This document shows positions 1 through 64,000 of a stretch of DNA of 64,000 nucleotides, one piece after another. The stretch's first letter is position 1. The number at the start of each line of letters is the position of its first letter. The notes under the pieces were generated by a model that was not told the origin of the DNA, made no database searches, and was given only the letters and a program-made list of their open reading frames with translations. The stretch covers positions 1 to 64,000 of the forward strand of contig CAWAGQ010000010.1 of assembly GCA_963781585.1 (NCBI GenBank), read 5' to 3'. The translations under genes were made by a program, and so were the position numbers. Source of the stretch: an uncultured Gemmatimonadaceae bacterium. Lineage in GTDB: Bacteria; Gemmatimonadota; Gemmatimonadetes; Gemmatimonadales; Gemmatimonadaceae.

Positions 1-8
1 GGTCATCG

Positions 9-788
9 TCAGGTGTGTGACTGGCAGGACGACGGGGAGCGGGAGCCATGGTCGGGCACGGGGCCGCGTCCAACTCGGTCGAGCGCGTCGATCTTCGCGA
101 CCCGGGCCTGGTGCCGGCCGCCGCCGAAGGCCGTGTCGAGAAAGGCGCGGACCACCTCCAGCGCGAGGCGCGCCCCGATCAGACCTCCGCCGAGTGTCAG
201 CAGGTTGGCGTTGTTGTGCTCGCGGGCATTGCGCGCGGTCGTCACGTCGTGGCACATGGCGGCCCGCACGCCCGCGACCTTGTTGGCGACCATGCAGCTG
301 CCGATGCCGGCCCCGTCGACCATGATACCGAACTCGGCGGCGCCAGCCGACACCGACCGCGCCACGGCCAGGGCGAAGTCGGGATAGTCCACCGCGGCGC
401 TGCCAGTGGTGCCGTGATCGACCACCGCATGACCCAGTTCGCGGAGGTGTGCGGCGATGGCGTCCTTCAACGCCACGCCGCCATGGTCGGCGCCCACCGC
501 GATGCGCAGCGTGACTGCCGCCGAGGGAACGCCGGAGGCCGCGTTTGCGGCGCCGTCTCCCGCCCTCTCGTTCACGCTGTTGCCTCCGGCGGCGCCGACC
601 GGCACCGGCTTCCCGCCGGTCCGCACCTTCCCTCGTTCACCGGCCAGTCCGGGCAACGCGATTCCCTTGGCATGCGCCAGGTCGATAGCGCTGGGCGTCA
701 CCGCAGCATCCCGGACGTCCAGCGCCGCAATGCCGTCGGCAATCGCCTTCCGCACCTCGCGCTCCGTTACGACTCGTCGCCGGGCCAT
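9..788 (-). CDS. rpiB: Ribose-5-phosphate isomerase B with ~90 aa N-terminal extension
   Basis: RpiB motifs IAVGADHGG, VDYPDFA, DGAGIGSCMVANKVAGVRAA, AREHNNAN, GGRHQARV. The next ATG on the minus strand is at position 6. Confidence 0.92.
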   Translation of the reverse strand: MARRRVVTEREVRKAIADGIAALDVRDAAVTPSAIDLAHAKGIALPGLAGERGKVRTGGKPVPVGAAGGNSVNERAGDGAANAASGVPSAAVTLRIAVGADHGGVALKDAIAAHLRELGHAVVDHGTTGSAAVDYPDFALAVARSVSAGAAEFGIMVDGAGIGSCMVANKVAGVRAAMCHDVTTARNAREHNNANLLTLGGGLIGARLALEVVRAFLDTAFGGGRHQARVAKIDALDRVGRGPVPDHGSRSPSSCQSHT

Positions 789-790
789 TA

Positions 791-841
791 ATCAGTCACA
801 TCCGTCATCAGTCGACAGTCGTCAGAAATCGGCGGTCCGTC
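791..841. repeat. Degenerate 7-bp tandem repeat (ATCAGTC/ATCCGTC/GACAGTC) abutting the rpiB start
   Basis: ATCAGTC ac ATCCGTC ATCAGTC GACAGTC GTCAGAA ATCGGCG GTCCGTC. Confidence 0.6.
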
Positions 842-986
842 AATCTGCGACAACGTTGACCGGCGGTCGAGCGTGCGCCGGATACCCTCCCGTCGATCGC
901 CCAGCCGCCGTGTACCCGGGCGGCACGGTGAGTGACGGGCTGGAGGTTCTAGCGTTTCGGGCAGCCGCCGCGTACAGTCTGTACGT

Positions 987-1342
987 ATGCCTAGCGAGAC
1001 AGGCGACCCGCGCGGCCGCCAGAACGTGTACGCGCGGATCGTCGCCATCGTATTGCTCCTCGTCCAGGCGGTAGTCGTCTCAACGCCCCTGGCGGAAGGA
1101 CGCAGTGGTCCCGGTGCGCGACAGCACGTCGAGGCGCGTAATGAGCAGCGCCACTACGCGCACGCGGAGGCCAACTGCGCGTTCTGCGCCGTGCGGTCGA
1201 TCCATGCGCCGGCCGCCACTGCACCCGCGCGGTCGCCCCGGAGCGTGGTGGTGCATCGCGGCGTCCGTGCCGTCCTCCTCCTCCCCCCTCCACCGACTTC
1301 CCGCTCCCGCACCTCTCGCGCGCGCCCCCCGCGCTGAGCTGA
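987..1342 (+). CDS. DUF2946/CruR/CutF-like leader protein (signal/TM, His-rich, CxxC, C-terminal RAPP after a -1 frameshift near 1285)
   Basis: TM segment IVAIVLLLVQAVVVS, then HVE...H..H...NCAFC. LSRAPPALS* lies in the -1 frame (1313-1342); adding one C to the C-run near 1283-1288 restores it. Confidence 0.7.
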
Positions 1343-1414
1343 GCACGGCCACCGGCCGTTGCGACCCGTCCCACCGACGGGTTTGCGCTCGACTCGCGTC
1401 TTCTGGGGGATTGC

Positions 1415-2732
1415 ATGCGCATTTGGAAGATCGTGTGCGCGCTGGCCACAACGGCCGGCGTCACATGGGCCCAACAGACCGGATCGCCAACGGCCACCCG
1501 GCCGGCGTCGCGCGCGAGCGCCGCCTACCCGGATACCCTCCGCCTCACGCGCAGCGAGGCTGTGGCCGCGGCGCTGGCAAACAACCCGCAGCTCGAGGTC
1601 GCCCGCGAGCAGACGTCGCAGGCCCGGGCGCGTCGCGTGCAGGCGGTGGCCATTCCCGATCCGACGCTCGTCGCCTCGCTCGACCAGCAGCCGGGATTCC
1701 TCAGGCTGGGCAGGCCGGCGAGAAGAACGTCGAGATGGACCTCTCGGTGCCGTTCCCGGACAAGTTCCGGCTGCACAACCGGATCGCGACCGCCGACGTG
1801 GAGTCGTCCGACTACCAGTTCACGCTGCTGCGCCAGCAGGTGGCCGCCGATGTGGCGCGTGCCTACGACGACCTGCTGCTCACGCGACGTCATCGGCGCG
1901 ACCTGCTCGACGGCCGCGCGCTGGCCGACTCGTTCCTCACCAGGGCGCAGGCGCGGTTCAACGCCGGCACCGTGGCCAGGCTCGACGTCATCAAGGCGCG
2001 GGTCGACGTGGCCCAGGCCGACAACGACCTGATCGCCAACGAGCGCGACATCGCCAACGCCGAAGCCGCCCTCAACCGGCTGCTCGGACGCTCGTTAGGT
2101 GCCTCGTCATCGAGCTCGACTCGCTCGACGTCCCGCGCGGATTGCCCGATCTGGGCGTGCTCGAGAGCACGGCGATGGCCGCGCGCCCCGAGCTGGGCGA
2201 CCTCAAGTCGCAGCGGAACGGTGCCCGCGCCAACACCGCGCTGGCCCGCGAGTTCTGGCTGCCGGACCTCTTCGTCGGGGCCACGCGGGACTACAACGCC
2301 CCGGGCAGCCAGGCCTACTCGGCCGGCATCGGACTCGCCTTCCCGCTCTTCTTCTGGCAGCACACGCGCGGCGAGATCGCCGAGTCGCAGCATCGCGAGC
2401 GCGAACTCGCCGCCGCCTATCAGGACCTCCGCGCCGAGGTTGGACAGGACGTGCGGCAGGCGTACGCCAGCGCCGAGACGGCGCTCCGACAGGCGCTCTA
2501 CATCCGCGACGAGCTGCTTCCGGCCGCCCAGGAGGCCTTTCGCGTGGCGTCGGTGAGCTACGGACTCGGTGGTTCTTCGGCCCTCGAGGTGCTCGACGCG
2601 CGCCGCACACTCCTCGATGCCGAGAGCCAGTATGCCGAGGCCCTCGCCAATGCGAACTCCGCGCGCTCCGACCTGGAACGCGCGGTGGGCCGCCCCCTCG
2701 ACTCGTTCCCAACCGGAGATGCCCGTGAATAG
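1415..2732 (+). CDS. czcC: TolC/CzcC-family outer-membrane efflux protein (frameshifts near 1709 and 2102)
   Basis: Signal peptide plus ALANNPQL, then RFNAGTVARLDVIKARV, then YGLGGSSALEVLDARRTL, spread over three frames joined at short G/C runs. Confidence 0.8.
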
Positions 2733-3902
2733 CCGCCACCTGTCCCGAGAGCGCTTCCCGTCGTCGTCCTGGCCGCGTCGACCTGGTGGATCGCCGGCTG
2801 CTCGTCAGGCGACGCCGATGCGAACGGCGCCGGCGCCGCCAATGCACATCCCGACTCGCTCGCGGCGCAAGGGTACACACTGAGCGACTCGCAACGCGCG
2901 CGCATCACCGTCCGGAGCGTCGCCGAGACCACGTTCATGCCCGTTCTCGAGGTGACCGGCAACGTCGCGTTCAACGGCGATCACTCCACGCCGGTGCTGT
3001 CGCAGATCTCGGGGCCGGTGACGCGGATCCTGGCGCAGCCGGGCACGATGGTGCACGCCGGCGACGTGCTGGCTGTGGTATCGTCGCCCGACTTCGCGTC
3101 GGCGGTGGCCGACTATCGAAAGGCCGACGCCGGATGGCGCAACGCCAAGCGCATCGCCGATCGCGACGAGGAGCTGTTCAAGAACGACGCGCTCGCGCGA
3201 AGCGATCTCGATCAGGCGCGGACCGATCTGGCTGCCGCCGCGGCCGACCTCGAGGCGGCGACACAGCAGCTCCGCGCGCTAGGCGTCGATGACCAGACTG
3301 TCGCCGCGATCCGGGACGGGACCGGGACCGTACCCGTCGAGGGGATCATTCGGGCGCCGATCGCCGGCACCGTGGTCGAGAAGCTCATCTCGCCGGGCCA
3401 GGTGCTGGAGGGAGGCGGCACGGTCGCATTCACCGTGGCCGACCTGTCCACGATGTGGGTCTTCGCCAACGTCTTCGAGACCGATCTGGCGGTGGTGCAC
3501 GAGGGCGAGGACGCTGACGTCGTGACTGGCGCGTCGACGACTCCGGTGCCCGGGCGCATCGACTACATCGCGGCCCTCGTCGACCCGGCGACGAAGGCGA
3601 CCCAGGTGCGGATCGTGGCGCAGAATCCGCGGCACGTCCTCAGGCGCGACATGCTCGTGACGGTGCGCATCCACGCCGACCGTCCGCGCAAGGGGATCCT
3701 GCTGCCGGCGTCGGCGGTGATGCGCGATGACGACAACCTGCCGTTCGTGTTCATCGCCCGTCCCGACTGCAGCTTCGTGCGTCGCCGCGTCGATCTGGGG
3801 TCCCACCTTGGCGACCGATACGAGATCCTGTCAGGAGTGAACAGCGGGGACCGCGTCGTCGTCGACGGGGCGCTGTTCATCCAGTTCGCGGAGTCCCAGT
3901 GA
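2725..3902 (+). CDS. czcB: RND periplasmic adaptor (CzcB/CusB-like) lipoprotein; frameshift near 2745
   Basis: GTG start after GGAG; lipobox IAGC in the downstream frame; adaptor motifs IRAPIAGTVVEK, ADLSTMWV, GDRVVVDGALF. Confidence 0.85.
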
Positions 3903-6900
3903 GCCATTCGTCCCTGCCGACGTCGGCGGACCAGGCACCCAGCGGCCCGTCGCTGATCCACCGCATCGTCACCGCGGCGCTGGGACAGCCGCTGCTGGTG
4001 CTCATCTTCTCGCTGGTCGTGGTCGGAGCGGGCGTCTGGTCGTTCACGCGGCTGCCGGTGGACGCCTACCCCGACATCTCCCCGCCGATCGTCGACATCA
4101 TCACGCAGTGGCCCGGCCATGCCGCCGAGGAGGTGGAGCGCCTGATCACGGTGCCGTTGGAGAACGAGATGAACGGTGTGGAACGGCTGCGGGTGGAGCG
4201 GTCGATCTCGCTGTTCGGGTTGTCCGACGTGTCGCTGACGTTCGTTGATCGAACAGACCCCTACTTCGCGCGCCAGCGCGTGTTCGAGCGGATCGCCGAC
4301 GCCGAGTTGCCGGACGGCGTCTCGCCGTCGGTGGAGCCGCTGATGGCGCCCTCGGGGCTCATCTACCGCTACGTGCTGGACAGCCCCGACCGCTCGGCGA
4401 TGGACCTCAAGGTCATCAACGACTGGGTGCTCGCCAAGGCCTACAAGGGCGTGCCGGGTGTGGCCGAGATGTCGGGCATTGGCGGGGAGACGATGGAGTA
4501 CCAGGTGGTCGTCGATCCGATCAAGCTGGCCGGCGCGGGTCTGGGCATCGGCGACGTCGTCTCGACGTTAGGCGCCAATAACAGCAACGCGGGCGGCGGC
4601 TTCTACGCCGAAGGGGGGCAGTTCTTCTATGTCCGCGGCCTGGGTCGCGTCGAGACGCTCGACGACATCGGCAAGGTGGTCCTCAAGGTCGACAACGGGA
4701 AGCCGGTCACGGTAAAGGACATCGGCCAGGTGGAGATCGGCCATGCCCCCCGGCTGGGTCAGTTCGGGTTCAATGAGCGCGATGATGCTGTGGAGGGCAT
4801 CGTGCTGATGCGCTCCGGCGAGCAGGCCCAGACGGTCCTGAAACGGGTCGAGGCGAAGACCGCCGAGCTCAATCGCTCGGTCCTGCCGCCGGACGTGAAG
4901 ATCCGGCCGTACTACGACCGCAGCGACCTGATCGCGCTCACGACGCGCACCGTGGAGGACAACCTGTTGCGCGGAATCGTGCTGGTGATCGTCGTCCTGA
5001 TCTTCTTCCTGTACAACGTGCGTACCGGGTTGATTGTGGCGGCCACCATTCCGCTCTCGCTCCTGTTCGCCTTCATCATCCTCGACCTGCGAAACATTCC
5101 GGCGAACCTGTTGTCAATCGGTGCCATCGATTTCGGCATCCTGGTGGATGGCGGAGTGGTGATGGTGGAGAACATCTACCGTCAGCTGGCGCGGCGACAC
5201 GGCACGACGTACTCGATTCGCGAAGTCATCGCCACCGCCGCCGCCGAAGTGGACCGCCCGATCGTGTACGCGGTGGCGGTGATCGTCGCCGGATTCCTGC
5301 CCATTTACGTGCTCTCGGGACCGTCGGGACGGCTCTTCACGCCCATGGCCGACACGATGATCTACGCGTTGATCGGGTCGCTGGTGCTCACCCTCACGCT
5401 GCTGCCCGTGCTGTGCATGCGGTTGCTCCGACGCGGCGTGCGCGAACGGAGGAATCCGGTCTTCGAGCGCGTGCGGTCGTGGTACGAGCGCGGACTCGAC
5501 TGGAGCCTGGTTCACCGGCGCATCGTCATCGGGGGATCGGTGCTCCTCGCTGGGCTTGCCCTCGTGCTGGTGACCACGGTCGGGGCCGAGTTCATGCCCC
5601 ATCTGGACGAAGGCGCGCTCTGGGTGCGCGCCACGATGCCGTACACCATTTCGCTCGAAGAATCGCAGAAGATCGTCCCGCAGATCCGCGCCATCCTCCG
5701 TTCGTTCCCGGAAGTCACCGTGGTGGGGTCCGAGCACGGACGGCCGGATGACGGCACCGATGCCACCGGCTTCTTCAACGCGGAGTTCTTCGTCGGGCTC
5801 AAGCCGTATTCGGAATGGAAAGGGCCGTATCACCGCAAACCGGATCTGATCGAGGCCGTTGACAAGAAGCTTTCCGCCTTCCCGGGAATCACGTTCAACT
5901 ACACACAGCCCGCTGAAGACAACGTCAACGAGGTGGAGACCGGCTTGAAGAGTTCTCTCGACGTCAAGCTCTTCGGCTCCGACCTGAAGGTGCTCCAGAC
6001 CAAGGGATTGCAGATCAAGCACGTCCTGGACGGTGTGCGTGGCATCACGCACGTCACGCTGGTGCAGGAGCTCGGGCAGCCCAGTCTCACCGTGACCGCG
6101 GACCGCGAGAAACTCGCCCGGTACGGGCTCAATGTGGAGGATGTGAACGGCCTGATCGAAGCAGCGGTAGGTGGTGCGGCGGCGACGCAGGTGGTCCAGG
6201 GAGAGCGGCTGTTCGATCTGGTGGTGCGCCTGTCGCCGCAATACCGGGAAACGCCGGAGGCGATCGGGAATATTCTGCTCCCGACGCCGGTCGGCGATCA
6301 GGTTCCGCTGCGGACCGTGGCCCGCCTGGAGTTGAGCAACGGCGCGTCGTTCATCTACCGGCAGAACAACGCGCGATTCATCGGCATTCAGTACTCGGTG
6401 GAAGGACGCGATCTGGCAGGCGCGGTCCGCGACGCGCAGGCACAGGTGGCGCGAACCGTCTCGTTGCCGCAGGGATACCGCACGGTCTGGGGGGGCGAGT
6501 TCGAGGAGTACACGGCGTCGCGTTCCCAGCTCCAACTGGTGCTCCCGATTACGCTGGGTCTCATCTTCCTGCTCCTGTTCGCCCTCTATCACAACTTCAA
6601 GTTTCCGTTGATCACGGTGGTGGGAGTGCTGCTGTCGGCGCCGATCGGGGGCATCATCGTCCTGGCGCTGACCGGCACGCCCTTCTCGGTGTCGTCGGGG
6701 ATCGGCTTTCTGGCACTCTTCGGCGTGTCGGTCCAGACGGCCGTGGTCTACATCTCGTACGCCAACGAATTGCGGCTTGCGGGACGGGGCATCCATGACG
6801 CCACGCGCGAGGCAGCCATTCTCCGGCTGCGACCCATCATGATGACGGCCTTGGTTGCCGCGTTAGGCCTGCTCCCGGCCGCGCTATCTACCGGTGTGGG

Positions 6901-7030
6901 GTCGGACTCGCAGAAGCCGTTCGCGATGGTCATCGTGGGCGGCCTGTTCTCGCGCCTTCTGATCAGCGTCTTCCTCATGCCGGTGCTGTATCTGGTGGCG
7001 GCCAGGGAACACGATCACCTCGAGGTGTAG
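3899..7030 (+). CDS. czcA: CzcA/CusA heavy-metal efflux RND permease
   Basis: 1043 aa; LPVDAYPDIS, GAIDFGILVDG, EFMPHLDEG, RLRPIMMTALVAALGLLP. Confidence 0.95.
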   Translation: MSHSSLPTSADQAPSGPSLIHRIVTAALGQPLLVLIFSLVVVGAGVWSFTRLPVDAYPDISPPIVDIITQWPGHAAEEVERLITVPLENEMNGVERLRVERSISLFGLSDVSLTFVDRTDPYFARQRVFERIADAELPDGVSPSVEPLMAPSGLIYRYVLDSPDRSAMDLKVINDWVLAKAYKGVPGVAEMSGIGGETMEYQVVVDPIKLAGAGLGIGDVVSTLGANNSNAGGGFYAEGGQFFYVRGLGRVETLDDIGKVVLKVDNGKPVTVKDIGQVEIGHAPRLGQFGFNERDDAVEGIVLMRSGEQAQTVLKRVEAKTAELNRSVLPPDVKIRPYYDRSDLIALTTRTVEDNLLRGIVLVIVVLIFFLYNVRTGLIVAATIPLSLLFAFIILDLRNIPANLLSIGAIDFGILVDGGVVMVENIYRQLARRHGTTYSIREVIATAAAEVDRPIVYAVAVIVAGFLPIYVLSGPSGRLFTPMADTMIYALIGSLVLTLTLLPVLCMRLLRRGVRERRNPVFERVRSWYERGLDWSLVHRRIVIGGSVLLAGLALVLVTTVGAEFMPHLDEGALWVRATMPYTISLEESQKIVPQIRAILRSFPEVTVVGSEHGRPDDGTDATGFFNAEFFVGLKPYSEWKGPYHRKPDLIEAVDKKLSAFPGITFNYTQPAEDNVNEVETGLKSSLDVKLFGSDLKVLQTKGLQIKHVLDGVRGITHVTLVQELGQPSLTVTADREKLARYGLNVEDVNGLIEAAVGGAAATQVVQGERLFDLVVRLSPQYRETPEAIGNILLPTPVGDQVPLRTVARLELSNGASFIYRQNNARFIGIQYSVEGRDLAGAVRDAQAQVARTVSLPQGYRTVWGGEFEEYTASRSQLQLVLPITLGLIFLLLFALYHNFKFPLITVVGVLLSAPIGGIIVLALTGTPFSVSSGIGFLALFGVSVQTAVVYISYANELRLAGRGIHDATREAAILRLRPIMMTALVAALGLLPAALSTGVGSDSQKPFAMVIVGGLFSRLLISVFLMPVLYLVAAREHDHLEV

Positions 7031-7039
7031 CCGAACCGG

Positions 7040-7474
7040 ATGAGTGCGACATCGACGAACCGACCGACCGCCGAAGTGAAGGCGCGCGGGCGCGCGAGCA
7101 GCGCGGTCGACCGGCCCGTCTCGTGCGTGGTCCGCGAACGATCCTGGTTGCGGATCGGCCTGGCCGTGCTGGCCATGCTGCAGGCGCTGGCGCCGGGCAT
7201 CGCATCGGTCGCCGACGCCCGTCCGGAAGCCGCGGCCCTCGCACAGCACATCGCGCCCCACGTCGAAGAGTTCGGCGCGAAGCACCCATGGCGTTCACAC
7301 CTCGACAACTGCGTCCTCTGCCAGATCGCCGCGCGACACTTCACACCCACGCATCGCGCGCCGATCATCCCGGCCGCAAACGCCCGCGCCCTCCCCGCCG
7401 CGGACGTCCTCGCGTGCGCGGTGACCGCCGGACGCTGGGCCGCGCCCAATTCCCGCGCGCCGCCCGCCGTCTGA
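7040..7474 (+). CDS. DUF2946/CruR/CutF-like leader protein with CxxC and C-terminal RAPP (true start possibly GTG 7127)
   Basis: Signal/TM LRIGLAVLAMLQALA; HVEEFGAKHPWRSHLDNCVLC; ends NSRAPPAV*; lies directly upstream of a TonB-dependent receptor. Confidence 0.8.
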   Translation: MSATSTNRPTAEVKARGRASSAVDRPVSCVVRERSWLRIGLAVLAMLQALAPGIASVADARPEAAALAQHIAPHVEEFGAKHPWRSHLDNCVLCQIAARHFTPTHRAPIIPAANARALPAADVLACAVTAGRWAAPNSRAPPAV

Positions 7475-7585
7475 ACCCCGCGCCGCGTGACGCGGCGCCC
7501 CACACCCGCTGAGCACCGCACCCCGACCCCTCGTGCGCGAGGGGACATCGCGCGTGCGGCCACCCACAATTGCGGAGTTCAGACC

Positions 7586-9853
7586 ATGCGAGTCTCCACG
7601 TTCACGCGCGGCGTTCTCGTTGCCGCCGCCTCATACCTGCATCCACCCGAGCGGATCCCGGTTCCTGCCGCGAGATTCCCGGGCAGCATTCCAGTGGTCG
7701 CCCCCGCCGTCACCGGCACCGTCCGCGACAGCTCCGGCGTCCCGCTCCCCGATGTGCGAGTCATCATAGCGGCCCTCAACCGCTCGACCACGAGCGACGC
7801 CGAGGGACATTTCATCTTCCGCGGTCTTCCTCAGGGCCATCATCATCTCGACGCCATCCTGATCGGGTTCGCCAAGGCGGAAGCGCAGGTCGACGTGCCC
7901 GCCAGCGGACCGGATGTCACAGTGGAAATCGTGATGCATCCATCGGCTGTGCGGCTCTCGGGCGTCGTGGTTTCGGCGTCGCCCACCGGAGGGGATGCCC
8001 TGGGCATCACCCAGTCAACCGTCGATCTCTCGGGCAAGGACCTCAGCGCCACGCTCGCGGCCAGCATTGCCCAGACGCTGGAGAAGGAACCGGGCATGGC
8101 GACGCGCTACAATGGTCCCGCGGCCACGCTCCCGGTGATCCGCGGCCTCACCGGCGAGCGCATTCTGGTCCTGCAGGACGGACAGCGCAGCGGGGACCTG
8201 TCGTCCGCGGCGCCCGACCACGGCCTGACCATCGATCCGCTGTCGGCCGATCGCATCGAAGTGGTCCGCGGCCCCGCGTCGCTTCTCTATGGAACGGCGG
8301 CGCTCGGCGGCGTGGTCAACGTCATCTCCAACGACATTCCCACGGTCGTGCCCACGCATTTCTCCGGCTTTCTGGCCGGACAGACCGAGACCGTGCATCC
8401 CGGTGGCGCCGCTACCGCCACCGCGACCATCCCGCTCGGCACGGCGCTGGCCCTCACCGGCGGCGGCGGACTGCGCAACGACCAGAGTGTCTACATGGGC
8501 GGCCGCGAGCGCCTGCAGAACTCCGATGCGCGCGACAACCATGAACACGTGGGACTCGGCTACGTGGGCGACAAGGGTTCACTCGGCGTCTCGTACCGCC
8601 GCTACAAGTTCACCTACGGACTGCCTGGTGAGGAGGGCGACCCCGAGCTCGGCGGGAAGATCGACGGGCTCCGCAACGACGGGTCTCTGCGCGCGGACCT
8701 GGGAGGCAGCAACGGCGCTTTCCGCGGGCTCAACCTCACCGGCACGGTGCAGACGTACAAGCACGACGAGCTCGAAAACACCGGCGCTGTGGGAACGTCG
8801 TTCAACCTCAGGACGCAAACGGCGAACGCGACCGCGAAGACGCAATTCGGTGGCGTGTCAGGGGCGATCGGTGTGAGCGGGCTGTTCAAGCAGTACGCGT
8901 CGACCGGTGAGGAGGCCCTCACGCCCGCGGCGGACAGCAAGAACTTCGGCACGTTCCTGTTCGAGGAGATCCCCCTGCGGAGCTCCGGGGACAACGCGCC
9001 GAAGTTGCAGCTCGGTGCACGCCTCGACACCTACGGCATCGACTCGAAGGCCGGCGATCCCAAGTTCGGGCCTGCGCGCAGCCGGACCTTCACCGCCTTC
9101 TCGGGATCGGCGGGGGTGACCATTCCGACCGGTCCCAGCGCCTCGTTCGCGGTAAACGTCGCGCGCTCGTTCCGGGCGCCGACGGTCGAGGAACTCTTCT
9201 CCAACGCCTTCCACGCCGCCGAGGGCGCGTTCGACGTGGGCAATCCCGACCTCAGTCCGGAGACCAACAACGGCGCCGAAGTCGTCTACCGGATCGCGTC
9301 GTCGTCGGTGAATGGCCAGTTTTCCGCGTACTACAACAGGATCAGCAACTTCATCCTGCCTGATGTGCGTGGCGACACCGTGATCGACGGTGAGACGGTA
9401 CCGCTGAATCACTTCTCGCAGTCCGACGCCTCGTTGCGCGGCGTGGAAGCGCAGATTGAGGGCGAGGTGTTGCCGCACGTCGTGCTGGGTGGCCAGGGCG
9501 ACTTCGTGCGGGGCACGCTGACCGGAGGCGACAACGTCCCGTTCATGCCGCCGGCGCGCATCGGCGGACACCTCCGATGGGACAACGGGCGGTTCAGTCT
9601 TGGCGGCGACGTCCGACACGGGCTGAAGCAGGACAAGGTGTCGGGAGGCGCCATCGACGTGCCGACCGAGGCCTATACGGTAGTGAATTTCACGGCAGGC
9701 TGGAGCATGATCAGGGGCGGTCTGGTGCACCAGTTCACGCTGCGGGTCGACAACCTGACCGACACCAGGTACCGGGATGCGACCAGCTGGATCAAGAGTT
9801 TCGCGTACAACCCCGGCCGCAACGTGGCCCTGGTGTACAAGGTGCTCTTCTAG
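7586..9853 (+). CDS. TonB-dependent receptor, ZnuD-like metal uptake type, with carboxypeptidase-regulatory-like N-domain
   Basis: Plug motif RIEVVRGPASLLYG..ALGGVVN; RSFRAPTVEELF...H...GNPDL; PGRN and terminal Phe; GGAG before ATG 7586. Confidence 0.92.
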   Translation: MRVSTFTRGVLVAAASYLHPPERIPVPAARFPGSIPVVAPAVTGTVRDSSGVPLPDVRVIIAALNRSTTSDAEGHFIFRGLPQGHHHLDAILIGFAKAEAQVDVPASGPDVTVEIVMHPSAVRLSGVVVSASPTGGDALGITQSTVDLSGKDLSATLAASIAQTLEKEPGMATRYNGPAATLPVIRGLTGERILVLQDGQRSGDLSSAAPDHGLTIDPLSADRIEVVRGPASLLYGTAALGGVVNVISNDIPTVVPTHFSGFLAGQTETVHPGGAATATATIPLGTALALTGGGGLRNDQSVYMGGRERLQNSDARDNHEHVGLGYVGDKGSLGVSYRRYKFTYGLPGEEGDPELGGKIDGLRNDGSLRADLGGSNGAFRGLNLTGTVQTYKHDELENTGAVGTSFNLRTQTANATAKTQFGGVSGAIGVSGLFKQYASTGEEALTPAADSKNFGTFLFEEIPLRSSGDNAPKLQLGARLDTYGIDSKAGDPKFGPARSRTFTAFSGSAGVTIPTGPSASFAVNVARSFRAPTVEELFSNAFHAAEGAFDVGNPDLSPETNNGAEVVYRIASSSVNGQFSAYYNRISNFILPDVRGDTVIDGETVPLNHFSQSDASLRGVEAQIEGEVLPHVVLGGQGDFVRGTLTGGDNVPFMPPARIGGHLRWDNGRFSLGGDVRHGLKQDKVSGGAIDVPTEAYTVVNFTAGWSMIRGGLVHQFTLRVDNLTDTRYRDATSWIKSFAYNPGRNVALVYKVLF

Positions 9854-9966
9854 GGGTCGCACGGTGCGGCGCCGGCCGGGTGTCCGCGATGTTGCGGGCA
9901 CATCCGGCTTCGGCGCGTCCCTCGGCCGCCTGGTGCGGCGGCGCCGGTCCGGGTGGGCGGGATGCG

Positions 9967-10824
9967 CTACCCGGCGGCGGCGTACCTCCGGAGCCGCCGC
10001 AGCATTCTCCGGTCGGTGGTGGCGGCGTCGTCCAGCTTGGGGGTCTCGATGACCTTGGGCACGCGCTCCAGCCGCGGGTCGGTCATGACGCGGCGAAACG
10101 GCGCCGGGCCGAGGGCGCCCTCGCCGATCAGTTCATGCCGGTCGCGCCGGGCGCCTAACGGGGCCCGGGAATCGTTGAGGTGCAGCAGACCCAGACGGTC
10201 GAGTCCGACCAGGTCGGCGAATCGGGCCCACACGCCGTCGTAGTCCCGTTTCAGATCGTATCCGGCGGCGAATACGTGGGCGGTGTCGACGCACACGCCA
10301 ACGCGCCCGCGCTGCGGATCCGGGATCGCGGCGATCAGACCGGCCATCTCCTCGAACGAACTGCCTAACGCCGTACCGCTGCCGGCGGTCATCTCGAGCA
10401 GAAGGCGGGTCCGGCCGGGCACGACCTCGAGCGCGATGCCGATCGCGTCGGCATTGCGCGCCAGGCCGCTCTCCCGGTCGTCGATGAAGTTGCCGGGATG
10501 GGACACCAGCGCCTGCAACCCAAGTCCCTCGCACCGGCGGAGCTCGCAAATGAAGGAGACCAGCGATCGCGCCCGGAGCGCCGGCACCGGCGAGGCGAGA
10601 TTGATCAGGTAGCTGTCGTGTGCGTTGGTGGCCCGGAGCGCGGAATCGCTGACCGCGCGTCGGAAGCGCGCCCGCTCAGCGTCGTCGATCGCCGGCTCGG
10701 TCCACTGGCTCGCTTGCTTGGTGAAGATCTGCATCGCGCCGGCGCGGATGGCCAGCGCGCGGGGCAGGGCCGCCGACACGCCGCCGGCGGTGGAGACGTG
10801 GGCTCCAAGAAGGTCACAGGCCAC
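9967..10824 (-). CDS. nfo: Endonuclease IV
   Basis: LLGAHVSTAGG, HDSYLINLAS, VCVDTAHVFAAGYD, HLNDS...DRHE..GEG, IETP. Confidence 0.95.
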   Translation of the reverse strand: MACDLLGAHVSTAGGVSAALPRALAIRAGAMQIFTKQASQWTEPAIDDAERARFRRAVSDSALRATNAHDSYLINLASPVPALRARSLVSFICELRRCEGLGLQALVSHPGNFIDDRESGLARNADAIGIALEVVPGRTRLLLEMTAGSGTALGSSFEEMAGLIAAIPDPQRGRVGVCVDTAHVFAAGYDLKRDYDGVWARFADLVGLDRLGLLHLNDSRAPLGARRDRHELIGEGALGPAPFRRVMTDPRLERVPKVIETPKLDDAATTDRRMLRRLRRYAAAG

Positions 10825-10833
10825 CCGGCTCCC

Positions 10834-12021
10834 TCAGTCGCGCTTTCCCTTCAGCCAGGACAGGGGATCCGTCGCCCGACCCTTGGGACGAATCTCCAGG
10901 TGCAGGTGTGGCACCATCTCCGGATCCGCTCGTCCCACCGCCCCGATCACCTGGCCCCGTTGTACCGCCGCGCCCTTCTGCACGTCCGCGCGGCTGAGCG
11001 AGCCGTACACCGAATAGTCGCCTGCGCCATGCTGGACGATCACCGTGAGTCCGTACGTCCCGAGCGGTTCGGCCATGATCACCTCGCCCGCCGCGATGGC
11101 GTGCACCGGCGTATTCATCGGCGCCGCAATGCCGATGCCGTTCCAGCGGATCGCCGTGTTGTTCGGATTCACCGCACGCCCGAACTGATACAGGATGGCG
11201 CCGTCCACCGGCCAGTCGAGGTTGCCGAAGTCGCTCGTCTTGAGCGTGCTGGTCGACAGCTCTGCATCCTCCGGTCGCGCCGCCGCGGCGCGCCGCCTCG
11301 CGTCCTCGGCCGCGGCGAGTAATTGCGACAGCCGCGACTCGTCGTGCTGGATCCGCGTCAGGCGGTCCTGGATCTGCTGCGTGGACTGCTTCGCCTGGGT
11401 CAGACTCCGCTGCCGCAGCGTCTCGAGGTCGCGCAGCCGCTGTTCCTCCGTCGCCTTTTCCTGCCGATTCCGTGCGAATTCGTCCTGCAACCGGATCAGC
11501 AGTTGCCGTTGCGAGTCGATCTGGTCGTGCAGGTCCACCACCCGGCGCACCACTGCGCGATCGTACAGCGCCAACTCGTGCAGATACTTGTAGCGCGCCA
11601 CCAGCTCGCCAAACGATCGCGCCGACAGCAGCGCCTCGGTGGCAAACAGCGGCCCGCGCTTGTAGATGTCGGCCACCCGCTTCTTCAGGGTGCCGCGACG
11701 CGCCTGCACCTCGGTCTCGGCCTGCGCCACGCGGTCGGTGGCGGCCTTGACCTCGTCGTCGAGGCTCACCAGCTGCTGGTCGAGCGATTTCACCAGACGC
11801 GACGTCGCGTCTGCCTGACGACGGAGGTTGGTGACTTCATCGGACAGGTCATGCACCCGTCCCTGCATCTCCGTCATCCGGGTGCGCAGCGAGTCCCGCT
11901 CGCGCCGGATCCGATCGAGCTCCTCCCGCTGCTGGCGCAACCGGTCGTCTGCCGACTGGCCTCGCGCAGCCACCGGCACCAGCAGCACGAGCGCCAGCGC
12001 CACAACGATCCCGTGTCTCAC
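10834..12021 (-). CDS. envC: Murein hydrolase activator EnvC (coiled coil + M23 domain)
   Basis: Signal peptide, long coiled coil, LDWPVDG...NGIGIAA...HLHLEIR; follows ftsEX. Confidence 0.88.
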   Translation of the reverse strand: MRHGIVVALALVLLVPVAARGQSADDRLRQQREELDRIRRERDSLRTRMTEMQGRVHDLSDEVTNLRRQADATSRLVKSLDQQLVSLDDEVKAATDRVAQAETEVQARRGTLKKRVADIYKRGPLFATEALLSARSFGELVARYKYLHELALYDRAVVRRVVDLHDQIDSQRQLLIRLQDEFARNRQEKATEEQRLRDLETLRQRSLTQAKQSTQQIQDRLTRIQHDESRLSQLLAAAEDARRRAAAARPEDAELSTSTLKTSDFGNLDWPVDGAILYQFGRAVNPNNTAIRWNGIGIAAPMNTPVHAIAAGEVIMAEPLGTYGLTVIVQHGAGDYSVYGSLSRADVQKGAAVQRGQVIGAVGRADPEMVPHLHLEIRPKGRATDPLSWLKGKRD

Positions 12022-12869
12022 TGCACCCGGCGCAGATGGCGTCCCACCGACAGGGCGCTCCCCAGTCCCCCGATGAGGGCACCACCGAGAATGCCGAGCA
12101 CCGACAGCGACGCGGGGAAGAAGTCGGTCTGGATGAAGGCGCGCGAAATGAGGGAGTTGGCGCCCCAGGTCAACAGCAGGGCGAGCACGCCTCCCAGTAC
12201 GCCCTTGGCGAACCCCTCCAGCAGGAACGGCCGACGCACGAAGCCGTCGGTGGCGCCCACCAGACGCATGATGGAGATCTCCCGTGTCCGCGCCAGCACG
12301 GTCATGCGAATCGTGGATCCGATGATGATGATTGCGACCGCCGCGAAGGCCGCGCCGAGGACGACTCCCGCCGCCGCCGCGATGTTGCGGATGCGATAGA
12401 GCTTGGTGATCCAGTCTTCGCCGTAGCGCACATCATCCACCAGCCCCAGGTCGCGCACGCGATTGGCCACGTCGCGCACGGTCGGCGGATCCCGAAACGC
12501 CTCCCGCATCCGGATGTCGATCGATGCCGGAAGGAATCCGGCCTCGAACACGTCGCTGAACTCCCCCATCTCCTGCTTCGCCCGTTCCAGCGCCTGCTCC
12601 GGCGAGATGTACTCCACGCGCTCCACTTCCCGGAACGCGCCGATGGTCTCCATTGTCCTGGCCACGCTGTCGACCGAAGCGCCGTCGGTGAGGAACGCCC
12701 GGATCTCCACCCGCGCCGCCACGTTCCGCAGCGTGTTCCGGATGTTGAGCGCCACCAGGGAGAAGAGGCCGAAGGCGAACAGCGAGAACGCGATGGTGGT
12801 GATGCTCAGCACGCTGAGCAGGGGTGCACGACGGAAGCCGATCAGCGCTTCACGAACTGCCAGCCTCAC
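12018..12869 (-). CDS. ftsX: Cell division permease FtsX
   Basis: REISIMRLVGATDGFVRRPFLLEG; 4 TM segments. Confidence 0.95.
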   Translation of the reverse strand: MRLAVREALIGFRRAPLLSVLSITTIAFSLFAFGLFSLVALNIRNTLRNVAARVEIRAFLTDGASVDSVARTMETIGAFREVERVEYISPEQALERAKQEMGEFSDVFEAGFLPASIDIRMREAFRDPPTVRDVANRVRDLGLVDDVRYGEDWITKLYRIRNIAAAAGVVLGAAFAAVAIIIIGSTIRMTVLARTREISIMRLVGATDGFVRRPFLLEGFAKGVLGGVLALLLTWGANSLISRAFIQTDFFPASLSVLGILGGALIGGLGSALSVGRHLRRVQ

Positions 12870-13576
12870 GGTGTGAGTTCCTCGATCCGCTTGGTCTCGT
12901 CGGCGGAATCGAACACCAGCTGCCCGCGGTTCACTTCCAGCACGCGGTATTCGTTCTTCCGGACGAGCTCGAGGTTGTGGGTGGCCATGATCACCGCAGT
13001 GCCCGACGCATTGATGTCCTTGAGCAGCTGCAGGACGCCGCGCGCCGCGCGATCGTCCAGGTTTCCCGTGGGCTCGTCCGCGATCAGCACGAACGGGTCG
13101 TTCACCAGCGCCCGGGCGATGGCCACGCGCTGCTGCTCGCCGCCGCTCAGCTCGCGCGGAAAATTGGTCGCCTTGGATGCCAGTCCCACGCGCGTCAGTA
13201 CGCGCGCCACCCGGGGCGAAATCTTGATGCGCGGCGTGTCGACCACTTCCAGCGCAAACGCCACGTTTGCTTCGACCGTTCGGTCCTCGAGCAACCGGAA
13301 GTCCTGGAAGACGATCCCGAGCTTCCGCCGAAGCCGGGAGACCTCCTTGCGCTTCACGCCGGGCGACCTCGTACCACTTACCCAGACCGCGCCGCGCGAA
13401 GGGAACTCATCCATATATACCAGCTTCAGCAGCGTTGTCTTACCGGATCCGCTCGGTCCCGTCAGGAACGCGAACTCGCCTTTGGCGATCTGGAAAGAGA
13501 CGTCGCTGAGGGCGAGCCCCGAACGTGGGTACTCCTTGAATACGTTGGCGAAGCGGATCATGGTGGCGGCCGTCAT
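12866..13576 (-). CDS. ftsE: Cell division ABC ATPase FtsE
   Basis: GPSGSGKTT, IVFQDFRLL, LSGGEQQRVAIARA, ADEPTGNLD. Confidence 0.95.
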   Translation of the reverse strand: MTAATMIRFANVFKEYPRSGLALSDVSFQIAKGEFAFLTGPSGSGKTTLLKLVYMDEFPSRGAVWVSGTRSPGVKRKEVSRLRRKLGIVFQDFRLLEDRTVEANVAFALEVVDTPRIKISPRVARVLTRVGLASKATNFPRELSGGEQQRVAIARALVNDPFVLIADEPTGNLDDRAARGVLQLLKDINASGTAVIMATHNLELVRKNEYRVLEVNRGQLVFDSADETKRIEELTP

Positions 13577-13650
13577 CTCGCCAAGTTAGACGACTGGCTC
13601 GGCGCAATGGTAGCACGGGCTCAGCGCACTCTACACACGCCGGGCGAAAT

Positions 13651-13695
13651 CCTTCGCCTCTTTGGCCTCTGACCTTTGGCCTTTGCCCTTGGCCT
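13651..13695. repeat. Degenerate (TTTGGCC)-type heptamer array just past the PLP-lyase stop codon
   Basis: ccttcgcctc tttggcc tctgacc tttggcc tttgccc ttggcc. Confidence 0.7.
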
Positions 13696-13701
13696 GCTCC
13701 C

Positions 13702-14865
13702 CTACTTCACCCCCTGTTCGATATCCGCGATGAGGTCATCGGCGTCCTCGATCCCGATGCTGAGGCGCAGGAACCCGTCGGGGATGCCGATCGCGGCGCG
13801 CTGGTCCGCGGTGAGGTGGGCGTGGGAGGTGAAGCGCGGTTCCGAGACCAGCGTCTCGACGCCACCCAGGCTGGGCGCGTGTTTGATGAGCTTCAACCGC
13901 TTCAGGAAACGGGATGCGTGCTTGGCGCCGCCCGTGAGTTCGAGAGCCATCATCCCGCCGAATCCCGACAGGATCGCCTTCGCCACCTTGTGATCGGGGT
14001 GCGATTCGAGACCAGGGTAGTGCACCCGCGCGATCTCCTTGCGCTCCTCACACCAGCGCGCGATGCGCAGTGCGTTGGCGTTCTGACGCTGCACGCGCAC
14101 GTCGAGGGTCTTGAGTCCGCGCTCCAGCAGCCAGCACGCGAATGGGTCCGGGGCCTGGCCCCATATCATCATCTTCTGCCGCACCTCTTCCACGTATGAC
14201 GCTGTGCCCAGGACCACTCCGCCGAGCACATCGTTGTGTCCGTTGAGGTACTTCGTCGCGCTGTGAATCACCACGTCGGCGCCGACCTCGAGCGCCCGAA
14301 GGTTCACCGGACTGGCGAACGTGGCGTCGACCACCAGGGCGAGCCCCAGTTCCTGGGTCAGGTGGCTGAGCGGGCGCAGATCGGCAACGCGGCAGGTCGG
14401 GTTCGCCGGCACCTCCACGAAGATGCCCCGGGTTTCCCTGCGGAGTCGGCGCCGCCAGTCCCGGGTCTCGGTGGGGTCGACCAGCGTCGCCGTAATCCCG
14501 AAGTTCGGGAATTCCTCCTCGAGCAGGCGGCGCACGCCGCCATAGAGCCACTTGCTGGCGATCAGGTGGTCGCCAGGGCGGAGCAGCGCCAGCAGCGCGC
14601 ACACCGTCGCGCCCATCCCGCTGGCGGTGACCACCGCGGCCTCCGCCCCTTCCAGCACCGACAATCGCCGCTGGAGACTCTCCGCGTTAGGCACGTTGCC
14701 GTACCGCGGATACCGCAGGCCCTCTTCGGTACCGATCGCCTGGATGAAGTTGACCGACTGGACGAGCGGCGTGACGACCGGGGCGTCGGTCGCCTGGGCT
14801 CCGCTCCCGGCGTGCACCACCTGCGTGGCCAGAGTGGTCCCGTCCCGGGGCGTCGTGCCGGTCAT
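13702..14865 (-). CDS. Cys/Met metabolism PLP enzyme (cystathionine gamma-synthase/lyase family)
   Basis: YPRYGN.P, ASGMGA, VVDATFASP, HSATKYLNGHNDV, SLGGVETL, LRLSIGIED. Confidence 0.92.
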   Translation of the reverse strand: MTGTTPRDGTTLATQVVHAGSGAQATDAPVVTPLVQSVNFIQAIGTEEGLRYPRYGNVPNAESLQRRLSVLEGAEAAVVTASGMGATVCALLALLRPGDHLIASKWLYGGVRRLLEEEFPNFGITATLVDPTETRDWRRRLRRETRGIFVEVPANPTCRVADLRPLSHLTQELGLALVVDATFASPVNLRALEVGADVVIHSATKYLNGHNDVLGGVVLGTASYVEEVRQKMMIWGQAPDPFACWLLERGLKTLDVRVQRQNANALRIARWCEERKEIARVHYPGLESHPDHKVAKAILSGFGGMMALELTGGAKHASRFLKRLKLIKHAPSLGGVETLVSEPRFTSHAHLTADQRAAIGIPDGFLRLSIGIEDADDLIADIEQGVK

Positions 14866-15161
14866 GCGAGCGGTCCGGTCGCCCGATCGAGATCGGGCTT
14901 GACGAGTCGGACGATCTCGCTCACCCCCACGCCCGCTACGTCGCGGAGGAGCACGCCGCCCTTGGGCACCGCATCGTCGACCACCACCGTGGCCAGCTCC
15001 TGGCGTCGGGGACCCTGTACCCACGCCAGCTCACCGTCGATCAGCATGCGCAGCGCCGCTTCGTCCGCGCGTACCCGCGCCTGTGGCCCCCGGTCGGGCT
15101 CACCGCGACGGGTGCCCACGAATCCCACCACCTGCAGCGGCGGATTGTACAGTTTGCTCAC
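14862..15161 (-). CDS. Small conserved protein resembling a molybdopterin-dinucleotide-binding (double-psi barrel) domain
   Basis: 99 aa from GTG 15161, with 4-nt overlaps at both neighbours; ...EAALRMLIDGELAWVQGPRRQELATVVVDDAVPKGGV... Confidence 0.6.
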   Translation of the reverse strand: MSKLYNPPLQVVGFVGTRRGEPDRGPQARVRADEAALRMLIDGELAWVQGPRRQELATVVVDDAVPKGGVLLRDVAGVGVSEIVRLVKPDLDRATGPLA

Positions 15162-15730
15162 GAAGGGCTCTCGATGGACACGTATCCTGCGGCATCCCGC
15201 ATAACGAGCCGGCGCTCCCACAGCGACTCCAGTACCCGCTCCAATGCGTCGATCGGTTGCTCCAGCTCGTCGGCCAGATCCGCCGGAACGGCGCGCCCCT
15301 TTCGTCGCACTGCATGCCACGCCTGCCGCAGGGGATCGTCGAGCACGCCGAGCACTTCCATCGAGCCGTCCCCGGACTCGACGATCACCGCCAGTTCGTA
15401 CCGGGCGATCGCCGACTCGATCGCCTCCAGATGATCGTTTCGCGCCCCGCGCACGATGAAGTATGCCTCGGTAGCCTCGGTGCCCTCGCCAGACGACGAT
15501 GAGTGACGCATGCCGTCCAGGAGCTTGCCGATGACCTCGTCGGCGCACGAGAAGTCGAGCAACCCCACCCGGGAGAAATCGATCACGATCAGCGACGGCG
15601 TCGCGCGCTCCGCCAGCAGGTGTTCGATCTCCTGACGCACGGCCGCGCCCGTGGGTCGCGTCACCAGGTTCGAGTACAGATCGCACACCGTCTGTCTCAG
15701 CACGGAGTGCACGTCGATGTGATGTCTCAC
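15158..15730 (-). CDS. STAS-like domain protein with C-terminal winged-helix-like segment
   Basis: LVTRPTGAAVR, IVIDFSRVGLLDFSCADEVIGKL (STAS-like, Ser at the expected phosphosite); C-terminal ADLADELEQPIDALERVLESLWERRLV. Confidence 0.65.
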   Translation of the reverse strand: MRHHIDVHSVLRQTVCDLYSNLVTRPTGAAVRQEIEHLLAERATPSLIVIDFSRVGLLDFSCADEVIGKLLDGMRHSSSSGEGTEATEAYFIVRGARNDHLEAIESAIARYELAVIVESGDGSMEVLGVLDDPLRQAWHAVRRKGRAVPADLADELEQPIDALERVLESLWERRLVMRDAAGYVSIESPS

Positions 15731-16617
15731 CGCTGCGGTGTCCGCTCCGGAATGGTGATCTGGACCTGCGCGCCCGGAAATGGCGGCAGCCCCTCGGCCA
15801 GTGGAACCATGTCATCCCAGCTCGGAACGATCGCGATGCGCGCCGTTCCGCTTCGAATCGAGAGTCTCCCGTCCCATTTGCCGACATAGCGGCGCACTCC
15901 CGCCAGACCCTGTCCACGTCCCGGGTCCCGAAACCGGCTCACCCCTCTGATCAGCGCGTCTTCCAGCGCCATCGCGTCGTCCCACCGGTCACTCAGCCGC
16001 CGGTTGGGTGCGCTCTCCAGCGACCTGCGAAACCCGATCCCTGCGTCGCACACCGCGATTACCACCACCCGGCGCCCGAGGCGCTTGCGATAGTTATAGG
16101 TCTGCACGGCCACCCACCCTCCGCGTCCCGCGTGCTCCACGATGTTCTGGCACACCTCGGACAGCGTCATCGCGAAGCGCATCGTGGCCTGCGGATCGAG
16201 GTTCAACTCATGCACCAGGATGGTCTGCGCCCTGGCCTGAATGCCCTCGACCACCGAGTGCACGTCGTCGCTCTTCGATACCGGCGTGATTTCGAGCAGC
16301 ACGTTCGATTCAGCGGTTCCGTTCCGCGGGCGCGGCACGTGGCCGTGCATCTCGAACACCTCTTCGGCGTGGCGGTAGAATCCCGCCCGCTGCCAGTAGC
16401 TGGCGGTGTCCTCCGCCTCAGGACCGGCGAAACCGGCGCGCTCGCCGCGCGTCTGCGCCAGGGCGAGCAGCGCGGTCAGCCCGTACGGCGACGACCATCG
16501 CGTGTGCCGGGCGTCGACGAGGATCTTCTGTTCCGGAGACAGCGGCGCCACCTGTTCGATCACCTGTTCGAACGTCTCGTCATCCAGCGAGGGCGGAACG
16601 GCGATGACCGTCGTCAC
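15727..16617 (-). CDS. GHKL/anti-sigma-factor-like ATPase with N-terminal STAS-like domain
   Basis: N-box SEVCQNIVEHA, G1 AVCDAGIG, G2 GRGQGL, FPGAQVQI. Confidence 0.8.
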   Translation of the reverse strand: MTTVIAVPPSLDDETFEQVIEQVAPLSPEQKILVDARHTRWSSPYGLTALLALAQTRGERAGFAGPEAEDTASYWQRAGFYRHAEEVFEMHGHVPRPRNGTAESNVLLEITPVSKSDDVHSVVEGIQARAQTILVHELNLDPQATMRFAMTLSEVCQNIVEHAGRGGWVAVQTYNYRKRLGRRVVVIAVCDAGIGFRRSLESAPNRRLSDRWDDAMALEDALIRGVSRFRDPGRGQGLAGVRRYVGKWDGRLSIRSGTARIAIVPSWDDMVPLAEGLPPFPGAQVQITIPERTPQR

Positions 16618-17594
16618 GTCGAGAGGAGCTCTCTCCGGAGAAAGTGTGCGAGGCCGGTTGCCCCGTGGTGTTCGACGTTGCGCGCCGCCGCGCGAACGGC
16701 CACGCGCAAGGCGTCAGCAAACTTATCACCGGCGAGCAGTCGGGAGAAATATGTCGCGCCGAGAACGTCTCCGCATCCGGTTGGATCGCCCGGCACCGAC
16801 TCGGCGCGCTCGGCCGGAACCAGCGCCGTCCGCACCGCGCTCACGCCCTTCTGCGGGGCCGCGCGGCGAACGCCCGGCGATGTCACGTCGGCCAGGCTCT
16901 CGAACCCCGGCGCCGCGAAATACACCGCGCCGCGCTGCCCCAGCGTCACCAGCAGCGATCGCACGCCGGCGCTCATCGCGGTGGCGGCCAGGGCCATCGG
17001 GTCGGGCGCCATCATCGACATCTCCACCTCGTTGACCTGGAGCAGGTCGAAGCATTCGCACCACGCGGGGGCGTTCTGAAGCGGCTCCGGCGTCCGCAAT
17101 CCTCCCGGCTGGATGGCGAGGAGCAACGAGTGCAGGTCACAGTAGATCGGGACGCGCAGGTGCTGGCGGAGGAGTTGGACCGTCTCGAGGTCCAGTTCGA
17201 AGCCGCTGATGAGGTTGATGTACAGCGCGTCGAGATCGCGGAGCAGAGGCTTGAGGCCGAGCCACGTCCATGGAGGAACGCCGCCATGCAACACCTCGGA
17301 CCGGAGTTCGTCATCCTGGTAGCGCAGCTCGACGCGGTTATTGGGGTACGGCACCTCGATCGGAGCCGCGTCGGGGGCCAGCCGCCGGAGGGACCCGAGA
17401 AAGTCGTAGGCGCGGGGGAGCGCGTCGCGGCCGATCTTGACCAGCGGCACAACCTGCCAGTCGTTAGGTAGCGCCGCGTCGAACGCGCCCAGCGCGTACG
17501 TGATCCCCCCCCACTCCTCCACCGTGCGACGGTGCGGGTCCCTCCCGTGGATCACGTCCCACACGAAGCTGCCGATCACGCCGACGCGATTCAT
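16614..17594 (-). CDS. PfkB-family carbohydrate kinase
   Basis: QVNEVE, VTLGQRGA, DPTGCGDVLGA. Confidence 0.85.
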   Translation of the reverse strand: MNRVGVIGSFVWDVIHGRDPHRRTVEEWGGITYALGAFDAALPNDWQVVPLVKIGRDALPRAYDFLGSLRRLAPDAAPIEVPYPNNRVELRYQDDELRSEVLHGGVPPWTWLGLKPLLRDLDALYINLISGFELDLETVQLLRQHLRVPIYCDLHSLLLAIQPGGLRTPEPLQNAPAWCECFDLLQVNEVEMSMMAPDPMALAATAMSAGVRSLLVTLGQRGAVYFAAPGFESLADVTSPGVRRAAPQKGVSAVRTALVPAERAESVPGDPTGCGDVLGATYFSRLLAGDKFADALRVAVRAAARNVEHHGATGLAHFLRRELLST

Positions 17595-17618
17595 GAGTCG
17601 CGGAGTGTGGAGATCGCC

Positions 17619-18644
17619 TCACTCCGCCTGTTGCTTGAACGACGCCACCGCACCCACCACCCCGGCCGATCCCGGAAGCGCCCCCGGGACGATCCGGCAC
17701 GCCTCCACCGCCGGCCGGAACGCCCGCCTCCGCGTCTCCTTGCGCATCGGCTCGAACAACGTGTCACCGGCCTGCGTCACGCCGCCCGCCAGCACCACGA
17801 CGTCGGGATTGAAGATGTTCAGCAGGTTGGCAATCCCCGCGCCCAGAAAGCGCGCCGTTTCGCGCACCACGTCCACGGCAACCTCGTCGCCCAGCTTCGC
17901 GGCTTCGTACACCGTCGCGGCGGTGAGCCGCTCCATTTCGCCCCCGACCATCCGCCGCAGCAGCGAATCGTCGTCACCCGCCACCGCCTCGCGCGCCCTC
18001 TCCGCTATCGACGGCCCCGATGCGTACGCCTCCAGACACCCGTAGTTGCCGCACTTGCACAGCCGTCCGGTGACGTCGATGGTGGTATGGCCGATCTCAC
18101 CGGCGACGTCCGACGAACCGTGGTACAGCTTGCCGTCGATGATCAGCCCTCCGCCGATACCCGTCCCGATCGTCATGCCCACCACGTTCCGCGCTCCCCT
18201 GGCCGCCCCCAGCCACCACTCGCCGAGGGTGGCACAATTCGCGTCGTTGTCGATCCTCGTTTCGATCCCGGTGCGTCCGGCGATCACATCGCGCAGCGGA
18301 AAGTTCGTCCACCCCAGGTTGGGCGTCGTCACCACCAGGCCACGCACCCGATCGAGCGGCCCGGGCGAACCCACGCCGATTCCCGTGAACATCCCCCGCT
18401 TGGCGCCGGTTTGCGCCGTCGTCTCGGCGATGACCGTGTCGATGATGCGGACGATCCGGTCCACCACGGCCTCGGCGCCCTGGTCGGCGCGCGTGGGCTC
18501 CGATCGGAGCGCAAAGACGTCGCTGCCGTCCTCGGACAGCGCGCCGGCCACGATGTTCGTCCCGCCGAGATCGACGCCTACGATGTAGTTCGAGCGCTTC
18601 TTCTGGGGCATGGGTGCGTCCTGATTCGACGTGTGATCGGACAT
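17619..18644 (-). CDS. ROK-family sugar kinase (glucokinase-like)
   Basis: GVDLGGT, NDANCATLGE, GTGIGGG, AGEIGH, CKCGNYGCLEAYAS. Confidence 0.93.
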   Translation of the reverse strand: MSDHTSNQDAPMPQKKRSNYIVGVDLGGTNIVAGALSEDGSDVFALRSEPTRADQGAEAVVDRIVRIIDTVIAETTAQTGAKRGMFTGIGVGSPGPLDRVRGLVVTTPNLGWTNFPLRDVIAGRTGIETRIDNDANCATLGEWWLGAARGARNVVGMTIGTGIGGGLIIDGKLYHGSSDVAGEIGHTTIDVTGRLCKCGNYGCLEAYASGPSIAERAREAVAGDDDSLLRRMVGGEMERLTAATVYEAAKLGDEVAVDVVRETARFLGAGIANLLNIFNPDVVVLAGGVTQAGDTLFEPMRKETRRRAFRPAVEACRIVPGALPGSAGVVGAVASFKQQAE

Positions 18645-18652
18645 CGGAACGG

Positions 18653-19432
18653 TTACCGGTGCGACAGCAGCCTGGACACAATCAAATAGGGTCCGAGAAC
18701 CAGGATCAATGCGGCAAATGCCTGTTTGATCCGCTTCTGCGATATCCGGCGGTTGAAGCGCGTCCCGATCACGGCGCCGACCGCGCCCACCCCCGTAAAC
18801 GAGAGGACCAGTGGCCAGTCGATGGGCATGCCCTCGATCACGTAGCCGATGAATCCGCTCATCGCGTTCAGGGTGATGATGAGGAGAGAGCTTCCGACGG
18901 CCACCCGCACCGGGAGTCGGGCCAGCAGCACGAGCACCGGGACGATCACGAATCCGCCGCCGGCGCCGATGATCGCCGTGAGCACCCCTACTCCCATTGC
19001 TTCCAGCGCGACCATCGGCGTGATGCTCGGCTGTATCGCCGGGACGGATTCCGCTTCAACCGCGGGCGTGCGGACCGCATCGCGCAGCATGAAGAACGCC
19101 GCGGTGAAGGCGAAGACCGCGAACAGGGGCAGGTGAACCCCTTCCGGGATGAACCTTGTAAACAGCGCCGTGAGAAAAGACGTGGCCGAGGCCAGCAATC
19201 CGAATGGCACGGCGATCCGGAGAAAGACGTTCCGCTGATGCCAGTGGGTGAGGAACCCAACGAAGGCGCTCATGCTGACGACGGCCAGACTCATGGCGAC
19301 GGCCGGTTTCGGCGCCTGGTGAAAGACGTACACGAAAATCGGCAGAGCGAGGATGGACCCGCCTCCACCGAGCAGGCCGAGCACGAACCCGACCGCCAGA
19401 CCCAGCAGGAGTCCAAGAGGAGAGGGGATCAT
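18653..19432 (-). CDS. TauE/SafE sulfite exporter family membrane protein
   Basis: GLLGGGGSILALP and GAGGGFVIVP repeats; multiple TM segments. Confidence 0.9.
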   Translation of the reverse strand: MIPSPLGLLLGLAVGFVLGLLGGGGSILALPIFVYVFHQAPKPAVAMSLAVVSMSAFVGFLTHWHQRNVFLRIAVPFGLLASATSFLTALFTRFIPEGVHLPLFAVFAFTAAFFMLRDAVRTPAVEAESVPAIQPSITPMVALEAMGVGVLTAIIGAGGGFVIVPVLVLLARLPVRVAVGSSLLIITLNAMSGFIGYVIEGMPIDWPLVLSFTGVGAVGAVIGTRFNRRISQKRIKQAFAALILVLGPYLIVSRLLSHR

Positions 19433-19442
19433 CGGTGTGTCG

Positions 19443-20459
19443 TCAGACAGTCGTTGGTTCGAGCATCGCCATCGCAACCTCGTGAATCTGCGCGGCGTCC
19501 AGCTCGCGCATACAACGCCAGTGTCCGAGCGGGCACGCCGCCGGGCCGTGCGCGTGACACGGACGGCAGGACAGGCCGGAGTGACCCACCACGCGCGACG
19601 CCGGAGCGAGCGGGCCGAACCCGAACTCCGGAACGGTCGGTCCGAAGATGGACAACGTGGGGGTTCCGGCTGCCGACGCCAGGTGCTGCGGCGCCGAATC
19701 GTTCGTGACGAGCAGTGCGCAGCGCTCCAACAGAGCGGTCGAAGCAAGGAGCGACAGTTTTCCCGCGGCGTCGATGGCCGTGCCTGCCGTTGCGTCCTGA
19801 ATGGCCCGTGCCAGTTCCGCGTCCTCCGGGGCGCCGATCACCGCCACCCGCGCCATTCCCACGAAGCGTCGAGCGAGCTCGGCGTAGTACGGCCACCGCT
19901 TCGTCGCCCAGACGCTTCCCGGGGCGAGTGCCACGAGTGGTTCGCCACGGTGGCCTGCGGCGCCGAGGAGATCGTCGACCGCCTTCAGGTCCGACGCACC
20001 GGGATAGAGTCGCGGACGCAACGCCTCGGGCGCAACCGCCGCATCGTCACCCACGGCGAGTCGCAGCAAGCGCTCGGCGTGATGGCGGTCCGCTCGAAAA
20101 GGGACACGCCGTGTGTACCACCACCGGCCTGCCGACGTGTCGAATCCGACGCGCGAGCGATATCCGGATGCCAGCGCCAGCAAGGCGGTGCGCACCGAGC
20201 CCTGGGCGCAGTAAGCGACGTTGGTTTTCCCGTCCGTCGCGGCGGCGCGTACGGCGGTCAGGAGTCCTCCGAGCCCCCGGTCGGCACCGCGCTTGTCGTA
20301 GGCGATCCGGCGCCGGATGTGCGGATTGTTGGCCAGGAGCGCCGCTCCGCGCGGTGTGGCCACGACGTCCACCGCCCCCTGTTGCGCAAGGTGCGCGATA
20401 AGCGGTGTGGTGAGCACCACGTCGCCGAGGAATGAAGTCTGGAGAACGAGGGAGGGCAT
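19443..20459 (-). CDS. waaF: LPS heptosyltransferase II (GT9)
   Basis: QTSFLGDVVLTTP, APGSVWATKRW, TNDSAPQHLASA, FGPT, CRPC...CPLGHWRCM. Confidence 0.88.
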   Translation of the reverse strand: MPSLVLQTSFLGDVVLTTPLIAHLAQQGAVDVVATPRGAALLANNPHIRRRIAYDKRGADRGLGGLLTAVRAAATDGKTNVAYCAQGSVRTALLALASGYRSRVGFDTSAGRWWYTRRVPFRADRHHAERLLRLAVGDDAAVAPEALRPRLYPGASDLKAVDDLLGAAGHRGEPLVALAPGSVWATKRWPYYAELARRFVGMARVAVIGAPEDAELARAIQDATAGTAIDAAGKLSLLASTALLERCALLVTNDSAPQHLASAAGTPTLSIFGPTVPEFGFGPLAPASRVVGHSGLSCRPCHAHGPAACPLGHWRCMRELDAAQIHEVAMAMLEPTTV

Positions 20460-20467
20460 GGGTGGGA

Positions 20468-20585
20468 GGCCAAAGGCCATAGGTCACAGGTCATGGGCCA
20501 TGCAGATAGGTAAGGGGCCAAAGGTCATGGGCCCTAGGCCCGACAGAGAGGTCAGAGCTCAGAGTCCCATAGGCCATAGTCTCTA
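20468..20585. repeat. Degenerate heptamer array (GGYCAWR consensus, about 16 units)
   Basis: GGCCAAA GGCCATA GGTCACA GGTCATG GGCCATG ... GGCCAAA GGTCATG GGCCCTA ... GGCCATA. Confidence 0.8.
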
Positions 20586-20735
20586 CGGCGTCCTGTCAAT
20601 CGCGGTCCAGGGGAACTGTGTCCGACTCGGCGGGGAGTCCGTCGGGCCGTCGCGATGGAAAGATGCGTACGGCGGGCAGACGCTTCGGCTGCCGCGACGC
20701 CCGACTCCTATGATTGGGTCTTCGCGGAGTGCCCA

Positions 20736-21098
20736 ATGCGGATTGCGTCCCATAGGGAGCTGGTGGTGTGGCAAAAGGCAATGCGGCTGGCAACCATGTC
20801 GTACGCAATTGCGCGCGCGCTTCCTGAGCAGGAACGATTCGAGTTGGGCCAGCAGATTCGGCGGGCAGCAGCATCGATTCCGGCGAACGTGGCTGAAGGC
20901 AAGGGGAGACGCACGCGAACGGAGTTCGCGCGGTACCTCGCAATCGCTCGCGGCTCAGCGCAGGAGCTCGATACGCTGATTGCTGTGGCCCACGCATGTG
21001 GCTTCGTCCGCGAACACGACGCCGCGGAAGCGGGATTGCTGCTGGTGGAAGTGACGAACATGCTCACGGCAATGTTGCGCCGTCTGGCTCCGTTGTAG
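20736..21098 (+). CDS. Four-helix-bundle protein (23S rRNA intervening-sequence protein / bAvd-like family)
   Basis: HRELVVWQKAM, LPEQERFELGQQIRRAAASIPANVAEG, FARYLAIARGSAQEL; GGAG upstream of ATG 20736. Confidence 0.93.
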   Translation: MRIASHRELVVWQKAMRLATMSYAIARALPEQERFELGQQIRRAAASIPANVAEGKGRRTRTEFARYLAIARGSAQELDTLIAVAHACGFVREHDAAEAGLLLVEVTNMLTAMLRRLAPL

Positions 21099-21107
21099 AT
21101 CCTCGAG

Positions 21108-21177
21108 TTTGGCCTTTGGCCTTTGGCCTTTGGCCTTTGGCCTTTGGCCTTTGGCCTTTGGCCTTTGGCCTTTGGCC
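21108..21177. repeat. Perfect tandem repeat (TTTGGCC)x10
   Basis: Ten exact copies counted; the array overlaps the last base of the lepA stop codon. Confidence 0.97.
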
Positions 21178-22973
21178 TAATCCACCTGAAGTACCGCGAG
21201 AAACGCTTCCTGCGGAATCTCCACCGATCCCACCTGCTTCATCCGCTTCTTCCCTTCCTTCTGCTTCTCCAGGAGCTTGCGCTTGCGGGTAATGTCGCCG
21301 CCGTAGCACTTGGCCAGGACGTCCTTGCGGAGGGCCTTGACGGTGGACCGTGCGATGACCTTGTTGCCGATGGCCGCCTGGATCACCACCTCGAAGAGTT
21401 GCCGCGGAATCAGTTCCTTCAGCTTGTCGGCGATCTTCCTGCCCCACTCGTAGGCCTTGTCGCGGTGGATGATCACCGAGAACGCGTCGACCGGATCACC
21501 GTTTATCAGCATGTCGAGGCGCACCAGGTCGCTTGCCCGATAGTCGGCCGGCTCGTAGTCGAGACCGGCGTAGCCGCGACTGATCGTCTTCAGCCGGTCG
21601 TAGAAATCGAGAATGATCTCACCGAGCGGGAAGTCCCAGTCGAACTCGACGCGGGTGGGATCGAGGTACTTCATGCCGCGGTACGCGCCCCGCCGCTCGT
21701 TGCCTAACGTCATGATCGGTCCGATGTACTCCACCGGTGCCACGATCCGCGCCTTCACGAACGGCTCCTCGATTCGGTCGAGCGATGCCGGTGGCGGCAT
21801 CTTCGACGGGTTCTCGATCAGCTCGCGCGTCCCGTCGGTGCGGAAGGCATGATACTCCACGTTGGGCACCGTGGTCACGAGGCTCAGGTCGAACTCGCGC
21901 TCCAGCCGCTCCTGGACGATCTCCATGTGCAGCAGGCCGAGAAACCCGCACCGGAACCCGAAGCCTAACGCGGTGGACGTCTCGGGCTCGTACCGCAGCG
22001 ACGCGTCGTTGAGCTGGAGCTTGGACAACGCGTCCCGCAACTGCTCGTACTGCTGCGTGTCGGTCGGGTAGATCCCGGCAAAGACCATCGAGTGGACGTC
22101 CTTGTAGCCGGGTAGCGGCACGGTGGCGGGCCGCGCCGCGTCGAAGATCGTGTCACCGGCGCGCGTCTCCTTGACCGATCGCACGTTGGCAACGACGTAC
22201 CCGACCTCTCCCGCCGTGAGACGCTCGCCGCGCACCTGACGCAGCTGCAGGTAGCCGACCTCGGCCACTTCGTACCGTGCGTCGTTCGACCCGAAGCAGA
22301 TCTCCATGCCCGGATGCAGCTCGCCGTCCACCACCCGCACGCTCGGAATGGCCCCTCGATAGCGGTCGTAGTACGAATCGAAGATCAGTGCGCGCAGCGG
22401 CGCCGATGGATCGCCGCGGGGAGGCGGCACGCGCTGCACGATGGCCTCGAGCAGCTCGGGGATCCCCGTCCCCTCCTTGGCGCTCACCATCAGAATCTCG
22501 TCCGGGTTCGCCCCGATCAGGTCGTGGATCTCCTGCTTGCGCCGCTCGGGCTCCGCGCCGGGAAGGTCGATCTTGTTGAGGACCGGCAGAATCTCCAGGC
22601 CGGCGTCGAGCGCCAGAAACATGTTCGACACGGTCTGGGCCTGCACCCCCTGTGAGGCATCGACCACCAGAATGGCTCCCTCACAAGCCGCCAGTGAACG
22701 CGACACCTCGTAGGTGAAGTCCACATGTCCCGGCGTGTCGATCAGATTCAGCTCGTAGGTCTCGCCGTCGCGGGCGACGTGCTGCATGCGAACCGCGTTC
22801 AGCTTGATCGTGATGCCCCGCTCCCGCTCCAGATCGAGCGTGTCCAGCACCTGCTCCTTCATCTCGCGCTTGCCGAGCGTGCCGGTGCTCTCGATGAGCC
22901 GGTCGGCCAGGGTCGACTTGCCGTGGTCGATATGCGCGACGATGCAGAAGTTGCGGATCTGCTCGAGCTTCAA
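21177..22973 (-). CDS. lepA: Translation elongation factor 4
   Basis: [54 protein letters not shown]; probable TTG start. Confidence 0.97.
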
Positions 22974-23089
22974 GGCAGGGGTCTGGAGCGGGAATCGGCG
23001 GCGCCCGGTCGCGCGAAGGCGCGTCGCATGCCACCCGGGGCTGGAAACATAGCCGTGCACCGGAGTCGGACCAACGCGGGCGGACCCGC

Positions 23090-23126
23090 AAATGCGAAGC
23101 CCCGGACGTCTGCCCGGGGCTTCGCA
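23090..23126 (-). terminator. Intrinsic terminator downstream of the DUF4384-like gene
   Basis: 13-bp perfect stem TGCGAAGCCCCGG/CCGGGGCTTCGCA, followed by TTT on the minus strand. Confidence 0.7.
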
Positions 23127-23150
23127 GGAAGGACGCCGCGCCCGCAGCGC

Positions 23151-24707
23151 TCAGTCGCGCGGCGGTTTCTTTGGCGAGCTGCTGCTGGATCCGGTCGCTG
23201 GAGGAGCACGGGGAGGCGGTGGAGGCGGTTCGCGCACGGCCGGCGGCGGCGACGGCCGCTCGCGGTGGACAACAGGAGCACTCTCCCGCGGGGGCCGCGG
23301 CGTCGCGCTCTGCGTCCGGGGCGACTCTGGTGCGGCGCGCCGGGGCTCCCGCACCGGTGCGGCGCGCGGGGGCTCCCGCACCGGTGCGGCGACGCGTTCC
23401 GGTGGACGAGGTGTGTACGACGGCTGCTTCTCTCTGGCCGGCCGCGACTCCACGCGCGGTGGCGCCGGCGTGGGCACGTGCCGCGCGGGCGCACCCGCGC
23501 TGCGAGGCGGGGACGACGTCTGCGAAGGAGTCATGCCGTCCCGTGAGGGAGTCGTGCGCCCGTTCCGCGCGGGATCATTCGTCCAAGCGGGTCGGGTCGC
23601 GCCTGTCGCGTCGCTGTTCGAGGGACGTGCCGGGGCGGTCGCACGAGGCGCCGGCTCAGACGTGCCGCGCGGGAAGGCGAAGATGCGGCTCCACGTACTG
23701 TCCGCGCCCTGTGCTACTCGACGTCCACCCGCATCCCGCACGGGCTCAGGCGGCTTGAGCCGGCTGTCGTCGTCTCCAATGCGTCCAACGGTATCGGGAT
23801 GCCAGAGGCCTCCCGTCAGCACCTTGGTATTCACGCCCCCGGGGCCACCCGTGATCGGCGGCAGCGTTCGCGGCGGGTTGCCGCCGATTGGACCACGCAC
23901 GACGAATGGGCCGCGGATGTCGAGGCAGGGTCCGTAGAGGCTGTACAGGGAGAAGCCGAAGCAGGAGAAGTTGCCGTAGTAGAAGCCGCCACAGCGATAT
24001 CCATACGGATGGAATCCGAAGCCATTGAACCCCGACCCAAGCAGGTACCGGTCGCCGTCGTCGTACCAGAATCCGCTGTTGGAGTAGCATTGCGAATACG
24101 CGCCCGCGCCGGCGATGAACGGGGCGACTTCCACCGCGTAGTAGTCGATGTCGTAGTCGTACGGCGTGTTGCCGTCGAACAGCACCCAGTTGGCGAACCG
24201 CTCGACGTAGTCCGACGGATCGTAGGCGTAGCGGCGGCTCACTTCCGAAAGCTGACTGGGGAGGCCGATGCGCTCGAAATCCTGGGTCCGGAAGGCGGAC
24301 AGATCGAACGGAGCGTAGGATGCGAGCGCGAATACGAATCCCGTACGGCCCACGTCGGTGGCGTAGAATGCCCCGAACGAGCCGGCGTGCGCGCCGCGAA
24401 CCCGAACCAGCGTGTTGCCGGGTGCGAACGAACTCGCCAGCCGGCTGCGGGGAAAGAGTATCGTTAGGCGGCCGTTGCTGTCCACCCGGCCCACCAGCAC
24501 GTAGGCATCGTCGGATACCTGGAAGTGAACCGGGACCGGTTCGCCATAGTAGAATCCCCGGTACCCGTCTACGAACAGGTTTATCCGGGGGGCATCGTCG
24601 GCCGGTCTCGACCCGCCGCGATCGTTCCAGCGCTGCTCCTGCGCCCGTCCCAACGCGCCCGACAGGGCAACCAGCGCGATTCCGGCAAACAGGGGATTGG
24701 CACGCAT
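23151..24707 (-). CDS. Secreted DUF4384-like protein with Tyr/Gly-rich middle and Pro/Arg-rich tail
   Basis: Signal peptide; YYGEPVPVHFQVSDDAYVLVGRVDSNGRLTILFP; GGAGGT RBS; tail with AAPVREP repeats. Confidence 0.7.
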   Translation of the reverse strand: MRANPLFAGIALVALSGALGRAQEQRWNDRGGSRPADDAPRINLFVDGYRGFYYGEPVPVHFQVSDDAYVLVGRVDSNGRLTILFPRSRLASSFAPGNTLVRVRGAHAGSFGAFYATDVGRTGFVFALASYAPFDLSAFRTQDFERIGLPSQLSEVSRRYAYDPSDYVERFANWVLFDGNTPYDYDIDYYAVEVAPFIAGAGAYSQCYSNSGFWYDDGDRYLLGSGFNGFGFHPYGYRCGGFYYGNFSCFGFSLYSLYGPCLDIRGPFVVRGPIGGNPPRTLPPITGGPGGVNTKVLTGGLWHPDTVGRIGDDDSRLKPPEPVRDAGGRRVAQGADSTWSRIFAFPRGTSEPAPRATAPARPSNSDATGATRPAWTNDPARNGRTTPSRDGMTPSQTSSPPRSAGAPARHVPTPAPPRVESRPAREKQPSYTPRPPERVAAPVREPPRAAPVREPRRAAPESPRTQSATPRPPRESAPVVHRERPSPPPAVREPPPPPPRAPPATGSSSSSPKKPPRD

Positions 24708-24869
24708 CGCAACCTCCGACAGGAGGACCTTCGACGGCGCCTCGCACGCGAGGGCGGTTGGGCGCCTGTTGGCAAGCTAACGGGTTCCCGGGCTGCTGGC
24801 AGAAGATTCTTATCTCCGCTGGTGGACGGTGTTTGACCCGTCCCCACCGCCTCTCTACCTTCCGCCCAT

Positions 24870-25781
24870 ATGGAGACCGCCCGGCGAACACGAGCCGACC
24901 TCATCGACCCCGCTTCCCTCGCCTCGCTCGGCCGAATTGAAATCGTCGCGCGGTGGATCGTCGAAGGATTCCTGACCGGGCTACACCGTTCACCTCGCAA
25001 AGGTTTCTCCGTGGAGTTCGCGGAGTTCCGGCCCTACCAGCCCGGCGACGATCTGCGCTACATCGACTGGAAGATCGTGGCGCGTGCCGACCGCTGGATG
25101 GTCAAGCAGTTCGAGGAGGAAACCAACACCCGCGCCGCCATCGTCCTCGACGTCAGCCGATCGATGGACTGGTCCGGTTCGCCCGCGCGACTCACCAAGC
25201 TGCGCTACGCCGAGCAGATCGTGGCAGCCATCGCGCTCCTGTTGATCCGGCAGCGCGACGCCGTGGGTCTGGTGCGATACGATGATCGCCTGCGCACGGT
25301 GCTTCCGGCCCGGGCCCGGTCGGTTCAATGGCGCAGGATCGTGCGGTCCCTGCTGGACGATGCGGCGGGGAAGGATTCGCAGATGGGAGAGGCAGTGCGG
25401 CAGGCGGCGCGGCTCATTCGTAGGCCCGGCATGGTGATCGTCGTCTCCGATCTGCTGGTCGACGCGTCGGCGATGGAGGAGGCGTTACGCGTGGCGCGCG
25501 CGGTGGGCCATCAGGTGACCGTTCTGCACATCATGGATCCCTCCGAGCGCGACCTCGACACGCCCGGAGAGGCCATCTTCGTCGACCCCGAGACCGATCT
25601 CGAGGTGGCGGCCAACGTCGCCGACGTGCGCACTGCGTATCGCACCACGGTCGAAGAGGCCATCACGCAGTGGCGCCTGCGCCTGGCCGCGATCGGCGCC
25701 GCCTATGAAGTGGTGATGACCGACACGCCGTTCGGCGTGCCCCTTCGTCGCGCCTTCGCTGCCCGACAGCGCATCCTGTGA
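24870..25781 (+). CDS. DUF58 (MoxR-associated vWA-like) protein
   Basis: GLHRSPRKGFSVEFAEFRPYQPGDDLRYIDWK, LDVSRSM, VVSDL. Confidence 0.92.
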   Translation: METARRTRADLIDPASLASLGRIEIVARWIVEGFLTGLHRSPRKGFSVEFAEFRPYQPGDDLRYIDWKIVARADRWMVKQFEEETNTRAAIVLDVSRSMDWSGSPARLTKLRYAEQIVAAIALLLIRQRDAVGLVRYDDRLRTVLPARARSVQWRRIVRSLLDDAAGKDSQMGEAVRQAARLIRRPGMVIVVSDLLVDASAMEEALRVARAVGHQVTVLHIMDPSERDLDTPGEAIFVDPETDLEVAANVADVRTAYRTTVEEAITQWRLRLAAIGAAYEVVMTDTPFGVPLRRAFAARQRIL

Positions 25782-27592
25782 GCTTTCTCGCGCCAATCTG
25801 GCTGGTGTTGTCGGCGGCGATCGCCATTCCGCTGCTGCTGCACCTCATGCGGCGCCACATCGAGACGCGCGTGGAGTTCCCGGCTGCCCGCTACCTGGCC
25901 CGCGCCGAGAAGGAGAACATCCGTCGCCTCAAGCTGCGGAATCTGCTGCTGATGTTGCTGCGTGCTCTCGCGGTGCTGTTTGTCGCGCTCGCCGCAGCCC
26001 GTCCCATCGGCTGGCTGATCGGGGCTGGCCACGTGCCCACCGCCGCCGCGATCGTCCTCGACAACTCGCTCAGTACCGGCGTGATCATCGACGGCGCGCC
26101 CCTGCTCGCCCGGCTCAAGGACGCCGCGCGCTCGGTCGTCGACGAGGCCGGCCCGAGCGACCGCCTCTGGCTCGTGACGGTAGACGGCACCGTGACCGGC
26201 GGGACGAACGGCGTCGTGCGAAGCGCGATCGACCGGGCCGACGCGTTCGGCGGACGAGGCGATCTCACGTCGGCGCTGTCGCGCGCCGCCGGGCTGGTTC
26301 GGGCCTCCGGCCTTCCGTCCGGCGCGGTGCTGGTCGTGTCTGACGGGCAGGCCACCGAGTGGCGTGAAACGGCCTCCTTGGGCGACGTCCGTGTGGTGGC
26401 GCTGGTCCCGGCCACAACCCCTCCCGCCAACCGGGCGATGGCGGCCGCCGAGCCGCGCCCGCCACGCTGGACTCCGCGGGGTACGCTGATCGCCCGGGCG
26501 TCGGGTGCCGATTCGGTGACGTATCGCGTGTCGTTAGGCGACCGGACGCTGGCACGGGGATCGCTGCGGGGCAACGACGAAGCGACTGTTCGGGCCGAAC
26601 CGCCCGAGCGGGGATGGGTGGCCGGCAGCGCGGAGCTGGCGCCGGACGAGTTGCGGGGTGACGACATCCGGTATTTCGCGGTCTGGATCGGACCACCGCC
26701 GTCCGTGCACGTGGACCCCACGGCCGGGGTCTTCGCCCGCAGCGCGGTCGAGGCCCTCGCTCAGACAGACCGCGCGACCATAGGGCAGGGCATCGACCTC
26801 GCTCCGGCTGAAGCCGCCGGCGCGCTGCCCGCGCTCCTGCTGGCTCCCTCCGATCCGGTGCGCCTCGGTGCCGCCAACCGGGCCCTGGAGCGCCTGGGAG
26901 TTCCCTGGCGGTTCGGCGACGCTCGTCGGGACGAGACAGTGGCGCGGGGCGAGGGCGTCGACGGGACAGTGGTATCCCTGCGTTACGCGCTCCGTGCACT
27001 GCCGGGTAGCGCCGGCGACACGCTCGCCACAGTGTCCGGAGAACCATGGATTGTGGCCGGCGACTCGTACGTCCTGATCGCCTCACCGCTCGATCCCGCG
27101 GCGACGTCGCTCCCCATCCACGCCCAGTTTCTCCCATGGCTGGCCGACGTCATCGCACAACGCCTCACGTCCGGTGTGTCGGCGACGATCTACGCGACCC
27201 CCGGCGCCCATCTCACGCTGCCCGCCGAAATCACCGGAATGGAGCGGGACGACGGACAGGTGGCGTCGGCGAGCCCTGCGGCCACCGCTCCGTCGCGCGC
27301 CGGTGTCTACTTCCTGCGGCGCGGTGCCGATCGGGTGGGTGCCGTGATCGTAAATCCGGAATCCGAGGAGTCGGATCTCCGCCGATTGCAGGCGCGGGAG
27401 CTGACAGGCCGTATCCGATCCGCCGAGCTCCAGGTGACCGCTGACGCGGCGCTCTTCCGCCGCGCGGCCTTCAGCGGCGCGGCGCGCCGCCCGCTCCAGA
27501 CGACGCTGCTGGCGCTGGCCCTGGTCTGCCTTTTCGCCGAGATGCTGATCGTCAGGCACCGCGTGACCGAGGGACGACGCCGAGCCGCCTGA
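25778..27592 (+). CDS. BatA N-terminal double-TM / vWA domain membrane protein
   Basis: MSFLAP...IPLLLHL...RNLLLMLLRALA...ARP; LDNSLS; VSDGQ. Confidence 0.85.
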   Translation: MSFLAPIWLVLSAAIAIPLLLHLMRRHIETRVEFPAARYLARAEKENIRRLKLRNLLLMLLRALAVLFVALAAARPIGWLIGAGHVPTAAAIVLDNSLSTGVIIDGAPLLARLKDAARSVVDEAGPSDRLWLVTVDGTVTGGTNGVVRSAIDRADAFGGRGDLTSALSRAAGLVRASGLPSGAVLVVSDGQATEWRETASLGDVRVVALVPATTPPANRAMAAAEPRPPRWTPRGTLIARASGADSVTYRVSLGDRTLARGSLRGNDEATVRAEPPERGWVAGSAELAPDELRGDDIRYFAVWIGPPPSVHVDPTAGVFARSAVEALAQTDRATIGQGIDLAPAEAAGALPALLLAPSDPVRLGAANRALERLGVPWRFGDARRDETVARGEGVDGTVVSLRYALRALPGSAGDTLATVSGEPWIVAGDSYVLIASPLDPAATSLPIHAQFLPWLADVIAQRLTSGVSATIYATPGAHLTLPAEITGMERDDGQVASASPAATAPSRAGVYFLRRGADRVGAVIVNPESEESDLRRLQARELTGRIRSAELQVTADAALFRRAAFSGAARRPLQTTLLALALVCLFAEMLIVRHRVTEGRRRAA

Positions 27593-30500
27593 TGGCATTT
27601 CGTGGCATTGTCGAGGCGTTCGAGGCGTTGCCCGCATTCCACCGGGTGGCGGACTTGCTGCCACCCGCTCACCGGCGCCTCACGGTCGCGGGCCTCGCGG
27701 GCTCGAGCGACGCCGTGCTGGTCGCCGGACTCTCGCGCCGTCTCTCCCACCAGCTCATCGTGGTCGTCACCGATACGGTTGCCGACGCCGAGCGGTGGCT
27801 CGCGGATCTGCAGGTTCTCACCGACAGCGCGGCACTGGCGCTCTACCCCCCGCGCGAGGGGTTCGGGGAGGCCGAGCCGCACGCCGAGGTGGCCGGTGAG
27901 CGCGTAGAAACCATCGAGCGACTCACGCGCGGCGCGGTTCGCGTGCTGCTCACCACGGGGCGCGCGGTCCAGGAGCGCACGCACCTGCCCGTTGCTCTGC
28001 TGCAGTCGCGTCTGGAACTGCGCCGCGGAGACGTGCGCCGTCCGGGCGATCTGGTGGAGCACCTGGAACGCGTGGGCTTCGAGCGCGCGGAAATGGTCGA
28101 GGACGTCTCCCAGTTCTCGGTGCGAGGGGGCATCCTGGACATCTATGGATTCGGCATGGCCGAGCCGGTCCGCCTGGAGTTCTGGGGTGACGAGATCGTT
28201 GCCCTTCGACACTTCGACCTGGTCTCGCAGCGCACCACGCGCGATGCGGAGATGGCGCTCGTCCTTCCGGTCGATACCCTCCCGGCCGACGACGGCGGTG
28301 TGGAGCGACGAACGGTGAGCGAACTCTGGCCGCCGGACACCCTGGTCGTCCTGCCTGACGAGTCGCACCTGGAGCCCGAACTGCGCCGGACCTGGGACGA
28401 GGCACTGCATCACCTGGACGTGGCCCGACGGCGCGGAGAAGAGGTTCCGTCGCGCGACGCGCTCTTCTGTCCGCCTGACGACATCCTCGGATCACTGCGC
28501 GCCTTCGGGACGATAGCCGTCGCCGACCCGGCAACCGCCCCCGAGGCCGTGGTCTTCCCCACGCGTCCGCCCGAACCGATCGGACGCGACATCCGCCTGT
28601 TGCGGCGACTGGTACGCGACGGGATGCCGACCATCATTCTGTGCGACAATGCCGGTCAGGTGGAGCGTCTCGATGAGCTGCTGAACGAGAATGCCTTCGA
28701 TCCCAGTCCGGCGGTGCTGGCGATCGGGGTGTTGAACGGCGGCTTTGTGCTCCCGCCGGTGGCGGGAACGGATCCCGACCGACGCAGCGAGGGCGCGATC
28801 GCGGGGCCCACCGCTGCACCCGATCTGTCCGCGGGCCTGCGCCTGCTCACCGATCACGAGATCTTCCGGCGCGAGCGCCGGCTGAGGCGCGCGCGGCGCT
28901 ACGGGACGGGGGCGGCGCTGGAGACGGTCACCGCGCTCAAACCGGGCGACTACGTGGTCCACCTCGAGCACGGCGTGGGCATCTATCGCGGCATCGAACG
29001 TCTGTTCGTGCGCGAGAGCACGATCGAAGTGGCCGTGATCGAGTACGAGGGCGGCGATCGGTTGAACGTCCCGCTCTATCGTATCGACCAGATCGAGCGA
29101 TATCGCGCGGCGATCGATATGGGAGAGGATGCCGCACCGCCGCGGCTCCACAAGCTCGGCGGACGGCGCTGGAAGCAACAGCGCGATCGCACGGCCGCCG
29201 CCATCCGCGAAATGGCGACCGAGCTGCTCACGCTCTACGCGCGCCGACAGCTTGCTTCGCGCCCGCCGCACGTTCCCGATACGGACTGGCAGCGCCAACT
29301 CGAAGTCATCGTTCCTGTTCGAGGATACCCCCGATCAGCGGAAGGCCACCGAGGACGTGAAGCGCGACATGGAGCAGCCGCAACCCATGGACCGGCTGCT
29401 GGTGGGCGATGTGGGATACGGAAAGACCGAGGTCGCGATCCGGGCGGCCTTCAAGGCGGTGCAGTCGGGGCGCCAGGTGGCGGTCCTCGTGCCGACGACG
29501 ATTCTGGCCGAGCAGCACGCGCGCACGTTCGCCGAGCGCCTGGCCGATTTTCCGGTGCGGGTCGTGACCCTGAGCCGCTTTCTCTCTGGGGCGGAGCAGG
29601 CACAGGTCGCCGCCGCGCTGGCCGCCGGCAAGGCCGACGTGGTCATCGGCACCCACCGGCTGCTGAGCGAGGACGTCGGCTTCAACGCGTTAGGCCTGAT
29701 CGTGGTCGACGAAGAGCACCGTTTCGGAGTGAAGCACAAGGAGCGGCTGAAGCAGCTCAAGCTGGAAACCGACGTGCTCACGCTCACCGCCACTCCGATC
29801 CCGCGCACGCTGCACCTCGCGCTCGCCGGCCTGCGCGACATGACGTCGATGCAAACCCCCCCGCGCGACCGGTCGCCCGTGCTGACCTTCGTGGAGCCCT
29901 GGGACGATGGCCTGATCGAGGAGGGGATCGCGCGCGAGCTCGACCGCGGGGGCCAGGTCTTCTTCGTGCACAATCGCATCGAGACGATCGAGGCAGTGGC
30001 CGACCACGTGCGGCGCCTCGCACCCCGCGCGCGGATCGCCGTGGGCCACGGGCGGATGCGCGAGCGCCAGCTCGAGGACGTGATGCGGAGGTTTGTGAGT
30101 GCCGAGGTCGACGTGCTGGTGTCCACGATGATCGTCGAGTCGGGCCTCGATGTCGCCAACGCGAACACGATGTTCGTGAACCGGGCGGACCAGCTGGGCC
30201 TCGCGCAGCTCTACCAGCTGCGGGGCCGCGTGGGCCGCTCACATCGGCGCGCGTACTGCTACCTCCTGGTGCCGGACACCGTGGACGACGACGCGGAAAT
30301 GCGGCTCCAGGTGCTGGAGCATCATACCGAACTCGGGTCGGGGTATCGCGTGGCGCTCAAGGACCTGGAACTGCGCGGGGCGGGGAACCTGCTTGGTCCG
30401 GAGCAGTCCGGCTTCGTGCACGCGGTGGGATTCGACATGTATCTCAAGATGCTCGAGGACGCGGTGCGTCGGCTGCAACTCGGCGACGATGCTCCGCGCG

Positions 30501-30961
30501 CCATTCCGTCCGACGTCTCGCTGGATCTCCCCGCCTACCTGCCCGACGAGTACGTGGCTTCGCAGGAGGCCAAGCTCGACATCTATCGCCGCCTGACGGC
30601 GCTCACCGATCCGTCCGGGATCGAGGACCTGCGGCACGAGCTGCGGGACCGTTTCGGTACGCTCCCTCCCCCGGTGTCCCACCTGTTCGCCTCGGCGCTC
30701 CTGCGCGTGATCGGCGGCGAACTCGCCATCGAAGGCATACTCGTGCATGGCGACGAAGCCCGTATTACCTTTCGTGGCAATGCCGCCCCGCGCATGAAGG
30801 GGCTGCAGGCGGCCTTCCACGAGGTGCAGTTCCGCGCCGAGGTGCGGCGGCCGCACCCGCTTTCCCTCAAACTCACGCGTCTTGGTGGTTCGGGCATTCT
30901 GGAGGGGCTCGTTCGCGCGCTCCAAATGCTTCGATCGGTGCCCGACCGTCGGTCCGCGTGA
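27592..30961 (+). CDS. mfd: Transcription-repair coupling factor (one +1 frameshift near 29304)
   Basis: FSVRGGILDIY and GDYVVHLEHGVG in frame 1; FEDTPDQ, GDVGYGKTEVA, DEEHRFG, QLRGRVGR, DLELRGAGNLLG in frame 2. Confidence 0.93.
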
Positions 30962-30992
30962 GTTCGCGTTTACTGGATACCTGAATTCAACC

Positions 30993-32438
30993 ATGAACAA
31001 GCTTCGTGCAGCGGCCCTCGCGGTTCTCGTCATCCTGCCGGCCTGCGAGGGTTTCAAGGAAGCCATGTCAGCGCACGTCGATGTCGCGGCGCGCGCCGGG
31101 TCGCAGGAACTCACCGTGCAGCGATTGGCCGAGATGATGGGGCGGATGCCCCAGGTGCCGGTCACGATGGACTTCGCGCGGTCCATCGCCGACGTGTGGG
31201 TCGACTACCAGCTGCTGGGCAAGGCGGCCGCGCATAACGATTCGCTCTCCGACACGGCGCTGGTGGACGAATCCATGTGGCCCGTGCTGACCCGCAGCCG
31301 CATCGAGAAGTGGGTCGGCACGCTGCGCCAGACCTGGCACGTCGACACCGCCAATCTTGATCAGAAGTTCGCGCAGGGAGATCTGCTCGCCGCGAGCCAC
31401 ATTCTCTTCCAGGTCCCGCAGGGCCAGGCCGCAACCGGCAGTGACTCCGTACGGCGCAAGGCCGAACAGGTGCTGAAGCAGACGACCGCGGGCAACTTTG
31501 CGGCGATGGCGAAGAAATACGGCTCCGACGCCACCAAGGATCGGGGTGGCGACCTCGGCGTGTGGGTCTTCGGGCGCGGCCAGATGATTCCCGAGTTCGA
31601 GCAGGCGGTCCATGGGCTAAAGCCGGGTGAGATCGGGCCGCTGGTAAAGACCCAGTACGGCTATCACATCGTCAGACGGAAGACGTACGAGGAAGCGAAG
31701 GAGGCATTCCGGCAGGCGTACGATTCGCTGGAGATGTACAAGCTCGACAGTGCCTACGTGACCGGCACCGAGAACGCGGGGAAGATCCAGGTCAAACCCA
31801 ACGCGGCGAAGCTGGTGAAGGATGTGGCCGGGGATCCCACGGCCCATCGCGGCGACAAGAGCACCATCGCCACATCGGTCATCGGGAACTACACGGCGGG
31901 CGAGGTCGCACGCTGGATTGCCGGGTCGCCGCAGCCGCAGCAGACGCGCATGCAGATCCAGCAGGCGAATGACTCGATGCTTCCGGATTTCGTGAAGTTC
32001 CTGGTCCGGAACGATCTCTTCCTGCACCAGGCGGACAGCGCCCACGTGCAGCTGGATTCCACCGAGTTGGCGTCCATTCGCCAGGCCTTCCGCATCATGC
32101 TGATCAATTCCTGGCGGGGACTGCGGGTGGAGCCGGCGCTCCTGCGCGACAGCGCGAAGACGGTTCCGGAGCGGGAACGTCTGGCGGCGGCCAAGGTCGA
32201 TGCCTTCATGGACCGGCTCATGCAGCAGCAGGAGCAGTACGTGGATGTTCAGACGCCGCTGTCGAACGCGCTCAATGAGAAGTACGACGCGAAGGTCAAC
32301 ACCGTGGGTCTGGAACGGGCCGTCGCCACAGCCCAGAAGATCCGTGCGGCCGCGGATTCGGCGCAGACCAAGGGACAACCCAAGTCTGCGGTCCCGATGC
32401 CCCCCACGCCGCGCGATACCGGCGGCAAGAAGAATTGA
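30993..32438 (+). CDS. Parvulin-type peptidyl-prolyl isomerase lipoprotein (PrsA/SurA-like)
   Basis: Lipobox LPAC; ASHILF, GGDLG, PEFEQA, TQYGYHIV. Confidence 0.88.
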   Translation: MNKLRAAALAVLVILPACEGFKEAMSAHVDVAARAGSQELTVQRLAEMMGRMPQVPVTMDFARSIADVWVDYQLLGKAAAHNDSLSDTALVDESMWPVLTRSRIEKWVGTLRQTWHVDTANLDQKFAQGDLLAASHILFQVPQGQAATGSDSVRRKAEQVLKQTTAGNFAAMAKKYGSDATKDRGGDLGVWVFGRGQMIPEFEQAVHGLKPGEIGPLVKTQYGYHIVRRKTYEEAKEAFRQAYDSLEMYKLDSAYVTGTENAGKIQVKPNAAKLVKDVAGDPTAHRGDKSTIATSVIGNYTAGEVARWIAGSPQPQQTRMQIQQANDSMLPDFVKFLVRNDLFLHQADSAHVQLDSTELASIRQAFRIMLINSWRGLRVEPALLRDSAKTVPERERLAAAKVDAFMDRLMQQQEQYVDVQTPLSNALNEKYDAKVNTVGLERAVATAQKIRAAADSAQTKGQPKSAVPMPPTPRDTGGKKN

Positions 32439-32526
32439 CCGGCTGCGCGCGCCGCCTGCGTGAGCGTCGCAGGCGGCGCGCGCCGCGGCGCGAACCTTCG
32501 ACGTTCGTCACGGGTAGTCCTCAGCG

Positions 32527-33906
32527 ATGAAACACGCCGAATTACTTCTGGCCGCGATGTTCTGCGCGGCGTCGCTGCCGGCGCAGCAGCCCCAGCCGGC
32601 CGGCGGCGAGAAGTCGCTGGACCGGATCGTGGCGGTGGTCGGCGGCACGCCGATCCTGTGGAGCGATGTTCAGGAAGTGATCCTGCAGCGGCAAGCGTCG
32701 GGTGCCTCCTTCCCCGATGATTCCGCCGGCCAGCTCGCGGTCATCAAGCAGATCGTCTCCGATCTGGTGGACGAAGAGCTGCTGGTCGAGCGGGCGTCAT
32801 CCGACACCAGCATCACCGTCGCCGATTCGGATCTGGCGAACACCGTCGAACAACAGGTGAAGCAGATCCGATCGCAGATGTCGAGCGATCAGGAGTTCCT
32901 GAACGCGCTGCGCGGAAGCGGTTTCGGGAGCGAGGAAGAATACCGGCGCTGGCTGACCGAACAGGCGCGCCGACGCGAGCTGCAGCAGCGGTACGTCGCC
33001 AGGCTCCAGCGTGACGGGAAGATGATCAACGTAGCCGTGAGCGATGCCGACGTGACCGACGCGTACCAGTCGATGAAGGCCAAGGGCACGCTCCCCAAGC
33101 GCCCGCCCTCGGTCACGTTCAAGCAAATCGTCATTCCCACCACTGCGTCGCCCGCGGCCCGGGCGGTCGCGCGCGCCAGGGCGGAGTCGCTGCTCGTACT
33201 GATCCGCCACGGCGCGGATTTCGAGCAGCTGGCCAAACGTGAGTCCATGGATTCGGTGACCCGGGAGCAGGGCGGCGATCTTGGCTGGAACCGTCGTGAA
33301 GCCATGGTCCCCGCTTTTGCGAACGTCATGTTCTCGCTGCCCCCGGGGCAGGTGGGGCCGGTGACCGAGACCCAGTATGGTTTTCACATCATCAAGGTCG
33401 ACCGGGCCAAGCCTACCGAGGTCAAGGCGCGCCACATTCTCATCCGCCCCACGATCGATTCCAGCGACATCGCGCGCGCCGGCGCCCTGGCCGACAGCGT
33501 GCTCGCGCTCTGGAAGGCAGGTGTGCCGTACGATACCCTGTTCCGGAAATTCCACGACCATGACGAGACGGAAGGGAGTCTCGATCCCTTTCCGATCGAC
33601 AAGCTGCCGGAATCATATCGGACCGCGTTCGACGGGATTCACAACGGCGACTTCGTGCGGCCCTTCGCCATCAACGACCCGCAGCGCGGCGTTCCCAAAT
33701 TCGTGATCGCCCAGCTGATCGATGTCAGCCAGGCCGGGGACTACACACTTCCCGATCTGCGGGACCAGATCCGCCAGCAACTGCAGAACGAGCGCTCATA
33801 CCGCCGGTTGATCGACACGCTGAAGCAGGAGACGTTCGTCTCGATCAACATCGAGGGAGCGGCGGGAATCAAGGCGCCGCCCGCCAAGGGCCGCCCGCCC
33901 CGCTGA
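32527..33906 (+). CDS. surA: SurA-like chaperone/PPIase
   Basis: DRIVAVVGGTPILWSDV; parvulin motifs GGDLGW, TQYGFHII, ARHILI; precedes pdxA. Confidence 0.85.
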   Translation: MKHAELLLAAMFCAASLPAQQPQPAGGEKSLDRIVAVVGGTPILWSDVQEVILQRQASGASFPDDSAGQLAVIKQIVSDLVDEELLVERASSDTSITVADSDLANTVEQQVKQIRSQMSSDQEFLNALRGSGFGSEEEYRRWLTEQARRRELQQRYVARLQRDGKMINVAVSDADVTDAYQSMKAKGTLPKRPPSVTFKQIVIPTTASPAARAVARARAESLLVLIRHGADFEQLAKRESMDSVTREQGGDLGWNRREAMVPAFANVMFSLPPGQVGPVTETQYGFHIIKVDRAKPTEVKARHILIRPTIDSSDIARAGALADSVLALWKAGVPYDTLFRKFHDHDETEGSLDPFPIDKLPESYRTAFDGIHNGDFVRPFAINDPQRGVPKFVIAQLIDVSQAGDYTLPDLRDQIRQQLQNERSYRRLIDTLKQETFVSINIEGAAGIKAPPAKGRPPR

Positions 33907-33931
33907 TCGCCGCCGGGGCGCTCACCGCCGC

Positions 33932-34849
33932 GTGCCAAGCCCGTCCCCCCGCCCCCGCCTCGCCGTTACGTTAGGCGACCCCCGCGGCATCGGACCCGAG
34001 GTGGTGGCCCGGGCGCTCGCGGACCCTCGCGTGGCGGGGGCCTGCGACCATGTGGTGATCGGGCCCGAGGGAACGGAAACGCCGGTGGGCCTGGCGGTGG
34101 GCACCTGGACCCGCTCCGCGCATCGCGCGGAGGCCGGACGGCTGGCGGGGCAGGCCATCGAACGCGCCGTTGCGCTCGCCGTCACTGGTGAGGTGGACGG
34201 CATCGTCACCGGTCCGATCGACAAGGCCGCCCTCCTCGAGGGGGGCTACGACTATCCGGGTCACACGGAGATGCTCGCCGCCCTGACCGGCGCCGAAGTG
34301 GCGATGATGCTCGCCTCCAACCGGCTCCGCGTCGTCCTGGCCACCACCCACGTCGCACTGCGCGACGTCCCCGCGCTGGTCACTGTCCCATGCCTGGTGC
34401 GCACCGCCGCCCTCACCCGGGAATACCTCGAGCGGTGGTTCGACATTCCGCGTCCGCGCATCGCACTCTGCGCGCTCAATCCCCACGCCGGTGACGCCGG
34501 CCGATTCGGACGCGAGGACGACGAAATCCTCGCGCCGGCCGCCCGGGCGGCCCGGATCGCGGGACCGTTCCCGGCCGACACCGTCTTCGTGCGGGCGCTG
34601 CGCGGTGAGTTCGATGCCGTCATCGCGCCCTACCATGATGTGGGCATGACGGCCATCAAGGTGGCGTCGTTCGGGCAGGCGGTGAATGTCACGCTCGGCC
34701 TTCCGTTTCCCCGCACGTCGCCGGACCATGGCACCGCGCTCGACATCGCCGGACAGGGAATCGCCGACGCCGCGAGCATGGTTGAGGCCGTGCTGCTGTG
34801 CGCGGCGATCGCGTCGCGCGTAAGGGAGTCGGCACCGGGCCGCGTATAG
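33932..34849 (+). CDS. pdxA: 4-hydroxythreonine-4-phosphate dehydrogenase
   Basis: TLGDPRGIGPEV, GHTEML, LNPHAG, YHDVG, RTSPDHGTALDIAG. Confidence 0.95.
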   Translation: MPSPSPRPRLAVTLGDPRGIGPEVVARALADPRVAGACDHVVIGPEGTETPVGLAVGTWTRSAHRAEAGRLAGQAIERAVALAVTGEVDGIVTGPIDKAALLEGGYDYPGHTEMLAALTGAEVAMMLASNRLRVVLATTHVALRDVPALVTVPCLVRTAALTREYLERWFDIPRPRIALCALNPHAGDAGRFGREDDEILAPAARAARIAGPFPADTVFVRALRGEFDAVIAPYHDVGMTAIKVASFGQAVNVTLGLPFPRTSPDHGTALDIAGQGIADAASMVEAVLLCAAIASRVRESAPGRV

Positions 34850-34870
34850 TCCGCAGGTTGGCGGATCGAC

Positions 34871-36211
34871 TCACGGGCGCCGCGAGCCGCCGTCCGGCGT
34901 TGCCGCCCCGGGCGCGGCGACGTTCGGCTCGCGGCGCAGGGCCACGGTCTCGATCCGCCGGCCGTCCATCTCCCGGACCGTGAACGTGGTCCCGTTCACA
35001 CTCACATGGTCTCCCACCGCCGGCAGCCTGCCTAACGCTCCGAAAACATACCCGCCGATGGTCGTATAGTCGTCGTCGGGCACCGACAGCCCATACTGCT
35101 CGTTGACGTCGGTGATGTGCGTGGCCCCGGGAATCAGTGCCTCGCCGGCCGCCGAGGAGGCAGCACGCGCTTCGGGCTCGTCGTATTCATCGAGGATCTC
35201 GCCCACGATTTCCTCGAGCAGGTCTTCCATGGTCACCACGCCGGCCGTTCCCCCGAACTCATCGAGCACCACCGCCATGTGCTCCTTGAGTCGCTTGAAG
35301 TCGGCGAGAACGTCCTCTACTTCGCGCGATCCCGGCACCACGTGGACACGCCGCATGATCGACGCCACCGTGAATCCCCGCGGGTCGCGCCGCAACACCC
35401 GCAGCAGGTCCTTCGCCAGAACCAGACCCACCACGTTGTCGATGCTCCCGTCGTAGACCGGATAACGCGAGAAGTTGCTCTCCTCGACGATCGCGAGCGC
35501 GTCATCGAGCGACGCGTCGAGCGGAATGCCGACCACCTCGGTCCGGGGGGTCATCACCTCCCGCGCGTTCTTCTCCGAGAACTCGAACACGCCCTCGATG
35601 AGCTGGGCATCCTGCCGCTCGATCGCTCCGCCGACCTCGCTCTGTTCCACCAGCATCCGCAATTCCTCCGGCGAGTGAACCGCCTCGGGCGCGACATCGA
35701 CGCGCTGATGCGCCGCCCGGAGCACGGCCGCCGCCGCGTGGTTCAGCACCCAGGTGAACGGACGGGTGAGCCAGGCGAACGCCAGCAGCGGCGGCGCGAG
35801 CCACTTCGCGAATTCTTCCGGATGATTGAGCGCCATGGCGCGCGGCGCGAGCTCGCCGAACACAACGTGCAGAAAGGTGGCCAGCGCCAGCGCCAGCACG
35901 GCGGCCACCGTCAGCCGCACCGCCTCCTCGAGTCCCAGCGGGAGGGCGGTCAGCCACCCGGCGAATGTGTCCCCGAGTGCGCTTTCCGCCACCCAACCCA
36001 GCGCCAGGCTGGCCAGCGTGATCCCCAGTTGGCTTGCCGAGAGAACGCGCACGAGATTATTGGTGGCGTAGCGAGCCACCTGGGCCAGCCGGTCGCCGGC
36101 ACGAACCATCGACTCCAGCCGGATCCGGCGCGACCGGACGAGCGCAAACTCGGCGGCGACGAAGAACCCGTTCAACAGGAGCAGGATGATGATGGCGGCG
36201 AGCCGGCCCAT
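34871..36211 (-). CDS. HlyC/CorC-family (CNNM-CBS-CorC) transporter
   Basis: LNGFFVAAEFALV, QLGITLASL, GELAP, MTPRT, FSRYPVY, DEFGGTAGVVTMEDLLEEIVGEI. Confidence 0.93.
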   Translation of the reverse strand: MGRLAAIIILLLLNGFFVAAEFALVRSRRIRLESMVRAGDRLAQVARYATNNLVRVLSASQLGITLASLALGWVAESALGDTFAGWLTALPLGLEEAVRLTVAAVLALALATFLHVVFGELAPRAMALNHPEEFAKWLAPPLLAFAWLTRPFTWVLNHAAAAVLRAAHQRVDVAPEAVHSPEELRMLVEQSEVGGAIERQDAQLIEGVFEFSEKNAREVMTPRTEVVGIPLDASLDDALAIVEESNFSRYPVYDGSIDNVVGLVLAKDLLRVLRRDPRGFTVASIMRRVHVVPGSREVEDVLADFKRLKEHMAVVLDEFGGTAGVVTMEDLLEEIVGEILDEYDEPEARAASSAAGEALIPGATHITDVNEQYGLSVPDDDYTTIGGYVFGALGRLPAVGDHVSVNGTTFTVREMDGRRIETVALRREPNVAAPGAATPDGGSRRP

Positions 36212-36249
36212 TTCGCCCGGAACATACCGAACGCGGTAACGCCTCGTAA

Positions 36250-37206
36250 ATGGCGCACCAATCCTCCACGTCCCAGGGCTCGACGCACACCGGACCCCAC
36301 CGGCACCACCGCCACACGCCCGGACGGGCGCGTCGGGCGCCGCCGGACGAGCCGAGGCAGCAGTCACGCCTGCGCCTGGCGCTGGTGCTCACGGCCCTGT
36401 TCCTGGTGGCCGAGGTGGTGGGCGGGTTTCTGTCGAACTCGCTGGCGCTGCTCGCCGATGCGGGTCACATGCTCACCGACGTGGGCGCGCTGTCGCTTTC
36501 CCTGTTCGTCTTCTGGTTCAGCCGGCAGCCGGCATCGCCCGGGAAGACCTACGGCTATCTGCGCTGGGAGATCCTGGCGGCCTTTCTGAACGGGGCGTTG
36601 CTGCTGGTCGTCTCGGCAGCCATCGTCTGGCAGGCACTGTTGCGCCTGCGCGCCCCGACGCCCATCGGCGGCAACCTGATGCTCGGTGTGGCGCTGGGCG
36701 GTCTGCTGGTGAACGCGGTCTCGGCGTGGGTGCTGCACCCGGTGCACGGACACAGCCTCAACACGCGCGGCGCCTACGTCCACGTGCTCGGCGATCTGCT
36801 GGGATCGATCGGCACGGTGGTGGCGGCGATGATCATCCGCACCACCGGCTGGCTGGCGGCCGACCCGATCGCGTCGCTTCTGGTGACGTTGCTGGTGGTA
36901 CGGTCGGCCTGGACGCTGGTACGCGAATCGGTCGACGTGCTGCTCGAGTCCACTCCATCGCACATCTCGTTAGGCGCCGTACGCACGCGCCTCGAGGCCA
37001 TCGCCGGCGTGGAGTCGGTGCACGATCTGCACGTCTGGACGGTCACGTCGGGCATGATCGCGATGAGCGCCCATGCGATCGTTCGCGAGCCCCGGGAAAA
37101 CCAGCAGGTGCTGGAGGCCGCCGTGCGCGAGATGGAGGGCATGGGCATCCGCCACGTCACCATGCAACTGGAGCGGCAGGAGATGTGCGCGGAACCGCAC
37201 CCCTGA
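36250..37206 (+). CDS. czcD: Cation diffusion facilitator (CzcD/ZitB-like)
   Basis: His-rich N-terminus, SLALLADAGHMLTD, HVLGDLLGS, HDLHVW. Confidence 0.92.
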   Translation: MAHQSSTSQGSTHTGPHRHHRHTPGRARRAPPDEPRQQSRLRLALVLTALFLVAEVVGGFLSNSLALLADAGHMLTDVGALSLSLFVFWFSRQPASPGKTYGYLRWEILAAFLNGALLLVVSAAIVWQALLRLRAPTPIGGNLMLGVALGGLLVNAVSAWVLHPVHGHSLNTRGAYVHVLGDLLGSIGTVVAAMIIRTTGWLAADPIASLLVTLLVVRSAWTLVRESVDVLLESTPSHISLGAVRTRLEAIAGVESVHDLHVWTVTSGMIAMSAHAIVREPRENQQVLEAAVREMEGMGIRHVTMQLERQEMCAEPHP

Positions 37207-37446
37207 GACCGGGCGGGCCGCGTGTGGCGGGCTTCACCCGCGTCGTGTGGCCGGGAGGTGAGCGCGACCGCCACGTCGCCCGAGACGAGGCGCGCGCCGG
37301 CGCCCAACCAGGGGAATGCCATGGGGTTGCCGCCTCCAGTGCGTCGAGGAGGCTAGCGGCTTGCCGGGACCAGCTACCGCCTCGTCCACGGTGACCGGCG
37401 CCTCCGGTCGGGCGTCCTTCGATTAGCCGAAATCCGCCCCCCGCCA

Positions 37447-37938
37447 ATGGATATGCAAACACACGCAAACGAGTTCTACATAGAGAAGATTCGCATGCCG
37501 GTCGCGCTGACGCTGACCGGGGGCGAATCGCTCAGGGGCGAGCTGTTCATTCAGGCGAGCGCGCGCAATCTCTCCGCGCTCGAAGACGCGCCGGAGTTCA
37601 TGAACTCCTCCGAACCGTTCTTTCCGCTGCGCCTGCCGGATGGCGAGACGCTTCTCATCTCCAAGAGCCACGTCCTGACAGTCCACGTGGAACGCGAGTT
37701 CGCGGCCAGCGTGGAATGGGCGTTCGGCGACAGGGTGTCCGTCGAGGTCGCCATGCAGGGCGGAGCCACCCACCACGGCCACCTGCAGGTGGAACACTAC
37801 GTCGGCCATGCGCGCGTGCTCGACTACCTCAACCGGGGGAGCGAGCCGTTCATTCTGCTGCTGCGCGAAACCGAAGTGCTGCTGCTGAACCGCCGCCACA
37901 TCGCCTTCGTCCGGCCGGTCGACGATGCCACAACTTGA
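37447..37938 (+). CDS. Hypothetical protein made of two tandem ~70 aa repeats
   Basis: Halves: V.L....G..L.G......FMN.SEPFFPL.....LLISKSHV and V.V....G..H.G......YLN..SEPFILL....LLLNRRHI; overlaps the pilT-like start. Confidence 0.75.
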   Translation: MDMQTHANEFYIEKIRMPVALTLTGGESLRGELFIQASARNLSALEDAPEFMNSSEPFFPLRLPDGETLLISKSHVLTVHVEREFAASVEWAFGDRVSVEVAMQGGATHHGHLQVEHYVGHARVLDYLNRGSEPFILLLRETEVLLLNRRHIAFVRPVDDATT

Positions 37939-39499
37939 CCGGCTGCTGTCGGTTCTCTCGCAGAATCGGGGCGACAGCCTGCGCATCTCACAGGACGATC
38001 ACGCGCGCATGATCAAGGGCACCGCCGAGCATCCGGTAACCCGGCAGCCTCTGAGCGGGGTCCAGTTGCTCGCGCTTCTGCGCGAAGTCGCGCCGGCCGA
38101 GGTTGCGCAGCGACTGCAGAGCGGTGGCGACGCGCAGTTCGAATACGCGTTCGGAAACGAGACCTTCGTCGCGAACATCAGTTTTGCCGGCGGTCGGCTG
38201 ACCGCTGCCGTGCGGCCCAAGCCGCCGTACGCGCGGGAAAACGGGAACGGTGCAACGACGGTCGGCCACGAGGCATCGGGCGCGACACAGGAGGCCGACC
38301 CAGTGGCGGACGCCGAGGCGCGGAGCGCCCTGGACGCGCTGCTGCGTCACCAGATGGAGCGCGGGGCGTCGGACCTGCACCTTCGAAGCGGCGAGCGCGC
38401 GCTGCTGCGCGTGGACGGCGACATCGCCGTCGTCGAGGGCGGCGAGCCGCTGGAGAACGACCGACTGGAGCGGATGCTCTTCGCCATGATGCCGGACCGC
38501 AATCGACGCGAGTACCAGGAGTTGAACGACACCGACCTCGCGTACGATCTGGCTGGCGCGGGTCGATTCCGCGTCAACGTCTTCCGCGACCGGCGCGGCA
38601 TCGGCGCGGTGATGCGCGCGATTCCCTCGCGGGTCGTCACCGCCGATGAACTTGGCCTGAGCGCCGAACTGCAGGCCTTGTGCTCGCTGTCCAAGGGACT
38701 GGTGCTCGTCACCGGACCAACCGGCAGCGGAAAGTCCACCACGCTGTGCGGGCTCATCGATCTGGTGAATCGCACGCGCCGTGACCACATCGTGACCATC
38801 GAGGATCCAATCGAATTCGTGCACCAGAGCAAGGGTTGCCTGTTGACGCAGCGACAGGTCGGGGTGCACACCTCGTCGTTCAAACACGCCTTGCGTGCGA
38901 CACTGCGCGAAGACCCCGATGTGGTCCTGGTCGGCGAACTGCGCGACCTGGAGACGGTCTCGATCGCGATCGAGACGGCCGAGACCGGCCACCTGGTGTT
39001 CGGCACGCTGCACACGTCGACAGCCGCCGGCACCGTCGATCGCGTCATCGGTCAATTCCCCACCGACCGTCAGGAGCAGATCAGGGTGATGCTGGCCGAG
39101 TCGCTGAAGGGAGTCCTCTCGCAGACCCTGTGTCGCAAGATCGGCGGTGGGCGCGTGGCCGCGATGGAGATCCTGCTGGCCACTCCCGCGGTGTCGAACC
39201 TCATCCGCGAGGGGAAGACGTTCCAGATCCCGTCTGTGATGCAAACATCGCGACGGATGGGAATGGTCACCATGCACGATGCGTTGCTGGAACTGGTGGA
39301 ATCGGGCACGATCGAGGCCCACGAGGCGTTGGCGAAGGCCACGGACAAGTCGGCCATGGCGCAGGCGCTGAAGACCCGCGGCCTCGATGTCCCCGCTGGT
39401 GAGGGAGAGACTCCGCCCGAGAAGACGGGAAGCGGCGTACGCTACGACTCGGGCATCAACGCCCGAACCCCGATGCCCAGGCCCGGGATGAAGCGGTAA
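37925..39499 (+). CDS. pilT: PilT-family type IV pilus ATPase with an extra N-terminal domain
   Basis: [60 protein letters not shown]. Confidence 0.9.
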
Positions 39500-39603
39500 G
39501 CCGGTCGCCGGCTGGAAGACGGCGAGCGGTCGGCCGGTCGCGGGCAGGAAAACGGCGCCCGATGGTGGGCGCCGCGGTGACGTGCAGGGAACACGTGCGG
39601 GTG

Positions 39604-39795
39604 CTAGCTGCTTTTCCGGTCCGGGGGGTCCTCGTCGGGCGACGACCGGTCGTCCAGTTCGCCGCGCGTCTTGGAGTATTCGTCGCGTTGGCTATACCCG
39701 TATCCGTCGAATACCTCGCCTCCTCGCATGTAGTCGTGGCCGTACCCGCGGCCGTGAGGATAGCTGCCTTTCGAGGACTCCGGATGCTGGTGCAT
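39604..39795 (-). CDS. Small (63 aa) hypothetical Gly/Tyr-rich protein
   Basis: Perfect AGGAGGT 5 nt before the ATG; fills the pilT-typA gap. Confidence 0.6.
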
Positions 39796-39897
39796 GGGAC
39801 ACCTCCTGCGGTAACGAGTCCAACCGCACGGTGCGCATTCCGCGCGGCGCCGGCAAGTGCTTGTATCGGTTCACGTGCCCGGTCATACTTCAAGGCT

Positions 39898-41733
39898 ATG
39901 CAGATCCGAAACATCGCCATCATCGCGCACGTCGATCACGGCAAGACCACCCTCGTCGACAAGATGTTACGTCAAGCGGGGGCATTTCGCGAGAATCAGA
40001 TCGTAGAAGAGCGGGTCATGGACTCGAACCCGCTCGAGCGGGAACGCGGTATCACGATTCTCGCCAAGAACACGGCCGTGCGTTGGCATGGCACGAAGAT
40101 CAACATCGTCGATACGCCGGGGCACTCGGATTTCGGCGGAGAGGTGGAGCGGATCATGCGTATGGTGGACGGTGTGCTGCTGGTGGTCGACGCCTTCGAC
40201 GGTCCCATGCCGCAGACGCGGTTCGTGCTGAGGAAGGCGCTTGAGCTTGGCCGTACGCCGATCGTGGTGATCAACAAGATCGATCGGTCGGGGGCTGATC
40301 CGCTCCGTGTCCACGACGAAGTGCTGGACCTCTTCATCGACCTCGAAGCCGATGCCGCTCAGCTCGACGCGCCGGTCCTCTACGCGTCGGCGCGGGAGGG
40401 GGTCGCGACCACGGACCTGGCGCAGCCGCCGACGAATCTCGAGCCGCTGTTCGAGGCGATCGTCCGGCACGTGCCGGCGCCGCCGAGCGATGCCGAGGGG
40501 CCGTTCCAGTTGCTGGTATCGACGCTCGACCATTCGCCGTACCTCGGGCGGCTGGCGATCGGCCGCATCGAGCGCGGAACCGTTCGGGTGGGTGAAGTGG
40601 TGGCCCTGCTGCCGCTGGACCCCGCGCGGGTGGCGGAAACCGCGAAGGTGACGAGGCTCTACACCCACGAGGGCCTCGAGCGCCTCGATGTCGAGTCCGC
40701 ATCGGCGGGCGACATCGTCGCGCTGGCGGGACTGGAGGGGGTGGAGATCGGTCTCACCGTGACGCACGTCGAACACCAGGAGCGGCTGGCCGGAATCGCT
40801 GTTGAGGAGCCGACCATCTCGGTGGACTTCGTGGTGAACAACTCGCCGTTCGCGGGTCGCGAGGGGCGGTTCATCACGTCGCGGCAGCTTCGCGAGCGGC
40901 TGTATCGCGAGCTCGAGCGCAACGTCGCGCTGCGCGTGGAGGACACCGACGCGACCGATACCTGGACCGTGTCCGGACGCGGCGAGCTGCACCTGTCGAT
41001 CCTGATGGAGACGATGCGGCGCGAGGGATACGAGTTCCAGGTGTCGCGTCCGCGGGTGATCACGCGCGAGGGGCCTAACGGCGAGCGGCTGGAGCCGTAC
41101 GAGGAACTGACGGTCGACGTGCCCGAGACCTACCTCGGCGCGGTGATCGAACGCCTGGGTGGCCGACGCGCCGAGCTGCTCGACATGCGCAATCCGGGGC
41201 AGGGGAACGTGCGCCTGCGTTACGCCATTCCGGCGCGCGGGCTGTTCGGCTATCGGAGCGAGTTTCTCACCGACACCCGCGGCACCGGCGTCATCCACCA
41301 CCGCTTCTATCACTATGGACCGTGGGCCGGACCGATTCCGGGACGGACGCGCGGCGCGCTGGTGTCGATGGAGAACGGGATCGCGGTGGGGTTTGCGCTG
41401 TTCAATCTGCAGGAACGCTCGACCCTGTTCGTGGCGCCCGGGACGGCGGTCTATGAAGGGATGATCGTGGGAGAGAACTCGCGTCCCGGCGACATGGACG
41501 TCAATCCTACCAAGGAAAAAAAGCTGACGAACATGCGGACGAAGGCGAGTGACGAGAACATTCAGCTGGAGCCACCGCGGGAGTTGACGCTGGAAGGAGC
41601 GCTGGAGTATATCGAGGACGACGAGCTGATCGAAGTGACGCCGCACTCGATCCGTCTCCGCAAGCGGTTGCTGAGCCTGAACGACAGAAAGAAGCTCTCG
41701 CGTGAACAGAAGCGCGAGCGCGCGCTGGTCTAA
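39898..41733 (+). CDS. typA: Translational GTPase TypA/BipA
   Basis: [49 protein letters not shown]. Confidence 0.97.
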
Positions 41734-41753
41734 CCTTCCACGGAGACCCTGGT

Positions 41754-42113
41754 ATGCGGGACGAGTTCGAATCGTCGGAGCAATCCGGCGAGGTGCGGCG
41801 TGTGGACTGCGCGGCGCGGTTCACGCCGCCTCGCGAGGGCGATGAGGACTTCGACGACGACACGGATACGGACGACGATCTCGACGACGACGACGGTGAA
41901 TTCGACGATTCCGAGAATCTCGAATTCGACGACGATCTCGACGCCGATGACGAGAACGATGACGACTCGGAGGGGGACGACGCGGAGGATGATGACGACG
42001 ACGACGAATTCGACAGCGACTTCGACGAAGATCTCATCGACCTCGACGACGAGTACGATGACTTCGATGAGGAGGACCGGCACAAGCCGGGCCACCATCG
42101 GGACGAGGATTAG
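41754..42113 (+). CDS. Highly acidic (Asp/Glu-rich) low-complexity hypothetical protein
   Basis: GGAG upstream; long GAC/GAT/GAG-rich run kept in one frame. Confidence 0.6.
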   Translation: MRDEFESSEQSGEVRRVDCAARFTPPREGDEDFDDDTDTDDDLDDDDGEFDDSENLEFDDDLDADDENDDDSEGDDAEDDDDDDEFDSDFDEDLIDLDDEYDDFDEEDRHKPGHHRDED

Positions 42114-42170
42114 GGGAAAGGGCCATCCGTCATGGGCCACCGGCCACGTCCCCCGAGCGCTTCCGCCCGC

Positions 42171-42198
42171 TTGATTCGCCGCCCGGTCCCCTTAGTTT
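42171..42198 (+). promoter_or_regulatory. Candidate sigma70 rRNA promoter
   Basis: TTGATT-16 nt-TAGTTT; boxA-like TGTTTGACAA near 42252. Confidence 0.55.
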
Positions 42199-42383
42199 TG
42201 ACGTCCCGCTGACGCAGGTCGGCGGGACGTGGTGTTCGGTGGATCACCGGTTGTTTGACAATCGAGCGTGTGCGTGTGGGGTTCTCGCCGATCCGCTGCG
42301 ATCGTGCGCAGCGGGGAGAGTCGAGACACGATGGATTCGGGGCGCGGTCCACGATCGCGCCCGCATGAGCTACATCGAACTTT

Positions 42384-43920
<1,537 letters not shown>

Positions 43921-44027
43921 ACGGAGCAGGCGAGTAGGACTCGGCGCCTAACGAACATGGTTCGGGGCGCCGGCCGAAAGCGGCTCACCAGTCGCACCCC
44001 GCCCGCACACGCTCGATGCTACTTTAC

Positions 44028-44062
44028 GGATCCCCGACCCCGCTCGGCAGGGCCGGGGATTC
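44028..44062. terminator. Hairpin between the convergent 16S and Ig-protein genes
   Basis: GGATCCCCG...CGGGGATTC stem; no clear U-tract. Confidence 0.5.
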
Positions 44063-44063
44063 G

Positions 44064-46592
44064 CTACTTCACCATCACCGACGCGCTGCCGCTCCTCGCC
44101 CCGCAGGTCGCCGACACCGTCGCCCCACCCTTCGATATCCCCGTCACGGTGAGAGCGATCTCTCCGCTGCCGTCGGTCAGGCCCTGCACGGGCGTGACGA
44201 TGACCCGCAGGAGATTGCTCGATGCCATCGTGCACGGGCGCCCCGATAGCGGAGCCCCGCCGCCATCCGTCACCTGCACGGTCAGCGATCCCTTCTTCCC
44301 CACGCCCACGTTCAGCGTTGCGGGGACGATGGTCACGCGGCCGACCCCAGGCACCACCCGCATCACCACCGCGTCACTGATGCCTCCGCTCGTGGCCGTG
44401 ATGCTCACCGGGCCGGCGGACACGCCGGTCACCGTCACCGCCAGCTCGCCCGAGGAGTTCGAGGTGCCCGAATCCGGCGCGACCGACGCCAGCGAAGGAT
44501 CGCTGCTGACCACCCCCACGTGCTGGCCCGGAACCGGCTGGCCCCCGCCGTCGAGCAGCCTTATGGTGCCCCCGACCGTCCCCGGGATGATCACGGAATC
44601 GGCCGCCAGCGACAACGCCACGCTCGTCACCGTTGGTCCCACCGTCACCATCGACGTCCCATGCGAGGTGTCCACCTGCGCCGTAATCGTCGCCAGGCCG
44701 TTCCCCACCGCCGAGACCAGTCCGGCCGCGGACACGGTGGCAACCGTTCCATCCGAACTGGACCAGCTCGTGGCCCGGCCGCCTAACGCCGAACCGCTCA
44801 CTGCCAGCCCGCCCGAATCGCGCGGCGTCGCCGCCAGCGGCGCCGTCGCGGGCGCGACCAGGACGACCGTCGTCGGCATCACATCCACCGACACGATCGC
44901 CACCAGGTCCACCGTCACCGACGACTTCCCCGATATGCCCTCGCTGGTGGCGGTAATGGTCGCTGAGCCCGGCGCCACACCGGTGACCACACCGCTGCCC
45001 GCGTCCACCGCGGCCACCAACGGTGCCGACGAGGTCCAGACGATTGCCCGTCCGGTGATCACGCTGCCCGACGCATCCCGCGTCTCAGCGGCAAACCGTC
45101 GCGCATACGTCGAGCCGACGTGCACCGTCGCTGCCGACGGATGCACCAGTACCGACGCCACCGGCGCGGACGTGACGTTCAGAGCGCTCGATCCACTCGG
45201 CGTCGTGCCGCCGATGCCCCCGCCCGGAGACGACGCGCTGATCGTCGCCTGACCAGCCGAGATGCCGGTCACCAGGCCGCTCTGCGAGACCGACGCCACC
45301 GAGCCGGCGTTCGACGCCCAGACAATGGTCCGACCCGTGAGCACGCTGCCCCGCGCGTCACGTGCGGTCGCGGTGAGCTGAACGGTTCGCTTCTCCTCCA
45401 CCGTGGCCGGGGACGGAGTGACCTCCAGCGTTGCGATCGGCGCGAGCGCCACCGTGACCACAGTCGTGCCGATGACCATGCCATCGGTGGCCGTCACCGT
45501 GACGGTGCCGACGGCAACCGCGGAAAGCACTCCGGCTCCGCTGACCGTGGCAACGTTCACGTCGCCGGTGGCCCACGAGATCGAATCGCCCGTGATCACG
45601 TTCCCCTGTGCGTCGCGCACGGTCGCCAACATCGGCAGAGTCTCTCCGACCGTGAGCGCGGGCGACGCCGGCGTGACCTGCAGCGTGACGGCCACTCCAG
45701 GGGTGACTGTCACTTCGGACGTGCCGCTCACGCCGCCCGACGTGGCGGTGATCGTCGCGCTTCCCGGGCTCACGCTCTGTACACGTCCGCTGCTCGAGAC
45801 CACGGCGACACTCTGGTCGCTCGAGCTCCACACCACCAGGCGCCCGGCAAGCGGATTGCCGTCGCGGTCGCTGATGATCGTGGCGAGCTGCACGAAGCCG
45901 CCGGAGGGGAGCCTTGCGGTCGGAGGCGTCACCACCACCGACGATACCGGAACCAGAACGACAGTCACGAGCGCAGTCCCGATCACGCCGCCCGCCGCCG
46001 CGCGGATGAGCGTCGCGCCCGGGGCGACGCCCGTCACAACGCCGGACGCGCTCACCGTCGCTATCGCGGGATCAGCAGAAGTCCAGTCGATGACGATGCC
46101 AGCGAGCGGGTTACCGTCGGCGTCACGGGCCTCCGCACCGAACGGAACGGTCCTGCCCACTTCCACGTCTGATTGCGGCGGTGCGACCGCGACGTGAGCC
46201 ACCGGGCGGGGGGTGACGGTGACGACGGCGATTCCCGACGTCCCCCTGAGTGAGGCAGCGATCTGCGTCGTCCCCGGCGCCAGCCCCGTCACCACCCCCG
46301 ACCGGCTGATGCTCGCGATGGTGGTGTTTTCCACGGACCAGAACGCGCTCCGCGCTTCCACGTCGTTCCCGTCCTGGTTGAACGTGAAGGCCGACAGCGT
46401 CGCGGTCCCTCCGATCGTGACCGTCACCCGGTCCGGGCGCACTTCAAGCAGCCCAGTCACGTTGGCAGCGGTAGGGGACGCCGCCTCCTGGCAGGAGAAC
46501 GCCGATCCCACGATCGTTGCGACCGCGAGCAGGCGCCACGGCCCATTCCGGGGGACGCCCTTACGCGCCTGTCGTCGCGCGCCCATCACCAT
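44064..46592 (-). CDS. Lipoprotein with tandem bacterial Ig-like (Big_2) repeats
   Basis: Lipobox-like GSAFSC; repeated W.SS...VATV...G.VT.V..G.ATITA units. Confidence 0.85.
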   Translation of the reverse strand: MVMGARRQARKGVPRNGPWRLLAVATIVGSAFSCQEAASPTAANVTGLLEVRPDRVTVTIGGTATLSAFTFNQDGNDVEARSAFWSVENTTIASISRSGVVTGLAPGTTQIAASLRGTSGIAVVTVTPRPVAHVAVAPPQSDVEVGRTVPFGAEARDADGNPLAGIVIDWTSADPAIATVSASGVVTGVAPGATLIRAAAGGVIGTALVTVVLVPVSSVVVTPPTARLPSGGFVQLATIISDRDGNPLAGRLVVWSSSDQSVAVVSSSGRVQSVSPGSATITATSGGVSGTSEVTVTPGVAVTLQVTPASPALTVGETLPMLATVRDAQGNVITGDSISWATGDVNVATVSGAGVLSAVAVGTVTVTATDGMVIGTTVVTVALAPIATLEVTPSPATVEEKRTVQLTATARDARGSVLTGRTIVWASNAGSVASVSQSGLVTGISAGQATISASSPGGGIGGTTPSGSSALNVTSAPVASVLVHPSAATVHVGSTYARRFAAETRDASGSVITGRAIVWTSSAPLVAAVDAGSGVVTGVAPGSATITATSEGISGKSSVTVDLVAIVSVDVMPTTVVLVAPATAPLAATPRDSGGLAVSGSALGGRATSWSSSDGTVATVSAAGLVSAVGNGLATITAQVDTSHGTSMVTVGPTVTSVALSLAADSVIIPGTVGGTIRLLDGGGQPVPGQHVGVVSSDPSLASVAPDSGTSNSSGELAVTVTGVSAGPVSITATSGGISDAVVMRVVPGVGRVTIVPATLNVGVGKKGSLTVQVTDGGGAPLSGRPCTMASSNLLRVIVTPVQGLTDGSGEIALTVTGISKGGATVSATCGARSGSASVMVK

Positions 46593-46892
46593 GCCTGAAG
46601 ATCCGCACGCTGCGAAATCCTGCTGTGCCGGACCGGTGTGCGGTCCCCCGGTCGCGGCTGGACCTTGGAATATCCGCGCTCCACATCGTGGCGCAATGTC
46701 TGCGCCTGCCCGCTGCCGGCCGCCGTGAGCGGCGACACATGCTCGCCGTCGGGAGGGCGAGCTCACCTCCGGCCCGCCGCAGGCGGTCTCATGCGACCCG
46801 ACTCACTCGTACCGGCGTGGCGGAAACCTGCCTCCGTGCTCGACTTCGCCTCCGGTTGGTCCGCTCACGCTCCGAACGCGATCGCGAGTCCA

Positions 46893-48110
46893 TCACGGGC
46901 GATCCGCAGACGCACCGAACGACACCAAGAGCCCCAGTCCCACCCGCCGACCTGGCACAACGAGCACGATGGGTACCGGCCCGCCATCGCTGCGCGGCAG
47001 CGCCAGTGCCACCTGTGCGGCGCTCCCGCTCCGCGACGGCTGACCCGGCGAGGTGTCGATGATCGCCTCTGCGCGCGCGCGCGTCCCTCTCGCGTAGGCC
47101 ATGGCTTCGATGGACGCTCCCAGCCAGAGCGCGCCCGCGCCGGCGGCGCCGACCACGAAGTGCGGTCGCTCCGTCCGGGGAATCGAGTCGGAGTACGGGT
47201 TCCCGAACGGATCCGTGAATTGCTGGACTCGAATCGTCTCCTGGGAGAGAAAACCGTAGTAGACCGCGCCGGCCACGGCACCGAGCACCGCCAGTCCGAG
47301 CAGCGGACGGCCGGTGTTCATCTGCCCCAACCCGGGCACGATCCCCGAGAGGAGCGCGCGACCGGGACTGTAGACGCGATCCTGGAGACGCGCCGAAGCC
47401 GTCCGGATCGCAGCGCGGTCGGTGGCCGCGGGGGCGAGGTCGAGGTACTTCTCGAAGTCCCCGATGGCGGCCGCGCGCTCTCCTCGGGCGGCGCGGGCGA
47501 GGCCGCGGTTGTAGTACGCCTCGCCCGCAGTGGGGAGCTGGGTGGCGACGGCCCCGAAAACGGCTTCGGCGGCGGCGAACTGGCGCCGCTCGAGCAGGGC
47601 CACGCCGGAACGGAAGTTCGCCCGGGCTTCGTCCACCCGTGCCAGCTCCGAGGCCGGCACCAGCCGCACGACCCGGCCCCGGACCTCGTCTCCGTCCGGC
47701 GCGTTAGGCGAGAGCGTCAGGTAGCGGCAGTATTCGCGCACCGCGGCAGTGGCCGAATCGAGCGCCTCGTATTCGCGCCCGAGGTAGTACGCGACCCGCG
47801 CGTTCGACGGCGCCCGTAGCGCCGCCTTGAAGAATGCGTCGCGTGCCGCGGCGTGCTCCCCCTGCAGCGCCGCTTCCTGGCCGTCGGCGATGAGCTGACG
47901 TGCCTCCGCGTCGTCCCCGGACCCCGTACCGATCGGTGCCCCCGGGGTCGTGGGCAAGTACCTGGTGCATCCGGAGGCTCCGCTGGACGCGAGCGTCGGC
48001 TTCGGGGCAAGGCGCTGGGCGTCGGCGCGACCCGCGACCGCGGCCAGTGGCATCGCTATCGCGGCCAGGACCAGTGCGCGTCGAAGAATGAATCCCGCCA
48101 CCGGATGCAC
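46893..48110 (-). CDS. Secreted TPR-repeat protein with C-terminal membrane segments
   Basis: Signal peptide; YYLGREYEAL, AYYNRGLARA...YLDLAP; LLSGIVPGLGQM. Confidence 0.82.
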   Translation of the reverse strand: MHPVAGFILRRALVLAAIAMPLAAVAGRADAQRLAPKPTLASSGASGCTRYLPTTPGAPIGTGSGDDAEARQLIADGQEAALQGEHAAARDAFFKAALRAPSNARVAYYLGREYEALDSATAAVREYCRYLTLSPNAPDGDEVRGRVVRLVPASELARVDEARANFRSGVALLERRQFAAAEAVFGAVATQLPTAGEAYYNRGLARAARGERAAAIGDFEKYLDLAPAATDRAAIRTASARLQDRVYSPGRALLSGIVPGLGQMNTGRPLLGLAVLGAVAGAVYYGFLSQETIRVQQFTDPFGNPYSDSIPRTERPHFVVGAAGAGALWLGASIEAMAYARGTRARAEAIIDTSPGQPSRSGSAAQVALALPRSDGGPVPIVLVVPGRRVGLGLLVSFGASADRP

Positions 48111-48120
48111 GTGGTCGCTC

Positions 48121-51100
48121 CTAGTTCACGGTGATGGACGAGGTCGCCACCTTCCCCTCGCACGTCACGGTAATGGTCGCTGTTCCGGTGGCCACCGGTG
48201 TAACGGTCAGTACGATCTGACCAAGGGGATCCGTGTTGCCGGATGTCGGCGCCACCGTCGCTACGTTGGTGTCGCTGGACATGACCGTGCAAGCCCGCCC
48301 AGCCAGCGCCGCGTGTGAAGCGTCTTCGACGTTCGCCGTCAGCGAGGCAGCCGTGGGTACCGTCAAGGGGGGAACCGGGTCCGGCGTGATGAAGACGGTG
48401 TCGACTGCAGCCAGCACGCGCACCACGACCACTCCCACCTGTCCCTCGCTGGTGGCCGAAATCGTGCTGTTCCCGGCCGAGACGCCCGTGATCAGCCCGG
48501 TGGACGGGTCCACCGTCGCCACCGATGGATCGCTCGACGCCCAGATGATCGGGCGTCCGGTGAGGGTGTTGTTGGCGGCATCTTTGAGCGTCGCCGTGGC
48601 CTGCAGCGAGGTGGTGCCGAGAATTGAATCGCCCGGAGTCGTGACCGTTACCGTACTGACGTGAGCCAGCACCCGAACGTCGTAGGCGCCGATCTTCGTT
48701 TCGCTCGTCGCCGTGATTGTCACCGTGCCGCTCGACACGCCGGTGATCAATCCGGTCAACGGATCGACCGTTGCCAGAGATGGATCCCCTGAAGCCCAGG
48801 TGACCGGCCTGCCGGTCAGTGTGTTGTTGCTCGCGTCCTTGAGCGTTGCGGTGGCCTGCAGCGTCCCCGTGCCGAGGATCGAGTCTCCCGCGGCAGTCAC
48901 GGTCACCGTGTTCACCGGCGCCAGCATGTGCACGGGCAAGCTCCCCACGATGCCCGCGCTGGTGGCGGTGATGTTCACGTTCCCCGGCGCAACGCCGGTG
49001 ATGGTGATGGCGACCTGACCTGAGCCGTTCGAGGTCGCGCTCCCCGGAGCGACCGTGGCCACGGACGGGTTGCTCGAGGCGATGGTGACGGTGCGTCCCG
49101 GGATTGGGGTGCTCGTGGCATCGCGCACGGTCGCTGTCGCCGATAGCGTCCCGGTGCCGACGATCAAGGTGTCGACTGGCGCGGTCACCGGCACCGAGCC
49201 CACCGCGGCGAGCACGTGGACCACCAGGTTGTCGCTCTTCCCTTCAACGGTCGCCGTGATCGTGGCAGTCCCGGGTGACACGCCGGTGATGAGCCCCGAC
49301 GCCGAATTGACCGTGGCGACGGGAGTCGCATTGCTGGACCATGTGATCGGGCGCCCGGTAAGGAGGTTGTTGCCCGCGTCGCGAAGCGTCGCCGCAGCCT
49401 GCAGCGTCGCCGTGCCGATGATCGAATCCGCCGGTGCGGTCACCGAAACGGAATTCACCGACGCCAGCATCCGGACCGGGAGCGTGCCGCTCACGCCGCT
49501 GCTGGTGGCGGTGATGGTGGCCGTCCCGGGCGACACGCTCGTTACGCTGATCGGCACGTTGCCCCCAGCGCCGGACGTGGCGTTTGAAGGACTCACGGTG
49601 GCTACCCCGATGTTGTTCGAGGAGATCGTGACCGTGCGTCCGGGAAGTGGGTTGTTGTTGGTGTCGCGCACCCTGGCGTTGGCCGACAGCGACCCGGCGC
49701 CAATCAGCGAGTCGGGGTTGGCCGTCACCTGCACCGAGCCCACGCCCGTGACCACGCGAATGCTCTTCGTTCCCTGTTTCGACTCGCTGGTGGCGGTGAT
49801 GGTCGTGGTACCGTCCGCGACACCGGTGATAAGCCCGGTGGACGCGTTCACCGTTGCCACCGATGGACTGCTGCTGGTCCACGCGATCGGGCGTCCGGTA
49901 AGAATGACGCTGCCGGCGTCCCTGAGCGTCGCCGTCGCCTGCAGCGTGGAGGTGCCGACGATGGAATCACTGGGCGCCGTCACGGTCACCGTGCTCACCG
50001 GATTCAGCATCCGCAGCGCAGTCGACCCGCTGTGTCCGCCGCTGCTCGCGTTGATGGTCGCCGAGCCCGCAGCGACACCCGTGACGGTGATGGCGACGGT
50101 CCCCGTCGCACTGGTTGTCGCCGAGAGGGGCGCCACGGTTGCGACCGCGGGATTCGACGAGGAGATGGCCACCGAACGGCCAGGGAGCGGGTTCGAGCCC
50201 GCGTCGCGGACGGTGATGGTGCCCGACACGGTGCCGGGGAGGATCAACGAGTCAGGCGCCACGGCAACGACCACCGATCCCGTACCGGCCAGCACCGTGA
50301 TGTCCGACGTGGCACTCTTGCCGGCGACCGTCGCGGTGATGGTGGCCGATCCCAGCGCAACCGCGGTCACCAGTCCGGTCTGACTGATGGTGGCGGCGGC
50401 CGCATTGCTGGTGTTCCAGGACGTGGATCGGCCGCCTAACGCCACTCCGGCGATCGCGCCGCCGGAGGAATCGCGCGCCGTGACGATCAGCTGCTGGGTC
50501 CCCGGCGGGACCAGCGTCGCCGTCGGCGGCGACAGATCGACGCGCTCGATCGGCACCAGGTCGATCGTCGCGCTCGCGGTGCCCAGGATTCCCTCACTCA
50601 GCGCCCGAATCTGGGTCACCCCCGGCGCCACGCCGGTGACCACGCCGGCCAACGCGTCGACGCTGGCGGCCGCAGGATTCGAGGACGACCACAACACGGT
50701 CCGCCCGGTGAGTTCGTGACCGAGCGCGTCCTTCATGGTGGCGGTGAATCGCACCCCATACGTCGCACCGACGTGCACCGTCGCCGGATCGGGCGTCACC
50801 ACCACTGATGCCACGGGCGCGTTGGACACCGACAGGCTCGCCGTGCCCTCGACGCTCCCGGGAGGGGGCGCACCGGGTGTGGTCACTGTGGCCGTGATGA
50901 TGGCGCTGCCCACCGCCACGCCGGTCGCGACGCCGCTCGCGCCGTCGATCGTGGCCACCGTAGGATCGCTGCTCGACCACACTACCGTGCGGCCGCTCAC
51001 CGTGAGCGGCACACCACCGGCATCGAACAGGTTGACGCCGAAGTTGGTCGTCTCGTTCACCCGGATCGACGCGGTCGAGGGCACGACATTCATGGTGGCG

Positions 51101-52014
51101 ACCGGCACGAGGCCCACCGTCACAGTGGCCGTGCCCTTGGGTGTCGATCCTCCCGGGCCGCTCTCCGGTGACGACGCGGTGACGGTGGCGGTGCCCGGAC
51201 TGACCCCGGTCACTACCCCCTGCTGCGAGACTGCCGCGATCGCGTCATTGCTCGACGACCAGACGATCGTACGTCCGGTGAGCGCATTGCCGTCGGCGTC
51301 CGCAGCGGTGGCGGTGAGCGGTTGCGTGCGCCCCACCTGGACGCTGACGCTGGGTGGCGCGATCATGATGGTGGCCACGGGGACTGGTACGACGGTCACG
51401 ATGGCGGTCCCCTGGACCGCGTCGACTGTGGCGTGGATGGTGGCCGCTCCGGGCGCGACGCCGCTCACGATCCCGTTTTCGTTCACCGTGGCGACGGACG
51501 GATCGCTCGACGACCAGACCGCCGTCCGCCCGCTGATCTGGCCGCCACCCGCGTCCAGAACCTCCAGAACCAGCTCCTTGCTGCTCCCGACTTCGACGCT
51601 GGTGGCCGACGGAGTCAAACGTACGATCGCCACCGGCGGATTCGTGACCGTGACCGCCACGAACGCCGGCACGCCCCGACTCGATGCGGCGATCTGGGTC
51701 GCGCCGGGTGACACCGCCGTCACCACGCCCGCCTGGCTCACGGTTGCGATGGCGCGATTCTGCGACGACCAGAATACACGGGCCACGATCTCCTGACCGG
51801 CATCATCGAACACGTGCGCCGCCACCGGCGCGTTCGCGCCGGCCGCGAGGTTCAGCACCTGCGGGTCGACGCCCACCCGACTCACCTTTTCCTCGCGCGG
51901 CGACAGCGGATTGTCGCACGAGATCAGGAGCGCGGCGTAGGCCAGCGCGAGTGGCAGGCGTCGCGCGCGTCCCGTTCGACTGGTTTCCGACACGCCCGAC
52001 TGCACCGACCGCAC
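48121..52014 (-). CDS. Large lipoprotein with about 13-14 Ig-like (Big_2) repeats
   Basis: Lipobox LLISC; repeated LTGRPI.W.SS...VATV...TGLITGV units. Confidence 0.88.
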   Translation of the reverse strand: MRSVQSGVSETSRTGRARRLPLALAYAALLISCDNPLSPREEKVSRVGVDPQVLNLAAGANAPVAAHVFDDAGQEIVARVFWSSQNRAIATVSQAGVVTAVSPGATQIAASSRGVPAFVAVTVTNPPVAIVRLTPSATSVEVGSSKELVLEVLDAGGGQISGRTAVWSSSDPSVATVNENGIVSGVAPGAATIHATVDAVQGTAIVTVVPVPVATIMIAPPSVSVQVGRTQPLTATAADADGNALTGRTIVWSSSNDAIAAVSQQGVVTGVSPGTATVTASSPESGPGGSTPKGTATVTVGLVPVATMNVVPSTASIRVNETTNFGVNLFDAGGVPLTVSGRTVVWSSSDPTVATIDGASGVATGVAVGSAIITATVTTPGAPPPGSVEGTASLSVSNAPVASVVVTPDPATVHVGATYGVRFTATMKDALGHELTGRTVLWSSSNPAAASVDALAGVVTGVAPGVTQIRALSEGILGTASATIDLVPIERVDLSPPTATLVPPGTQQLIVTARDSSGGAIAGVALGGRSTSWNTSNAAAATISQTGLVTAVALGSATITATVAGKSATSDITVLAGTGSVVVAVAPDSLILPGTVSGTITVRDAGSNPLPGRSVAISSSNPAVATVAPLSATTSATGTVAITVTGVAAGSATINASSGGHSGSTALRMLNPVSTVTVTAPSDSIVGTSTLQATATLRDAGSVILTGRPIAWTSSSPSVATVNASTGLITGVADGTTTITATSESKQGTKSIRVVTGVGSVQVTANPDSLIGAGSLSANARVRDTNNNPLPGRTVTISSNNIGVATVSPSNATSGAGGNVPISVTSVSPGTATITATSSGVSGTLPVRMLASVNSVSVTAPADSIIGTATLQAAATLRDAGNNLLTGRPITWSSNATPVATVNSASGLITGVSPGTATITATVEGKSDNLVVHVLAAVGSVPVTAPVDTLIVGTGTLSATATVRDATSTPIPGRTVTIASSNPSVATVAPGSATSNGSGQVAITITGVAPGNVNITATSAGIVGSLPVHMLAPVNTVTVTAAGDSILGTGTLQATATLKDASNNTLTGRPVTWASGDPSLATVDPLTGLITGVSSGTVTITATSETKIGAYDVRVLAHVSTVTVTTPGDSILGTTSLQATATLKDAANNTLTGRPIIWASSDPSVATVDPSTGLITGVSAGNSTISATSEGQVGVVVVRVLAAVDTVFITPDPVPPLTVPTAASLTANVEDASHAALAGRACTVMSSDTNVATVAPTSGNTDPLGQIVLTVTPVATGTATITVTCEGKVATSSITVN

Positions 52015-52028
52015 CGACCGCGCCGGAC

Positions 52029-54836
52029 CTAACGTGGCGCTACGACGCGTGTGGGGAGCGCCGCGTTCTCGCGATCACCGCCACCCAACTGACCGTCGAC
52101 GTTGTAGCCCCAGCAGTACGCTTCGTTCAGCGTCGTGATGGCGCAGGTGTGCGCGCCGCTCGCGTGCAGCGCGGCCAGACGGGACAATCCGGTCACCGCC
52201 ACCGGACGGGAGTGATCGGTGGTGGTGCCGTCACCAAGCTGGCCGTACGCGTTGCGTCCCCAGCACAGCGCCCGCCCGTCGATCGTACGGGCGCAGGAGT
52301 GTCCGCTTCCCGCCACCACCGTCAGAAACGTCGCGGACGCATCCACCACGCGGGGGAACAGCGCCGGTACGCCCGGCGTGCCGGTGCCGAGTTGCCCGTA
52401 GTTGTTCTGACCCCAGCAATACGCCATGCCGGACGGTGCGACCCCGCACGAGTGCGCGCTCCCGGCGGCAATGCTGATGAACCGCGCGTCGGTTGCCACC
52501 GCAACGGGCGTGGTGCGGTCGGTGGTGCTTCCATCACCGAGCTGTCCGTTCCGATTCTCGCCCCAGCAATAGCCAATTCCGTCGAGTGTGAGCGCGCACG
52601 TGTGGTTCCAGCCGACCGCCAGGACCGCAACCGTGGCGGGAAGGGGAACAGGGACAGGCGCCGTTCTGGAGGAACGAGTGCCGTCTCCGAGCTGACCGTA
52701 CGCATTCGCGCCCCAGCAGAAGACAATCCCGGCCCGCGACAGCGCGCAGGTATGAGCGGCGCCGGTGCGCACCAACTGGAAGGTCGTGGCGCTGTTCACG
52801 TGAACCGGTGCCGCGCGCACCGACGTCGTGCCATCGCCGAGCTGTCCGGAATCGTTCTTTCCCCAGCAGTAGAGTTCACCGCCTGCTGTAACGCCGCAGG
52901 TGTGCCAGGCACCGGCCGCGATCTGGGTGAAGCCGAAGTCGCCCACCACCGGTTCCGGCGAGGTGCGTCCCTGGAACGATCCGTCGCCCAGTTGACCGCT
53001 CTCGTTGTTTCCCCAGCACGCCGCGCGCCCGTTGTCACCGATCAGACAGGAGTGTCGACTGCCGGCCGTAATGGTGCCGCGAACCACAGGGAAGATGAGC
53101 GCACGTACGGGCGTCGCCGGCGGGACCGGAGTCGTGTTCACCGTCGAGGACTGGCGTGTGAGCGTGGAGCCCGCTGCCCCGCCAGCAACCGGTGGCGGAG
53201 TGCCGGAGACCGTCGGGGCTATCCGCGCGACGGAATCGCGTGAACCCGGGGACGTTCGCGTTCGCGCGGTGGCGGAGTTCGGGACCGGCTCTCCGGCACT
53301 CTTCGCGGCGGTCACGCCGCTCTTCCTGGCGGCAGCCTCGTCGCGCGGTGGGGTGAGGGGTCCTGGCGAGGAGCTGACGTGCGCGTCGGGTACGGTGCGA
53401 CCCGCGAGCGTGTCGGGCGGGGCCGCTGCCGCGAGGTCAAAGGTGGAATCCGATTGCTTGCGCACCGAGTCGGCGCTGGCAACGGGCACTTCCACGGCGG
53501 CCCGATCGTTCATGAGGGCGACTGAGCCCCCTGCCGCAGCGCCGACGTCCCGCGCTGGCAACCCGAGCCCGAACCAGAGCGCGCCCGCGCTGGCGATCAG
53601 CACCATACCGCCGGCGGCGAGCCAGAGTCCGAAACGCGACTCCCGACGAACCTCCTTCTGTACCTCAAAACCCCGGAGCACGGGCTCGATCGCGTCCACT
53701 TGCTCGAACGACAGCTCCTTCAGCGCTCCATCGGGGTCCGTGGTCGCCGGCGCGTCCGCGGGCGAGCCAACACGCACCGCCTGACGATCGAACTTGACCG
53801 TCTGGAGCACCGCCTCGCTCGCGGGACCGCCCTCGCCGCGCGCCTGGCGCGTCGTCGCTGAGCGTCGTCGCCGGCGCCTTGCCGACTGCCATTCCCGGAA
53901 TCCCGGCGGCATCGGCTCGCTGCTCAACAGCGCGAGAAACCGCCCGGCGCTGCTCCAGCGGCGGTCGGGGTTCTTCTGCATCAGCCCCTCCAGCAGGTAC
54001 TGGAGGGTGGGGGACACGTCCTTGCGGAATTCGTCCAGGGGTGCCAGGAAATCGTGCTTCTGCCGGTAGATCACGTTGTACAGCGTCTCGCCGGACCACG
54101 GGCGGGCACCAGTCAGCATCTCCCAACCGACCATGCCCAGGCTGTACAGATCGCTGCGTCCGTCGATGTGAAATCCGTCGATCTGCTCGGGCGCCATGTA
54201 GGTCGGCGTGCCGATGGTGGTGCCGGTGGCGGTGAGCTCGGTGGGGGCGTCCAGCACGCGCGCCACGCCGAAGTCCGACAGCATTGCGCGTCCCGAGACT
54301 TCGTCGAGGAAGATGTTCTCCGGCTTCACATCCCGATGCACCACCCCCGCCTTGTGGGCGTAGGCCAGCGCGCGGGCCACGTCGCGCAGCACGTGCTCGG
54401 CGCGCGTGACGTCGAATGGTCCGGCCTCGAGCGCCGCCTTCAGCGTGCGTCCCGGCACCAGCTGCATTACGAGCGCCAGGCTGCCGTCGGAGAGGTGTCG
54501 TATCGCGTAGACGCCGACGATGTTCGGATGCTGCAGCTGGGCCACCGTCCGCGCCTCGCGGGCCAGCCGCGACACGGCTTCTGCGTCGGGAGAAAGGCGA
54601 GGCTGTACCACCTTGATCGCCACGTCACGCTGCAGGGCGCGGTCGCGTGCGCGGAACACCACCGCCATCCCCCCGCGCCCCAGCTCACCCAGCAGCTCGT
54701 AATCGGGATCGAGCTCACTCGGCCAGAGCGCGGGTCCTCCCCCCGGGTCCCGGCCGCCCTCTCCGAAGGCTGGCTCCGTCACCGGTGCCTCACGCGGCGG
54801 CAGTTCGCCCGGTACGTGTTCGCCGTCGCTCCGCAT
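52029..54836 (-). CDS. Membrane Ser/Thr kinase with extracytoplasmic RCC1-like beta-propeller
   Basis: LGRGGMAVV, VAIKV, HRDVKPENI, DFG, GTPTYMAPE; TM segment; about 7 H(T/S)C...CWG.N..GQLGDG repeats. Confidence 0.93.
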   Translation of the reverse strand: MRSDGEHVPGELPPREAPVTEPAFGEGGRDPGGGPALWPSELDPDYELLGELGRGGMAVVFRARDRALQRDVAIKVVQPRLSPDAEAVSRLAREARTVAQLQHPNIVGVYAIRHLSDGSLALVMQLVPGRTLKAALEAGPFDVTRAEHVLRDVARALAYAHKAGVVHRDVKPENIFLDEVSGRAMLSDFGVARVLDAPTELTATGTTIGTPTYMAPEQIDGFHIDGRSDLYSLGMVGWEMLTGARPWSGETLYNVIYRQKHDFLAPLDEFRKDVSPTLQYLLEGLMQKNPDRRWSSAGRFLALLSSEPMPPGFREWQSARRRRRRSATTRQARGEGGPASEAVLQTVKFDRQAVRVGSPADAPATTDPDGALKELSFEQVDAIEPVLRGFEVQKEVRRESRFGLWLAAGGMVLIASAGALWFGLGLPARDVGAAAGGSVALMNDRAAVEVPVASADSVRKQSDSTFDLAAAAPPDTLAGRTVPDAHVSSSPGPLTPPRDEAAARKSGVTAAKSAGEPVPNSATARTRTSPGSRDSVARIAPTVSGTPPPVAGGAAGSTLTRQSSTVNTTPVPPATPVRALIFPVVRGTITAGSRHSCLIGDNGRAACWGNNESGQLGDGSFQGRTSPEPVVGDFGFTQIAAGAWHTCGVTAGGELYCWGKNDSGQLGDGTTSVRAAPVHVNSATTFQLVRTGAAHTCALSRAGIVFCWGANAYGQLGDGTRSSRTAPVPVPLPATVAVLAVGWNHTCALTLDGIGYCWGENRNGQLGDGSTTDRTTPVAVATDARFISIAAGSAHSCGVAPSGMAYCWGQNNYGQLGTGTPGVPALFPRVVDASATFLTVVAGSGHSCARTIDGRALCWGRNAYGQLGDGTTTDHSRPVAVTGLSRLAALHASGAHTCAITTLNEAYCWGYNVDGQLGGGDRENAALPTRVVAPR

Positions 54837-54848
54837 CGCGATCCCGGG

Positions 54849-55601
54849 TCAATGCTCATGGTAGACGAACACCACCGCACCCATCTCCAGTCGGTCTCCC
54901 TCCTGGAGGGTGAGCGCGCGGCCGGTTGGCGGGAGCGCCACACCGTTCAACGTCACCGGATTCGTCTGCGAGAGGTTGGCGAGGTGCCAGCGACCGGCGG
55001 AATACGAGAGTCGTGCGTGCTGGCGGCTCACGGTTGGATCGATCAATTGCACGTGCCGCAGCGGCGGACCCTCGCTCCGGCCGAACGTGACCGTGGTGCT
55101 CTCCTCCCCGACGCGACGCATGAAATGGATCTCCTGACCGACGTCGGTTCCGCCAACCACCTCCAGTCGACCCGGCAGGAACTCCAGAGTGCCTTCTTCC
55201 GCGCGATAATAGCGGACCTGACTCCCGGCGACCAAGTGCCCGCCATCCGGGATCTCCTGCGTTATCGCCTCCATCGGCTGCGTGGGCCGCTCGATGATCG
55301 GCTCGTCGGCCACGAGGATCACATCGTCTTCCTCCGCCTCCGTGACTGATCTCGCGGTAGGGGGCACCTGGCGAATGGAGGGGGGTGAGCGGTGCGGGGA
55401 GGGCTGGACCTCGCGCAGGGCAGGCGGTCTGGTCAAGGGAACGTCGGTTGCCATCAGAGGCATGATCAGCGCGGGCGCAGTGTGGCGACGCAGCGCCAGG
55501 TCGCGCCGCCAGCGGACGATTCGTAGTCCCGCCAGCACGAGTGCCAGGGCAACGACCATGGCGCCCGCAATGATGAGAAGGTTGACAGTGCTGACTCCCA
55601 T
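54849..55601 (-). CDS. Membrane-anchored FHA-domain protein
   Basis: N-terminal TM; TFGRS, TVSRQHARL, NLSQTNPVTLNG, GDRLEMG. Confidence 0.88.
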   Translation of the reverse strand: MGVSTVNLLIIAGAMVVALALVLAGLRIVRWRRDLALRRHTAPALIMPLMATDVPLTRPPALREVQPSPHRSPPSIRQVPPTARSVTEAEEDDVILVADEPIIERPTQPMEAITQEIPDGGHLVAGSQVRYYRAEEGTLEFLPGRLEVVGGTDVGQEIHFMRRVGEESTTVTFGRSEGPPLRHVQLIDPTVSRQHARLSYSAGRWHLANLSQTNPVTLNGVALPPTGRALTLQEGDRLEMGAVVFVYHEH

Positions 55602-55809
55602 TCCGGCTTGACGGCTCCGTGACAGAGTGCGCAGGCGACTCCCCTGACCAACTCGCCTCCGGTACCGGTGCTGGTGCCCGGCTGTCCGAAACGCCCTCCT
55701 TGGCGACACGGGCCCCGGGACGCGGCACGGCCCCCAGTCCTAAGCTAGACGCGCCTCACGGGCGCGCCAGTGACCAACGCTACCGAGCGCCTGGCGGCGT
55801 ACCGGATGG

Positions 55810-56601
55810 CTATTTGGCCCTGAATCGGAACACCACCTCCCCCATCTCGATTCGATCGCCCTCGTTCAGCAACACCGAGCCGTCGTCCCCTTCGAGCGGA
55901 GTGTCGTTGACGATCACCGGGTTGGTGGCCGACATGTTGCCCAGGCGCCATCGACGTCCTTCCAGGGTGAGTTTCGCGTGCAAGCGGCTCACGGTGTGCT
56001 CATGGAGCTGCACGTGGCGATACTGGGGTCCGTCGCTCCGGCCAAAGGTGACCACCGTGTCCTTCTCGCCCGGATGTCGCACGAAGCGGATTTCCTGTCC
56101 CACGTCGCGGCCCTCAATCACCTCGAGCCTGCCCGGAAGGAACTGGAGCGTGCCGTCGGGCGTTCGCTGCGGACGCCGTGGCGGGGTACGCGGCTCTGCT
56201 CGCGACGTCGTTGATTCGGTCGCAAAGGTCTCGAGCCGGAGGTGAGGCGCTGAGGGTTCGGTGGACGCACCCGCACCCGCGTCCGCGACCGCCGGTCCAT
56301 CCGTACCGGTGGCGGATGCCACGGTGACGTTCGGCTCTGCTGACGGGCGCGCCGGATACTGTGGAGGGCTCGCGACGCGCCCCGGCTGCGCCGCGGGTTG
56401 GGCCGCGGGTTGCGGCGTCGGGCTCGATCGGATGGGGCGGGGAGGAACGATGTCGCGCGGTACGTTCAGTACTGCGACCGCGATGGGGCGGTGCATTTTG
56501 CGGCGACGGTTCATCCGGGGGAGCATCACGCCGAACAGCACCGCGAGAGCGATCGCGGCGACCGGAAGCAGCACGATAACGACGATGTCGTTACTCCTCA
56601 C
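55810..56601 (-). CDS. Membrane-anchored FHA-domain protein (paralog of the neighbour)
   Basis: N-terminal TM; GTLQFLPGRLEV, TFGRS, TVSRLHAKL, TNPVIVN, GDRIEMG. Confidence 0.88.
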   Translation of the reverse strand: MRSNDIVVIVLLPVAAIALAVLFGVMLPRMNRRRKMHRPIAVAVLNVPRDIVPPRPIRSSPTPQPAAQPAAQPGRVASPPQYPARPSAEPNVTVASATGTDGPAVADAGAGASTEPSAPHLRLETFATESTTSRAEPRTPPRRPQRTPDGTLQFLPGRLEVIEGRDVGQEIRFVRHPGEKDTVVTFGRSDGPQYRHVQLHEHTVSRLHAKLTLEGRRWRLGNMSATNPVIVNDTPLEGDDGSVLLNEGDRIEMGEVVFRFRAK

Positions 56602-56902
56602 AGGGCGGGTACGTCGCTGCAGAGAAGGTCAATGACCAGAGGGTGAAGTTGGGAGGTCGGTGTCAGAGATCGGACCGTGGAACCGCCCGGCGCGCGCAGG
56701 ACGCCGGATAAAGGGTATTAGGCCCCTCATTATAGATAGTACGACGAAGCAGGTTCGAGCGTGTGACGGAGAGCACTCAGTCAGGTAGCGAGGGTGAATC
56801 CAACCGTTCGGAATCCGGAGGCTCGCGTCGATTTCCCGATCGCTTCTCGACCCCTGTGCCTGGGAGGCTCCCTGACGCAAAAGAGCTATGCAGTCATTGA
56901 AG

Positions 56903-56931
56903 TTGGATGGAGGAACGGGGCGCGTTAAAAT
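56903..56931 (+). promoter_or_regulatory. Candidate sigma70 promoter for tRNA-Ile
   Basis: TTGGAT-17 nt-TAAAAT. Confidence 0.45.
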
Positions 56932-56991
56932 AGTTGTGTCGGCGGAATTGGCGCGACGAGGTGACGCAGCTTAGGTTGTCAGCCCTTGTAA

Positions 56992-57065
<74 letters not shown>

Positions 57066-57081
57066 TTTCTTCACGGTGTTT

Positions 57082-57116
57082 GCCCGTCGGAGCCCAGGGG
57101 CTCTGCGCGGGCTTTT
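57082..57116 (+). terminator. Intrinsic terminator after tRNA-Ile
   Basis: GCCCG..GGAGCCC/GGGCTCT..CGGGC hairpin followed by TTTT. Confidence 0.65.
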
Positions 57117-57321
57117 CGCGTGCAGCATGGCGCTTCGAGCTTTCAGGATTGAGCCGCTGGCCCTCCATTCGGGCGCTCCATTCGCCTCGCCGTTCCGGGA
57201 CGCAGATGGGTTGCCGGGTTGAGGCGGCGGCTCCGCGAAAGACGCCACCCGAGGTCGTCGGTAGAGAGGCTCAGAAGTGGCCACTCTGGACACACTGTAT
57301 GACCGGTTGGAAGTTGCGGTC

Positions 57322-57540
57322 ATGAAGAAGATCACTGCGGAAAAGTTCGAGGAGCAGTGTCTCGCTATTCTCGAGGGACTGGGTCCCGAAGGCGTCGTGG
57401 TCACGAAGCACGGCCGGCCCGTGGCCCGCGTACTCCCGATGCGAGAATCGTCGGCGGAGCTGATTGGGGCGCTGAGGGGGCAGGTCACGATCAAGGGCGA
57501 CTTGCTCAGCACTGGCGTATCGTGGGAGGCCGATCGTTAG
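57322..57540 (+). CDS. Phd/YefM-family antitoxin
   Basis: MKKITAEKFEEQCLAIL...VVVTKHGRPVARVLP. Confidence 0.85.
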   Translation: MKKITAEKFEEQCLAILEGLGPEGVVVTKHGRPVARVLPMRESSAELIGALRGQVTIKGDLLSTGVSWEADR

Positions 57541-57750
57541 GCTCGACACGCATGTGCTCGTGTTCGCCCTGGCCGGCAAGCTCACGAGGACCAAGCGGCG
57601 AGTCGTCACGGCCGAAACGTGGAGGTCCCGGCCATCGTGCTCTGGGAGCTGGCAAAGCGCGTGCAGCCAGGCCGTCTGGAGCTCGATCTCGATGACGCCG
57701 AGAAGGTGCAGCTCCCGAGCCGGAGGAGGACAAATCCGGAATCAGGCTGA
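57533..57750 (+). pseudogene. Degraded PIN/VapC toxin
   Basis: LDTHVLVFAL without a canonical start; frameshift near 57625 into AIVLWELAK...GRLELDLDD; the C-terminal half is missing. Confidence 0.72.
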
Positions 57751-57901
57751 GAAATGTGCTCTCCATCCATATCCCGATCATGAGGATCGTGAACGATCCC
57801 GGAATTGGCTCGAGTCGACCGGAGGGAGCGGAGGAACACAGAGCTATTGAACGGCCGGGACGAGACACATCTTTGAGGGCACACCCATGCCGGATCATTC
57901 C

Positions 57902-58435
57902 ATGCGCCGTTTCCTCGTGCTCTTCGCTCTCGCTGCGTGCGCGTCCCCGAAAACGTCCGGCACAGACGAGATTACGCCACGACAGGCAACGGTGCTCACC
58001 GATGACCGCGTCATCAAGGCGGACGCCCCGCGCGCGGTGAGCCTCGAGATCGCCGCACCGCCAACGTCGGTCTGGACGATCGTCAAGCGAGTCTACCAGT
58101 CTCTCGAGGTTCCCGTCACGGTCGAGAACACGAAAACCCGGCAGATCGGCAACAACGACTTCTTCAAGTCACGCTCGATGGCGGGGCTCCCCATGTCGCA
58201 CTTCGTCGACTGCGGCACCGGCATGACGGGCTCGAAGGCAGACTCCTACCGGATCCACATGTCCGCTCTCACGATCGTCGCACCAAACGGGCAGGGCGGA
58301 ACCCGCCTCGAGACGACTTTCGTGCCGATCGGCCAGGATGTCAGCGGCGGGAGCGCCGATCGCATTTCCTGCGGCACGACCGGGAACTTCGAGGCGTTGA
58401 TCAACGAGAACGTGCGCGACAACGTGAAACGATAG
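57902..58435 (+). CDS. Hypothetical lipoprotein
   Basis: MRRFLVLFALAAC lipobox; two further Cys (DCG, SCGTTG). Confidence 0.8.
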   Translation: MRRFLVLFALAACASPKTSGTDEITPRQATVLTDDRVIKADAPRAVSLEIAAPPTSVWTIVKRVYQSLEVPVTVENTKTRQIGNNDFFKSRSMAGLPMSHFVDCGTGMTGSKADSYRIHMSALTIVAPNGQGGTRLETTFVPIGQDVSGGSADRISCGTTGNFEALINENVRDNVKR

Positions 58436-58560
58436 GAGCCCTCCGCCCGCGCGTGTTGTCCGGCGCGCTCGCAGGCTCCGCCGACCGGGCGGCGTGGCGC
58501 GACCGGATGCAGCCATCGGGCTGGCATACTCAGCCGGCAGGCTCCATCTTGCTCCCGGTC

Positions 58561-60816
58561 ATGAGTCTGCAAGAGCGCCTCGAGCAAAGCCTCGCCGGAC
58601 GGTACGCTGTTGAGCGAGAGCTCGGCGAGGGCGGGATGGCAATCGTGTTTCTCGCCCGGGACCTCCGCCACGACCGCAGCGTCGCACTCAAGGTGCTGAG
58701 GCCGGAGGTGTCCGCGGAAATCGGCGCCGAGCGCTTCCTCGGCGAGATCAAGATGGCCGCGCGACTCACTCACCCGCACATCCTCCCGGTTCACGACTCG
58801 GGCGACGCCGACGGCCTCCTGTTCTACGTGATGCCGAACATGCAGGGGCGCTCGCTGCGAGAGCTGCTCAATCGCGAGAAGCAGCTGCCGCTTGAGGATG
58901 CCCTCCGCATCACGCGCGAGATCGCGTCCGCGCTCGACTACGCACACCGCCAACAGGTGATCCACCGCGACGTGAAGCCCGAGAACATTCTGCTGCACGA
59001 GGGCGCGGCGATGATGGCGGATTTCGGTATCGGCAAGGCCCTGAGCGGCGGAAAGTCGGTGACCAGGACGGGGATGACGCTGGGCACTCCGGCGTACATG
59101 AGTCCCGAACAGGCGGGCGGCGAGAGCGACGTCGATGGCCGCAGCGATCTCTACAGCCTCGGCTGCGTGCTCTACGAAATGCTCACCGGTGAAGTGCCGT
59201 TCGGCGGCCCGACGGCAGCGGCGATGATCGCCAAGCGATTCGTATCGCCGGTACCGCGCGTTCGCGTGACCCGCGATGTTCCGGAGGCGGTGGAGGCGGC
59301 GGTAACTCGCGCGCTTGCGCGGACGCCGGTGGACCGGTTTCGGACCGGTGCGGAGTTCGCCGATGCGCTACGAATGGTTCTCGGCGACGGTCACGCGGGG
59401 CCGACACGTACCCCGCCCGAGATCAGGAGCACTTCCGCCGGAAAGTCCATTGCCGTCCTGCCGCTCACGAATCGGAGCGCCGATCCGGAAAACGAGTACT
59501 TCAGCGACGGGATGACCGAGGAGATCATCAACGTGCTGGGCAAGGTCGCCGGCATTCAGGTGGCGTCCTGCACATCGAGCTTCGCGTTCAAAGGAAAGGA
59601 CGTCGACATCCGCCAGATCGGCGAAAAGCTCGGCGTGGGTACGGTACTCGAGGGCGGCGTGCGCAAGGTGGGCAACCGGATCCGCGTGACGGCCCAGCTC
59701 ACCGACGTTCACACCGGGTATACGCTCTGGACCGAGACCTACGATCGACAGCTGGAGGACGTCTTTGCCATCCAGGACGAAATCTCCCGCGCCATCGTGG
59801 ACGCGCTGAAGCTCAAGCTCGTCGGGGCCGACTCGCTGGTGGCCCCAGCGACCACGAATCTCGAAGCCTACACCCTGTATCTGCAGGGGCGATTCGTGTT
59901 CAACAAGTTCACCGAGCCGGATCTCCGAAAGGCCATCGAAGTGTTCGAGCAGGCGCTGGCGATCGACCCGGGCTACGCGAAGGCCCATGCCGGCATCGCC
60001 GATAGCTGGTCCCGCCTTGCGGACGATTGGGTGGCTCCCGCCGAATCCTACCCCCAGGCGGAGGCGGCAGCCCGACGGGCACTCGCCCTGGACGCCAACC
60101 TGCCCGACGCGCTGACCGCGCTCGGGAGAGTGCACTGCTGGTACCGCTGGGACTTCGGCCTGGCCGAGCGCGAACTCCGCGCGTCGATTGCGATCAGCCC
60201 CAACACGGCCGAGACACATTTCGTGCTGGGTACCACGCTACCGGCGCTCGGGAGATTGTCGGAGTCGATCGGCGAGATGCGCCAGGCGCTGGTGTTCGAC
60301 CCGCTTTCTCCCGTCTATGGGCGGTACCTCGGCCGGTTTCTGGTCTACGCGGGTGAGTACGACGCGGCAATCCGCCAGGGCCACATGACCCTCGAGCTTC
60401 ATGCCGGCTACACACCCGCGTACGTGAACATCGGAGCAGCCTACCTGGGACAGGGCAAGGCGACGGAAGCCCTCGATTGGTTCCAGCGCGGGCAGTCGCT
60501 CGATTCGGCTGTGCGATCGTACGATGCGTATATCGTTCGTGCCCTCGCGGCGCTCGGCGAGCGGGAGGAGGCTGAGGCAATCCTCCGCCGGCTGGAGGGG
60601 CAGGGTGCCAGGCAGTACATCCGCGCCGAGAGCCTGGCCATGGGCTATGCAGCAACCGGCGACCGCGACCGCGCGTTCCTCTACCTCGAGCGGGCGTTCC
60701 GAGAGCGGTCGGCCGGTCTGATTTTCCTTCACGTCGATACGGGATACCATCCACTTCGCACCGATCCGCGGTACGCCGAACTTGTCGGCCGCATCGGACT
60801 GCGGCCGGAGACATGA
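58561..60816 (+). CDS. Ser/Thr protein kinase with TolB-like N-domain and TPR repeats
   Basis: LGEGGMA, HRDVKPEN, DFG, GTPAYMSPE; SIAVLP...EYFSDGMTEEII; TPR region; LRTDPRY. Confidence 0.93.
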   Translation: MSLQERLEQSLAGRYAVERELGEGGMAIVFLARDLRHDRSVALKVLRPEVSAEIGAERFLGEIKMAARLTHPHILPVHDSGDADGLLFYVMPNMQGRSLRELLNREKQLPLEDALRITREIASALDYAHRQQVIHRDVKPENILLHEGAAMMADFGIGKALSGGKSVTRTGMTLGTPAYMSPEQAGGESDVDGRSDLYSLGCVLYEMLTGEVPFGGPTAAAMIAKRFVSPVPRVRVTRDVPEAVEAAVTRALARTPVDRFRTGAEFADALRMVLGDGHAGPTRTPPEIRSTSAGKSIAVLPLTNRSADPENEYFSDGMTEEIINVLGKVAGIQVASCTSSFAFKGKDVDIRQIGEKLGVGTVLEGGVRKVGNRIRVTAQLTDVHTGYTLWTETYDRQLEDVFAIQDEISRAIVDALKLKLVGADSLVAPATTNLEAYTLYLQGRFVFNKFTEPDLRKAIEVFEQALAIDPGYAKAHAGIADSWSRLADDWVAPAESYPQAEAAARRALALDANLPDALTALGRVHCWYRWDFGLAERELRASIAISPNTAETHFVLGTTLPALGRLSESIGEMRQALVFDPLSPVYGRYLGRFLVYAGEYDAAIRQGHMTLELHAGYTPAYVNIGAAYLGQGKATEALDWFQRGQSLDSAVRSYDAYIVRALAALGEREEAEAILRRLEGQGARQYIRAESLAMGYAATGDRDRAFLYLERAFRERSAGLIFLHVDTGYHPLRTDPRYAELVGRIGLRPET

Positions 60817-60924
60817 GCGCTCGTTGGTGGCGCGTGATCCCGGCGTCAGGCGGCTCCGGCACCTTCTCCTCCAGCGCCTTGGGGGCGGCGGGTTCCCGCT
60901 CGCGTAGTCTGTCGGCCTCGCGCC

Positions 60925-63603
60925 CTACTCCGCCCGCATGGCGATCGACGGGTCGACGCCCGTCGCGCGGCGACTCGGCACCGCGCACGCCACGATCGCC
61001 GTAGCCAGCAGCACAATACCTGCGGCGCCAAAGGACGACGGGTCGGTGCGCGACAGGCCGTACAGCATCTTTTCCACGGCTTTGGTGGCCCACCAGGCCC
61101 CCACCAGTCCGAACGCGAGCCCGAACGTCGCCAACAAGAGCCCGTTCCGCACCACACCCCCGGCGATGGTGCGCCGCGTCGCGCCCAGCGCCATGCGAAT
61201 TCCAATCTCCCGTGTTCGCTGCGCCACGCTGTACGCCATGACGCCATACAAGCCGATTGCCGCGAGCACGACTGCGATAATAGTGAACGCGGCCAGCAGC
61301 ACCATCGTGAACCGCGGGCCCTCCACACTGCGCTCCATCGCGGCGTCGATGTCCACCAGTTCCGGCGGCGGCAGGTGGGGATCGAGTTCTGCAACCAGAG
61401 CCCGCAGTCCCGGCATCGCCTGAAAACCAGGCTTCATGCGGACGATGACGGCGAGCGCGTAGTAGCCGGGAGAGGGGAGGTACAGCGTCGGATCGCTGCG
61501 CTGATCGGTCAGGCCGCCGGTTGCGGCGTCGGCGACGACACCGACGATGGTGCGCCACCGGCCGCCACCGTCGATCTGTACGAGACGGACACGGGTCCCC
61601 AGCACCGAGCGTCCGTGCCCCATCTTCCTGGCGAATCCTTCGTTCACGATGATCTGGCCGCCCGCGCGCGACGAATCGGTGAACGTGGTCCCCTCCACGA
61701 TGCGCATGCCCATGACGCGGAAATACGCCGGCTCGACCGCGTTGTACCGGATGAACGACGAAGTCCCTTTCGGCGGAGGGGGATCGTTCTCGCCCTGGAG
61801 GGCACCGATCAGGAACCGGTAGCCCGGCGGTGCGCCGTCGGCAAGCGTCGCGGCCTCCACACCCGGCATCGCGCGCAGCCGCCGGACCAGCTCCTCGTCG
61901 AATGCGCGCCTGGCCGTGTCGTTAGGGTAACGGCGCTCCGGCAGGTCCGGGGTCACCGCGTACAGTCCGCGCGGTGCGAATCCCGGGTCGGTCGACTGGA
62001 GCCTGATCACGCTGCGCACGAGCAGGGTGGCACCGACGAGCAGCGTGGTCGAGAGCGCCATCTCGCTCACCACCAGCACCGATCGCAACCGGTTGTGGCG
62101 GCGGGCATGGGATGTCGTGAGGGCACCGGCTTTGAGGGATTCATGCGTCGAGTACCGGGCCGACTGGAGCGAACCGATCAGTCCCACGCCCAGGCCGGCA
62201 GCCAGCGAGAGCGCGATCGTCACCAGCAGCGCCGTGCCGTTGAGCGTCGCGGCGCTCAATTCGATCACGCTTGCGGGCCGGAGCGCGATCGCCGCGCGCA
62301 AGCCGGCGTAGCCAATGGCCAGACCGCCAACGCATCCCGCGGTGGCGAGCACCAGACTCTCGGTCAGGAGCTGCCGGACCACGCGGAGCTTGTTCGCGCC
62401 CAGCGCGGCGCGCACCGCCAGCTCACGCTGCCGCGTCGCTGCGCGCGCCAGCAGCAGGTGCGCCACGTTGGCGCAGGCGATGAGCAGCACGAGCGCCACC
62501 GCACCGCTCAGCAGCAGGAGTGATTCGTGGAAACCGACCATCTCGCCGGGAGACGTCAGCTTCGTGCGAAAACGCATCTCATCACCACTGATGCCCTGGG
62601 TGCGCGCGGTGAGCGAATCGAGCTCCTGGGCAGCGTTCGCGAATGACACTCCCGGGCGCAGGCGCCCGACCAGCGCGACTCCCATCGTGCTGTCGGTCAA
62701 CTCCAGCGGAAGCCACAGGTCCGTCGTTGTCTGCCGAATCCGCGGGAGTCGCATGGCTTCCGGCATCACGCCGACGATCGTATAGGACTTGTCATCGACC
62801 GCGATCGCTCGGTCGATGACCTGGGAGTCCGCCCCGAACCGGGAGCGCCACATGCCTTCGCCGATCATGACGACGGGTGCGCGTTCGGCGACGTCGGACG
62901 ACGTGAACGCCCGCCCCAGCAGGGGAAGTTGTCCGGCAAGAGCAGGGAAGCCCGGTGTGATCCGCGCGGCGTGCGCCGTGGACGGTGTGCCGCCTGGCGG
63001 CTCGAGGGTGACGTCGGTATTGGTGTACGCTTGCAGCGACTCGAAGGACCGGTTGCCTTCGATCCAGGCGCGCGCCAGCGTGTAATCGGGGTTGATCGTT
63101 ATCCGGATGCCGGTCTCGTTGCCGGAAGTCGGCTCCTGAAAGACGAGCATGACGCGGTCGGCATCGGGATAGGGCAGCGGATGCAGAATGAGGCTGTTCA
63201 CCACGCTGAACACCGCAGTGTTGGCGCCGATGCCGAGCGCCAGGGTGAGAACGGCGGCCGCGGTCCATCCCTTCTGGCGTCCGAGAGTGCGCAGCGCGAA
63301 CCGCACGTCCTGCAGAAATGCATCCACGATCTGGGCTCGAGCGGCGCGCCGTTCTCTCCGGGCGGTAATGGTGACGCATTCCGCGCGTACGCCCGCCAGG
63401 TCGCCAAGTCGCCGCATGACGGCGGCCCTGGCGTCGGCCTCGGACATGCCGCGCGCGACGTAGTCGCGCACCCGCATCTCGAAGTGAAAGCGCAACTCGT
63501 CGTCCACGTCGGCGTCGGCGCGCGGGCCGAAAAACCGCAGGTAGCGGCGCCAGGTGCGGGCGACGCGCGCGCCCGGAGCCGGCGTCTGGGTCGGATCCTG
63601 CAT
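60925..63603 (-). CDS. ADOP-family duplicated orphan ABC permease (MacB/FtsX domains)
   Basis: QDVRFALRTL, LALGIGANTAVFS, LLIACANVA, QRTREIGIRMALGA, VDP..AMRAE. Confidence 0.92.
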   Translation of the reverse strand: MQDPTQTPAPGARVARTWRRYLRFFGPRADADVDDELRFHFEMRVRDYVARGMSEADARAAVMRRLGDLAGVRAECVTITARRERRAARAQIVDAFLQDVRFALRTLGRQKGWTAAAVLTLALGIGANTAVFSVVNSLILHPLPYPDADRVMLVFQEPTSGNETGIRITINPDYTLARAWIEGNRSFESLQAYTNTDVTLEPPGGTPSTAHAARITPGFPALAGQLPLLGRAFTSSDVAERAPVVMIGEGMWRSRFGADSQVIDRAIAVDDKSYTIVGVMPEAMRLPRIRQTTTDLWLPLELTDSTMGVALVGRLRPGVSFANAAQELDSLTARTQGISGDEMRFRTKLTSPGEMVGFHESLLLLSGAVALVLLIACANVAHLLLARAATRQRELAVRAALGANKLRVVRQLLTESLVLATAGCVGGLAIGYAGLRAAIALRPASVIELSAATLNGTALLVTIALSLAAGLGVGLIGSLQSARYSTHESLKAGALTTSHARRHNRLRSVLVVSEMALSTTLLVGATLLVRSVIRLQSTDPGFAPRGLYAVTPDLPERRYPNDTARRAFDEELVRRLRAMPGVEAATLADGAPPGYRFLIGALQGENDPPPPKGTSSFIRYNAVEPAYFRVMGMRIVEGTTFTDSSRAGGQIIVNEGFARKMGHGRSVLGTRVRLVQIDGGGRWRTIVGVVADAATGGLTDQRSDPTLYLPSPGYYALAVIVRMKPGFQAMPGLRALVAELDPHLPPPELVDIDAAMERSVEGPRFTMVLLAAFTIIAVVLAAIGLYGVMAYSVAQRTREIGIRMALGATRRTIAGGVVRNGLLLATFGLAFGLVGAWWATKAVEKMLYGLSRTDPSSFGAAGIVLLATAIVACAVPSRRATGVDPSIAMRAE

Positions 63604-63611
63604 CACGCGAC

Positions 63612-63956
63612 TCAGGCCGCGCGCGGCGCCGTCTCGAGCACCTTCGAGACCGCCTTGGCAAACCGGGACCAGTACTGATGCGACGCGCCGAGTTGTTTCT
63701 TTCCCGCCGCGGTCAGCCGGTAGAACTTGGCGCGCCGGTTGTGATCGGAGATGCCCCACTCTGCGGTGATGAGTCCGCGCTCCTCGAGTTTATGGAGGGC
63801 GGGATAGAGCGAGCCTTCTTCGACCTGGAGCACGTCATCGGTGCATTGCTCGATCCACCGCGCGATGCCGTAGCCGTGTGACGGCGCCCACGACAGCGTC
63901 TTCAGGATCATGAGGTCGAGGGTGCCTTTCAGGAATTCGATGGACGGGTCGGCCAT
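63612..63956 (-). CDS. PadR-family transcriptional regulator (acidobacterial type)
   Basis: GTLDLMILKTL, HGYGIA, EGSLYPALHKLE, RRAKFYRLT. Confidence 0.93.
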   Translation of the reverse strand: MADPSIEFLKGTLDLMILKTLSWAPSHGYGIARWIEQCTDDVLQVEEGSLYPALHKLEERGLITAEWGISDHNRRAKFYRLTAAGKKQLGASHQYWSRFAKAVSKVLETAPRAA

Positions 63957-64000
63957 GGCGCATCTCCCATAGGTCTCCGAGGTATATACCTAGTAAACCT

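Follow-up and report, generated by a model that had tools for sequence, protein, structure and literature searches.

DNA uptake sequences include the USS of the Pasteurellaceae, which have a 9-mer core, and the DUS of the Neisseriaceae, which are 10- to 12-mers; both are common to whole families, and near-matches are usually plentiful where copies accumulate through uptake. According to passages of Findlay & Redfield 2009 (PMC2817400), USS and DUS are non-palindromic, are present in similar numbers in both orientations, have a more even spacing than random repeats and a strong reading-frame bias, and originate by mutation plus recombination. HIP1 (GCGATCGC), an octamer of the cyanobacteria, is now proposed, in part of a further source, to be an uptake or recognition mark (PMC13756078).

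Here, we describe a short word, CGTTAGGC, that recurs throughout a window of DNA from a soil-type Gemmatimonadota bacterium, the window being the whole stretch of 64,000 nt that was analyzed. By analogy, its closest resemblance is to the DNA uptake sequences by which a few other bacteria recognize the DNA of their own kind. An earlier note on this DNA had offered four mechanisms without choosing among them; its core claim of a DNA-level signal stands, and the data narrow the four towards the uptake-sequence type, short of proof. New relative to that note are the even spacing of the copies with orientations pooled, the unenriched one-mismatch variants, and the absence of enrichment in the nearest relatives.

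RESULTS

Abundance of the word in the window

The window has a G+C content of 67.6%, not the approximately 69% given previously. It contains 23 copies of CGTTAGG, 13 on the + strand and 10 on the - strand, and all 23 coordinates and strands in the earlier note were exact. One hundred dinucleotide shuffles gave 2.77 ± 1.52 copies (largest, 7), and none of the 100 reached 23. At the eighth position, 19 copies have C, 3 have T, and 1 has G. The 8-mer CGTTAGGC is thus present 19 times against an expectation of 0.94 (order-1 Markov) or 0.66 (order-3), an enrichment of approximately 20- to 30-fold; an expectation of 2 to 3 copies, previously attached to the 8-mer, holds for the 7-mer only. The density is about one copy per 2.8 kb, as had been claimed, with copies in either orientation. 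The window also has a tandem heptamer array. With the words of that array set aside, CGTTAGGC is the top-ranked 7- or 8-mer of the window.

The word is sharply bounded. The 23 copies showed no flanking consensus beyond the 8 bases, and one-mismatch variants of CGTTAGGC are at expectation in the window, CGTTAGGT excepted. Two single-step variants, CGTTGGGC and CGCTAGGC, occur 2 times each, with 4.1 and 1.8 expected, respectively. Between 21 and 22 of the 23 copies lie in coding DNA, which makes up approximately 87% of the window, so the word is not under-represented there. The tetramers TTAG and CTAA occur 39 times, 23 of them within the motif; in coding segments the fraction is 22 of 24, in keeping with the earlier observation that most in-gene occurrences belong to it. 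When synonymous codons were shuffled (n = 300), coding segments held 1.15 ± 1.11 copies (largest, 6) versus the 21 observed. The word therefore exceeds, in this window, both the Markov and the codon-shuffled nulls that had been proposed as checks. A copy number far above a codon-preserving null, together with copies in both orientations to transcription, in three frames, as parts of stop codons, and outside coding sequence, argues for a signal read in DNA rather than in coding sequence or RNA, as the earlier note had proposed. We regard CGTTAGGC as a genuine signature word of this particular lineage, predicted to act at the DNA level.

Positions and reading frames of the copies

Fourteen copies are read as xCG-TTA-GGY, with leucine as the central residue. 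The first, CGTTAGGT at 2093..2100 (+), is TCG-TTA-GGT (S-L-G) in a gene for a TolC-like outer-membrane efflux protein (Pfam OEP), a gene that has an apparent frameshift a few bases 3' of this copy. The others are all CGTTAGGC. AcrB-family coding sequence has ACG-TTA-GGC (T-L-G) at 4566..4573 (+) and GCG-TTA-GGC (A-L-G) at 6861..6868 (+), and nfo, for deoxyribonuclease IV, has CCG-TTA-GGC (P-L-G) at 10153..10160 (-) and GCG-TTA-GGC (A-L-G) at 10363..10370 (-). Two copies are likewise found in lepA, ACG-TTA-GGC (T-L-G) at 21702..21709 (-) and GCG-TTA-GGC (A-L-G of a conserved ALGFG) at 21963..21970 (-). The T-L-G form, ACG-TTA-GGC, recurs in pdxA (33969..33976, +). S-L-G, as TCG-TTA-GGC, is found in a BatA-like gene (26532..26539, +; a region variable in relatives) and in a cation-efflux (CDF) gene (36968..36975, +). 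A-L-G, as GCG-TTA-GGC, is found in the C-terminal frame of mfd (29688..29695, +), in a CNNM/CorC-type gene (35030..35037, -), and, as earlier claimed, at the homologous A-L-G-G-R position of two genes for Ig-like (Big_2) proteins, A (44781..44788, -) and B (50434..50441, -). The two Ig-like genes are paralogous and the sequence flanking their copies is common to both, so these two copies probably represent one event by descent, which would leave approximately 22 independent sites.

Five copies are read on the opposite strand as CCT-AAC. These lie antisense to a Cys/Met PLP-enzyme gene (14685..14692, +; GTG-CCT-AAC-GCG, V-P-N-A), a PfkB-kinase gene (17462..17469, +; CGTTAGGT, read as CCT-AAC-GAC, P-N-D, at a position variable in relatives), typA/bipA (41073..41080, -; GGG-CCT-AAC-GGC, G-P-N-G), a TPR gene (47702..47709, +; TCG-CCT-AAC-GCG, S-P-N-A), and a MacB-like permease gene (61920..61927, +; CGTTAGGG, read as TAC-CCT-AAC-GAC, Y-P-N-D). 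The single CTA-ACG copy, at 24462..24469 (+), is antisense to an open reading frame (ORF) between lepA and a DUF58 gene for which a profile search gave no family match; its CGC-CTA-ACG frame was picked by codon statistics only, and the other open frame reads CCT-AAC. Two copies supply TAG stop codons (CGT-TAG), CGTTAGGT at 52027..52034 (-) for a Ser/Thr-kinase-RCC1 gene and CGTTAGGC at 57535..57542 (+) for an 87-amino-acid ORF (57277-57540). That ORF has only a weak Phd-like match and is of doubtful reality, and its copy is intergenic if the ORF is not real. The remaining copy, at 43946..43953 (-), is non-coding and lies 27 nt past the 16S rRNA 3' end. These kinds of frame agree with those given before.

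The codons that the word demands are costly ones. In the genes of the window, the leucine codon TTA is otherwise almost unused and the proline codon CCT is rare. Of 17 TTA codons, 14 are within the word (a script count of 15 of 18 includes the stop-codon site at 52028), a fraction that the earlier note had asked for. The word occupies 14 of 51 [STAP]-L-G sites and 4 of 8 (..G)-P-N-(G..) sites, and across the four stop-free frames the use of candidate sites is 14/51, 4/8, 0/37, and 1/28. The bias in reading frame is significant by Fisher's test for frame S1 (14/51) against both A1 (1/28; P = 0.014) and S2 (0/37; P = 0.0002). The tripeptides [STAP]LG and PN[VADEG] are about equally frequent in window proteins and aligned orthologues (10 versus 11 in one example; small numbers, low power).

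Spacing and orientation

With orientations pooled, the gaps between the 23 copies have a coefficient of variation (CV) of 0.52, whereas uniformly placed copies would give 0.96 (P = 0.0004), and the largest gap is 5.5 kb versus a null median of 9.6 kb (P = 0.0026). The evenness persists when the null places the 23 copies only at the 64 codable sites (P = 0.0002), and the gap CV of CGTTAGG is the lowest among the 699 7-mers with 18 to 30 copies in the window. It holds only with orientations pooled, the per-orientation values not being clear (P = 0.049 for +, 0.72 for -). The two orientations are interleaved; a split of 13:10 has P(≤13 of 23) = 0.04 under a 75% skew, a test that is not absolute because the weak GC skew of the window does not allow a replichore to be defined. 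Copies lie close together twice, at distances of 210 and 261 nt, both times as direct repeats within genes, and none of the 23 copies in the window form inverted terminator pairs.

Comparison with related genomes

The nearest available relatives are metagenome-assembled genomes (MAGs) of Gemmatimonadaceae and Gemmatimonadales with LepA identities of 75 to 84%, none being closer than 84%; these best LepA matches support the assignment to Gemmatimonadota. Seven Gemmatimonadota loci hold 0, 1, 0, 0, 0, 0, and 1 copies of the word, each about expectation. Five Gemmatimonadales loci (75 to 84% LepA identity) and one Longimicrobiales locus showed no enrichment, with one 7-mer in approximately 107 kb versus approximately 5 expected. 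The same loci are without any other comparably enriched dispersed 8-mer. A survey of other Gemmatimonadota had been suggested earlier, and in the five closest genomes compared the enrichment is absent.

Orthologous genes in these relatives suggest how the copies arose. At both lepA sites, leucine is kept in 6 of 6 relatives, encoded by CTC, CTT, or CTG at 21702 and by CTC, TTG, or CTG at 21963. All 5 relatives compared retain the P-N of the Cys/Met enzyme, with CCG or CCC as the proline codon. At the mfd site 4 bases differ, the relatives having GAT/GAG-CTC/CTG-GGG (D/E-L-G), which includes a D/E-to-A replacement. Most substitutions are synonymous, and some sites also needed replacement of a neighboring, poorly conserved residue. 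Orthologous ordinary codons fill the same alignment columns, and the alignments show that the word entered genes already in place through point substitutions and not by insertion of an element. Since five relatives encode these conserved Leu-Gly and Pro-Asn pairs with ordinary codons, the word is derived and is not a base-calling error; the lepA, Cys/Met-enzyme, and mfd sites dispose of the base-calling artifact that the earlier note had named as a possible refutation. Dispersed repeats of the REP or MITE type have conserved flanks or a hairpin, sit between genes, and multiply by insertion. Such a repeat was considered and rejected, there being no conservation past 8 bases and the copies in genes being at orthologous codons.

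DISCUSSION

We tentatively read CGTTAGGC as a DNA uptake sequence of the USS/DUS type in this Gemmatimonadota lineage, a reading to which we would give somewhat less than even odds. A component of a type IV pilus-based DNA uptake machinery would bind double-stranded DNA bearing the word, conspecific fragments carrying it would be preferentially taken up and recombined, and the bias would over time fix further copies at any place that the protein can tolerate. A typical fragment would need no more than one copy, so that extra copies nearby would gain little, and an even, orientation-free spacing would result. Of the machinery expected for uptake (a type IV pilus, ComEA, ComEC, and DprA), the window shows a type IVa pilus ATPase of the PilT/PilU family, whose gene spans 37925-39499 (446 bits against a cut-off of 319) and which is the only pilus ATPase visible there; PilT also has a role in twitching motility. 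Among the titles and abstracts listed, our literature search found no paper connecting Gemmatimonadota with uptake sequences, and it found no competence data for the phylum.

The even spacing would also be expected if the word served inside the cell as a place where a chromosome-maintenance protein binds or loads, such as a direction-independent mark of self DNA that tames a helicase-nuclease, a nucleoid-organizing protein, or a site of repair initiation. Selection would then keep one copy within a few kilobases of every locus, and selection for reach everywhere predicts both the pooled evenness and a largest gap of 5.5 kb. The sharp specificity with unenriched near-variants and the like density in coding and non-coding DNA are compatible with such a site, and a narrow lineage restriction is expected of a word tied to one DNA-binding protein. 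We nevertheless consider it unlikely, if a serious contender: a profile search made no candidate binding protein evident in the window, and we know of no system in which an orientation-free non-palindromic 8-mer at this density serves chromosome maintenance. Evenness itself does not separate this site from the uptake reading, being equally stated for uptake sequences in the portion of PMC2817400 concerned.

In the manner of HIP1, the word could also be a by-product of a lineage-specific methyltransferase that recognizes it, with near-matches converted into it by an associated short-patch repair or by a process that depends on the modification. Short-patch repair fixes a single base at a time from near-matches, whereas the sites here needed 2 to 4 changes, including transversions and an amino acid replacement, and near-matches are neither depleted nor enriched. 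A sharply defined, lineage-restricted word does resemble methyltransferase specificities, and HIP1 is, according to part of one source, an abundant, methylase-recognized, quasi-periodic octamer (PMC13756078). However, our word is non-palindromic, no methyltransferase or Vsr-like gene was found in the window by profile search, and biased repair leaves the even spacing unexplained, which makes this origin improbable. A polar signal for recombination or translocation, either the Chi of a RecBCD/AddAB-type enzyme or a KOPS-like element, would likewise be a non-palindromic 8-mer over-represented in genes at a kilobase-scale density like that of E. coli Chi. Polarity of this kind is disfavored by the interleaved orientations and by an evenness seen only when they are pooled, as the earlier note had argued from the lack of polarity, and we regard it as very improbable. 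Least probable of all, to the point of being hardly credible, is a sequencing or polishing artifact, as might come from a modified motif that is consistently miscalled and whose true letters would be CGCTGGGC. Three apparent frameshifts do occur in otherwise intact genes of the window (the efflux gene has two and mfd has one), one of them beside the copy at 2093, and a change of CTG to TTA is two transitions with leucine retained. The same miscalls on the other strand, though, imply an original Pro-Ser (CCC-AGC) at the conserved Pro-Asn of the Cys/Met enzyme, CTC is as frequent as CTG at the leucine sites of relatives, the single-error intermediates CGTTGGGC and CGCTAGGC are not enriched, and miscalls would not give even spacing.

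Taken more broadly, we see a slightly better than even chance that the word is one of two things, an independent uptake or kin-recognition word in Gemmatimonadota or an undescribed class of orientation-free chromosomal "milestones." In the first case, it would be recent enough that family-level relatives lack it and would belong to a phylum without known transformation specificity. In the second, it would be read by a protein and maintained at intervals of approximately 3 kb under selection so strong that housekeeping genes are made to take on the rarest codon.

Comparison with known systems

Like Chi, for example, the E. coli 8-mer, the word is non-palindromic, over-represented, mostly in genes, and spaced on a kilobase scale. 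Chi is strongly co-oriented with replication, whereas the word is split 13:10, interleaved, and evenly spaced regardless of orientation. With HIP1 it shares being an octamer abundant inside genes, and the distribution of HIP1, described as quasi-periodic in part of PMC13756078, is comparable to the spacing found here. HIP1, however, is a phylum-wide palindrome with known methylases, and our word is asymmetric, lineage restricted, and has no known methylase.

Compared with USS and DUS, the word is only 8 bp and lacks a flanking consensus, its enrichment is approximately 20- to 30-fold rather than 200- to 1,000-fold, and its near-matches are not enriched. Unlike USS and DUS, it is not depleted from coding DNA, forms no terminator-type inverted pairs, shows no detected enrichment of tripeptides in the proteome (small numbers, low power), and is not common to relatives at 75 to 84% LepA identity, and the literature search returned no reported uptake specificity for its host phylum. 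Like USS and DUS, it is short, non-palindromic, and similarly numerous in both orientations, is spaced more evenly than random, has a strong in-gene reading-frame bias, and has copies made by point mutation and not by insertion. If the density of the window holds genome-wide, there would be roughly one to two thousand copies; the relevant part of PMC1939737 cites 1471 and 1965 uptake sequences for the two genomes considered there, H. influenzae and N. gonorrhoeae. Several secondary traits of USS and DUS are absent, but of the systems compared, it is the USS/DUS type that the anatomy of the word best matches.

Enrichment of the word

The heptamer CGTTAGG occurs 23 times in the 64-kb window, 13 times on the plus strand and 10 times on the minus strand, versus an expectation of 2.77 ± 1.52 and a largest value of 7 in 100 dinucleotide-preserving shuffles of the window. 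At the base 3' of the heptamer, 19 copies have C, three have T, and one has G. The 19 copies of the octamer CGTTAGGC, here called the word, compare with expectations of 0.94 (order-1 Markov model) and 0.66 (order-3 model). It ranks top among the 7-mers and 8-mers of the window once the words of a tandem heptamer array at 21108-21178 are set aside. Comparison of the 23 copies revealed no wider consensus beyond the 8 bases. A second candidate for a dispersed motif, GGCCAAA with related top-ranking k-mers, was rejected, as it consists of the same tandem array and a few degenerate tracts.

The earlier note had placed all 23 copies of CGTTAGG at exactly the coordinates and on the strands found here. 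It had also held that most in-gene TTAG and CTAA tetramers belong to the motif, and in coding segments 22 of 24 do so; across the whole window, 23 of 39 lie inside the word. Its figure of about 69% G+C is too high, the window measuring 67.6%, and its estimate of 2 to 3 expected copies is right for the heptamer but not for the octamer, to which it had been applied.

Reading frames and the level of the signal

Coding frames were assigned by codon-usage segmentation and checked against Pfam and NCBIfam matches. Fourteen copies lie on the coding strand and read xCG-TTA-GGY ([S/T/A/P]-Leu-Gly), while five, with the word on the non-coding strand, read CCT-AAC (Pro-Asn). One copy, at 24462, reads CGC-CTA-ACG in a frame set by codon statistics only, two supply a TAG stop codon (52028 and 57535, the latter only if an 87-amino-acid ORF is real), and one is non-coding, 27 nt beyond the 3' end of the 16S rRNA gene. 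When synonymous codons were shuffled within each coding segment, with the proteins and their TTA and CCT codons preserved, 1.15 ± 1.11 copies arose (largest, 6; 300 shuffles) versus 21 observed in coding segments, so that the word stands far above the codon-preserving null that the earlier note had named as a check.

Of the 17 TTA codons in the window, 14 fall within the word; a raw count of 15 of 18 had included the mis-framed stop-codon site at 52028 and was corrected. The word is used to write 14 of the 51 [STAP]-Leu-Gly tripeptides of the window proteins, about one-quarter, and 4 of the 8 Pro-Asn sites that could be coded with it. These are two of the four stop-free frames, and the other two are almost empty, with 0 of 37 sites used for V-R and 1 of 28 for [SRGC]-L-T (Fisher test, P = 0.0002 and P = 0.014, respectively), the [SRGC]-L-T frame being avoided although fewer mutations would be needed there. 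The encoded tripeptides were no commoner in the proteome than in aligned orthologues, in a comparison of low power.

The word is equally dense in coding and non-coding DNA, with 21 to 22 of the 23 copies in a window that is about 87% coding. Its signal sits in the DNA, not in protein or RNA. Regulation at the level of translation through TTA codons is ruled out because 5 to 6 copies are antisense and 3 lie outside codons. That the word imposes TTA codons on lepA, mfd, nfo, and pdxA shows that a DNA-level force outweighs codon selection here.

Spacing of the copies

The copies are clearly more even than random placement would make them. The coefficient of variation (CV) of the 22 gaps is 0.52 versus 0.96 for random placement (P = 0.0004), and the largest gap is 5.5 kb versus a random median of 9.6 kb (P = 0.0026). 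The evenness holds against a null that draws 23 sites from the 64 codable places (P = 0.0002), and the CV is the lowest of the 699 window 7-mers that have 18 to 30 copies. Within a single orientation the evenness is unclear (plus, P = 0.049; minus, P = 0.72), and the orientation labels look random along the window. Since evenness appears only with the orientations pooled, the regular unit is one copy per few kilobases, in whichever orientation.

Other features of the window

A motif-free gap of 4.2 kb (17462-21703) spans a TauE/SafE-family exporter gene and a repeat module. The exporter gene (18653-19432) lies between ROK and heptosyltransferase genes; tblastn gave no match to it in seven related loci, and in two of these, L001 and L002, little separates the ROK gene from the heptosyltransferase gene. 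The module (20440-21178) contains a 120-amino-acid ORF of the '23S rRNA-intervening sequence protein' family (20736-21098; PF05635, 115 bits), flanked by repeat tracts at 20468-20545 and 21108-21178, of which one is a perfect (TTTGGCC)x10 array and one consists of degenerate heptamer tracts; positions 13660-13695 are listed with it. It sits between the heptosyltransferase gene and lepA and looks like an insertion, because those genes are directly adjacent in L001 and L002.

The 16S rRNA gene (42382-43920) is complete and stands alone, with no 23S or 5S gene after it, and a convergent gene for an Ig-like protein starts about 140 nt downstream. The tRNA-Ile(GAT) gene, usually found within the rRNA spacer, is at 56992-57065, 13 kb from the 16S gene, and the rRNA genes look unlinked. 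A minus-strand cluster at 44064-56601 encodes two Ig-like proteins with Big_2/Big_1 repeats, both very large (about 900 and 1297 amino acids), together with a TPR protein, a fusion of a Ser/Thr kinase with RCC1 repeats, and two proteins with FHA domains. Intergenic tandem repeats occur at 23329-23391 (a GC-rich, partly palindromic 27-nt unit, 2.3 copies, 97% match) and at 39492-39557 (a 33-nt unit, 2.0 copies).

The word in related genomes

Loci for comparison came from a genome contig scan with the window's LepA as the query. The syntenic Gemmatimonadota loci among the matches listed comprise five Gemmatimonadales/Gemmatimonadaceae MAGs (75 to 84% LepA identity), one Longimicrobiales MAG (68%), and one short fragment; the closest genome among those matches shares 84% LepA identity, and the window's own genome and its congeners are not among them. 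At both lepA sites, Leu is kept in six of six relatives, through CTC, CTG, CTT, or TTG. At the mfd site, the relatives have GAT/GAG-CTC/CTG-GGG (D/E-L-G) versus GCG-TTA-GGC in the window, four base differences that include a residue replacement beside a conserved Leu-Gly, which aligns with the Leu-Gly of M. smegmatis Mfd. The site in the Cys/Met-enzyme gene is Pro-Asn in five of five relatives (CCG/CCC-AAC/AAT), and the window differs solely by CCT. In the PfkB and BatA genes, the word stands at variable positions, where its installation sometimes also changed a residue. Judged from these orthologous codons, the word is derived, evidently installed by substitutions within this lineage.

The seven Gemmatimonadota loci listed hold 0, 1, 0, 0, 0, 0, and 1 copies of the heptamer, each near expectation, and the other 73 loci among the matches listed hold 49 copies in 1.25 Mb. 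A de novo 7-mer and 8-mer search of the seven related loci (L001 to L005, L020, and L027) and two outgroups revealed no comparably enriched 'dialect' word. The relatives' top k-mers were rejected for that role, being ordinary codon-pair words such as GAGCCCGA (11 copies versus 1.8 expected; spacing CV, 0.89). None of the 24 one-mismatch variants of the word is enriched, with the possible exception of CGTTAGGT (3 versus 0.46 expected).

Alternative explanations

It is scarcely credible that the word is a sequencing artefact in which CTG is miscalled as TTA. Such a change takes two transitions and still reads Leu, and three apparent frameshifts interrupt otherwise well-conserved genes of the window: a TolC-like efflux gene is affected twice (about 1710 and about 2104) and mfd once (about 29311). 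The frameshift near 2104 closely follows the copy at 2093, lying a few bases to its 3' side. None of the three is in a homopolymer, and either true pseudogenes or faults of assembly could account for them. On the opposite strand, the same miscalls would turn a true Pro-Ser into Pro-Asn, yet all five relatives carry Pro-Asn at the Cys/Met-enzyme site. The CTC codons of relatives at Leu sites do not fit a miscalled CTG, the single-step intermediates occur about as often as expected (CGTTGGGC, 2 versus 4.1; CGCTAGGC, 2 versus 1.8), and the even spacing also speaks against miscalling. The artefact alternative raised in the earlier note is rejected on these grounds, and we take the word to be real because of the orthologue codons and the lack of excess single-error intermediates.

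A polar signal such as Chi or KOPS is very improbable, given that the 13:10 split comes with interleaved orientations and that evenness arises with orientations pooled. This agrees with the earlier note, which had cited lack of polarity against Chi and KOPS; GC skew is too flat across the window for the direction of replication to be read from it. Methylation with biased repair, as discussed for the cyanobacterial octamer HIP1 (background in parts of PMC13756078), would fit the lineage restriction, but it misfits both the even spacing and the multi-step changes, which include transversions, and we regard it as quite unlikely. The word might instead be read inside the cell by a chromosome-maintenance or self-marking protein that needs a site within reach of every locus. 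Such a reader, which we consider somewhat doubtful, would account no less well than uptake for how evenly the copies are spaced, for the sharpness of the specificity, and for a density that is as high in coding DNA as outside it, but the window encodes no candidate protein, and we know of no precedent for a system of this form.

A possible uptake sequence

By analogy with known uptake sequences, our leading reading, a possibility short of a probability, is that some part of an uptake apparatus built on a pilus favours DNA bearing CGTTAGGC. Conspecific DNA would repeatedly have been taken up and recombined, and the word would thereby have been driven into the chromosome. The window encodes a PilT/PilU-family type IVa pilus ATPase (37925-39499), which lends weak support to uptake because PilT has other roles as well. 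The ATPase has an N-terminal extension of about 135 amino acids, its gene is preceded and overlapped by one for a DUF6812 protein, and no other pilus genes were found near this region (37447-39499). Speaking against uptake, searches of open-access PubMed Central and bioRxiv brought up no report of competence in Gemmatimonadota among the titles and abstracts listed.

To our knowledge, sequence-specific uptake of DNA is established for no more than two families of Proteobacteria, and a role of HIP1 in it is currently under debate. We found neither the word itself nor any word of the uptake type described for Gemmatimonadota in open-access PubMed Central and bioRxiv. If uptake is the true explanation, the word would be a third example and a young one, from a soil phylum that is abundant yet has barely been cultured. 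It would be a tractable case of the origin of such a word, since the relatives preserve the 'before' state of each codon. The word would also point to natural transformation in Gemmatimonadota, offer a practical handle for genetics if added to donor DNA, and be usable for binning contigs and flagging foreign DNA. If it is read inside the cell instead, it would be a new kind of chromosome-wide signal.

Comparison with known genomic words

We file the word with the lineage-specific hyper-abundant genomic words, namely, the uptake sequences of Pasteurellaceae (USS) and Neisseriaceae (DUS), HIP1, and Chi. Parts of Findlay and Redfield (2009; PMC2817400) describe uptake sequences as short and non-palindromic, with similar counts in both orientations, a spacing more even than chance, and a strong reading-frame bias, and as arising by point mutation rather than insertion. 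Portions of PMC1939737 report Karlin's 'significant even spacing' and 1471 and 1965 copies in the two genomes studied. Several points speak against uptake: unlike USS and DUS, CGTTAGGC is lacking in the relatives compared, has no halo of near-matches, is not depleted from coding DNA, and forms no terminator pairs. In a comparison of low power, no tripeptide enrichment was detected. Three secondary features of USS and DUS that were tested are not found in the word. Like USS and DUS, it is short and non-palindromic, occurs in both orientations, is evenly spaced and frame-biased, and is made by point mutation, and its copy number would be similar if its density holds, by extrapolation, over a genome of a few megabases. 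Its membership, for which biased uptake is the defining feature, is therefore putative, but in anatomy the word is closest to USS and DUS.
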